IMG/VR virus record: IMGVR_UViG_2529292726_000020
Origin: a virus
Lineage: Duplodnaviria; Heunggongvirae; Uroviricota; Caudoviricetes
Direction: 5' to 3' (one strand)
DNA length: 21,043 nucleotides
In this document: positions 1 through 21,043 of the stretch, piece after piece
Position numbering within the stretch: position 1 is the first letter of the stretch
Layout: every line of letters begins with the position of its first letter
Notes under the pieces: generated by a model
Told to the model about the DNA's origin: nothing
The model's database searches: none
Seen by the model: the letters and a program-made list of their open reading frames with translations, nothing else
Program-made: the position numbers and the translations under genes

Positions 1-390
1 GTCTGCGCGGAAATGGACGAACAGTGGGGCTTTGTCGGGGCTAAATCGCGCCAGCGCTGGCTGTTTTACGCGTATGACAGGCTCCGGAAGACGGTTGTTG
101 CGCACGTATTCGGTGAACGCACTATGGCGACGCTGGGGCGTCTTATGAGCCTGCTGTCACCCTTTGACGTGGTGATATGGATGACGGATGGCTGGCCGCT
201 GTATGAATCCCGCCTGAAGGGAAAGCTGCACGTAATCAGCAAGCGATATACGCAGCGAATTGAGCGGCATAACCTGAATCTGAGGCAGCACCTGGCACGG
301 CTGGGACGGAAGTCGCTGTCGTTCTCAAAATCGGTGGAGCTGCATGACAAAGTCATCGGGCATTATCTGAACATAAAACACTATCAATAA
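1..390 (+). CDS. insB: IS1 transposase InsB, C-terminal part (5' end outside window)
   Basis: Track ORF 13-390 matches remembered InsB sequence; the frame is open back to position 1. Confidence 0.9.
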
Positions 391-405
391 GTTAGAGTCA
401 TTACC
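1..405 (+). mobile_element. IS1, right-hand ~405 bp (element continues beyond the left window edge)
   Basis: Translation of frame containing 13-390 reads the InsB C-terminus (..[25 protein letters not shown]). Positions 383-405 are the IS1 terminal inverted repeat (reverse complement GGTAATGACTCTAACTTATTGAT, one mismatch to the canonical IRR as I remember it). Confidence 0.9.
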
Positions 406-490
406 ACTTCTGGCTAAAACAGATTCAAAAACTTTTGTAAAACTTCAGTCAATTGCTGCTGATAATGCCCATAACGCATCTGTAATCAAC

Positions 491-673
491 ATGAAGCAAA
501 CTAACAGGGGCGATGTTTCTTCTCGTAAACAACTAACAGAAAATCCACAGCAGCAAGACTTACCTGCGCCCGCTACAACAGTAAAAATGACTGCCAAAGA
601 TAAGTTAGAATCGGCTCTTGGGCTGGGAATCATCGTTATAGCTGTTTGGGCAATAATACACTTCTTTTTTTAG
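491..673 (+). CDS. Hypothetical small protein with hydrophobic C-terminus (..GLGIIVIAVWAIIHFFF); possible small membrane peptide
   Basis: Track ORF of 60 aa in an AT-rich islet. No convincing Shine-Dalgarno at either the 491 ATG or the internal ATG (MTAKDK..). A hairpin plus T-tract follows the stop codon directly. Confidence 0.25.
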   Translation: MKQTNRGDVSSRKQLTENPQQQDLPAPATTVKMTAKDKLESALGLGIIVIAVWAIIHFFF

Positions 674-674
674 T

Positions 675-700
675 GCAGCCCTTCAGGGCTGTTTCTGTTC
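675..700 (+). terminator. Candidate intrinsic terminator (6-bp stem CAGCCC/GGGCTG, loop TTCA, then TTTCTGTTC)
   Basis: Inverted repeat at 676-691 read directly from sequence, immediately after the TAG at 671-673. It lies between the convergent small ORF and the minus-strand NTPase gene. Confidence 0.45.
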
Positions 701-710
701 AGGAGGTATC

Positions 711-1187
711 TTAAGGATTATCCGGGGCGTTTTCCTGTTTGCCGTACTTCGGAGACGAACAACATTCTGTTGGCTGACCGGTGAGTTTACGTAACTCCTT
801 CATGAGCAGCTCCTGATCGTAAACTGTCATCAGTGCCGCAATGGTGGCATGCAGTGCATCGGGCAGTATCCAGGGTTGCCGGCCCGTGGGGCATATAACA
901 TCCAGCAGCTCATTCGTCCGACAGATACGCTCCTCGCCGTATGACAACAGGCCCTGTCCCGTGTATTCCTCCAGCCTGATCACTGTGCCACCCCGTGGCT
1001 TCTGCCAGGTCGTCAGATCTTCGCCATTCATACGGCGCTCATTCTCCACGTCAGCAGCATCGACAATGACGCTGTTTCCGAGTTCCTGTTTCACCATCTC
1101 TTCTATCCGCGCCAGTACGTAACTTTTACCGCTGCCCACAGGACCGGACACAGTGACAGTGATGACCGGATTCAGTGTGTGCGTCAT
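711..1187 (-). CDS. Uncharacterized P-loop NTPase / small kinase-like protein
   Basis: 158-aa ORF with Walker A motif GPVGSGKS near the N-terminus and a candidate Walker B (SVIVDAAD). Strong SD (AGGAGA) 7 nt upstream of the ATG on the minus strand. Oriented opposite to all phage late genes. Confidence 0.6.
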   Translation of the reverse strand: MTHTLNPVITVTVSGPVGSGKSYVLARIEEMVKQELGNSVIVDAADVENERRMNGEDLTTWQKPRGGTVIRLEEYTGQGLLSYGEERICRTNELLDVICPTGRQPWILPDALHATIAALMTVYDQELLMKELRKLTGQPTECCSSPKYGKQENAPDNP

Positions 1188-1247
1188 ATCGTATTCTCCT
1201 CTGTGAATAATTCATCGTTTATCCTGCACATCCCGTATCCCCGGCTC

Positions 1248-1268
1248 TCTTAACGCGCTTTAAAATCC
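1248..1268 (+). promoter_or_regulatory. Recurrent late-promoter-like motif, copy 1 (tcTTAAcgcgcTTTAAAATCc), about 50 bp upstream of the lysis cassette
   Basis: One of four near-identical elements in the window (see findings). Confidence 0.4.
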
Positions 1269-1317
1269 TTCGCGCCCTGTATTTGTGATGCTGTCTCCAC
1301 CAGATAAGGAGACACAC

Positions 1318-1668
1318 ATGAAAAACCTGAAAAAATTCATTCCCCCTGTTAAAAAACCTCGCCTCAGCGGCTGGCTGCTGACCTCAGTGCTGTTGCTGGG
1401 CACCATCGCTCTGGTCTCACCACAGCAGCTGCCTGTTGTGATCTACAAGCTGGCACTCATCACGCTGGCAGCAGTGCTGGGTTACTGGCTTGACCGTTCG
1501 CTCTTCCCCAAAGCCCGTCCCGGTCAGTACCTGAAACATGACGACAGGCTGATGGCTGAAGGGCGTTTCCCGGTACAGACCGGCCTTCACCTGGTGTTTT
1601 CTGCTGCGTTAATCCGCCGTGCACTGATTGTTGCAGCGGTCTGCCTGGCTGTTGCGATGGGGCTTTAA
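1318..1668 (+). CDS. Putative holin / pinholin-like membrane protein (about 3 predicted transmembrane segments)
   Basis: ATG at 1318 with SD AAGGAG upstream (track ORF starts earlier at 1285). Three hydrophobic stretches. First gene of the lysis cassette, directly upstream of the endolysin. Confidence 0.5.
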   Translation: MKNLKKFIPPVKKPRLSGWLLTSVLLLGTIALVSPQQLPVVIYKLALITLAAVLGYWLDRSLFPKARPGQYLKHDDRLMAEGRFPVQTGLHLVFSAALIRRALIVAAVCLAVAMGL

Positions 1669-1670
1669 TC

Positions 1671-2411
1671 ATGAACTGGCCGCAGATCACCTGGATTGTA
1701 TGCATGTCCCTGAAACTGGCTTTCGAAGCCTTTCGGGTCTTCATCAGAACCGAACGCCTGTCAGTCCGCGCCGGGACCTTTCTGGTTCATATGGCATGGG
1801 TATTCTTTGTCGCAATGTTGCTCTGGTGTGGCGGCTTTTTTAGCCAGGCATGCGCAGCACAACCTCCGCAGGCTGCGCTGCAGTATCGCGATGATGTGAT
1901 CCGTAATGCCCGGCTTGAATGGGGACTGTCTGCGCCGGTGGCCGATTTCGCCGCGCAACTGCATCAGGAAAGCGGCTGGCGACCTGATGCGATCTCGCCG
2001 GCTGGCGCTCAGGGACTGGCGCAGTTCATGCCTGCCACTGCCGACTGGATAAGCCAGTTGATACCGATGCTGAGCAGTCGTGAGCCGTTTAATCCGGCAT
2101 GGGCTATCCGGGCGCTGGTCAGCTATGACCGCTGGCTGTGGCAGCGTGTCAGCGCCGCCAGTGACTGCGAGCGTATGGCCATGACACTGTCGGGCTATAA
2201 CGGTGGTCTGGGCTGGGTACAACGGGACAGGCGGCTTGCATCACAGAAAGGTCTGGACAGCACCCGCTGGTTCGGACATGTCGCCACGGTGAATGCCGGA
2301 CGCAATGCGGCCAGCTGGCGGGAGAACCGCCATTATCCGCAGCGCATCCTGCGCGAACTGGCACCGCGATATCTCACATGGGGAGGCAGCAGTTGTGTGG
2401 CATCTGGTTAA
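1671..2411 (+). CDS. Endolysin, lytic transglycosylase (SLT) family, with N-terminal hydrophobic signal/SAR-like segment
   Basis: SLT catalytic signature LHQESGWRPDAISPAGAQGLAQFMPATA. Hydrophobic segment AWVFFVAMLLWCGGFF at residues ~42-57. Start overlaps the upstream stop. The exact start (1671 vs an internal ATG near 1791) is uncertain. Confidence 0.8.
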   Translation: MNWPQITWIVCMSLKLAFEAFRVFIRTERLSVRAGTFLVHMAWVFFVAMLLWCGGFFSQACAAQPPQAALQYRDDVIRNARLEWGLSAPVADFAAQLHQESGWRPDAISPAGAQGLAQFMPATADWISQLIPMLSSREPFNPAWAIRALVSYDRWLWQRVSAASDCERMAMTLSGYNGGLGWVQRDRRLASQKGLDSTRWFGHVATVNAGRNAASWRENRHYPQRILRELAPRYLTWGGSSCVASG

Positions 2412-3045
2412 AAAGCTGCCGTGGCGCGGCATTCTGCTGGCCATTCTTATCAATGCCTTTCTGGTCGGCCTGTATGCCATGGGATACAGAAGTGGTCATG
2501 ACTCTGCAAAGCGTGACGGTGATACCGCGCTCAGTCAGTTGCAGTCAGCATTTGACGCGTACAAAACGGAGCAGGCAACGCTTGAGAATGCTGCGCTGCG
2601 GGCCTGGGCCAGACGGTATCAGGAGCAGGTGGCCGCCGGGCAGCGGGCTGAAGCCGGTTATCTTGAGCAGATTGCTCAACTGGAGAGCCGGAATAAACAA
2701 CTACAGGGGCAAATTAACGATGTCACACAGCGCTGGATTGATGAAAAAGGTAAGAGCCATCCCATTGAGTGCGTGTTTACTCGCGGTTTCGTGCGCCAGT
2801 ACAACGCCGCACTCGGATATGACAACGCATCCGTCGACACCGGTCATTCAGACTCAGTTGCCGCCGCTGGCACCCGCTCTGGCACAGCGACCGGGCAACC
2901 TGAAACCACTGACACCCGGTTACGCGATTCGGGTGTCTCCCAGCGTGACGTTCTCGCCAACATCATCGACAACGCAGGACAATGTCGTCGCTGGCGGAAC
3001 CAGATAAACGCGCTGCTGGATGAACGGGAAGGATTACAGAAATGA
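2395..3045 (+). CDS. i-spanin (Rz-like): N-terminal TM segment plus coiled-coil periplasmic domain
   Basis: GTG at 2395 preceded by GGGAGG at 2381-2386. N-terminal hydrophobic segment GILLAILINAFLVGLYAMGY followed by a Q/A/E-rich helical region. Track ORF 2293-3045 in the same frame. Confidence 0.6.
   Translation: MWHLVKKLPWRGILLAILINAFLVGLYAMGYRSGHDSAKRDGDTALSQLQSAFDAYKTEQATLENAALRAWARRYQEQVAAGQRAEAGYLEQIAQLESRNKQLQGQINDVTQRWIDEKGKSHPIECVFTRGFVRQYNAALGYDNASVDTGHSDSVAAAGTRSGTATGQPETTDTRLRDSGVSQRDVLANIIDNAGQCRRWRNQINALLDEREGLQK
2741..3007 (+). CDS. o-spanin (Rz1-like lipoprotein) embedded in the +1 frame of the i-spanin gene
   Basis: ATG at 2741 within track ORF 2378-3007. Signal peptide with lipobox-like MKKVRAIPLSACLLAVSC, then a proline-rich mature region (PSTPVIQTQLPPLAPALAQRPGNLKPLTPG). 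Confidence 0.55.
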   Translation: MKKVRAIPLSACLLAVSCASTTPHSDMTTHPSTPVIQTQLPPLAPALAQRPGNLKPLTPGYAIRVSPSVTFSPTSSTTQDNVVAGGTR

Positions 3046-3368
3046 CACTGCAGGTTGAATTCTGGACGGTGGTGAGTTTTCTGCTCACCTTCATGGGGTT
3101 TGTGGGAGGGCTCGCCAAATGGTTGTTCAGTAAAACAGAAGAACGCCAGGCGGCACGATTCGCCTCCCTTGAACAGGCCCTGCAACAATCCGCCTCCAAC
3201 TGGGGCGAGCTGGAAAAAGAATTTATGCGATTTAAAGCGGATTTACCGCTGAATTATGTCCGTCGAGAGGATTATATCCGTGGCCAGACAGTCATTGAGG
3301 CCAAACTGGACGCGCTTTATAACAAACTGGAAGTGGTACAGCAGTACCGCAATACCGGAGGTCAATAA
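3042..3368 (+). CDS. Small membrane protein of the lysis cassette (N-terminal TM segment, C-terminal helical domain); possible lysis accessory protein
   Basis: Track ORF of 108 aa; start overlaps the i-spanin stop (ATGA). TM segment FWTVVSFLLTFMGFVGGLAKWLF. Occupies the position of Mu gp24/gp25. Confidence 0.5.
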   Translation: MTLQVEFWTVVSFLLTFMGFVGGLAKWLFSKTEERQAARFASLEQALQQSASNWGELEKEFMRFKADLPLNYVRREDYIRGQTVIEAKLDALYNKLEVVQQYRNTGGQ

Positions 3369-3679
3369 TGGTCGATATTACCCGAGTACGCCGCGAATCC
3401 CTGCGCTGGAGTCTGCTGGTTGCCCTGAACAAGACCCGCCCTTACACCGCCAGCGAGACGCTGCTGCTGGATGTGTCCCGTGCCATCTACCCGGACACCA
3501 CACCGCTGGAACTGCGCCGCGAACTGGATTATCTGGCTGACCGTAAAATGGTTGAGCTGGAGAAAAAACCTTCTGGTGACTGGTTTGCTGACCTGACCCG
3601 CCTCGGCGTAGACCTGGTGGAATACACCGTGGAATGTGGTCCGGGTATTGCCCGCCCGGAAAAGTACTGGAGTGAATAA
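3368..3679 (+). CDS. Hypothetical phage protein (position of Mu gp26)
   Basis: Track ORF of 103 aa, translationally coupled to both flanking genes. Confidence 0.55.
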   Translation: MVDITRVRRESLRWSLLVALNKTRPYTASETLLLDVSRAIYPDTTPLELRRELDYLADRKMVELEKKPSGDWFADLTRLGVDLVEYTVECGPGIARPEKYWSE

Positions 3680-4224
3680 TGGCCAGACGCAGCACAATAG
3701 AAAAGCTGCCGGAAGACGTGCGCCGCTGGCTTGAACGGGCGCTGACTGAATCCGGCTTCAGCGGGTATAACGAGCTGGAGTCCCTGCTGCGTGAGCGGGG
3801 GTACGTCATCAGCAAATCCGCTATCCATCGCTATGGACAGAAGATTGAGCGCCGCTATGGTGCTATCCGTGCGGCGACAGAAGCGGCCCGCATGCTGACC
3901 GAAGGCGCAGCAGACGATCAGGATGCGCGTTCGGAGGCTGTGATAGCCCTTATTCAGACCGAGCTGTTCGAGAGTATTGTCCAGTTGCAGGAGGCGGAAG
4001 AAGGCGAAGTCGATCCTAAAGAACGCGTGGCCCTGCTGTCGAAGGTGGCGAAGAATGTGGCTACGCTGTCCCGCGCGTCCGTCAACCTCAAAAAGTTCCA
4101 GTCTGAAGTACGGGCCAGAGCGCAGCAGGCAGCCAGCAACGCCGAGAAAATTGCCCGTAAGGGGGGACTGTCAAGCGACGCAGTACAGGCGCTTCGTCGC
4201 GAGATTCTGGGGATTGCCACATGA
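3679..4224 (+). CDS. Small terminase-like protein (Mu gp27 / DUF3486-like)
   Basis: 181 aa with N-terminus MARRSTIEKLPEDVRRWLE resembling Mu gp27-family proteins. Immediately upstream of the large terminase with an overlapping stop/start. Confidence 0.65.
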   Translation: MARRSTIEKLPEDVRRWLERALTESGFSGYNELESLLRERGYVISKSAIHRYGQKIERRYGAIRAATEAARMLTEGAADDQDARSEAVIALIQTELFESIVQLQEAEEGEVDPKERVALLSKVAKNVATLSRASVNLKKFQSEVRARAQQAASNAEKIARKGGLSSDAVQALRREILGIAT

Positions 4225-5816
4225 CAAAATCATCCGGAGTGATTTTAAACGCCGCTGGCGGCGGCCCCGAAGGGATGAGTCCCATGGACGGGAGGAATAA
4301 CCTTGCTCCCGTTTTGCCTGATACCTCGGCGCTGGATGCCCCTCCCGTTCTGTTGCCTTACCAGCAGCGCTGGGTGGCAGACACCTCTCCGCTTAAGGTG
4401 ATAGAAAAGAGCCGTCGTACCGGTATTACATGGGCTGAGGCATCCGATAACGTACTGACCGCCGCCTCTTCTGCGCCAGCAGGCGGGATGAATGTGTATT
4501 ACATCGCTTATAACCAGGACATGACCGTCGAATACATTCAGGCGTGTGCGATGTGGGCACGGGCATTCAACTATGCGGCCAGTGAAATTGAAGAAGGATT
4601 CTGGGAAGAGGACGACGACGACAAACACATCAAGACTTACACCATCAAATTTCCTGACTCCGGCTTTCGTATTGTTGCGCTCTCCAGCCGCCCGTCTAAC
4701 CTGCGTGGCCGTCAGGGTATTATTGTTATCGACGAAGCGGCGTTCCATGAGCAACTGGACGAACTGCTGAAAGCGGCGCTGGCGATGCTTATCTGGGGGG
4801 GAAAGGTACGCGTTATCTCCACCCATGACGGTGACGACAATCCGTTCAATACGCTTATCGGGGATATCCGTGCCGGACGTCAGGGAGGCAGCATACATCG
4901 CATCACTTTCCGGGAAGCCGTATCTGAGGGGCTGTTCCGGCGCGTCTGTCTGCGCACCGGGAAGGAATGGTCGGAGGCATCCGAGCAGGCCTGGATGGCA
5001 TCGGTGTACAAATTCTACGGTGCCGGCGCATCCGAAGAGCTTGACTGTATTCCGGCCAACGGTGGCGGTGCCTGGCTGTCCCGTGCCCTGATAGAGTCCC
5101 GCATGTCCGCTGATACGCCGGTATTGCGTCTGACCTGCAAGGAAGGTTATGAACTGCTGTCTGATGAGGTTCGCTTCCGCGAGACGCAGGACTGGCTTGA
5201 TGAGTATCTGAAACCATTGCTGGAGGCACTCCCCACTGATGCCCGCTCTTTCCTGGGGCGCGACTTTGGCCGTAGCGGTGATTTGTCGGTGGACTATCCC
5301 CTGCTGCAGGAGAAGAACCTGGTACGACGCGTGCCATTCGTACTGGAGCTGCGTAACGTGCCGTTCAGACAGCAGGAGCAAATCACCTGGTATCTGATGG
5401 ATGGCCTGCCCGGTCTGCTGGGTGCAGCGTTTGATGCCCGTGGTAATGGTGCCTATCTGGCTGAATACGCCATGCAGCGCTACGGCTCCAGCCGGGTTCA
5501 GCAGGTGATGCCAACCGAAGGCTGGTACCGGGAGCATATGCCTCCGGTCAAAGCTGCACTGGAAGACGGTAACCTGGTGGACTTACCAAAGGATGAAGAC
5601 ACACTGGATGACCTGCGGGCCGTTCAGGTGGTGAACGGTGTCCCCCGCGTACCGGAGCAACGCTCAAAAGCAAAGGCTGACGGTGGTAAACGCCACGGGG
5701 ATTCAGCCATCGCACTGGCGCTGGCGTATTTCGCCAGCCGTGAAATTAACAAAGGGCCGGTGAAGGCAAGCTCACGCCGTCGTCGTCAGGCGGCCCGTAT
5801 GCTGGAGGGATTCTGA
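4221..5816 (+). CDS. Terminase large subunit (Mu gp28-like)
   Basis: 531-aa ORF in the canonical position between small terminase and portal, with an acidic patch typical of terminase ATPase/nuclease proteins. Confidence 0.85.
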   Translation: MTKSSGVILNAAGGGPEGMSPMDGRNNLAPVLPDTSALDAPPVLLPYQQRWVADTSPLKVIEKSRRTGITWAEASDNVLTAASSAPAGGMNVYYIAYNQDMTVEYIQACAMWARAFNYAASEIEEGFWEEDDDDKHIKTYTIKFPDSGFRIVALSSRPSNLRGRQGIIVIDEAAFHEQLDELLKAALAMLIWGGKVRVISTHDGDDNPFNTLIGDIRAGRQGGSIHRITFREAVSEGLFRRVCLRTGKEWSEASEQAWMASVYKFYGAGASEELDCIPANGGGAWLSRALIESRMSADTPVLRLTCKEGYELLSDEVRFRETQDWLDEYLKPLLEALPTDARSFLGRDFGRSGDLSVDYPLLQEKNLVRRVPFVLELRNVPFRQQEQITWYLMDGLPGLLGAAFDARGNGAYLAEYAMQRYGSSRVQQVMPTEGWYREHMPPVKAALEDGNLVDLPKDEDTLDDLRAVQVVNGVPRVPEQRSKAKADGGKRHGDSAIALALAYFASREINKGPVKASSRRRRQAARMLEGF

Positions 5817-7303
5817 TGGCGAGGGGTATCTGGGTTTCACCCGATGAATTTGTTGCTTTTTCTGAGCCTCAGAAATCACTGACCGCGCAGATTGCCTCCC
5901 GCAGCCGCGCGATCGACTTTTACGGACTGGGCATGTATCTGCCCAATCCTGATCCCATTCTCAAGGCTCAGGGACGGGATATCCGTATCTACCGCGAACT
6001 GCGCACCGACCCGCTGGTCGGAGGCTGTATCCGCAGACGTAAAGCAGCGCTCAAATCGCTGGAGCGTGGACTGGAGCGCGGTCACGCTTCTGCCCGGGTC
6101 TTCCGTTTCATCCGCGACATGCTCGACGATCTGGATCTGTCCCGCATCATCGGTGAGATGAGTGATGCCGTGCTCTACGGGTATCAGCCCTGTGAAATCA
6201 TGTGGGGCCGTTCGGTCAGGGCGTGGGCAGTGACGGATATTGTCGGCAAACCGCCTGAGTGGTTTCAGTTTGATACGGACAACTGCCTGCGCTTCCGGGC
6301 GCGTGATGCGGGTGTGGAGGGTGAGCTGCTGTCACCGTCAAAATTCGTGGTGCCGGCACAGGATGCCTCGTATGACAATCCTTACGGTTTCCCGGACCTG
6401 TCCATGTGCTTCTGGCCGGTCGCCTTCAAGAAAGGCGGGATGAAATTCTGGCTCCGCTTTGCCGAAAAGTTTGGCTCCCCGTGGGTGATCGGTAAGCACC
6501 CGAGGGGTGCAAATGATGCAGAGATTGAAAAACTGCTGGACTCCATGGAGCAGATGGTGGAGGACGCTGTGGCCGCCATCCCCGATGACAGCAGCATTGA
6601 ACTCAAAGCCGCGGATGGCAAGGCGGACAGCAGCGAGGTATTCCGCGAGCTGATCACGCTGTCACGCAGTGAGATCTCCATTGCATTACTCGGTCAGAAT
6701 CAGACCACTGAAGCGAACAGTAACAAGGCCTCTGCACAGGCCGGGCTGGAGGTGACGGCTGATATCCGCGATGCGGATGCGGACATCATTCAGGCGGCAG
6801 TGAATCAGGTCATCAGAACGGTGGTCACCCTGAACTTCGGCGATGTGCCGTGTCCGGTCTGGGCCATGTGGGAACAGGAGGCCATTGATGACACCCGTGC
6901 CACCCGCGACGAAAAACTCACCCGCGCGGGACTACGCCTGACCCCGCAGTACTTCATGCGGGAGTACCAGCTGCAGGAGGGGGATATTGACCTCTCTGAT
7001 GCACCGGTTGCGGACGGGGCAGTGCCTGCGGAGTTTGCCGAGGCGATAAGCGCCGATCATGATGCACAACAGCAGCTTGACGACGCGCTGGACATTCTGA
7101 TGAACGGAGGTGTGTTAAATGGCACGCTGGAACCCGTCCTGGCACCTCTGTTCAGGCGGGTCGAAAACGGGGTTAACCCGTCTGAGCTGCTGGGCGAACT
7201 GGCGGAGCTCTACCCTCAGATGAACACGGACGATCTGCAGGAGCGGCTGGCCCGCTATCAGGGTACGCTTCAGCCACTGGCACAACAGGAACTGAGAGGA
7301 TAA
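5816..7303 (+). CDS. Portal protein (Mu gp29 / DUF935 family)
   Basis: 495-aa ORF following the large terminase with ATG overlapping the upstream stop. Size and position fit a DUF935 portal. Confidence 0.85.
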   Translation: MARGIWVSPDEFVAFSEPQKSLTAQIASRSRAIDFYGLGMYLPNPDPILKAQGRDIRIYRELRTDPLVGGCIRRRKAALKSLERGLERGHASARVFRFIRDMLDDLDLSRIIGEMSDAVLYGYQPCEIMWGRSVRAWAVTDIVGKPPEWFQFDTDNCLRFRARDAGVEGELLSPSKFVVPAQDASYDNPYGFPDLSMCFWPVAFKKGGMKFWLRFAEKFGSPWVIGKHPRGANDAEIEKLLDSMEQMVEDAVAAIPDDSSIELKAADGKADSSEVFRELITLSRSEISIALLGQNQTTEANSNKASAQAGLEVTADIRDADADIIQAAVNQVIRTVVTLNFGDVPCPVWAMWEQEAIDDTRATRDEKLTRAGLRLTPQYFMREYQLQEGDIDLSDAPVADGAVPAEFAEAISADHDAQQQLDDALDILMNGGVLNGTLEPVLAPLFRRVENGVNPSELLGELAELYPQMNTDDLQERLARYQGTLQPLAQQELRG

Positions 7304-7305
7304 CA

Positions 7306-7764
7306 ATGGCTTCCGATAACCTGGTCAGTATCACCATTAACGATAAATCCCTGCGCCGGAGCCTCCGTGCGCTGGATCTTGCTGCCACAGACCTGGAGCC
7401 CGCGATGCGCAAAATCGCCGGAACCCTGCTGGCGGAAACACAGTTTAACTTTCTTGATGAGGGGCGTCCGGGGTGGATGCCCTCGCTGGCAGCGGAAGAA
7501 CGTGACGGGCAGACACTGCAGGATACCGGGCGTCTGATGGGGTCAGTATCAACCGACCATGACGACCGGCAGGCTGTTGTGGGGACCAACGTTGTTTACG
7601 GTGCCATTCACCAGTTCGGGGGTAAAACGGGGCGTAATGAGTCTGTTGAACTTCCGGCCCGCCCGTTCCTGCCGGTGACGGGGGATGGAGAACTACAGCC
7701 TGAAGTGGTAATCCCCATCCTCGATACCATTGTCCGCCATCTTGAATCAGCGGCCCGTCGCTGA
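7306..7764 (+). CDS. Virion morphogenesis protein (Mu G-like)
   Basis: 152 aa with conserved-looking AIHQFGG..ELPARPFL segment. SD GAGAGGA upstream. Confidence 0.65.
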   Translation: MASDNLVSITINDKSLRRSLRALDLAATDLEPAMRKIAGTLLAETQFNFLDEGRPGWMPSLAAEERDGQTLQDTGRLMGSVSTDHDDRQAVVGTNVVYGAIHQFGGKTGRNESVELPARPFLPVTGDGELQPEVVIPILDTIVRHLESAARR

Positions 7765-7778
7765 GTTTTCTCTCTTCA
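7746..7778 (+). terminator. Candidate intrinsic terminator at the end of the first late operon (stem TCAGCG/CGCTGA, then GTTTTCTCTCTTC)
   Basis: Inverted repeat overlapping the stop codon of the G-like gene, followed by a T-rich tract and a 214-bp intergenic gap. Confidence 0.4.
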
Positions 7779-7903
7779 GGCGGGTGATTTATCATTGCCA
7801 GCGAATGAGGGGCTGTATTACCTTTATAAAGGCTTTACAGCCTCTGTTTTATAACCGCCTCCGGTTCACCGCATTGCTTTCCCTGTCCTTCTCCCCTGAT
7901 GTT

Positions 7904-7926
7904 TTCTAAAGCAGATTAAAATCGCC
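7904..7926 (+). promoter_or_regulatory. Recurrent late-promoter-like motif, copy 2 (tcTAAAgcagaTTAAAATCg), about 53 bp upstream of the protease/scaffold gene
   Basis: See findings; the most divergent of the four copies. Confidence 0.35.
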
Positions 7927-7978
7927 GGGCCTGCATTTCTCACAAACTGTCTCCGACAACATAACGCGGGACAGCAAA

Positions 7979-9094
7979 ATGTCAGCCATTCACATTTTTA
8001 AAGCCGGTACTCATACCGATATGCACGGCAAAAAACTGCCGTTCACGCCAGACGATCTTGCCGCCTGCGTGAAAGCCTATGACCCGTCCGTCCATGAAGC
8101 ACCACTCGTGATTGGTCATCCCAGAACGGAAGACCCGGCGTGGGGCTGGGTGAAAGCCCTGTCGCTCAGCGGCGTCGATCTGATGGCAGAGCCTGCCCAG
8201 CTGGACCCGCAGTTTGCTGAGATGGTCACCGACGGACGATTCAAAAAAGTGTCCGCCTCTTTCTACCTCCCGGATTCACCGTCCAATCCGAAGCCCGGCG
8301 TGCTCTACCTTCGCCATGTGGGCTTTCTCGGGGCACAGCCACCTTCCGTCAAGGGGCTGAAACAGGTGTCCTTCAGTGAGCAGGAAGAAGGTGTGGTGGA
8401 GTTCGCCGACTGGCAGGCCATCACGAATGCCTCCCTGTGGGGAAAGCTGCGCGATTTTCTGATCGCCCGCTTCAGTCTGGACGAGGCAGAAAAAGTCCTG
8501 CCGGAATGGCAGCTCAACAGTCTGCGCGAAGAGGCGTACCGCGACACACTGTCGCAGGATGCAGCAGGTGCACAATTCAGTGAGACAGGCCCGGGGCCGT
8601 CTTCCGCAAGTAACGAGGAATCATCGATGACAAAAGAAGAGATTGAAGCCCTTCAGGAGGAGAACCGCCGCCTGAAGCAGCAGGCTGCTGATCGCGATGC
8701 GCGTGATGCACAGGTCAGACAGGAGCAACTGCATAAGGACAATGTGGCCTTTGCAGAAAAACTGGTCGCAGAGGGCCGTCTGGCTCCCCGCGCCTCCTCC
8801 GTGGTGGTTGCCCTGCTGGATGCCGTCGCCGGTGGCGACAAGCCGGTGGAGTTTGCTGAGGGGGAAAGCCGCACACCGCTGGCCACCGCCTTTCGTTCAT
8901 TGCTCTCCGACGGGGAGCCGGTGATGAATTTCGCCGAACAGGCCACAAAAGAGCGTGTCGGCGACACGGTGAAGGTGGATGTGGCAGAGTTTGCGGAAGC
9001 CGATCCTGAGCGTCTGGCCCTGCATCAGAAAGCAGTGGCCCTGTCCAAAAAAGAAGGCATCAGCTATGAGGCTGCTGTCGCACGCTGCCTGTAA
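7979..9094 (+). CDS. Head maturation protease / scaffold (Mu I-like)
   Basis: 371 aa. N-terminus (MSAIHIFKAGTHTDMHGKKL..) resembles Mu-like I proteins. The C-terminal third is a charged coiled-coil typical of scaffolding domains. Confidence 0.8.
   Translation: MSAIHIFKAGTHTDMHGKKLPFTPDDLAACVKAYDPSVHEAPLVIGHPRTEDPAWGWVKALSLSGVDLMAEPAQLDPQFAEMVTDGRFKKVSASFYLPDSPSNPKPGVLYLRHVGFLGAQPPSVKGLKQVSFSEQEEGVVEFADWQAITNASLWGKLRDFLIARFSLDEAEKVLPEWQLNSLREEAYRDTLSQDAAGAQFSETGPGPSSASNEESSMTKEEIEALQEENRRLKQQAADRDARDAQVRQEQLHKDNVAFAEKLVAEGRLAPRASSVVVALLDAVAGGDKPVEFAEGESRTPLATAFRSLLSDGEPVMNFAEQATKERVGDTVKVDVAEFAEADPERLALHQKAVALSKKEGISYEAAVARCL
8627..9094 (+). CDS. Candidate nested in-frame scaffold protein (Mu Z-like) from internal start
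   Basis: In-frame ATG at 8627 (MTKEEIEALQEENRRLKQQ..) preceded by GAGGA at 8615-8619. Covers exactly the coiled-coil C-terminal domain. Confidence 0.35.
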   Translation: MTKEEIEALQEENRRLKQQAADRDARDAQVRQEQLHKDNVAFAEKLVAEGRLAPRASSVVVALLDAVAGGDKPVEFAEGESRTPLATAFRSLLSDGEPVMNFAEQATKERVGDTVKVDVAEFAEADPERLALHQKAVALSKKEGISYEAAVARCL

Positions 9095-9108
9095 TTTAAG
9101 GAGAGAGC

Positions 9109-10062
9109 ATGTCTGATTACTTAAAAGGTAAACGTGTCGTTGATCCGGTACTGACCAGTATCGCCCGTGGCTATAAAAATGCCGCATTCATCGGCGAACG
9201 TATTTTCCCCGTCGTGCTGACGGACAAGGAAGGCGTGCGTGTACCGACCTTCGGGAAAACCGCCTTTGTGGAATATGACACCGAGCGTGCCGTCGGGGCG
9301 GACAGCAATGTTCTGGTCCGTGAAAAAACAGGCACGCTGGACCTGGTGCTGGGTGAACACGATCTGGCTGCGCCGGTGGACTATCGCGAGCAGGCGGAGT
9401 CCATGTTTAACGAAGAGAGCAAGGCCATCCGTCGCGCCACGAATGGCGTGAACCTGCGCCGTGAACTTATCGCTGCCCGTCTGGCTCAGGATGAAAAGGT
9501 CTACCGTACCGGGCACGTCAAAAAACTGACAGCCAGTGATCGCTGGGCCGGTGGTAAGGGGGACCCCATCGGGGTGATTGAAGCCGGTATGGAAGCGGTC
9601 CGTACGGCCACGGGGCTGCGTCCTAACCTGATGACCATGGGGGCCGGCGTGATGGCGCTGCTGAAGTTCCACCCGGCGATTCAGGCCGCTATCGGAGCCA
9701 ACGAACGCAAGCGCATCACCACAGAAATCCTGCAGGACCTCTTTCAGATCGAAGAGATCGTCATCGGTGCCCCAGTCTCCCTGCCGTCCATGAAAGCGGC
9801 AATGGATAAGAACAGCGTGCCGGCGGATATCTGGGGAGACAATCTGATGCTGCACTATGTCGGCAAACCGCAGCCGGGGGCGGACAGCGCGGACGAGAAC
9901 GAGCCGTCCTTCGGCTACACCCTGCGTCGTAAGGGGATGCCTGTTGCCGACAAATACGACGGAGCCGGTGGCAAGGTGAAGTACTGCCGTTATACCGATA
10001 TCTACAAAGTCGCCGTGGTTGGTGGCGATGCCGGGTATCTCATTACCGGTATCAGTAAATAA
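9109..10062 (+). CDS. Major head (capsid) protein (Mu T-like)
   Basis: 317 aa, strong SD AAGGAGAG, position directly after protease/scaffold. Confidence 0.8.
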   Translation: MSDYLKGKRVVDPVLTSIARGYKNAAFIGERIFPVVLTDKEGVRVPTFGKTAFVEYDTERAVGADSNVLVREKTGTLDLVLGEHDLAAPVDYREQAESMFNEESKAIRRATNGVNLRRELIAARLAQDEKVYRTGHVKKLTASDRWAGGKGDPIGVIEAGMEAVRTATGLRPNLMTMGAGVMALLKFHPAIQAAIGANERKRITTEILQDLFQIEEIVIGAPVSLPSMKAAMDKNSVPADIWGDNLMLHYVGKPQPGADSADENEPSFGYTLRRKGMPVADKYDGAGGKVKYCRYTDIYKVAVVGGDAGYLITGISK

Positions 10063-10071
10063 GGAGGCGTT

Positions 10072-10410
10072 ATGGGAACCACTCAGCAGGTCATTCTGAT
10101 CACAACCGTAACGGCAGGGGCAGCACTGGCACAGCAGCGTTTTGTCGGGGCAGATAATACCCCCTGTAAAGCCGGTGCCGCAGCGCTCGGGGTTGCCGAA
10201 GTGGATGCTGTTACCGGCGACAGCACGCCGGTGAGCGTTCTGGGCATTATTGCTGTCGAGGCCGGGGCCGCTGTCAGCCGTGGTGTGGCTGTTCAGTCAG
10301 ATGCTCAGGCCAGAGCCGTGCCGCAGTCCGGCGACGGTAAATCCTGTGGTATTGCACTTGATGAAGCCGGGGGTGAAGGCGACGTCATTCGTATCCTGCG
10401 CGGGGTGTGA
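10072..10410 (+). CDS. Small Gly/Ala/Val-rich head-associated protein (DUF2190-like by recollection)
   Basis: 112 aa with SD AGGAGG, immediately after the major head gene. Confidence 0.5.
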   Translation: MGTTQQVILITTVTAGAALAQQRFVGADNTPCKAGAAALGVAEVDAVTGDSTPVSVLGIIAVEAGAAVSRGVAVQSDAQARAVPQSGDGKSCGIALDEAGGEGDVIRILRGV

Positions 10411-10411
10411 C

Positions 10412-10858
10412 ATGTACTGCACCCTGGAGGATTTGCTTGCGCAGGTGCCGGAGCGGACGCTTATCGAGCTCACCAGTGAAGAGATGGACTTCGACTCGCC
10501 TGCAACAGTGAATACCCGTGTGGTGGACAGCTGTATCCGCTATGCCGACGAGCTGATTGATGCCCATCTGCGCGGACGCTATATCCTGCCACTGGCAGAG
10601 ATACCGACTGTTCTGCGGGACATTGCCATCACGCTGGTCCGTTACCGGCTCTACGCCCGCCGCCCGGAAGGTGACCTCCCGGATACGGTGAAGGATGACC
10701 ACAAAGAAGCGCTGCGGCAACTCAGGGAGTTACGTGATAACAGGCTCACGCTGGGGCTGCCGTCCACTCAGAAAGATGTGCCTGAGCCTGGCGAGTTTCG
10801 TGTACGCAGTCGCCCGGCCACTTTCGGCGGTCGTGACGGTTTACTGGAGAAATACTGA
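10412..10858 (+). CDS. Head-tail connector / neck protein (Mu gp36 / DUF1320-like)
   Basis: In-frame ATG at 10412 inside track ORF 10250-10858, adjacent to the upstream stop. N-terminus MYCTLEDLLAQVPERTLIELT fits gp36-like proteins. Confidence 0.65.
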   Translation: MYCTLEDLLAQVPERTLIELTSEEMDFDSPATVNTRVVDSCIRYADELIDAHLRGRYILPLAEIPTVLRDIAITLVRYRLYARRPEGDLPDTVKDDHKEALRQLRELRDNRLTLGLPSTQKDVPEPGEFRVRSRPATFGGRDGLLEKY

Positions 10859-11322
10859 TGAACGTTCTGCCCGTCCTTGATGCGGTACTGGCCCGGTTAC
10901 GCGAGAAGCTGCCGCAACTGCAGGTGGAGTACTTCCCGGAGAAACCGGCTGAATATCGCCTGAACCATCCGGTTGGCGCGTTGCTGTTGAGCTATGCCGG
11001 TTCGCACTTTGACAGGCCGGATGATACCGGTGCGGTGATCCAGTCTCAGACTATCCAGCTCTGCGTCACGGTGGTCTTCCGCCAGCTCAACGGTAAAAAA
11101 GGGGCGATTAATGTCCTGGATGCTGTCCGCCGCATTCTCGGTGGCCACACCCCGCCCGGCTGCCGCCGCCGTATCTGGCTGACCCGCGAGGTGTTTATCG
11201 GTGAAGTCAGGGGGCTGTGGCAGTACGCCCTCGACTTCGCGACTGAAAGCGTCTTTATCGAAGACAGCGATTTACCGTCCGGCCCGCTGTTAACCGAAGT
11301 GAACTATGAGGAAAGCGAGTGA
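10858..11322 (+). CDS. Head completion / tail joining protein (Mu gp37 / DUF1834-like)
   Basis: 154 aa, start overlapping upstream stop. Confidence 0.6.
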   Translation: MNVLPVLDAVLARLREKLPQLQVEYFPEKPAEYRLNHPVGALLLSYAGSHFDRPDDTGAVIQSQTIQLCVTVVFRQLNGKKGAINVLDAVRRILGGHTPPGCRRRIWLTREVFIGEVRGLWQYALDFATESVFIEDSDLPSGPLLTEVNYEESE

Positions 11323-11573
11323 TGAAAGAATACCGCTATTCCGGCCCGGCCAGCGGCGTCACGCTGTCGGACGGAACCGAAATCCTGCTCTGGCCGGGGA
11401 AGACGGTTTCCCTGCCGGAGGAGCATGACTACGTGAAGGTACTGGTGGCGCTGAAACATCTGACGCCGGTACCTGAAGAGACTAAACCCGCCGGCACACC
11501 GGCTGTGCAGTCACCAAAGCGCAGAAGCAGCAGTGACAGCGAAGTGAAAACGGAGGACACCCATGGCAGCTAA
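11322..11573 (+). CDS. Hypothetical small phage protein (position of Mu gp38)
   Basis: ATG at 11322 overlapping the upstream TGA (track lists the GTG at 11319). GAGGAA upstream. Confidence 0.45.
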   Translation: MKEYRYSGPASGVTLSDGTEILLWPGKTVSLPEEHDYVKVLVALKHLTPVPEETKPAGTPAVQSPKRRSSSDSEVKTEDTHGS

Positions 11574-12990
11574 CTATCTGCATGGTCCCGAAACCATTGA
11601 GGTGGAAAACGGTGCCCGCCCGGTTAAAACGGTGAAATCTGCCGTTATTGGCCTGATTGGTACCGCCCCGATGGGGGATGTCAATACGCTGGTACAGTGC
11701 CTGTCTGAGAAAGACGCAGCGGCATTTGGCAGCCAGTTCACCGGCTTTACCATTCCGCAGGCGCTGGATGCGATTTATGACCATGGTGCAGGTACCGTTC
11801 TGGTCATTAACGTCCTCGACCCGGCGAAACATAAAACGGCGATCGAGGATGAGGTGGTTACCTTTGACAAATCGACAGGGCAGGCCAGACTGGCGCATCC
11901 GGTTGTCGCTAATGTGGTGGTGAAAAACAGTGAAGGCAGCACCACCCACACGGCGAACACGGACTACCGTGTTGATGCGCAGGCGGGTGTGCTCACGAAC
12001 CTGGGCAAGGCTATTGAGGCCGGTGGCAGCGTGAAGGTGAGCTATGAGTACGCGGACCCGTCGAAGGTGACTGCGGCGGACATCATCGGCGGGGTGAATA
12101 GCGCCGGAAACCGAACTGGCATGAAGCTGCTTAACGACAGCTTCAACCTGTACGGCTATTTCGCCAAAATTCTGATTGCGCCGGTGTTCTGCACCCAGAA
12201 GAGTGTCGCAGTTGAGCTTATCGCCATGGCAGAGAAGCTGGGCGCGGTAACCTACATTGATGCGCCTGTCGGTACCACCTTTGCACAGGCTCTGGCAGGT
12301 CGTGGCCCGGAAGGCACCATCAACTTCAATACCAGCTCCGACCGCGTCCGTCTGTGCTATCCGCATGTGAAGGTATATGACCCGGTGACAAACACAGAGC
12401 GTCTGGAGCCGCTCAGCCAGCGTGCAGCAGGTCTGCGTGCCAGAGTCGATCTGGACAAGGGCTACTGGTGGTCATCCTCCAATCAGGAGATTCTGGGGAT
12501 CACCGGCGTGGAGCGCCAGCTGTCCGCGATGATTGATGACCCGCAGAGTGAGGTGAACCTGCTTAACGAACAGGGGATCACCACGGTATTCAGCAGTTAC
12601 GGCAGCGGCCTTCGTCTGTGGGGTAACCGGACGGCAGCATGGCCAACGGTCACCCATATGCGTAACTTTGAGAACGTTCGCCGCACCGGTGATGTGATCA
12701 ACGAGTCCATTCGTTATTTCAGCCAGCAGTACATCGACATGCCGATTACTCAGGCGCTGATTGATGCACTGACGGAGTCGGTCAACGCCTACGGTCGCAA
12801 AATGACTGGTGATGGTGCGGTACTGGGCTTCCGTTGCTGGTTTGATCCGGCCCGCAATCCGGAGACGGAGCTGGCCGCCGGGCACCTGTTGCTGAGCTAC
12901 AAATATACGCCACCACCGCCGCTGGAGCGACTGACGTTTGAGACTGAGATCACCTCGGAATACCTGTTAACCCTGAAAGGGGGCAACTGA
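11563..12990 (+). CDS. Tail sheath protein
   Basis: 475 aa, SD GGAGGA, followed directly by the tube gene. Size and position are typical of contractile sheaths. Confidence 0.9.
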   Translation: MAANYLHGPETIEVENGARPVKTVKSAVIGLIGTAPMGDVNTLVQCLSEKDAAAFGSQFTGFTIPQALDAIYDHGAGTVLVINVLDPAKHKTAIEDEVVTFDKSTGQARLAHPVVANVVVKNSEGSTTHTANTDYRVDAQAGVLTNLGKAIEAGGSVKVSYEYADPSKVTAADIIGGVNSAGNRTGMKLLNDSFNLYGYFAKILIAPVFCTQKSVAVELIAMAEKLGAVTYIDAPVGTTFAQALAGRGPEGTINFNTSSDRVRLCYPHVKVYDPVTNTERLEPLSQRAAGLRARVDLDKGYWWSSSNQEILGITGVERQLSAMIDDPQSEVNLLNEQGITTVFSSYGSGLRLWGNRTAAWPTVTHMRNFENVRRTGDVINESIRYFSQQYIDMPITQALIDALTESVNAYGRKMTGDGAVLGFRCWFDPARNPETELAAGHLLLSYKYTPPPPLERLTFETEITSEYLLTLKGGN

Positions 12991-13511
12991 TGTCAAAGAT
13001 TGAGATAAACCGCATCACGAATGCCAACATCTATCTGGATGGTACTAACCTGCTGGGACGGGCTGAGGAAGTTAAACTCCCCGATGTCTCCATGATTATG
13101 CAGGAACACAAGGCACTGGGGATGGTGGGTAAGGTGGAACTCCCGGCTGGTTTTGACAAACTGGAAGGCGAAATCAAATGGAACAGCTTTTACCGCGATG
13201 CGATGCTGTCTGCCGCGAACCCGTACAAGTCGCTGGCGCTGCAGTGTCGCTCCAGCGTCCAGCGCTACAGCTCGCAGGGGCTGATCGACGAAATCCCGCT
13301 GGTCACCTTCCTGACAATTATGTTCAAGAAGAACCCGCTGGGGACGTTTAAACAGCACGAGAACGCCGAGTTCTCCAGTAGCTTCACCTGCACGTATATC
13401 AGACAGGTACTGGATGGTGAAGAGCTGCTGCAACTGGACTATCTGGCCAACATCTTCCGGGTCGGCGGTGTTGATCAACTGACTGACTACCGTATCAATA
13501 TCGGGGGCTGA
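12990..13511 (+). CDS. Tail tube protein
   Basis: 173 aa immediately downstream of the sheath with ATG overlapping its stop. Confidence 0.85.
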   Translation: MSKIEINRITNANIYLDGTNLLGRAEEVKLPDVSMIMQEHKALGMVGKVELPAGFDKLEGEIKWNSFYRDAMLSAANPYKSLALQCRSSVQRYSSQGLIDEIPLVTFLTIMFKKNPLGTFKQHENAEFSSSFTCTYIRQVLDGEELLQLDYLANIFRVGGVDQLTDYRINIGG

Positions 13512-13513
13512 CG

Positions 13514-13795
13514 GTGAGTGTTGAACTGACGGATAAAGGAGGACGATGTGCGGCACTGGGCATGTCAAATGGTACGTGGTTTACCCTCCTTGATATTCCG
13601 GGGGTGGAAACCCTTTTTAATACCCGTAAAACCAATGACCCGATTGACTGCACACGTTCAAAGGCCCGCAAACTGGCGGATTTGATTGAAGCATGGGAGC
13701 CTCCCGACCACTGGTTCTCCGGCACCGGCAAATCTGAGGGAAAGACGCTTCTCATCGCTTTCCTGCGTAACTGCAAGGGGTTTCGCACTTGCTGA
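13514..13795 (+). CDS. Hypothetical protein inserted between tube and tail chaperone (possible moron)
   Basis: Track ORF of 93 aa starting at a GTG (alternative ATG at 13562). Cys-containing, no family recognised. Followed by a hairpin plus T-tract. Confidence 0.4.
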   Translation: MSVELTDKGGRCAALGMSNGTWFTLLDIPGVETLFNTRKTNDPIDCTRSKARKLADLIEAWEPPDHWFSGTGKSEGKTLLIAFLRNCKGFRTC

Positions 13796-13801
13796 CATCA
13801 C

Positions 13802-13830
13802 AGGGGCTCCGGCCCCTTCTTCTTAATCTC
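13802..13830 (+). terminator. Candidate intrinsic terminator (stem AGGGGC/GCCCCT, loop TCCG, then TCTTCTT)
   Basis: GC-rich inverted repeat at 13802-13817 followed by a T-rich tract, directly after the 13514-13795 ORF and just before motif copy 3. Confidence 0.4.
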
Positions 13831-13841
13831 CTTTAATATCC
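13818..13841 (+). promoter_or_regulatory. Recurrent late-promoter-like motif, copy 3 (tcTTAAtctccTTTAATATCc), about 52 bp upstream of the tail chaperone
   Basis: See findings. Confidence 0.4.
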
Positions 13842-13892
13842 GTCACGCGCTTCTCCCGACATACTGCCCTGAACTTACACAGGAGCACAATC

Positions 13893-14228
13893 ATGTCACA
13901 GACCCCATCCGATACTTTTAAATTGTCTTATCCCTTCACCACTGCTGCAGGCACCAGAATTGAGCTGGTTGAACTGAAACGCCTGACGGTAAAAGACCTG
14001 AAGCAGGTGCGCAAAATCAGCAAAAACCCGGCAGACTGGGACGAACCGCTGATTGCCCGCAGTACTGGTCTTCTCCCGGAAGATCTCGACAATATGGATC
14101 TGGCTGATTACCTGCAGTTACAGAAACGATTTCAGCTCATCACGGGGATGGGTGAGAGCAACCAGGGCGCTGACGCAGGCGCAGGGGCTGCTGGCGAGAT
14201 GGTTCCGGTTTCAGCCGGGGGAGATTGA
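13893..14228 (+). CDS. Tail assembly chaperone (P2 gpE / lambda G analogue)
   Basis: 111 aa with SD AGGAG, directly upstream of the tape measure. Gly/Ala-rich low-complexity C-terminus. An overlapping ORF (14053-14310) has no start of its own. Confidence 0.7.
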   Translation: MSQTPSDTFKLSYPFTTAAGTRIELVELKRLTVKDLKQVRKISKNPADWDEPLIARSTGLLPEDLDNMDLADYLQLQKRFQLITGMGESNQGADAGAGAAGEMVPVSAGGD

Positions 14229-14310
14229 TGCCCTCGATACTGACGATCTGGAGATGTGGCTGGAGCAGGCTGAAGAGCAAATAAAAAGCGAGTACGGCGA
14301 CAAATCATAG
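13893..14310 (+). CDS. Predicted frameshift fusion product of the tail chaperone (E+E'-like), requiring a +1 shift
   Basis: Track ORF 14053-14310 is in the +1 frame relative to 13893-14228 and encodes a protein-like acidic helical segment (..ARWFRFQPGEIDALDTDDLEMWLEQAEEQIK..). A G5 run at ~14217-14221 is a possible slip site. Confidence 0.4.
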
Positions 14311-14385
14311 TACAGACAGCCGCCAGTAGCGGCTGTTCTGCGTTATCCCCTCACGTCTTTTCACCTTCCCCGGAGGTTAACCACT

Positions 14386-17274
14386 ATGTCGGGACAGTTT
14401 TCAGTCGGCGTTGTTATCGGCGGGATGATTGGTAGCACATTCCGTTCTGCAATGAGCGGTACCCGCCGTGCGCTTGATTCCCTGAGCGATACCTCACGCC
14501 GCCTGCAGGAACGTCAGAACGCTTTAACCCGTGCAACAGAACGTTATGGTCAACTGGGTTCTTCCCGGATGCAGCATCTCAACAGCGAGCTGCTGCGGGT
14601 AAGCCGCACCATGGAGCAAATTGAGCGCCAGCAGCGCCGTCTGTCAGCGGCATCCGCTACCAGTGATGCGCTGAAAGCTAACCGCATGGCGCTGTATGGT
14701 CAGGGGATTGAAGCGTATGGCATGGCACAGACTGTTTATCATACGGTTTCCCCTGCCGTTCAGCAGTCCATGTCTTTTCAGGACAAAATGATTGATATGT
14801 CGATCACCGCAAAATATGACAATAAAACGCGGGATGCACTTGCCGGACAGATAAAAGGCTGGGCGCTTAAATACAATCAGTATCAGGATGAGCTGCAGGA
14901 GGCGGTGGGTTCACTCATCAGCGACAATATTGATAATGTGTCAGATATCGGTTTTCTGATGCCGGATATTGCCCGCGCGGCAACGGCAACACGCACGTCT
15001 GCTCAGGACTGGGCAAAAGTGGCCGCAGTCTGGCAAAACTCCCTGAAAGGTGCGGCCAGAGATTTTGGTGCCGTTCAGAATATTATGGCTTATGCCGGTG
15101 ACCAGGGGTCATTTGAAATCCCGGATCAGGTCAAGTGGATGCAGTCCCTGGCCCCAATGATGGCGGGTATTGCCAGTGGAAAAGAGGCTGTTGCTGAAAT
15201 CGGGGCCAGTCTCCAGATAGCAAAAATCGGTGCAGGTTCCACCGACGAAGCAGCCAATAATTTTAAAAACTTTCTTACCAAAATTTTTGCCCGCGATACT
15301 CAGAAACAGTTTGCTGATCTGGGTATTGATTTGCAGGGATCTATTGCGAGTTATAAAGCTGCGGGGATCTCTCCGATTGAAGGGATGTTGAGTGTTATAG
15401 AACGTTACCTCAATGCCAAAAGCCCCGAAGCGCTGGCCGGCTTCAAATCAGCCATGAAAATAAAGAATGATACGGCAAGAGATGAGGCACTTCAGGCTCT
15501 GGCGAAAAACTTTGGTCTGGGCGATATGTTCGCGGATATGCAGGTCATGGCATTTATCCGCCCGATGCTGGCCAACATGGACAGATATCGAGAGATCCGT
15601 GCCGGTGCTCTCAGGGCTGCGGATAACGATTTGCTTGCCAGTGCTTATGATCAGCGGCTGAAATCTCCCCTTGAAGCCACTAAAGCACTTATGGTCAGCA
15701 GTCGCGATCTGGCAATTACGCTGGGCGATCAATTAGCTCCATCTTTTATTTCTCTGACTCAGGAACTGCTTCCACTCATTCAGGGGGCAAAACACTGGGT
15801 AGCGACTCACCCGCAATTTGTCAGTGGGGCTTTTAAGCTCATCAGTGCGCTCCTTGCGATTAAGATAGCGACTGTTGGTCTCAAACTGGGGCTGAATCTC
15901 CTTATTTCCCCCTTTGTAAGTGTCTGGAAAAATGCTGTTTTACTTCGGGCCAACTGGCTTCGTCTGTCGCTCGCACTGGGGCAAGGCGGTAAGCTCCGCT
16001 GCTGGCTGGTTCGCGGAATTATGCTCGCCGGTCGTGCTGTTCTCTGGATTGGACGTGCGCTGATGATGAATCCCATCGGTCTCGTTATCACCGCTGTCGC
16101 GGCAGCAGCTTACCTTATCTACCGCAACTGGTGGGCAGTCAGTGGCTGGTTTAAACAGCGCTGGGCAGACATTCAGGAAGCCTTTAACGGCGGCATTGTG
16201 GGAATTGGTAAGTTGCTGATTAACTGGTCGCCGGCAGGCCTGCTCTATAAAGCCTTTGCGGCTGCGCTGAAATATTTCGGCGTTGCTCTGCCGGCAAAGT
16301 TCACCGACTTCGGTGGCCATCTTATCGACGGTCTGATTAACGGTATCAAAAACAAATGGGGGTCGCTCAAATCCAGTGTAACCGGAATGGGTGACAGCAT
16401 CAGTAGCTGGTTTAAACAGTGCTGGGCTGACATTCAGGAAGCCTTTAACGGCGGTATCGCGGGAACTGGTAAGCTGCTGATTAACTGGTCGCCGGCAGGT
16501 CTGCTCTATAAAGCCTTTGCAGCTGCGCTGAAATATCTTGGTGTTGATCTGCCGGCAAAGTTCACCGACTTCGGTGGCCATCTTGTCGACGGTCTGATTA
16601 ACGGTATCAAAAACAAATGGGAGTCGCTCAAATCCAGTGTAACCGGAATGGGTGACAGCATCAGTGGCTGGTTCAGCGAAAAGCTGGGCATTCATTCGCC
16701 GAGTCGCGTGTTTATGGGCTTTGGTGACAATATCGCGCAGGGGGCCGCCATTGGCCTGCAGCGGACCACTCCGCTTGCAGCTCTGGCCGGGCAGCGAATG
16801 GCCAGTGAACTGCTCCCCAAAATGCCCGTGAGCATTCAGGGGCCAGAAATACGGGATAACACTTCAGGTGTTCGCTTCAGTATGCCGTTGCCCGATATCA
16901 ACGGGTTTATGTCGTCTGCTAAAAATGCGATCGGAGCCGTAATCAATAGTTTGTCTTCCATGCCCGCTATCCCGCTCTCCACCCGGGCATCGATTTTACC
17001 AGGGCAACGTCTGGCAAATGAGATGACACCGGATGTTCCCCGTATCCCCTCGCCTGAAATCATGGCTGCCGGATATTCAGGCCGTGGTGCAGCTGCAACC
17101 GGCGGTGGAACGTCTGGTGGTATCCAGGTCAGCTTTAATCCTCAGTTTTTCCTCAATGGCAGGGAAACCGCAGCGCCTGCCGGGCTGACTGGCGCCCTGA
17201 ATATGAGCCTGCATGAGCTGGAAAAAATGCTGGAGCGTCTGCTGGCTCAGAAACAACGTAAGGAGTACAGCTGA
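14386..17274 (+). CDS. Tail tape measure protein
   Basis: 962 aa with SD GGAGG. N-terminal coiled-coil, central hydrophobic segments, Gly-rich C-terminus. Standard position after the chaperone. Confidence 0.9.
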   Translation: MSGQFSVGVVIGGMIGSTFRSAMSGTRRALDSLSDTSRRLQERQNALTRATERYGQLGSSRMQHLNSELLRVSRTMEQIERQQRRLSAASATSDALKANRMALYGQGIEAYGMAQTVYHTVSPAVQQSMSFQDKMIDMSITAKYDNKTRDALAGQIKGWALKYNQYQDELQEAVGSLISDNIDNVSDIGFLMPDIARAATATRTSAQDWAKVAAVWQNSLKGAARDFGAVQNIMAYAGDQGSFEIPDQVKWMQSLAPMMAGIASGKEAVAEIGASLQIAKIGAGSTDEAANNFKNFLTKIFARDTQKQFADLGIDLQGSIASYKAAGISPIEGMLSVIERYLNAKSPEALAGFKSAMKIKNDTARDEALQALAKNFGLGDMFADMQVMAFIRPMLANMDRYREIRAGALRAADNDLLASAYDQRLKSPLEATKALMVSSRDLAITLGDQLAPSFISLTQELLPLIQGAKHWVATHPQFVSGAFKLISALLAIKIATVGLKLGLNLLISPFVSVWKNAVLLRANWLRLSLALGQGGKLRCWLVRGIMLAGRAVLWIGRALMMNPIGLVITAVAAAAYLIYRNWWAVSGWFKQRWADIQEAFNGGIVGIGKLLINWSPAGLLYKAFAAALKYFGVALPAKFTDFGGHLIDGLINGIKNKWGSLKSSVTGMGDSISSWFKQCWADIQEAFNGGIAGTGKLLINWSPAGLLYKAFAAALKYLGVDLPAKFTDFGGHLVDGLINGIKNKWESLKSSVTGMGDSISGWFSEKLGIHSPSRVFMGFGDNIAQGAAIGLQRTTPLAALAGQRMASELLPKMPVSIQGPEIRDNTSGVRFSMPLPDINGFMSSAKNAIGAVINSLSSMPAIPLSTRASILPGQRLANEMTPDVPRIPSPEIMAAGYSGRGAAATGGGTSGGIQVSFNPQFFLNGRETAAPAGLTGALNMSLHELEKMLERLLAQKQRKEYS
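16147..16668 (+). repeat. In-frame tandem duplication, 2 x 261 bp (2 x 87 aa), inside the tape measure gene
   Basis: Copy 1 16147-16407 (WFKQRWADIQEAFNGG..GMGDSISS) and copy 2 16408-16668 (WFKQCWADIQEAFNGG..GMGDSISG) differ at 8 of 87 residues. The duplicate antisense ORFs 16245-16433 and 16506-16691 are also offset by 261 bp. Confidence 0.9.
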
Positions 17275-17819
17275 TGTTTGCCGTACTGGGTGATATTGAG
17301 TTTGAACTGATTACCTACTGGGACGGCTTCGAGGCCACGTTTGGCGTCGATTATGCGGAGCATGCCCGCATCGAGGGTAAACCCGGCCTGCAGTTCGTCG
17401 GCGACAGGCTGGACGAAATCCAGATAACTCTGGTTTTCCATCAGCATTATTGTGTACCCGATGTGGAGCTGGCGAGAGTGCGAACAGCCATGAAAGCCCA
17501 TCAGGCACTGGCGCTGGTCTTCGGCAACGGTGACTATCGCGGCTGGTTCGTGATTACCGATGTGACCGCAACCAGCGAGCAGACAGACAGCACCGGTAAC
17601 GTGCTGGCTGTCAGTGCCACCGTGTCTCTCCGGGAATACACCGGTGATCCGAAAAATCCTCTGCAACCGCCGGCAATACGCACGAAGTTCCCGGTGCCGG
17701 GGCGGTCTCCGGTGCCATTCCATCACCTTCAGGGGTGGCGCAGTTCATCCGCAACGGCGTCAACTATGCGAAACAGGCGCAGTCTGTACTCCAGACCACT
17801 ATCAGCGCCGTTCGGGTGA
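17274..17819 (+). CDS. Tail protein, P2 gpU-like / N-domain of Mu-type DNA-circulation protein; C-terminal ~55 aa look out of frame
   Basis: N-terminal ~125 aa (MFAVLGDIEFEL..GLQFVGDRLDEIQITLVF..GWFVITDVTAT..VSLREY) fit the gpU-like pattern. The rest is Pro/Arg/Ser-rich and unlike protein sequence. Confidence 0.55.
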   Translation: MFAVLGDIEFELITYWDGFEATFGVDYAEHARIEGKPGLQFVGDRLDEIQITLVFHQHYCVPDVELARVRTAMKAHQALALVFGNGDYRGWFVITDVTATSEQTDSTGNVLAVSATVSLREYTGDPKNPLQPPAIRTKFPVPGRSPVPFHHLQGWRSSSATASTMRNRRSLYSRPLSAPFG

Positions 17820-18157
17820 CACAGAAAATGAAGGATAACCCCGTTGTCGCACTGACCCGTGTGCCGGGGCTGATGAGCGGACTGGGTAATATCTCCGGGG
17901 CTCTGGGGAAAAGTGTTCCGGCGTTTAACGCACTCTCTGAATCCATGCCCGATGCCATCAGTCTGGCCAGAACAGCCAGCGAAGCAGCCACGTATGTACA
18001 GCAGGCACAGTCTGCGCTGAGTGGTGTGGACAAAAGAAATATTGCAGGTGCTCTGGATACCGTTTCCGGGCAGCTTAACGCCGCCGGCACAGCATTCAAC
18101 CGCATGTCTCCGGGATTAAGTGCAATGGCCGCCAGAATACTGACGAGGAGTGTGTGA
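17735..18157 (+). CDS. Tail protein fragment; probable downstream part of a frameshift-split gene
   Basis: 140-aa ORF in the -1 frame relative to 17274-17819. Its GTG has no spaced SD. The frame is open back to 17648. Confidence 0.45.
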   Translation: MAQFIRNGVNYAKQAQSVLQTTISAVRVTQKMKDNPVVALTRVPGLMSGLGNISGALGKSVPAFNALSESMPDAISLARTASEAATYVQQAQSALSGVDKRNIAGALDTVSGQLNAAGTAFNRMSPGLSAMAARILTRSV

Positions 18158-18369
18158 TGTTTCTTGAACATGTTACCCGTGATGGAGAGCGCTGGGATTC
18201 GCTGGCATGGCAGTACTACGGTGACCCGCTGGGCTATCCCCGGATTATTGCCGCCAATCCGCACGTGGCCATCACGCCGGTGCTGCCCTCCGGGCTGTTG
18301 TTACTGATCCCGGTGATTGAGACTGAAGAAGCCCGTACAGAAGAGGATATTGCCCCATGGCTGAGATAA
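18157..18369 (+). CDS. Tail protein X-like (LysM-like domain, P2 gpX family)
   Basis: ATG at 18157 overlapping the upstream TGA, SD GAGGAG. Sequence ..WDSLAWQYYGDPLGYPRIIAANPHV.. fits the gpX pattern. Confidence 0.65.
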   Translation: MFLEHVTRDGERWDSLAWQYYGDPLGYPRIIAANPHVAITPVLPSGLLLLIPVIETEEARTEEDIAPWLR

Positions 18370-19511
18370 ACAGCACTGCGCAAGTCACATCAGCGTTAAC
18401 CGGCGTCAGCGATGTGCTGACATCGGTGTTCACTCTGTGGTATCTGCAGAAAAACATCACCTCTGATATCGCGCCTTATGTCACCCGTGTGACCTGGAGC
18501 GATAACATCAAAAATGAGTCCGATACCATTGAGGTGGAGCTGGACGACACCGATGGCCGCTGGCTGGATAAGTGGTATCCGGGCAAGGGTGACACGCTGA
18601 CGCTGAAAATGGGCTATCAGGGCGAGAAGCTGCTGTCCTGCGGTACGTTCTCTATAGACGAGATCGAAGTGAGTTCGCCCGCTTCCGTTGTTTCTATCCG
18701 TGGGGTGGCCACCTCGGTTAACAGTGCCCTGCGGACTAAATCCAGTCGTGGTTTTGAGAACACCACGCTGGCAGCTGTTGCGGGGCGGATTGCCAGAAAG
18801 CACCGACTGAAACTGGTGGGCAGCATTGAGTCCATCAGAATCGACCGGGTGACCCAGTATGCTGAAACCGACGTGGGTTTTCTGCGCCGGCTGGCCAGCG
18901 AGTATGGTTATGCAGTGAAAGTGGTCAGTGACCAGCTGATTTTTTCTCATCTGGCCACACTGCGCAGTCAGGAGACGGTCAGGCAGTTAAAACCGCAGGA
19001 TGTGGCCCGCTTTTCCCTGCGTGACACCATCAACCGGGTCTATAAATCTGCAAAGGTAAAACACCAGAAAAGCAGCAGTAAAAAACTGATCGTCCACGAA
19101 GCTGATGGTGGTACCCGTGAAAGCGACAAAAAGCTCAAAGGTGGTAAGGTTACCAGCGCTGACTCACTTAAAGTTAACAGCCGCGTCAGCGACCCGGACA
19201 GTGCCCGGATTAAAGCGGATTCAGCACTGGCCAGACATAACGAATACCAGCAGAACGGCTCCCTGACGCTGACGGGAACACCTCAACTGACAGCAGGCAA
19301 CAAAATTGAACTGGTGGGTTTTGGGCAGTTATCCGGGCCATGGCTCATAACCACTGCCCGCCATGCGTTTGACCGTAACAGCGGCTACACCACAGAGCTG
19401 GAAGTGGCACGGGGGCCAGTCACAAGAGGGAAAAAACAAAAAACTCAGAAACTCACGGTTTATCACCCGGATGGCAGTACATCGACGGTGATTAAGGAGA
19501 AGAAAAAATGA
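18357..19511 (+). CDS. Baseplate hub protein (P2 gpD / Mu gp44-like, late control D family)
   Basis: 384 aa in the expected position after gpX-like and before the spike. Confidence 0.8.
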   Translation: MAEINSTAQVTSALTGVSDVLTSVFTLWYLQKNITSDIAPYVTRVTWSDNIKNESDTIEVELDDTDGRWLDKWYPGKGDTLTLKMGYQGEKLLSCGTFSIDEIEVSSPASVVSIRGVATSVNSALRTKSSRGFENTTLAAVAGRIARKHRLKLVGSIESIRIDRVTQYAETDVGFLRRLASEYGYAVKVVSDQLIFSHLATLRSQETVRQLKPQDVARFSLRDTINRVYKSAKVKHQKSSSKKLIVHEADGGTRESDKKLKGGKVTSADSLKVNSRVSDPDSARIKADSALARHNEYQQNGSLTLTGTPQLTAGNKIELVGFGQLSGPWLITTARHAFDRNSGYTTELEVARGPVTRGKKQKTQKLTVYHPDGSTSTVIKEKKK

Positions 19512-20104
19512 CTGGTGTCACTCGTCAGGTCGGTACGGTCAGTGCCGTTGATGCCGACAGGGTTCAGGCCCGCGTTCGTCTGCCTGAATGCGATAACCTG
19601 CGCACAAACTGGCTTAACGTGCTGCAGCGTAATACCCAGGATAACAAAGATTACTGGCTCCCTGACGTGGGGGAGCAGGTTGAGGTGCTGCTCGATGCCA
19701 ACGGCGAGGATGGTGTTATTCTGGGCGCGGTGTACTCAGACGTCGATAAACCACCGTTCAGTGACAAAAATATCCGGGGAACCCGGTTTGCTGATGGTGC
19801 AGAGTACAGCTACAACCGGAAGACGCACACTCTGACCATCCGGGGCGGCATTGAGCATATTGTCATTGAGTGTGGTGCTGATGTGGTATTGAAAACACAG
19901 AAAGCCACGATTGACGCACCGGAAACCGAACTTACCGGAGATCTGCGTGTCAGGGGAAAGCTGATTTACGAAGGAGGCATGGCGGGTTCTGGTGGTAAAG
20001 GTGTTACCGCGACCATCCATGGCAATATCGAGATTAAAGGGAATGCCCATGCCACGGGCAGTATGCTGTCTGATGGCGAAAACTCCAGCCACCACTCCCA
20101 CTGA
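19508..20104 (+). CDS. Baseplate spike protein (P2 gpV / Mu gp45-like)
   Basis: 198 aa with SD AAGGAGAAG. OB-fold-like N-terminus and Gly-rich C-terminal region typical of gpV-type spikes. Confidence 0.8.
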   Translation: MTGVTRQVGTVSAVDADRVQARVRLPECDNLRTNWLNVLQRNTQDNKDYWLPDVGEQVEVLLDANGEDGVILGAVYSDVDKPPFSDKNIRGTRFADGAEYSYNRKTHTLTIRGGIEHIVIECGADVVLKTQKATIDAPETELTGDLRVRGKLIYEGGMAGSGGKGVTATIHGNIEIKGNAHATGSMLSDGENSSHHSH

Positions 20105-20106
20105 GC

Positions 20107-20128
20107 TTCTTAAACGCCTTTAATATCA
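20107..20128 (+). promoter_or_regulatory. Recurrent late-promoter-like motif, copy 4 (tcTTAAacgccTTTAATATCa), about 31 bp upstream of the W-like gene
   Basis: See findings. Followed by a 7-bp GC hairpin (20141-20158) abutting the ATG. Confidence 0.35.
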
Positions 20129-20158
20129 GCGTTCCCGCACGGGGGCAATACTGCCCCC

Positions 20159-20496
20159 ATGAAAACGACCTCAGTATTCTGGCAACCAGCCCTGCAGGCT
20201 CCCGGCGAAATTGTCCGGGGGCTGGATGATATCCGGCAGGCGATTCAAATTATCCTGCGGACTCCCCGCGGCAGCGACCCGCATCGCCCGGAGTTCGGCA
20301 GCAATCTGCATCTTTATATCGACTGGCCTGTAGACCGGGCCATTCCGCATGTGGTGCGCGAATCCGTCGATGCCATCCGGCGCTGGGAGCCCCGCTGCCA
20401 GCTTATGTCAGTTAAACCCGCCGTCGACGGCGAACATCTTACGCTCCGGGTGAGCTGGAAAGGCTCAGACGGACAGACCCGGACTCAGGAGCTGCT

Positions 20497-20506
<10 letters not shown>
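20159..20506 (+). CDS. Baseplate protein (P2 gpW / Mu gp46-like, GPW_gp25 family)
   Basis: 115 aa; position and size fit gpW-type proteins. Confidence 0.8.

Positions 20507-21043
<537 letters not shown>

Follow-up and report, generated by a model that had tools for sequence, protein, structure and literature searches.

Four copies of a dyad element as probable operators of Mor/C-type late promoters in a BcepMu-type prophage

Four copies of a short dyad element stand upstream of four late operons in the stretch of DNA analysed here (the window: 21,043 nucleotides of the Caudoviricetes record IMGVR_UViG_2529292726_000020). Very probably, they are operator sites through which an activator controls four late promoters in a transposable prophage of the BcepMu type. 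A preceding sequence-only reading had proposed the logic of the phage Mu late promoters with a different operator, and this is supported by the position specificity of the element, a -10 hexamer at fixed spacing, the lack of a -35 hexamer, a Mu-like geometry and a Mor-family gene in relatives. Based on these data we infer that an activator binds at the four promoters, that they depend on it, and where exactly transcription starts.

The element in the window and in related prophages

The window represents the late part of a transposable BcepMu-type (Bcepmuvirus) prophage residing in the E. coli chromosome, interrupted by IS1 at its left end and by IS100 at its right end. The features relevant for the following analysis are:

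1-407, + strand: 3' end of IS1, truncates the prophage on the left
1250-1267, + strand: operator 1 (TTAAcgcgctTTAAAATC) of the putative lysis-operon late promoter; conserved 5' of the holin genes of relatives
1318-1668, + strand: holin gene (PF13272, E 1e-41; phrog_1528), first gene of the lysis/terminase/portal unit
7747-7843, + strand: two terminator-like hairpins with T tracts (7747-7764 and 7830-7843), closing the preceding unit
7906-7923, + strand: operator 2 (CTAAagcagaTTAAAATC) of the putative head-operon late promoter; motif match, conserved in relatives
7979-9094, + strand: head maturation protease/scaffold gene (Mu I-like; phrog_976, E 2e-163), first gene of the head and tail-sheath unit
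13802-13817, + strand: intrinsic-terminator-like hairpin AGGGGCTCCGGCCCCT followed by TCTTCTT, directly 5' of operator 3; top-scoring terminator-like site in the window
13823-13840, + strand: operator 3 (TTAAtctcctTTAATATC) of the putative tail chaperone/tape measure late promoter; motif match, conserved in relatives
13893-14228, + strand: tail assembly chaperone gene (P2 E-like; PF10109, E 5.5e-21), first gene of the tape measure/baseplate-hub unit
20110-20127, + strand: operator 4 (TTAAacgcctTTAATATC) of the putative baseplate/tail-fibre late promoter; motif match, conserved in relatives
20159-20506, + strand: gpW/gp25 baseplate wedge gene (PF04965)
20698-21043, - strand: IS100 (IS21 family; istB end), interrupts a baseplate J-like gene

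A search for TTAANNNNNNTTAAWATC with at most one mismatch yielded exactly four matches in the window, all on the + strand (1250-1267, 7906-7923, 13823-13840 and 20110-20127), compared to a chance expectation of 0.02; none of 100 dinucleotide shuffles reached four. Written as TTAA-N6-TTAAWATC, the four copies start at 1250, 7906, 13823 and 20110 and are all intergenic, the match at 7906-7923 having one mismatch (CTAA in place of the first TTAA). The distance from the end of the motif to the ATG is 50 nt for the holin, 55 nt for the head maturation protease, 52 nt for the tail assembly chaperone and 31 nt for gpW/gp25. The recurring element that the sequence-only reading had described upstream of four late operons is hence far more frequent than expected and is also conserved at the syntenic sites of relatives. 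Its proposed consensus, cTTAA-N5-TTTAAWATC, captured a real element but matches three sites as a 19-mer at up to two mismatches. The element is better described as a dyad TTAA-N6-TTAA, with half-site centres 10 bp apart, and a 3' extension WATC. The hairpin and T-tract structures said to precede copies 2 and 3 were found as well, at 7747-7764 and 7830-7843 for copy 2 and at 13802-13817 for copy 3.

To follow the element into related prophages, as had been suggested, we built a weight matrix from the four window copies alone and scanned both strands of 68 independent prophage loci from about 60 species (1.30 Mb). On the + strand, 125 of 132 matches were located within 130 nt upstream of the genes for the holin, the head protease, the tail chaperone or gpW, although these upstream windows represent 1.0% of the search space. 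The 44 minus-strand matches were mostly mirror readings of the same palindromic sites. Matches thus occur almost exclusively at the four syntenic late-operon starts, and the motif was not found in coding sequence, instead of being spread through it at similar frequency. It is retained at these positions although the proteins of the relatives are only 40-50% identical. PhiKM, KP12, Pasteurella AFS-2018a and Komp_PAO1_1 contain exactly four strong sites each on the late strand. The exception is BcepMu with one site above threshold. Three of its four sites depart from the motif (GTAA/CTAA ... TTAAAAGA and, at the tail chaperone, a degenerate site). Two extra matrix matches, at position 458 of KP12 and at position 30303 of the minus strand of the Pasteurella phage, lie away from operon starts and have no -10 hexamer. 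In E. coli, the prophage family is found in 572-640 of 5,426 complete genomes (about 11%), and it is also present in many Enterobacterales, Pasteurellaceae, Pseudomonas and Burkholderiales.

PhiKM, KP12, BcepMu and Pasteurella AFS-2018a each encode one Mor-family protein (PF08765, E 1e-41 to 1e-43), while that of Komp_PAO1_1 is known from the record annotation and an alignment only. In a comparison of nine genomes, on which the co-variation of motif and activator rests, the motif was restricted to phages whose Mor homologue has the recognition helix VS(L/M)Q(W/F)(V/I)Y; in Mu, B3 and RcapMu, this helix differs and sites of the present kind are missing. As the earlier reading had noted, the window lacks the activator gene: tblastn detected none, which is presumably due to the truncation of the prophage by IS1. 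Strain 510016 is the sole complete E. coli genome sharing the IS1 junction of the window. Since IS1 abuts host genes there, the early region is gone. The window itself begins within IS1, so it is from this related genome that its early region, including the activator gene, appears to have been replaced by IS1. Strain 510016 carries IS100 elsewhere than in the window, and its F-like gene is kept. Because the activator gene is absent from the window, its promoters are expected to stay silent as long as no second prophage provides the protein.

Promoter layout and likeness to known late promoters

For a conservation profile we used 116 unique sites that were chosen on the operator only. Within the dyad, conservation is confined to two invariant tetramers flanking a G+C-rich 6-mer. 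The spacer has approximately zero information and is followed by peaks at A39 (114/116), C42 (99/116), T43 (114/116) and G44 (84/116). These correspond to a -10 hexamer nAnnCT located exactly 23 nt past the dyad, with the -11A and the -7T each conserved in 98% of the sites, and a C/A at the expected -1/+1 positions. In the window, the hexamers are weak, with three to four of six matches:

1287-1292, + strand: -10 hexamer GATGCT of promoter 1 (fixed 23-nt spacing; A/T conserved at hexamer positions 2 and 6); predicted start 1299
7943-7948, + strand: -10 hexamer CAAACT of promoter 2, the same hexamer as in Mu PI; predicted start 7955
13860-13865, + strand: -10 hexamer CATACT of promoter 3; predicted start 13872
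20147-20152, + strand: -10 hexamer AATACT of promoter 4; predicted start 20159

No -35 hexamer above three of six matches was detected at any of the four sites. A scan for the sigma-70 consensus (TTGACA-like -35, 16-18 bp, TATAAT-like -10, at least 9/12) gave eight matches in the window, none of them at the four sites and without excess over shuffles (10.0 +/- 3.4). This rules out canonical sigma-70 promoters and agrees with the earlier statement that the copies lack a good -35; the best candidates match at zero to three of six positions.

Each promoter would accordingly begin with an A/T-rich dyad of 14-16 bp, TTAA-N6-TTAA, whose half-sites are separated by one turn of the helix. Next would come a conserved 3' extension W-A-T/G-C at the place of a -35 hexamer, an unconserved 19-nt spacer and the weak -10 nAnnCT. 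With transcription predicted to start 7 nt past the hexamer (1299, 7955, 13872 and 20159), the dyad would be centred at about -42.5; for predicted starts 7 or 8 nt past the hexamer the centre is -42.5 or -43.5, respectively. The activator would be a single Mor/C-family protein, which intact relatives make from the end of the early operon. An oligomer of this protein would bind the dyad via its helix-turn-helix domains in two adjacent major grooves, would replace the missing -35 contact and would recruit or activate RNA polymerase with sigma-70, in the manner of Mu C at Plys, PI, PP and Pmom. Judged by eye, the WATC extension does not fit the IHF consensus (WATCAANNNNTTR).

The late-gene switch of Mu is well understood, and our data support Mor/C-type late promoters with another operator as a variation on it. 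In Mu, the C protein recognises an imperfect dyad of 16 bp with its centre at -43.5, and the late promoters have a -10 but no -35 (PMC2582627). The C-dependent promoters resemble those described here in their number of four per genome, the nAnnCT -10 (Mu hexamers TAGACT, CAAACT, TATCCT and TAAGAT), the lack of a -35, two A/T tetramers 6 bp apart that lie 23-24 nt upstream of the -10 with a centre at about -43 (PMC2582627), the conserved bases directly 3' of the dyad and an activator of the Mor/C family (PF08765). Pmom, for instance, has TTAT-N6-ATAA, 24 nt and TAAGAT, and PI has ATAA, 24 nt and CAAACT. The first two promoters are moreover syntenic, being positioned before the lysis genes and between a G-like gene and an I-like protease gene. 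In contrast, the recognised sequence differs (TTAA/TTAA and WATC here, TTAT/ATAA and CCCC in Mu), promoters 3 and 4 precede the tail chaperone and gpW genes instead of P and mom, and the activator shares only 27-30% identity with Mor or C and has another recognition helix. Since each phage of the present group has one Mor/C paralogue, there is no Mor-to-C middle step.

The Mor-dependent promoter Pm of Mu likewise lacks a usable -35, and its dyad has its centre at -43.5 (PMC2582627; bioRxiv 10.1101/2025.05.02.651988). It shares the activator family, the dyad placement and the missing -35 with the promoters of the window, but is a single promoter driving the C gene, whereas the targets here are structural and lysis operons. 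Neither Mor nor C is the closer one to the PhiKM activator (E 3.8e-9 and 3.5e-9, respectively). RdgB of Pectobacterium is a Mor homologue activating pectin lyase and carotovoricin genes, and the KP12 activator, which belongs to the same family, is annotated as 'DNA-binding protein rdgB'; we regard this as a lead only. The Ogr/Delta system of P2, 186 and P4 is similar in its four activator-dependent late promoters for P2-like tail genes (V, W, J, I, H), whereas its activator is a zinc-finger protein (P2) and not of the Mor/C family. An Ogr-type late promoter was rejected, as the TGT-N12-ACA dyad (about -55) is absent from all four regions, searched from 77 nt upstream of the -10 through the hexamer. 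In the literature that was searched, which comprises papers other than the BcepMu genome paper (J Mol Biol 2004), we found no experimentally determined transcription start, footprint or reporter result for a phage of this group and nothing relevant on BcepMu-type late promoters or their operator.

Inverted repeats and the start of the gpW gene

Just 3' of every motif copy, an inverted repeat encloses the -10/+1 region:

1292-1314, + strand: TGTCTCC (1292-1298) / GGAGACA (1308-1314); 5' arm upstream of the predicted start, 3' arm contains the holin Shine-Dalgarno
7947-7974, + strand: CTGTCTCCG (7947-7955) / CGGGACAG (7967-7974); 5' arm spans -8 to -1, 3' arm contains the protease ribosome-binding site
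13865-13887, + strand: TGCCCTG (13865-13871) / CAGGaGCA (13880-13887); 3' arm includes the Shine-Dalgarno AGGAG
20141-20158, + strand: GGGGGCA / TGCCCCC; loop and 3' arm contain AATACT, ends 1 nt before the gpW ATG

The degree to which comparative data support pairing differs between the four. In the protease repeat, 92.7% of cells are paired and five of eight pairs show compensatory changes, compared to 35-52% in slid controls. The holin-leader hairpin is conserved without compensatory changes and is therefore uninformative on structure versus sequence. Only four consensus pairs, one of them compensatory, were obtained for the tail-chaperone leader because its loop lengths vary. For gpW, a single column-wise consensus fails since the loop varies from 4 to 6 nt between taxa and shifts the 5' arm, and an anchored stem search was used instead; it revealed arms that differ in sequence between taxa while pairing is kept. 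MFE z-scores were clearly negative for the holin and gpW regions and, with all taxa combined, mixed for the protease and chaperone classes. Rfam gave no matches in the window at the gathering threshold.

The gpW ATG (20159) falls on the predicted transcription start. Among unique relatives it is invariant (38/38) at motif position 50, which is 6-7 nt past the -10, and neither a Shine-Dalgarno nor a purine-rich tract was found at this start. Similarly, the head-protease ORF of beta-proteobacterial relatives opens at an ATG at motif position 50 or 51 (16/16). These start codons offer an independent gauge of the predicted start point. This suggests that the gpW mRNA is leaderless, with its predicted start at the ATG, which would be a further difference from Mu. 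The leaderless gene of P2 is V. PMC4633059 lists P2 as one of a small number of E. coli sources in which a leaderless gene occurs, citing the paper of Christie and Calendar (1985) on the P2 late promoters.

We tentatively propose, as an idea that is more speculative than the promoter assignment and may well prove wrong, that the late promoters described here and Mu PI, whose inverted repeat also overlaps the mapped start, carry a built-in translation gate opened by promoter choice. The -10 to -1 stretch would be the 5' arm of the inverted repeat and the Shine-Dalgarno of the first gene its 3' arm. RNA reading through from upstream would fold the hairpin and stay untranslated, whereas RNA begun at the activator-dependent promoter would lack the 5' arm and be translated. 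At gpW and the beta-proteobacterial protease gene, the hairpin would end at -1 and the AUG stand at +1, resulting in a leaderless mRNA. Such a gate would be a phage equivalent of the fold-back inhibition of IS10/Tn10, reportedly described by Davis, Simons and Kleckner in 1985 as protection from outside transcription. There too, the 5' arm of the inverted repeat lies upstream of the element's own transcription start, and consequently only read-through RNA can sequester the ribosome-binding site. The arrangement here differs in that it is predicted, occurs at phage late operons and is joined to a leaderless start at gpW.

Alternative explanations and implications

The A/T-rich dyad could be a real promoter part that acts without a Mor-family protein, either as an UP-like element to which the alpha C-terminal domain of RNA polymerase makes contact or as the site of another regulator (GemA-like, IclR-like or a nucleoid protein). 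The motif occupies the region from -36 to -49, as UP elements do, relatives have other conserved early regulators, and that the Mor homologue binds the dyad is what we infer. We nevertheless consider this explanation unlikely. The conserved part consists of two invariant tetramers around a G+C-rich 6-mer and not of an A/T tract, and a constitutive, UP-driven holin/endolysin promoter would be lethal in a lysogen. The geometry equals that of the Mu C sites (PMC2582627), and the motif occurs only together with VS(L/M)Q(W/F)(V/I)Y Mor homologues and is absent from Mu, B3 and RcapMu.

The proximity of sites 2 and 3 to terminator-like hairpins, with the T tract of 13802-13817 running into the motif, and the inverted repeats 3' of every copy might instead point to a conserved non-promoter signal at operon boundaries, such as part of a terminator or a processing, structural or recombination site. 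This is very improbable: site 1 is not preceded by a + strand unit that could be terminated there, the orientation of the motif strictly follows that of the late genes, and the hexamer with invariant -11A/-7T always follows at exactly 23 nt, a spacing that would be meaningless for a terminator. The start codons of gpW and of the beta-proteobacterial protease gene, furthermore, fall exactly on the predicted +1. The shortness of the motif is all that speaks for chance or a compositional artefact, the likelihood of which is negligible given four copies versus 0.02 expected and syntenic conservation with proteins 40-50% identical; it is already refuted. Operators of Mor/C-type late promoters therefore remain by far the preferred reading.

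The operator/-10 signature allows direct annotation of late operons and transcription starts, corrects start codons such as that of BcepMu gp32, and predicts which defective prophages a resident relative can still switch on in trans. It also provides a second, sequence-distinct operator/activator pair in the Mor/C family, useful for comparison with the new cryo-EM complexes of Mor and C or as an orthogonal switch for expression. If the embedded hairpins and leaderless starts hold true, they would be a compact case of translation coupled to promoter choice, in which the first cistrons of the late operons would be expressed only when a Mor-type activator fires.

Structure and defects of the prophage

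Between the two IS ends, the sequence consists of the late region from a BcepMu-type transposable prophage. It shares 98.8% identity with Escherichia phage PhiKM, which is classified as Bcepmuvirus, and about 85% with Klebsiella phage KP12 and with Phi06_2974 B. Gene identities were checked against PHROGs and Pfam.

Features of the prophage remnant and its IS boundaries.
1-407: IS1 end, cutting the prophage short on the left
1318-1668, + strand: holin
1671-2411: SLT endolysin
5816-7303: portal
7306-7764: Mu G-like protein
7979-9094, + strand: head protease
13893-14228, + strand: tail chaperone
19508-20104: baseplate spike V
20159-20506, + strand: gpW/gp25
20698-21043: end of IS100 (IS21 family), forming the right boundary and breaking the J-like baseplate gene (from 20497)

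Positions 408-1317 are 100% identical to intact prophages of 97 genomes. The IS1 junction has only one other carrier, E. coli strain 510016. In that strain IS1 adjoins a host WGR-domain pseudogene and metG, which indicates that the early region has been lost. Its IS100 lies inside the small-terminase gene and, unlike in the window, the F-like gene is retained. Given the different IS100 position, the two remnants are related but distinct.

Compared to PhiKM (3583-4381) and strain 510016, about 800 bp are absent at 7247-7258. This deletion, the prophage's second defect, takes out the Mu F-like head morphogenesis gene together with the final portal codons. The flanking blastn alignments overlap by 9-12 nt at the junction, perhaps reflecting microhomology. 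Within the tape measure gene (14386-17274), an in-frame tandem duplication of 261 bp (87 codons) with 93% identical copies was detected at 16139-16673, across which the PhiKM and 510016 alignments fragment. The gene is longer in strain 510016 (3213 nt) than in the window (962 aa). Divergent from the lysis promoter lies a gene of phrog_3787 (711-1187, minus strand), annotated as 'ABC transporter ATPase', which encodes 158 aa compared to 242 aa in PhiKM. This form and the 60-aa ORF that follows it (491-673, + strand) are 100% identical across 97 genomes, and the short form is therefore a common variant and not IS1 damage.

Proposed late promoters and their conservation

The sequence-only reading had proposed four elements, located before the holin, head protease, tail chaperone and gpW genes, as Mu-like activator-dependent late promoters with a different operator, and its motif coordinates, sequences and gene distances were all correct. 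A search for TTAA-N6-TTAAWATC with up to one mismatch returned four matches, at 1250, 7906, 13823 and 20110, all intergenic and on the + strand, with 0.02 expected by chance. As had been noted, good -35 elements are missing: a sigma-70 consensus scan was empty at these sites, and the best -35 candidates matched at 0-3 of six positions. The hairpins with T tracts reported before copies 2 and 3 correspond to terminator-like structures a short distance upstream, at 7747-7764 and 7830-7843 (copy 2) and at 13802-13817 (copy 3).

For the weight-matrix search suggested in the same reading, we collected 68 loci from one-genome-per-species bacterial assemblies, with a conserved head-tail adaptor gene that lies midway in the late region as anchor, and added five phage genomes. 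A matrix built from the four window copies only was used to scan both strands of the 68 loci (1.30 Mb). Of 132 matches on the + strand, 125 lie at late-operon starts, in the 130 nt that precede the homologues of the holin, head protease, tail chaperone or gpW genes; these target windows make up 1.0% of the searched sequence. The 44 minus-strand matches are mostly mirror readings of the same palindromic sites. An equal frequency of the motif in coding sequence is thus rejected by the scan. The motif is kept at the four positions in Enterobacterales, Pasteurellaceae (including an H. influenzae prophage), Pseudomonas (TCTTTAAACYCGATTAAAAGCC), Burkholderia, Chromobacterium, Pandoraea and others, and the flanking proteins in these relatives are just 40-50% identical.

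Two further operator-like sequences were observed in phage genomes. Pasteurella phage AFS-2018a carries a fifth strong match (30286-30303, minus strand, 27 bits), which is oppositely oriented, sits between two tail genes and lacks a proper -10 (ATTGCT). In KP12, a late-strand match (441-458, 21 bits) without a -10 lies in the DNA invertase gene and is probably due to chance.

Information content was computed per position for 116 unique sites chosen by the operator only, with positions counted along the aligned sites. It is high over TCTTTAAA ... GaTTAAAAgC, with T2, A3, A4, T11, T12, A13, A14 and A16 conserved in 99-100% of sites, and drops to about zero across the next 19 nt, before a steep rise at A39 (114/116), C42 (99/116), T43 (114/116) and G44 (84/116). 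The A39-T43 signal is a -10 hexamer, nAnnCT, exactly 23 nt past the dyad; it includes -11A and -7T, both essential for sigma-70. The commonest bases at the expected -1 and +1 (positions 49 and 50) are C and A.

Predicted late promoters of the window.
Promoter 1: -10 GATGCT at 1287-1292, predicted start 1299
Promoter 2: -10 CAAACT at 7943-7948, predicted start 7955
Promoter 3: -10 CATACT at 13860-13865, predicted start 13872
Promoter 4: -10 AATACT at 20147-20152, predicted start 20159

Mu's four late promoters likewise possess a -10 but no -35 hexamer; the binding site of Mu C is an imperfect 16-bp dyad with its centre at -43.5, and bases directly 3' of the dyad are important (PMC2582627). In the Mu sequences, we read TTAT-N6-ATAA, 24 nt and TAAGAT for Pmom, ATAA, 24 nt and CAAACT for PI, and ATAA, 24 nt and TAGACT for Plys. 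Mu transcripts start 7-8 nt past the hexamer, as derived from oligonucleotides carrying 20 nt beyond the mapped starts (PMC4461284). Applying this rule to the predicted starts places the dyad centre here at -42.5 to -43.5. This shared dyad/-10 geometry indicates an architecture of the Mu C/Mor type, whereas the half-site sequence differs. Together, these comparisons support the proposed reading of the four sites as Mor/C-type activator-dependent late promoters with a distinct TTAA-N6-TTAA operator and predicted starts. No description of this operator was found in the searchable literature, which did not extend to the original BcepMu paper.

Start codons and inverted repeats in the leaders

At gpW, the ATG coincides with the predicted +1, 6-7 nt past the -10, in all 38 unique relatives (window 20141-20161, BcepMu, Pasteurella phage AFS-2018a and 35 other loci), none of which shows a Shine-Dalgarno sequence before it. 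The first codon of the protease ORF is an ATG at position 50 or 51 of the motif in 16/16 beta-proteobacterial relatives (BcepMu 18811-18865 and loci among L028-L066), usually directly 3' of an in-frame stop. These invariant ATGs independently support the predicted transcription start, and the gpW and beta-proteobacterial protease mRNAs are predicted to be leaderless. As a precedent, P2 has been named among the few leaderless cases of E. coli, with reference to the P2 late-promoter paper (PMC4633059). Since the annotated start of BcepMu gp32 (18850) falls within the predicted -10, translation of this gene probably begins 12 nt further downstream, at the next ATG in the alignment.

Every leader contains an inverted repeat overlapping the -10/+1 region. 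At sites 1-3, the 5' arm spans about -8 to -1, between the -10 and -1, and the 3' arm carries the Shine-Dalgarno sequence of the first gene.

Inverted repeats at sites 1-3.
1292-1314: site 1, TGTCTCC/GGAGACA
7947-7974: site 2, CTGTCTCCG/CGGGACAG
13865-13887: site 3, TGCCCTG/CAGGaGCA

In the protease leader, 92.7% of cells are paired compared to 35-52% in slid controls, and five of eight pairs show compensatory changes; none of 500 shuffles attained the score. Pairing in this leader is thus supported by covariation in the alignment; the holin repeat is conserved without covariation. At site 4, a G+C-rich hairpin (GGGGGCA-atac-TGCCCCC) encloses the -10 within its loop and 3' arm; its last base lies 1 nt before the gpW ATG. 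Its arms co-vary by taxon yet still pair (GCGGC/GCCGC, GCCCTG/CAGGGC, GGCCCAT/ATGGGCC, ACCCTTG/CAAGGGT). In the leaders, P(unpaired) was 0.72, 0.45, 0.65 and 0.90 versus 0.25, 0.18, 0.41 and 0.33. Mu PI shows the same layout, with a hairpin (CTGCTCA/TGAGCAG) whose 5' arm contains the mapped start.

It is possible that the leader repeats act as a fold-back gate, so that the first cistron would be translated only from transcripts initiated with the activator. They may instead stabilise the 3' end of the upstream unit or terminate its transcription, or be no more than a G+C-rich discriminator.

In the Pasteurellaceae tail-chaperone leader (AFS-2018a 22241-22334 and three prophage loci, L069-L071), a hairpin AAACTCCTTAATG...CATTAAGGAGTTT has its 5' arm overlapping the late promoter -10/+1. 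It resembles an intrinsic terminator, as a T run follows. Upstream transcripts would end at this hairpin, and promoter-initiated ones would be without the 5' arm.

The candidate activator

PhiKM, KP12, BcepMu and AFS-2018a each encode one Mor-family protein (PF08765, E 1e-41 to 1e-43), and Komp_PAO1_1 carries one gene annotated as 'late transcriptional activator' whose product aligns with these four. The Mor-family gene marks the end of the early operon in BcepMu-type genomes. In PhiKM it occupies 20740-21129, and E. coli AR_0015 has the Mor gene as well as the late region. The proteins share 43-94% identity among themselves and 27-30% with Mu Mor and C, and C (PDB 9l0x) and Mor (1rr7) are at equal distance from the PhiKM protein. 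As there is a single Mor/C paralogue, the cascade would pass from early to late without the middle step of Mu.

With a 26-nt matrix from 107 related sites, exactly four strong late-strand sites each were found in PhiKM, KP12, AFS-2018a and Komp_PAO1_1, and in BcepMu the gpW site alone exceeded the threshold. No such sites were detected at the late-operon starts of Mu, B3 and RcapMu. In all five Mor-type proteins the recognition helix begins with VS(L/M)Q(W/F)(V/I)Y, whereas the helices of Mu, B3 and RcapMu differ (TFNT, SQPQ, TEDW, SQRH). This correlation between helix and site suggests the Mor homologue as the cognate binder of the operator.

A tblastn search of the window returned no Mor homologue, in agreement with the earlier statement that the activator gene is absent. 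Hence, the promoters should stay silent as long as no second prophage provides the activator. Such a supply is possible in principle, as the Mor gene reaches up to three copies in some genomes. The TTAA-N6-TTAA operator is conserved over a very widespread prophage family. Among 5,426 complete E. coli genomes, 572-640 contain the family, with as many as three copies in one genome, so that intact copies could plausibly trans-activate defective ones.

Follow-up and report, generated by a model that had tools for sequence, protein, structure and literature searches.

Frameshifting in tail-chaperone genes is conserved in tailed phages and proceeds by -1, -2 or +1, depending on the phage (PMC5009743); among SEA-PHAGES annotations, 350 forward cases stand against 2368 backward ones (PMC10885494). 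The window analysed here, a whole stretch of 21,043 nucleotides of viral DNA (IMG/VR record IMGVR_UViG_2529292726_000020), holds a tail-chaperone gene that is overlapped by a second open reading frame in the +1 frame, and the question that it raises is how, and at which bases, ribosomes would pass from the first frame into the second. The original prediction called such a shift non-canonical. The +1-frame placement itself stands, but -1, -2 and +1 shifts have all been documented for tail chaperones (PMC5009743), and an extension in the +1 frame is therefore unusual rather than new. Comparison with related loci suggests that the window probably encodes an E/E+E' chaperone pair, in which a minority of ribosomes would slip by +1 at UUU_C to yield a 138-aa fusion.

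A P2-like tail module in a BcepMu-like prophage

The window represents a BcepMu-like (Bcepmuvirus) prophage of a type common in E. coli. It is 99.9% identical to prophages of at least 582 complete E. coli genomes and 99.7% identical to phage PhiKM of the genus Bcepmuvirus, while BcepMu and phiE255 are remoter relatives. Its contractile-tail module follows the P2-like order of sheath, tube, E, T, U, X and D, and the chaperone gene sits between the tube and tape measure genes, as expected for a tail-chaperone frameshift pair:

11563-12990: sheath gene, PF04984 (Pfam)
12990-13511, + strand: tail tube gene, PF04985 (E=2.1e-53)
13893-14228, + strand: zero-frame tail assembly chaperone, the gpE-like short form of 111 aa, PF10109 (Phage_TAC_7)
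14386-17274, + strand: tape measure gene, PF10145 (E=1.9e-20)
downstream of the tape measure gene: gpU, gpX and gpD, from a Pfam gene-order scan

The zero-frame protein ends ...GEMVPVSAGGD and carries the Phage_TAC_7 domain at residues 8-81 (E=5.5e-21; 74.8 bits vs a cutoff of 25); it is named 'phage tail assembly protein' by PGAP and 'tail protein E' in the PhiKM record. The second ORF is open from 14053 to a TAG at 14308-14310 and reads ...ARWFRFQPGEIDALDTDDLEMWLEQAEEQIKSEYGDKS, its C-terminal part being ...QGLLARWFRFQPGEIDALDTDDLEMWLEQAEEQIKSEYGDKS. As the two ORFs are offset by 160 nt (14053 - 13893), or 3 x 53 + 1, the second is in the +1 frame. The sole 'start' on it is a mechanical TTG at 14053, the GTG at 14152 chosen by PGAP in some genomes is not conserved, and no other start is conserved among relatives; the recomputed coordinates thus bear out the predicted frame and the predicted want of a usable start. 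The -1 frame contains several stops at the locus and does not read like protein. Two overlapping ORFs, the second conserved as a protein with no conserved start of its own, are what an E/E+E' (G/GT-type) pair upstream of a tape measure gene had been expected to look like, and both the domains and the gene order agree with that assignment.

Annotation of the pair is incomplete. The fused E+E' product is annotated in none of the database records compared (E. coli genomes, PhiKM, BcepMu and phiE255), and in other genomes NCBI annotates the +1 ORF by itself as 'GpE family phage tail protein', from a variety of start codons. The PGAP locus tags of NZ_CP025851.1 skip from CXX11_RS04315 (chaperone) to RS04325 (tape measure), a gap that suggests a feature dropped on re-annotation, possibly the GpE-family ORF.

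Several other features of the tail module were observed. A terminator-like hairpin at 13802-13817 (AGGGGCTCCGGCCCCT then TCTTCTT) lies in the middle of the tail operon and separates a 93-aa hypothetical ORF (13514-13795, with a weak DUF7739 match) from the chaperone gene. Between the stop of E' and the start of the tape measure gene are 75 nt, which include a perfect 8-bp stem at 14313-14333 (ACAGCCGC/GCGGCTGT) that has no T-run. Within the tape measure gene, 261 bp are duplicated in tandem at 16139-16673 (2.0 copies, 93% identical); the gene is 2889 nt long vs 3213 nt in the E. coli 510016 homologue, a length polymorphism that would be expected to alter tail length. The gpU-like tail gene (17274-18157) is broken into ORFs of 181 and 140 aa by a 1-nt deletion (CCCGGG to CCCGG) near 17693, and its counterpart in E. 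coli 510016 is intact (294 aa, WP_000458386.1); this copy of the prophage may carry an inactivating mutation, or the split may come from an error in sequencing.

Conservation and identity of the +1-frame extension

The survey covered 116 distinct loci, drawn from IMG/VR relatives, phage records and a scan of genomes, one per species, with the motif [GAK]LLA[RK]WF[RH]F. The scan was built on the E' alignment, the seven-member chaperone alignment having no sufficiently conserved stretch, and it returned 63 loci in Enterobacterales, in Betaproteobacteria and in a small number of other bacterial groups. Relative to the chaperone, E' occupies the +1 frame at every one of the 116 loci but L101 (Apirhabdus apintestini CP138906). 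There, the chaperone N-terminus shares the frame of E' for about 100 codons upstream of TTT_C; an indel about seven codons upstream of the site is likely, giving a constitutive fusion or being an assembly error.

From QGLLARWF (Q at 14182) onward, the +1 peptide is nearly invariant in 54 distinct close relatives, so that the +1 ORF is conserved at the protein level, the point on whose failure the original prediction had been ready to fall. Its invariant residues use up to four synonymous codons, and many changes are synonymous in the +1 frame only, while the zero frame over the same bases varies freely in amino acids and, in 30 of the 54, closes early at the TAG equivalent to 14205. This substitution pattern indicates that purifying selection acts on the +1 frame, and, judged from the same alignments, the two-frame arrangement is far from chance.

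The conserved part of the extension resembles a known domain:

14191-14289, + strand: GpE' (PF06528-like) domain in the +1 frame, residues 100-132 of the fused protein, by PF06528 match

The window's extension scores 16-18.4 bits against PF06528 (Phage_P2_GpE), under the cutoff of 23 (E=0.0015-0.007), and the alignment spans model positions 4-36 of 37. Across the family, 16 of 25 representatives match at E<=0.01, the best at 9.6e-8. The E' of Pasteurella phage AFS-2018a bridges both groups, scoring 52 bits against PF06528 and sharing 44% identity with the window. The homologous stretches are ADVAVIFHWPPSELYPMSLTELITWREKALRR in P2, VADVAWWFGWNVSEIEQMTLDELSTWLEQANRQIK in the Pasteurella phage and LLARWFRFQPGEIDALDTDDLEMWLEQAEEQIK in the window, and the homology starts at '(D/E)xLW....LLARWF'. 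By these alignments, the extension is probably a homologue of the E' portion of P2 gpE+E'. An NCBIfam scan of the extension gave no meaningful match, a PDB sequence search with the fusion gave no match, and neither a solved structure nor a proteomic record was found.

With E' lying in the +1 frame and no start codon conserved, ribosomes must shift into that frame to reach it, and the proposal that a +1 programmed frameshift makes the long chaperone form is well supported by the comparison of loci. A -1 route to a homologous E' had been named beforehand as a result that would count against this. Such routes do exist, but only in distant relatives, namely P2 (T_TTT_TTG) and Pasteurella phage AFS-2018a (A_AAG_GGA). 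Since E' would be reached by +1 in this clade and is reached by -1 in those phages, the direction of the shift would have changed within one protein family.

A candidate slip site and its rivals

The zone that was searched for the shift includes four features:

14127-14135, + strand: proposed +1 shift site CGA_UUU_CAG, placed by comparison, with UUU as Phe80 at 14130-14132
14134-14310, + strand: post-shift +1 segment, 58 codons in translation (SSSRGWVRATRALTQAQGLLARWFRFQPGEIDALDTDDLEMWLEQAEEQIKSEYGDKS) plus TAG, open in every relative
14184-14187, + strand: GGG_G, secondary candidate +1 site, its GGG invariant in 54 close relatives
14217-14221, + strand: G5 run (GCC GGG GGA GAT TGA) over codons Pro108-Gly109-Glu110, rejected as slip site

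The slip most likely occurs at the conserved UUU_C (14130-14133), about 90 bases upstream of the G5 run to which the original prediction had pointed. UUU followed by a pyrimidine is prone to +1 shifting, because tRNA-Phe re-pairs to the better-matched UUC, and such a site does not depend on a stop codon (PMC5009743, PMC3498833). All 116 distinct loci have a zero-frame TTT with C as the next base. The codon is the conserved Phe80 at the C-terminal edge of the PF10109 domain, and its contexts include CGA TTT CAG, GCC TTT CGC, TCC TTT CGC and TTT TTT CGC. In GC-rich lineages, the ratio of TTC to TTT among Phe codons in neighbouring ORFs is 362:112, and the site codon is always TTT.

The bounds set by individual lineages are narrow. 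In five of them the +1 frame opens just 8 nt upstream of TTT; in L134, the zero frame stops 6 nt after the start of TTT (GGG TTT TTT CGC TGA), and in eleven other lineages it stops 18-30 nt after TTT. The permissible region common to the lineages runs from -8 to +6 nt around TTT, and because of these bounds the shift would fall within about 14 nt centred on TTT_C, provided that one site is shared across the relatives, which the localisation assumes. The window's own lineage, taken by itself, allows a wide zone (14053-14225).

Stop codons give a concordant picture. In the stretch from TTT_C to E', all 115 loci counted are free of +1 stops, over 2135 codons; the -1 frame has 127 stops there, affecting 95 of the 115 loci, and the +1 frame upstream of TTT has 544 in 9239 codons. 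The loci are related by descent, so these counts are not independent events and overstate independence. When the linkers were grouped into 26 clusters at 70% identity, a +1 stop occurred in none and a -1 stop in 12. The earlier judgement that the -1 frame is junk is thereby upheld. The original prediction had also left the shift as either +1 or -2. Entry into the +1 frame holds, but the -2 option drops out at UUU_C, because re-pairing there would be to GAU and only +1 re-pairs.

Elements that commonly accompany frameshift sites are sparse here. The A-site codons at the 116 loci are common (CAG 87, CGC 12, CAA 11, CTG 3, CAT 2, CGT 1), the CAG of the window is not a hungry codon, and no slowly decoded codon or other conserved stimulator was found. 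An SD-like element upstream of UUU is absent from the window (CAGAAA), and AGGAG at a 3-nt spacing occurs in 4-5 of the 26 clusters. Downstream, no common RNA hairpin was detected (MFE z-scores of -2.8 to +0.8); with no conserved structure, efficiency could be low. The codon before UUU is the rare CGA in 93 of the 116 distinct loci and CGG once (in the window, Arg at 14127-14129). Retention of CGA is notable because its third base should be free if the upstream +1 frame is untranslated, and the rare codon may exert an E-site effect on frameshifting.

The following model, covering the slip itself, the direction that tRNA re-pairing gives it, how often it happens and what each form does, is inferred. 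The majority of ribosomes would translate 13893-14228 into the 111-aa short chaperone. In a minority, peptidyl-tRNA-Phe (anticodon GAA) on the P-site UUU at 14130-14132 would move by +1 onto UUC at 14131-14133, and reading would resume in the +1 frame with AGC at 14134 and end at TAG (14308-14310). The predicted 138-aa fusion would consist of chaperone residues 1-80 (the TAC domain), an 18-residue linker SSSRGWVRATRALTQAQG and a GpE'-type helical domain, with a predicted junction ...LQKRF/SSSRGW... and ...DYLQLQKRFSSSRGWVR... as the diagnostic peptide for a slip at UUU_C. If lambda G/GT and P2 E/E+E' are a guide, both forms would coat the tape measure protein with their shared N-domain and the extension would recruit tube protein; how often ribosomes slip would determine the proportion of short to long form, and neither would be present in the virion. 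In pairs of this kind, the fusion is expected to be made at a fixed low ratio and to be needed for tail assembly.

An unlikely alternative places the +1 slip at GGG_G (14184-14187), where tRNA-Gly would move from GGG to GGG, the next codon would be CTG, and the junction would be ...ADAGAG/LLARWF... (diagnostic peptide ...GADAGAGLLARW...). Its zero-frame GGG is invariant in the 54 distinct close relatives, but the position of the fourth G can hold G, C, T or A, and GGG gives way to GGC or AGC in Pectobacterium and to AAT GGC in Salmonella. Perfect +1-frame conservation begins at 14182, near this site, yet E' homology ('xLW') reaches upstream of 14184, and a slip so far downstream leaves the complete avoidance of +1 stops from TTT_C onward unexplained. 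The verified Mu site is likewise a G-run (CGG_GGG_CGA), and Ralstonia phage YO107_2 carries GGC GGG GGA near the equivalent place; in betaproteobacterial relatives, however, the zero frame closes 22-43 nt ahead of LLARWF, before GGG_G is reached. Since their zero frame stops where E' homology begins, the shift in these relatives must lie further upstream. Not being conserved outside the E. coli-like lineage, GGG_G is only a minor rival to UUU_C, and a lineage-specific or additional slip there is possible.

It is about equally improbable that ribosomes initiate or re-initiate at E' itself and make it as a small protein in its own right, as the stand-alone 'GpE family phage tail protein' of PGAP and the gp42 annotation of BcepMu imply. 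PGAP calls ORFs of 40-52 aa from the GTG equivalent to 14152, from ATG or from other starts, but 35 of 54 relatives have GCN in place of that GTG, whose SD spacing is 3 nt. An ATG stands five codons before GLLARWF in many relatives, Salmonella has ATG GCG CTG CTG and BcepMu gp42 begins with ATG; no start position is conserved, however, the window having ACG and others ATT, ATA or ACA. Moreover, the +1 ORF always extends back to TTT_C, often by just 2-3 codons beyond it, and the homologous E' of P2 is made only as a fusion.

A Mu-like slip of +1 or -2 on the G5 run itself (GCC_GGG_GGA, 14217-14221), favoured by the original prediction, is very improbable. The run does resemble the verified Mu -2 site, and re-pairing would be feasible for both +1 (GGG to GGG) and -2 (GGA to GGG), with a predicted junction ...VSAG(G)/EIDAL.... 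A Mu-type site has its G-run upstream of both the extension domain and the zero-frame stop, with -2 re-pairing; here, the run is inside the conserved GpE' domain, where it encodes P-G-E of 'QPGEID' ('PPSELY' in P2, 'NVSEIE' in Pasteurella). It is lost in many relatives, decaying to CCT/CCA GGG, AGT, TCC or ACG, and the zero frame has already closed upstream of it in every betaproteobacterial relative and, at the TAG equivalent to 14205, in 30 of the 54 close ones. Database in-frame 'fusions' at the run come from contigs with other homopolymer deletions. Least credible of all is the reading that no recoding takes place and the +1 ORF is a relic or a sequencing artefact, for although the window's tail module has a 1-nt deletion elsewhere (the gpU-like gene) and error-derived fused versions are present in databases, the same two-frame layout recurs at 116 distinct loci in two proteobacterial classes, with purifying selection on the +1 frame.

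The 138-aa 'fused' chaperones in databases were considered as natural in-frame variants and rejected, their joins falling at different homopolymers. Public assemblies (Logan contigs L156-L163; proteins P0020-P0028) contain many such fusions from single-base under-calls of G, C or T homopolymers. The commonest is G5 to G4 at 14217, a sequencing-error hotspot, which is seen in the fused proteins P0022-P0024 and in L079. Eight contigs with this allele were examined: all have the 1-nt deletion there, and seven have other homopolymer deletions (G5 at 13600, T5 at 13614, C4 at 14368 or G4 at 15105), so that the fused versions are taken as sequencing artefacts. They could mislead homology-based frameshift calls.

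Relation to known frameshift systems

The nearest counterpart is the gpE/gpE+E' pair of P2. Here too, PF10109 is followed by an extension, which carries PF06528 in P2 and a PF06528-like domain in the window, and the pair is flanked by the genes for tube (FII) and tape measure (T). In both, E' has no start of its own. The slip codon of P2, like the one proposed for the window, is a Phe codon at the C-terminal TAC edge, the run GGT TTT TTG lying within three model positions of UUU_C. P2 differs in shifting by -1 on a T-rich heptamer (T_TTT_TTG), whereas the E' of the window is in the +1 frame, its only conserved motif is UUU_C, no X_XXY_YYZ heptamer is found and the -1 frame is closed. The E' sequence of the window is also divergent from that of P2, falling below the Pfam cutoff by itself.

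In phage Mu, the tail chaperone gp41/Mu_56 undergoes a verified -2 frameshift at CGG_GGG_CGA (PMC5009743; PMC3498833; note in the Mu record), with an efficiency of about 2.2% (PMC3498833). Mu resembles the window in being a myovirus whose tail-chaperone extension is in the +1/-2 frame. In Mu, however, the G5 run is the site and the shift is -2, while the G5 run of the window is not the site; by inspection, the Mu extension has no evident similarity to the GpE' motif.

Shift-prone UUU_Y sequences with a +1 outcome are known from E. coli argI, Yersinia YopN-TyeA and influenza A PA-X (PMC5009743, PMC3498833), the PA-X site being UCC_UUU_CGU (PMC3498833). BcepMu and its relative L144 carry the closely similar UCC_UUU_CGC. 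These genes are unrelated to the chaperone, in which UUU usually follows the rare CGA and has the common CAG after it in the A site.

Another bacterial +1 site is that of prfB (RF2), AGGGGG-UAU-CUU_UGA, which works by a P-site slip. A few relatives of the window recall it in having AGGAG exactly 3 nt upstream of UUU, and some betaproteobacterial relatives in having a zero-frame stop 6-30 nt after UUU. The window itself is unlike prfB, with CAG rather than a stop in the A site and no SD-like element.

Within the family, BcepMu (AY539836) encodes homologues of both pieces: gp41 corresponds to the chaperone of the window and gp42 to its +1 extension, and gp42 is in the +1 frame relative to gp41. 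The BcepMu record takes gp42/gp43 as a G/GT pair joined by slippage and leaves the +1 link between gp41 and gp42 unannotated; the gp42/gp43 frameshift annotation is probably wrong. The gp43 ORF (L004, 2478-2864) overlaps a region that is annotated as a minus-strand small protein gene in phiE255 (L005, 2286-2528), vB_E427 (L155, 2192-2434) and Pseudomonas phage Bise (L087, 1632-1922). The minus-strand product is annotated as a membrane protein in phiE255 and vB_E427, and the reverse strand of gp43, read by eye, likewise looks like a hydrophobic membrane protein. The E. coli window lacks this gene.

For the BcepMu/P2-E family, neither the +1 link nor its UUU_C site appears to have been described so far, although they open no new category, because +1, -1 and -2 chaperone shifts are already known. 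A broader reading, offered tentatively, is that a bare UUU_C, usually after CGA, is the conserved programmed +1 signal of the whole P2-E-type chaperone clade. The clade would then be that of the BcepMu-like phages of Beta- and Gammaproteobacteria, and the signal could conceivably act with no stop codon, rare A-site codon, conserved SD-like element or downstream structure. If this is true, the direction of frameshifting flipped in evolution at a homologous Phe codon, at which P2 shifts by -1 on a T-run, with the two-product logic preserved.

Hundreds of E. coli genomes and the Bcepmuvirus records, including that of BcepMu, lack the fused E+E' product, and some bear instead an arbitrary stand-alone 'GpE family' ORF or the doubtful gp42/gp43 slippage call; the TTT_C rule would allow annotators to join both pieces correctly. 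If confirmed, the site would provide a natural and widely conserved bacterial case of minimal UUU_C +1 programmed frameshifting. It would likewise provide a homologous pair, -1 in P2 and +1 in this clade, for studying how the direction and efficiency of frameshifting evolve under a maintained product ratio.

Follow-up and report, generated by a model that had tools for sequence, protein, structure and literature searches.

That the tape measure protein (TMP) is the ruler of phage tails, and that in-frame duplications change tail length, is textbook knowledge that comes mainly from engineered mutants. The sheath and tube proteins polymerise around the TMP. For lambda (Katsura & Hendrix 1984) and T4 (Abuladze et al. 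1994), the ruler principle is described as cited in PMC13585406: lambda gpH and T4 gp29 are rulers in the lumen of the tail tube, engineered in-frame deletions and duplications scale their tails, and gp29 extends the principle to contractile tails. The TMP described here would be a ruler of the same kind. However, the length changes in lambda and T4 were engineered, whereas here natural alleles segregate in E. coli prophages, and no sequence relationship with gpH or gp29 was detectable beyond general TMP features.

In the siphophage TP901-1, TMP deletions, including ones in a hydrophobic region, and one duplication scaled the tail by ~0.145-0.15 nm per residue, and the repeats were suggested by the authors to ease natural duplication and deletion (Mahony et al. 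2016, PMC5099701, in which the work of Pedersen et al. 2000 on this TMP is summarised). Our TMP shares with that of TP901-1 the 'TP901 family' core (PF10145/TIGR01760) and a repeat region plus hydrophobic regions, but the repeats of TP901-1 are short (11 or 18 aa) and number 29, whereas here a module of 87 aa is present one to three times in a myophage-type tail. An 11-aa TMP unit is also repeated in a subset of phages (Belcaid, Bergeron & Poisson 2011, PMC3271669). As in those phages, the TMP evolves by duplication and loss of units, and paralogous and orthologous units can be compared across strains; the units there are 11 aa long and present in many copies, whereas the hybrid 87-aa units directly show unequal crossing-over. 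The aromatic residues of the 87-aa unit were examined for an 11-residue periodicity like that of the Belcaid and TP901-1 repeats, and none was present. In the literature on E. coli BcepMu-like phages, nothing specific was found for tail dimensions or TMP repeats.

The window, which is the whole stretch of 21,043 nt that was analysed, belongs to a prophage of the BcepMu-like, P2-type contractile-tailed group in E. coli, as judged from its genes and relatives. The window is syntenic with, and close in nucleotide sequence to, a classified Bcepmuvirus, Escherichia phage PhiKM (PQ738613), and it carries Mu-type head genes, with the domains of a Mu-type portal and of gp27, gp36 and gp37 homologues. 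PhiKM is 97.5% identical across the TMP gene at the nucleotide level and has the same order of sheath, tube, hypothetical gene, gpE-like chaperone, TMP, gpU, gpX and gpD; annotated relatives also keep the tail-module gene order of the window (Table 1). The two differ in that the PhiKM record is gapped at the repeat, whereas the window copy is disrupted by IS elements. The contig ends in an IS1 (1-405), with the early region lying beyond it, IS100 is inserted in a baseplate gene, and the frameshift in the gpU-like gene was seen when this gene was aligned with its counterpart in a relative (L002), which is intact and 885 nt long. Because of the IS100 insertion and this frameshift, the prophage copy in the window looks defective and probably makes no tails.

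The first-pass annotation called the gene a tape measure gene, and this identity was confirmed by profile matches and by its place in a contractile-tail module. The protein matched PF10145 (E 1.9e-20, aa 159-340; 74 bits, cut-off 33.2) and TIGR01760 (E 4e-16; 59 bits, cut-off 28.8), so that both core-domain scores exceed the curated cut-offs of the TP901-type core TMP family, and it matched phrog_28, 'tail length tape measure protein' (E 1.7e-135). Relatives are annotated in RefSeq as 'phage tail tape measure protein', and an identical protein is present in E. coli 2875150 (ENB17761.1 / WP_001404337.1). The position of the gene also fits the family, with the chaperone on one side, distal tail and baseplate hub genes on the other, and sheath and tube upstream. 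The two hydrophobic segments of the protein sit just upstream of the repeat. An antisense ORF across the repeat (15940..16695, 251 aa, minus strand) was dismissed, since the dN/dS of 0.28 in the plus frame and the homology evidence fit a gene on the plus strand. A search of the TMP sequence against all PDB chains gave nothing at E <= 1, making structural mapping of the 87-aa module impossible, and an AlphaFold2 single-sequence model of aa 476-822 was mostly helical and of low confidence (pLDDT 45, pTM 0.20).

Table 1. Positions of the tail genes and of the repeat-associated features of the TMP gene in the window.
Feature	Position	Strand	Basis or remark
Tail sheath gene	11563-12990	+	PF04984/PF17482
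Tail tube gene	12990-13511	+	PF04985
Tail assembly chaperone gene (gpE-like)	13893..14228	+	PF10109, E 5.5e-21; immediately upstream of TMP
Tape measure protein (TMP) gene	14386..17274	+	ORF, 962 aa plus stop
Two hydrophobic, transmembrane-like segments (aa 477-513, aa 551-579)	15814..16122	+	Kyte-Doolittle, 19-aa window means 1.8-1.9
Second indel hotspot, extra TGC codon (Cys539)	16000..16011	+	Comparison with relatives
13-nt boundary direct repeat, left copy, TCAGTGGCTGGTT	16139..16151	+	Encodes ..SGWF
Repeat unit 1 (U1), aa 588-674	16147..16407	+	Tandem Repeats Finder, unit comparison
Internal U1/U2 junction, TCAGTAGCTGGTT	16400..16412	+	One mismatch to boundary repeat
Repeat unit 2 (U2), aa 675-761	16408..16668	+	Tandem Repeats Finder, unit comparison
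13-nt boundary direct repeat, right copy, TCAGTGGCTGGTT	16661..16673	+	Contains WF after U2
Ancient degenerate half-unit, aa 766-794, KLGIHSPSRVFMGFGDNIAQGAAIGLQRT	16681..16767	+	Unit HMM positions 42-69, E 1.6e-4
gpU-like tail protein gene	17274..18157	+	PF06995; two ORFs via 1-nt deletion after 17684
gpD-like gene	18357-19511		Tail-module gene order

Only one array was reported in the window by Tandem Repeats Finder (16139-16673; period 261, 2.0 copies, 93% matches, indels 0, score 958). U1 and U2 are head-to-tail copies, in register and without indels, and both are in phase with the TMP ORF; the in-frame 261-bp duplication noticed in the first pass was therefore borne out by the array, the ORF phase and the unit comparison. 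The units match at 245 of 261 nt, which is far beyond chance, and they differ at 16 nt and at 8 of 87 residues, with 7 codons carrying synonymous changes only and 8 carrying amino-acid changes. Their divergence, given earlier as ~9%, has this value at the protein level (9.2%) but not at the nucleotide level (6.1%). With a dS of 0.15, the dN/dS of 0.28 between the units indicates that both are under purifying selection, and it is higher than that between orthologous units (0.11-0.12). The module is rich in Gly, with 13 Gly among its 87 residues, and is moderately hydrophobic. A third unit was also proposed to start at WF after U2: TGGTT (Trp-Phe) is present there and is followed by divergence, but WF belongs to the 13-nt direct repeat and does not open a third unit. 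An extra half-unit like that in the window is also present in distant relatives.

At the unit boundaries, the 13-nt repeat flanks the unit of one-unit alleles on either side, and it is present in imperfect form in an E. coli outgroup (L008). One relative (P0037) has an extra 12-aa slippage duplication at the internal U1/U2 junction, and of 62 distant relatives with a single unit, 52 conserve WF at the right unit boundary. At the second indel hotspot, a 63-bp (21-aa) segment of most relatives is absent from the window, and in the relatives it is flanked by GGCTGGT microhomology. Chi sites (GCTGGTGG) were sought as drivers of recombination and none was found in the window. The motif GGCTGGTT is located at the indel boundaries 16004, 16144 and 16666; as it also occurs elsewhere, it was rejected as a recombination signal and treated as simple microhomology.

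In closed E. coli genomes, two-unit alleles were found that share the diagnostic substitutions of the window, with identical U1/U2 pairs in many closed chromosomes, and one strain with this allele, 510016, shares the IS100/baseplate junction of the window at 100% identity. The two-copy state is therefore an established allele and not an artefact, as first suggested, although the copy number in the window, a draft contig, could be a collapse of three units. A search for one- or three-copy alleles in related prophages was also suggested, and both were found, with recombination signatures. In an evenly spread sample of 60 of the 636 matching complete genomes, ~68% had two units, 20% had three and 3% had a single recombinant unit, where the classes are BLAST signatures that were checked on two genomes per class; the BLAST alignments are split by the divergent C-terminal part of the TMP. 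Closed genomes with one unit include those of strains DLI.5a (NZ_CP103972) and AVS0947 (NZ_CP124460), with two units IAI39 (NC_011750) and CE10 (NC_017646), and with three units LC-1302-2020 (NZ_CP091756) and AVS0575 (NZ_CP124483). Among 120 protein clusters, TMP lengths of 874/896 aa corresponded to one unit, 961/962/983 aa to two and 1070 aa to three. One-, two- and three-unit alleles are present in both sublineages, the flanks of which match the window at 99.5-99.7% and 97.5-97.7% identity.

The sequenced one-unit alleles are hybrids with a U1 head and a U2 tail. In L007, the DNA has U1-derived states to nt 92 and U2-derived states from nt 113, and in L009 the switch lies between nt 12 and 92. 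Among the three-unit alleles, the middle unit of L005 and L006 is U2 to nt 58 and U1 from nt 66, while L010 and L011 have the arrangement U1-U1-U2. The polarity of the chimeras is as expected, with a U1 head and U2 tail upon loss (L007, L009) and a U2 head and U1 tail upon gain (L005, L006). Protein-level signatures give at least four crossover intervals among the one-unit alleles and agree with the DNA-level hybrids, and the newest hybrid units have no private substitutions or only one. As the crossover points vary and both sublineages are affected, the alleles indicate that unequal recombination has recurred. The hybrid units in one- and three-unit alleles also bear out the early view of the repeats as recombination substrates.

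The E. coli outgroup L008 has a TMP of 821 aa with a single unit, in which U1 and U2 states are interleaved; it differs from U1 by 29 nt and from U2 by 28, compared with 16 between U1 and U2. Loci in other genera had one unit in 51 of 52 cases and none in the other. At the eight diagnostic sites, these loci have the consensus RVILDIEG, which is four changes from U1 and four from U2; the derived residues (0-based unit positions) are L43F, D46A, E71G and G86S in U1, and R4C, V17A, I19T and I59V in U2. Since the outgroups are single-unit and equidistant from U1 and U2, the comparison indicates that the duplication is specific to this E. coli prophage lineage. The single-copy ancestor assumed in the first-pass annotation is thus supported by the outgroups but not by the sequenced one-unit alleles of the E. 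coli lineage, which, by their hybrid units, are secondary losses and not the ancestor.

Together, we consider it probable that an 87-residue TMP module was duplicated in frame in this lineage and has been recombined recurrently, with a predicted effect on the ruler. The ancestral TMP carried one module with (V/I)-S-G-W-F on both sides, a motif that in this lineage is the 13-nt direct repeat TCAGTGGCTGGTT at a spacing of 261 bp. Slipped-strand or illegitimate recombination at the 13-nt repeats could have duplicated the module exactly in register; the duplication probably arose at this repeat flanking the unit, as judged from the boundaries alone. U1 and U2 then diverged by ~6% in nucleotides, with the frame intact, before the present E. 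coli alleles diversified, and the 261-bp copies have since served unequal homologous recombination and gene conversion. The outcome was one-unit U1-head/U2-tail hybrids, formed repeatedly, and three-unit alleles with either a U2-head/U1-tail middle unit or the arrangement U1-U1-U2. If the TMP acts as a ruler within the growing tail tube, one module more or less would correspond to ~13 nm, roughly three tube/sheath discs, and the predicted ruler lengths for one, two and three units would be about 131-134, 144-147 and 160 nm. The value of ~13 nm per unit, which we infer from other phages, assumes 0.15 nm per residue for a Gly-rich module.

It could be argued that the two copies are an assembly artefact, in which one unit was expanded, or three were collapsed, in a draft contig. 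At 21 kb, the window covers an entire contig of a draft genome, with IS elements at its bounds, the sequencing gap of the PhiKM record falls exactly in the TMP repeat, and three-unit alleles, which reuse U1/U2 sequence, could collapse in short-read assemblies. Nevertheless, the same arrangement with identical or near-identical U1/U2 recurs in many complete chromosomes, among them that of strain 510016 with its shared IS100 junction, and the 16 fixed inter-copy differences allow unambiguous placement of reads; we regard an artefact as very unlikely. The first-pass annotation also asked whether both segments are ancient and ubiquitous in homologues, which would make them an old, family-wide two-domain architecture. 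Such a view could draw on the degenerate half-unit after U2 and on the 15 of 150 distant representatives (at 50% identity) with two to four units, which share 22-68% identity and show that old duplications of the module exist elsewhere in the family; one more multi-unit representative, the sixteenth, is a fragment of E. coli type with units 94% identical. However, 118 of the 150 have one unit and 16 have none, loci in other genera are almost all single-unit, U1 and U2 are separated by 16 nt, against 28-29 nt between either of them and the nearest single-unit outgroup, and both lie four residues away from the outgroup consensus. We give this architecture almost no credence, and by these comparisons it is already refuted for this lineage.

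Neutral decay is a further explanation, in which the prophages are defective remnants and changes in copy number are selectively irrelevant noise in a disused gene. The terminal IS1, the IS100 in a baseplate gene and the frameshifted gpU-like gene of the window copy would agree with this, as would an inter-unit dN/dS (0.28) above the orthologous one. However, this ratio is still well below 1, the TMP ORFs were intact in 11 of 11 in-group cases examined across all three copy-number classes, the reading frame and unit register were kept in every event, whole prophages are present at 95-98% coverage in about 270 complete genomes, and the close relative PhiKM (genus Bcepmuvirus) was deposited as a phage; decay is therefore improbable. 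The module may also not be part of the ruler at all, but a membrane-active or hub-associated part for DNA injection, the copy number of which alters channel formation or envelope penetration. TMPs are multifunctional and involved in genome delivery (PMC5099701), the units lie directly downstream of the two transmembrane-like segments, their composition is Gly-rich and moderately hydrophobic, and the structure model is of low confidence. On the other hand, this model (pLDDT 45) is predominantly helical, and distant relatives with one to four modules vary in total TMP length accordingly; we consider an injection module unlikely.

The duplicated and recombined ruler module is a clear case, found in nature, of a known route to tail-length variation and not a new mechanism. 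Natural alleles with one, two or three modules of identical length form a series here, in genes that are otherwise 97.5-99.7% identical; they belong to a contractile (Mu/P2-type) tail, and the E. coli strains that carry them are sequenced and culturable. The tails of this series could be used to calibrate the nm per residue and the rounding to whole sheath/tube discs, and such data are scarce for contractile Mu/P2-type tails. The repeat also has a practical consequence: it breaks assemblies, as in the PhiKM record, and intact three-unit TMP genes are labelled as pseudogenes by the NCBI pipeline. Calls of prophage intactness are therefore unreliable at the TMP locus.

As a tentative and rather doubtful extension, the 87-residue module could act as a recombination-driven tail-length dial, in which crossing-over would be frequent enough for populations of this widespread E. 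coli prophage to go on yielding one-, two- and three-unit variants, and selection would hold several length classes at appreciable frequency. Unequal crossing-over may possibly also take place between co-resident related prophages, and selection might come, for example, from the thickness of the host capsule or O-antigen. The at least four independent events, the near-unmutated hybrid units and the ~20% share of three-unit alleles in the genome sample are compatible with such a dial. If it were true, tail length in a contractile-tailed phage would be naturally polymorphic, in quantised steps.

The gene for the tape measure protein (TMP) of this BcepMu-like contractile-tailed prophage matches PF10145 (E 1.9e-20), TIGR01760 (E 4e-16) and PHROG 28 'tail length tape measure protein' (E 1.7e-135), and lies among other tail genes. 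The first-pass annotation had described two near-identical, in-frame 87-codon units (U1 and U2) within it. This was confirmed: 16 nt of 261 and 8 residues of 87 distinguish them, and both are in phase with the 962-aa ORF (aa 588-674 and 675-761). Tandem Repeats Finder (TRF) detected a single array in the whole window (period 261, 2.0 copies, 93% matches, no indels, score 958), which extends 8 nt further left and 5 nt further right than the annotated units, because a 13-nt direct repeat, TCAGTGGCTGGTT, flanks the unit region; the internal junction is a copy of it with one mismatch. The proposed third unit does diverge after WF, but it is this boundary repeat rather than a unit. A degenerate half-unit is located 3' of U2 (aa 766-794, E 1.6e-4).

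Features of the window and their coordinates
Feature	Position	Remark
End of IS1 element	1-405	left contig end
Segment with no counterpart in PhiKM	406-722	PhiKM homology from 723
Mu-type portal, gp27, gp36 and gp37 genes		upstream in window
Tail sheath gene	11563-12990	precedes TMP
Tail tube gene	12990-13511	precedes TMP
gpE-type assembly chaperone gene	13893-14228	precedes TMP
TMP gene	14386-17274 (+)	962 aa
Antisense ORF	15940-16695 (minus strand)	251 aa, covers entire repeat
Second TMP indel hotspot	16000-16011	
TRF array	16139-16673	
13-nt direct repeat, left	16139-16151	
U1	16147-16407	
U1/U2 internal junction	16400-16412	
U2	16408-16668	
13-nt direct repeat, right	16661-16673	
gpU-like gene	17274-18157	ORFs 17274-17819 and 17735-18157
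gpU-, gpD-, spike- and gp25-like genes		3' of TMP
IS100kyp (IS21-family, istB)	~20680-21043	right contig end, inserted into baseplate gene

At the second indel hotspot, the window has an extra TGC codon (Cys539), absent from the relatives compared, and lacks a 63-bp segment (21 aa, LVTGFS...) that is present in the 896-, 983- and 1070-aa alleles. In relatives, this segment has GGCTGGT microhomology on its flanks and exists in two sequence variants. Nothing supports reading the antisense ORF as a gene, and it probably arose as a side effect of composition and a repeat length divisible by three.

The window is the entire contig of a draft genome (E. coli 2875150), and 636 out of 5,426 complete genomes of this species match the TMP gene. 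The two-unit allele is real, because closed chromosomes carry two units with diagnostic differences identical to those of the window. These include strain 510016 (NZ_CP025851.1), in which a two-unit TMP gene lies beside an IS100/baseplate junction 100% identical to the window's over 444 nt. The earlier view of an established allele and not an assembly artefact is therefore borne out for the allele, two copies being a provisional count for the draft contig itself. Escherichia phage PhiKM (genus Bcepmuvirus; locus L003, PQ738613.1), with 97.5% identity, is the nearest phage record and alone among deposited phage genomes in being closely related. A run of N at ~3415-3515 falls exactly inside its 261-bp repeat, and the annotation splits its TMP into two fragments, 'disrupted by sequencing gap'; the record therefore gives no unit number for PhiKM.

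A search for one- or three-copy alleles in related prophages had been proposed, and both were found. Among the 120 closest protein clusters, TMP lengths of 874 and 896 aa correspond to one unit, 961, 962 and 983 aa to two, and 1070 aa to three, with the 21-22-aa offsets within classes resulting from the second indel. Sixty of the 636 matching genomes, taken at an even spread, were typed by BLAST signatures that were each verified on two genomes: two units were present in 41 (68%), three in 12 (20%) and a recombinant single unit in 2 (3%); a divergent single-unit type (L008) accounted for 4 (7%) and a partial match for 1 (2%). The three-unit genes of L005 (NZ_CP059279.1) and L011 (NZ_CP014495.1), both at 1501-4713, are intact 3213-nt ORFs with no internal stop. 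Their RefSeq/PGAP label of incomplete pseudogene appears to be an annotation artefact of the extra repeat unit. Two further length variants of this TMP carry other duplications: 12 aa at the U1/U2 junction (GDSISSWFKQCW) in P0037 (995 aa), and ~101 aa in P0018 (1084 aa), spanning the second hydrophobic segment, which lies upstream of the units.

The repeats had also been regarded as recombination substrates, and copy-number variants with hybrid units were indeed found. At the DNA level, the single unit of L007 has U1-derived states to nt 92 and U2-derived states from nt 113, and that of L009 switches from U1 to U2 between nt 12 and 92. In the three-unit L005 and L006, the middle unit has U2 states as far as nt 58 and U1 states from nt 66 onward, the reciprocal product expected of unequal crossing-over. 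In the three-unit L010 and L011 the order is U1-U1-U2, and units 1 and 2 differ from each other at 1-2 nt. Further one-unit clusters have RATFAIEG, RATFAVEG or RVTLDVEG at the eight residues where U1 and U2 differ, indicating additional crossover intervals. The flanks place the alleles in two sublineages (with 99.5-99.7% and 97.5-97.7% identity to the window), and as one-, two- and three-unit alleles occur in each, there were at least two gains and at least two losses, independently. The hybrid unit has no private substitutions in L005 and one in L007, which makes both events recent. Gene conversion is indicated by patches of exchanged states: the head of U1 in L004 is U2-like (including two U2-derived states), and unit 3 of L006 is partly converted. 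Strain 510016 contains two related prophages of this prophage family, near 0.80 Mb and near 4.81 Mb, and five places in its genome record match the TMP query; co-residence is therefore possible, which would allow TMP repeats to recombine between prophages.

A single-copy ancestor is supported by outgroups. L008, a divergent E. coli TMP of 821 aa, has a single unit, which differs from U1 at 29 nt and from U2 at 28 nt (16 nt between U1 and U2), with U1 and U2 states interleaved. The unit occurs exactly once in 51 of 52 loci of other genera (including Trabulsiella, Mixta, Pantoea, Erwinia, Photorhabdus, Xenorhabdus, Burkholderia and Chromobacterium) and is missing from the remaining one. At the eight diagnostic residues the outgroups have the consensus RVILDIEG, from which U1 (RVIFAIGS) and U2 (CATLDVEG) each show four derived changes. 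Therefore, the duplication is specific to the window's lineage. It predates E. coli allele diversification (6.1% between units vs at most 2.5% between allele flanks) and arose after the L008 type had split off (dS 0.15 vs 0.41). The interpretation of the first-pass annotation was thus essentially correct, with the refinement that sequenced single-unit alleles in this lineage are secondary recombinational losses. The sole two-unit locus of the other-genus scan was L013, a short low-coverage contig under Arthrobacter, 93% identical to the window. A second low-coverage Arthrobacter contig, L024 (562 bp), holds a fragment of this E. coli-type TMP sequence, and both are probably E. coli/enterobacterial contamination of the assemblies concerned (sp. 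GMC3 and Y81).

A set of 150 representatives at 50% identity comprises 118 with one unit, 16 without any, 13 with two, 2 with three and 1 with four, and the multi-unit copies are old (22-68% identity), one E. coli-type fragment excepted. Elsewhere in the family, independent duplications of the module have thus occurred too, for which the conserved (V/I)-S-G-W-F motif common to both module ends is a plausible reason.

The window's own prophage copy is probably unable to make tails, judging from its sequence, because of the IS1 element, the IS100kyp insertion and a 1-nt deletion after 17684 that splits the gpU-like gene, which is intact (885 nt) in relatives. The deletion is a true frameshift that inactivates the gene, or else an error in the draft sequence. 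The IS1 end shares 99% identity with IS1 copies from P1 and SfIV, among others, and, as PhiKM homology begins only beyond it, the prophage early region is off the contig and may be interrupted.

Both unit copies are under purifying selection (dN/dS 0.28), and the TMP ORF was intact in 11 of 11 in-group genes examined. Tail length scales proportionally with engineered deletions and duplications of lambda gpH, and T4 gp29 behaves likewise in a contractile tail (both cited in PMC13585406). In TP901-1, each residue accounts for ~0.145-0.15 nm of tail, deletions in a hydrophobic region included (PMC5099701). On this scale, 87 residues would correspond to ~13 nm of tail per unit. Contractile tails rise ~4 nm per disc, and one unit could thus represent roughly three sheath/tube discs. 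Another possibility is that module copy number affects DNA injection, instead of or besides tail length, as the module adjoins transmembrane-like segments. A sequence search against PDB chains found no structure related to the TMP, and the structure model of the TMP region was of low confidence.

The length changes in lambda gpH, T4 gp29 and TP901-1 were engineered, whereas the window's lineage carries natural one-, two- and three-unit alleles in a contractile-tail module, with predicted differences in tail length. TMP genes are known to evolve by tandem duplication and loss (PMC3271669, PMC5099701, PMC13585406), and the duplication is therefore a well-documented new example and not a new kind of feature.

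Follow-up and report, generated by a model that had tools for sequence, protein, structure and literature searches.

Judged by its sequence, the stretch at 17274-18157 is one tail gene of 294 codons that is split by a single missing base. We suggest, with a probability of about 0.6, that the missing base is an artefact of a chimeric consensus, generated when the assembler merged two near-identical copies of a prophage. The window, i.e. the whole stretch of 21,043 nucleotides analysed here, is the entire draft contig APXK01000036.1 of E. coli strain 2875150 (assembly GCA_000356245.1) and is a BcepMu/Mu-like prophage that belongs to a prophage family common in E. coli.

One gene in two reading frames

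Two ORFs cover the gene on the plus strand. ORF1 (17274-17819, ATG start) has 181 codons, while the downstream ORF (17735-18157, GTG start, 140 codons) lies in the -1 frame, which is open from 17648 onward, just after a TGA at 17645-17647; in these respects the first-pass annotation described the region correctly. ORF1 covers positions 1-148 (E=7.9e-84) and the downstream frame positions 148-296 (E=1.1e-44) of phrog_788, a tail protein profile of 297 positions. Because the two frames match adjoining halves of one profile, they are not linked by chance. In all relatives the whole profile is matched by a single polypeptide, whereas in the window it is distributed over two frames. Similarly, intact 294-aa homologues aligned by tblastn with residues 1-138 in frame +3 and residues 138-294 in frame +2 at 98% identity, and this three-frame comparison, which had been proposed as a check, places the frame switch at residue 138. 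Thus, the profile halves and the frame switch bear out the earlier suggestion of a single gene for about 294 aa with a one-base indel between 17648 and 17735.

The gene accordingly has three parts, all on the plus strand. The 5' part (17274-17687) comprises codons 1-138 in the original frame and holds the complete tube-like GpU domain (PF06995, aa 6-123, E=5.6e-38). It is followed by an out-of-frame tail of 43 nonsense codons and a TGA stop (17688-17819; translation FPVPGRSPVP...SAPFG), which is rich in Ser, Pro and Arg (eight, six and six residues, respectively) and has no homology in the ORF1 frame by tblastn. The 3' part (17687-18157) comprises codons 139-294 and the stop codon in the -1 frame, and encodes the remaining linker and the C-terminal four-helix bundle. 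ORF1 had previously been divided into about 125 homologous and about 55 odd residues; the lengths of the two segments are instead 138 and 43 aa. The exact 181-aa ORF1 product is recorded from contig APXK01000036.1 alone.

Relatives carry the gene in one piece. At the same spot, a single CDS of 885 nt and 294 aa is annotated in each of 19 fetched loci, and all 99 listed hits from 633 complete E. coli genomes (the 40 top-ranked and 59 sampled at regular intervals along the ranking) span 888 nt, as against 887 in the window. Among 150 listed representatives of clusters at 50% identity, 69 cover all 294 aa with a single match (29-55% identity). These data effectively refute the reading in which two genuine genes, or one gene with a programmed -1 ribosomal frameshift, are present. 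Reinitiation is possible in principle, as an ATG at 17828 lies 8 nt past the ORF1 stop, and short GpU proteins that lack a bundle exist, e.g. the 159-aa gpU of phage P2. Against this, all 99 listed hits and all 19 annotated loci are in frame, none of the 150 listed representatives is a distant stand-alone bundle gene, and the ORF1 frame lacks an X_XXY_YYZ slippery heptamer. The GTG at 17735 has no properly spaced SD upstream, as noted before. A search among the 19 loci and 99 listed hits for relatives with two conserved ORFs and a ribosome-binding site for the second found none. Split versions do occur in other public assemblies (L007-L009, L018 and others); we considered these as a conserved two-gene form and rejected them, because they break at differing positions and are surrounded by many fragmented genes.

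Position of the missing base

Alignments to relatives place the missing base in codon 139, within 17687-17694 (plus strand). Two placements are possible: a GTT/CTT codon that followed AAG may have lost its first base (17687|17688), or GGG may have been shortened to GG (17693-17694). The former is favoured because residue 139 is V, L or I in all 46 intact homologues listed. The break falls in the disordered linker between the tube domain and the helical bundle. An A5 run and a G4 run had been put forward as candidate sites; with corrected coordinates, these runs are at 17652-17656 and 17699-17702, respectively, and neither holds the gap.

Neither the window allele nor its restored form was seen elsewhere among complete E. 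coli genomes, GTDB representative genomes and JGI metagenome contigs. Specifically, exact-pattern scans of the GTDB representative genomes and JGI metagenomes for the linker allele, with either candidate base or none restored, gave no match, and a restored 152-nt query against 5426 complete E. coli genomes gave a best match of 96.1% and no exact allele. As the restored allele is absent from the collections scanned, the lost base is placed to within 8 nt. A 91-nt query spanning the gap matched only a more remote, KP12-like class of alleles (87-89% identity). Six KP12-like loci were considered as close donors and set aside as too divergent; yet the 885-nt gene is intact in each of them.

Gene neighbourhood and product

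The ORF list and Pfam matches give the gene order TMP, U, X, D, V, W, J. The tape measure protein gene (14386-17274, plus strand, 962 aa, PF10145 PhageMin_Tail) has an internal repeat of some 270 nt, and its stop codon shares bases with the ATG of the split gene (TGATG). Downstream on the plus strand are the gene for the gpX (Phage_tail_X) "glue" protein (18157-18369, 70 aa, PF05489, E=2.3e-18), the start of which is placed at a TGATG overlap in annotations of relatives, and the gpD baseplate hub gene (18357-19511, PF05954). By comparison with relatives, the baseplate gene J (20497-20697, plus strand) is truncated to its first 67 codons by an IS100 element. The end of this element, with the 3' part of istB, occupies 20698-21043 on the minus strand (PF01695; 100% identity to IS100 of E. 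coli 510016), and the contig terminates within it.

The product is a member of the P2 GpU family of tail-tube initiators with a C-terminal four-helix bundle, 294 aa in total. PF06995 (Phage_P2_GpU) matches with 129.7 bits against a cut-off of 27.5, and aa 6-123 correspond to positions 1-119 of the 120 in the profile. The location agrees with this assignment: the tape measure gene comes directly before, and the gpD hub gene lies downstream. In the AlphaFold2 model of a homologue (P0012), strands extend up to residue 122, residues 126-153 are disordered and helices span residues 154-291 with pLDDT 77-94, while the N-terminal domain has low pLDDT (22-70) in the monomer model. The Pro/Gly-rich linker, predicted to be disordered, thus has about 28 residues and the bundle about 140. 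In Foldseek searches, only weak matches to baseplate chains of contractile systems were obtained (9g8s_S, 7b5h_AK and 6rbk_A; E 0.01-0.07), and the structure search with the C-terminal bundle returned only generic or designed four-helix bundles.

A mosaic of two prophages

As references, we used two related prophages, referred to here as prophages P1 and P2, that E. coli 510016 carries together in its complete genome. They occupy 801-842 kb and 4787-4827 kb of NZ_CP025851.1; the chromosomal flank of P1 has yehR/yehS and that of P2 has tynA/feaB. At 248 of the 277 sites that vary between them, the window carries one or the other allele in almost equal numbers (P1, 125; P2, 123), with about 50 switches. 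With KP12 as the outgroup, derived states are common to the window and P1 at 21 sites and to the window and P2 at 14 sites, and the two sets are interleaved. These shared derived states reject a three-taxon star tree in which the window would represent an ancestor-like haplotype. In a leave-one-out copying test over 17274-20690 (3.4 kb), the window is divided into 19 segments by 18 switches; 18 of the segments equal P1 or P2, and private sites are absent. By contrast, 11 natural haplotypes from complete genomes need 0-6 switches, and the P2 haplotype is identical to that of SF-088.

The gap sits exactly at a switch from P1 to P2. Around it, the window has P1 states at 17683/17686, P2 states at 17688/17697 and again P1 states at 17704-17717, together with the 11-nt TTCCCGGTGCC. 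Without gaps, the P1 and P2 alleles at codons 139-142 are four substitutions apart; alternatively, two 1-nt gaps that offset each other bring them into alignment (P1, AAG-CTCCCGGGTGTC; P2, CAGGTTCCCGG-TGCC), and within the mixed regions of the window the gap site is the only place where the two alleles are alignable with indels. The chance that a random deletion lands in this 8-nt interval of the 885-nt gene is about 1%.

Because the window is an abnormal P1/P2 mosaic with the gap at an allele switch, the deposited gap is probably a matter of assembly rather than biology. In the model that we favour, strain 2875150 would hold both a P1-like and a P2-like copy, and the assembler would have collapsed them into a contig in which alleles are mixed column by column. 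A consensus that took the gap in both gapped columns would give the AAGTTCCCGGTGCC of the window, which is exactly one base short. In the deposited contig, the base missing from codon 139 leaves 43 nonsense codons behind the tube domain and puts the bundle in the -1 frame. Among genomes with a member of this prophage family, about 10% have two or more copies (701 places in 636 records).

Several observations speak against an artefact. The second copy in strain 2875150 is inferred rather than seen in reads or coverage. Allele switches 2-7 nt apart are impossible for a de Bruijn assembler, so that an assembler of the overlap-consensus type is required. The gapped alignment of P1 and P2 is one choice, and with the ungapped alignment the gap derives from neither parent. 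Moreover, 26 clustered private sites at 9774-11562 indicate that the prophage or prophages of strain 2875150 differ from those of 510016.

The same contig also offers support for the view that 1 nt was genuinely lost from a decaying prophage whose tail was defective already; this loss would detach the wedge-joining bundle from the tube-initiator domain and could be either a private deletion or the outcome of gene conversion between co-resident prophages via a slipped heteroduplex at the offset alleles. We regard this as a possible but distinctly less probable account. No other 1-nt indel is present in the roughly 20 kb that align with P1 or P2, which argues both against the artefact and against a contig that is generally error-ridden. 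The complete, PacBio-era genome of 510016 has the IS100 junction in J (20697/20698) with 100% identity; in this relative the insertion is thus real, and selection on the tail genes was accordingly already lifted. The window has a second private lesion, an 800-bp deletion that removes a Mu F-like gene and occurs in none of 639 complete genomes; together with IS100 in J, this deletion is typical of a decaying prophage, in which a genuine frameshift would fit. Neighbouring tail genes are frameshifted in complete genomes as well, e.g. J is annotated as "frameshifted" in 2014C-3075. However, a genuine deletion would have to coincide with an allele switch and with parental alleles that are alignable with offset indels. 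In addition, the mosaic (18 switches, many single-site patches and no private SNPs) is far outside the range of the 11 complete genomes and unlike known conversion tracts, in which neighbouring markers are co-converted by long-patch mismatch repair. Finally, P1 and P2 of 510016 have no trace of such exchange, and the P2 haplotype matches SF-088. In our view it is unlikely that mosaic and frameshift are both real, i.e. that two Mu-like prophages in one E. coli chromosome swapped many very short gene-conversion patches and that one crossover between alleles with compensated 1-nt indels made the frameshift.

It is very unlikely that the gap arose in the draft simply through wrong base calling or a homopolymer error, with no second copy involved. 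Short runs (AAGG / CCCGGG) make up the G/C-rich sequence around the site, and linker indels are scattered in other public assemblies beside many broken neighbouring genes, as is typical of error-prone assemblies. However, there is only one such indel in about 20 kb, and a plain error leaves both the mosaic and the position of the gap at an allele switch unexplained.

Implications for tail assembly and genome annotation

The first-pass annotation had suggested that the gap, if genuine, probably makes the tail assembly pathway defective. We consider this doubtful because the contig has the appearance of two copies merged in a chimeric consensus, such that the gap is probably not biological, and because IS100 already interrupts the baseplate gene J. 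The gene is an ordinary tube initiator, and one broken copy in one draft contig adds nothing on tail assembly. Whether artefact or real, the one-base gap is ordinary: if real, it would be routine decay of a prophage in which J is already interrupted by IS100. If mosaic and frameshift were both true, co-resident prophages could inactivate each other's genes without new point mutations. In genome scans, collapsed-repeat chimerism should be the first thing to check when a single frameshift turns up in a draft contig from a multi-copy prophage family, before a pseudogene is called.

Comparison with known systems

The pattern in the window resembles a chimeric consensus at a collapsed repeat. Two copies of about 98.7% identity seem to have been merged, the choice of allele flips, there are no private variants in 17274-20690, and the indel is located where the copies are alignable out of register. 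In the window, the merger is proposed from assembled sequences, and switches 2-7 nt apart would need an overlap-consensus assembler and near-tied votes.

The intact protein has the design of tube initiators of contractile systems. In phage P2, cryo-EM has shown that the tube is initiated by six copies of gpU seated on the trimeric gpD hub (bioRxiv 10.64898/2026.09.14.750843). The N-terminal 125 aa of the window protein are a clear member of PF06995, and the gene is immediately 3' of the tape measure gene; an hhalign comparison with P2 gpU itself gave a tentative match (residues 28-120 with 29-121, E=1.8e-4, probability 48%). However, P2 gpU has 159 aa and only a short C-terminal helix instead of a linker and bundle, and in P2 the D gene directly follows U, whereas in the window gpX is encoded between them. 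The R2 pyocin tube initiator ("ripcord" or BCP protein) agrees in architecture, with a tube domain fused to a C-terminal helical bundle, which joins the baseplate wedges (PMC10811340), and in gene order, with the glue protein gene placed between those of the initiator and the hub. The split gene had been labelled as Mu gp43-type. Mu gp43 (DNA circularization protein N), the tube initiator of Mu, has 495 aa and consists of a tube-like domain, a flexible loop and a helix-rich, wedge-contacting domain that includes a LysM module (PMC11915804). It shares this plan with the window protein, and its gene likewise lies between those for the tape measure protein and the hub. However, the bundle of the window protein is predicted to be a plain four-helix bundle without LysM and a separate gpX gene (PF05489) follows. 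The label does not hold in view of the Phage_P2_GpU match: hhalign with Mu gp43 gave a probability of 1.7% and aligned no more than a low-complexity helical stretch, and Pfam gave no DNA_circ_N match at E<=0.1. Thus, Mu gp43 is a functional analogue of the protein and not a sequence relative.

Results

The reading frames at 17274-17819 (ORF1; + strand, 181 aa, ATG start) and 17735-18157 (ORF2; + strand, 140 aa, GTG start, -1 frame) are parts of one 294-codon gene, 17274-18157, that is broken by a single-base indel. ORF1 aligns to positions 1-148 of the 297-position PHROGs profile phrog_788 (E=7.9e-84), and the downstream frame to positions 148-296 (E=1.1e-44). ORF1 contains a complete Phage_P2_GpU domain at aa 6-123 (Pfam, E=5.6e-38); ORF2 has no Pfam match. 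The frame of ORF2 is open from 17648, with the closing TGA upstream at 17645-17647. In the tblastn alignment of intact homologues to the window, which the first-pass annotation had suggested, residues 1-138 align in frame +3 and residues 138-294 in frame +2, with 98% identity. Because the frame changes at residue 138, ORF1 consists of 138 aa of in-frame protein and a 43-aa nonsense tail rich in Ser/Pro/Arg. The phrog_788 halves, the tblastn frames and the intact relatives described below bear out the earlier proposal of one gene split by a single-base indel.

Where the nearest relatives have AAGCTCCCGGGTGTC, the window has AAGTTCCC-GGTGCC, and where a second allele class has CAGGTTCCCGGTGCC, it has AAG-TTCCCGGTGCC; the two alignments therefore point to a gap within 17687-17694, in codon 139. 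Residue 139 is V, L or I in 46 of the 46 intact homologues listed and F in none, which favours loss of the first base of this codon, at 17687|17688. The exact restored allele had no match in complete E. coli genomes (n=5426), GTDB representative genomes or JGI metagenomes, and the placement within 17687-17694 therefore stays two-way. The first-pass annotation had both ORFs and the open -1 frame right, but the A5 and G4 runs that it proposed as indel sites have coordinates 17652-17656 and 17699-17702, outside the gap interval.

In both phage PhiKM (97.9% identical DNA) and the Klebsiella phage record KP12 (OM835952.1), one undivided CDS of 885 nt separates the tape measure gene from gpX, and one 885-nt CDS annotated 'phage tail protein' is present in 17 of 17 fetched complete-genome loci. 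A near-full-length gene occurs in 633 of 5426 complete E. coli genomes; its span is 888 nt, versus 887 in the window, in the 40/40 top-ranked rows and in 59/59 near-full-length rows at even ranking steps, a count over these 99 listed rows. Of the 150 entries listed from a search against 1.84 billion cluster representatives, 69 align without a break to all 294 aa, with identity down to 29%, and none of the 150 is a distant stand-alone C-terminal protein. Split versions in public data break at differing sites (an insertion at reference position 434; deletions at 358, 369, 400 and 419; an extra A in the A5 run; a 10-nt deletion) and are surrounded by many other fragmented genes, as is typical of error-prone assemblies. 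Two loci, in GCA_039615205.1 and GCA_039615235.1, both carry one G too many at position 434 of the gene, and many of the neighbouring genes are fragmented; this G seems to be either a systematic error of long-read sequencing or a mutation shared within a lineage. That ORF1 and ORF2 are two real genes, or are joined by recoding (a programmed frameshift), is next to impossible: the undivided gene, carried by all listed relatives, excludes both, public splits break elsewhere, and ORF1 has no slippery heptamer.

The window corresponds in full to draft contig APXK01000036.1 of E. coli 2875150, which is the only source on record of the exact ORF1 sequence. At its right end (20497-21043), IS100 interrupts baseplate gene J after codon 67, and 346 nt of the element are present before the contig stops. 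Among 5426 complete genomes, this junction is matched (100% over 241 nt) in E. coli 510016 only. This genome, which we met while examining the junction, has two related prophages, P1 and P2 (the latter distinct from phage P2). Prophage P2 carries the junction, and its 885-nt gpU gene and head gene F are both intact; in prophage P1, J is intact.

At 277 variable sites among the three sequences, the window agrees with P1 at 125 and with P2 at 123, and 29 are private to it (26 in one patch plus a 3-nt indel in the tape measure gene). The P1 and P2 alleles alternate ~50 times along 1-21043. To test for a three-sequence star tree, sites were polarised with KP12 as the outgroup; the window shares 21 derived states with P1 and 14 with P2, interleaved, so a star tree is ruled out as the source of the alternation and no tree fits. 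In a leave-one-out copying test over 17274-20690 (108 variable sites, 12 close haplotypes), the window had 18 switches and 0 private sites, with 18 of its 19 segments from P1 or P2, versus 0-6 switches in the 11 complete-genome haplotypes; within gpU alone it had 10 versus 0-3. In switch number, the window is an outlier among natural haplotypes. A patch of ~170 nt at 10840-11006, inside a Gp37-family gene, has 22 differences from both 510016 prophages (~13% divergence), as if a short mosaic segment had been acquired from a more distant phage.

The missing base is exactly at a P1-to-P2 switch. The alleles can be aligned there as AAG-CTCCCGGGTGTC (P1) and CAGGTTCCCGG-TGCC (P2), and taking the gap in both indel columns gives exactly the window's 11-nt TTCCCGGTGCC. 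No other place in the allele-mixing regions allows P1 and P2 to be aligned with indels.

Other features of the window include a tandem duplication of ~270 nt (16139-16412 versus 16400-16673, 94% identical) and a private in-frame GCT insertion (15998-16000), both within the tape measure gene (14386-17274), the product of which varies in length among relatives (e.g. 821, 961, 962 and 1070 aa). A protein-like extension ORF, which lies in the +1 rather than the -1 frame and ends at 14310, overlaps the gene for the tail assembly chaperone (13893-14228, Phage_TAC_7). A G5 run at 14217-14221, just ahead of the Phage_TAC_7 stop, may be the usual chaperone recoding site, though the shift direction is unusual.

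Discussion

We suggest, with a probability of roughly 0.6, that the gap is an artefact of assembly. In this scenario, strain 2875150 would carry both prophages, like 510016, and the assembler would have merged them into a single contig; near-ties in the column votes would then have given a chimeric consensus with the frameshift as a by-product. Two or more copies are present in ~10% of carrier genomes, and the run lengths, with rapid-switching bursts between longer runs, would fit a coverage difference that wanders around zero. However, allele switches 2-7 nt apart are impossible from a de Bruijn graph and require an overlap-consensus assembler, and they weigh against an artefact unless one was used. 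Moreover, the two alleles need not be aligned with gaps; if left ungapped, they differ by four substitutions.

Because of these caveats and the real decay of the element, a genuine mutation that left a pseudogene, whether by private deletion or through real gene conversion, is a serious if less likely rival. The gap is the sole 1-nt indel in ~20 kb, and the IS100 insertion in J is common to a finished genome. In addition, ~800 bp that both 510016 prophages have are gone at 7247-7255, where the junction shows an overlap of 8-9 nt; the portal gene end and almost the whole Mu F-like head morphogenesis gene are lost, and none of the 639 matching complete E. coli genomes has this junction. Against a genuine mutation stand the outlying mosaic and the position of the gap exactly on a switch. 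Plain sequencing error is improbable. As the contig may be a collapsed two-copy consensus, any other feature read from it calls for care. We see no new biology here.

If expressed as written, the break, at mid-linker, would leave the tube domain intact with a junk tail appended, and the bundle unexpressed or untethered. The only plausible restart would be the ATG at 17828, 8 nt past the ORF1 stop, giving a product without the first helix. The earlier conclusion that tail assembly is probably defective is not upheld, since the gap is probably not biological.

By sequence, the protein belongs to the GpU family. The first-pass annotation had likened it to a Mu gp43-type protein; Pfam gives Phage_P2_GpU instead, and hhalign gives E=1.8e-4 against phage P2 gpU and no similarity to Mu gp43 (probability 1.7%). 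In the AlphaFold2 model of an intact homologue, P0012, ~91% identical to the in-frame part, beta strands extend as far as residue 122, residues 126-153 form a disordered linker, and a confident four-helix bundle spans 154-291 (pLDDT 77-94). The intact KP12 homologue is annotated 'putative methyl-accepting chemotaxis protein'. Because PDB profile matches to chemoreceptors and fusion proteins are compositional, this label probably reflects only the coiled-coil-like composition of the bundle. The KP12 record is filed under Vequintavirinae, yet has a Mu-like tail module.

Phage P2 gpU is the tube initiator, with six copies on the gpD hub trimer (cryo-EM preprint, bioRxiv 10.64898/2026.09.14.750843). 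In Mu gp43, a tube domain and a flexible loop are followed by a helical domain, which contacts the baseplate wedges by packing and joins them (PMC11915804), and the 'ripcord'/BCP protein of R2 pyocin has the same plan of tube domain, flexible loop and wedge-joining helical domain (PMC10811340). With Mu gp43, the window protein has the domain plan in common, sequence similarity being undetected. Because fold searches gave generic bundles only, its likeness to R2 pyocin rests on architecture and on the gene order TMP-U-X-D, which is the order described for R2 pyocin.
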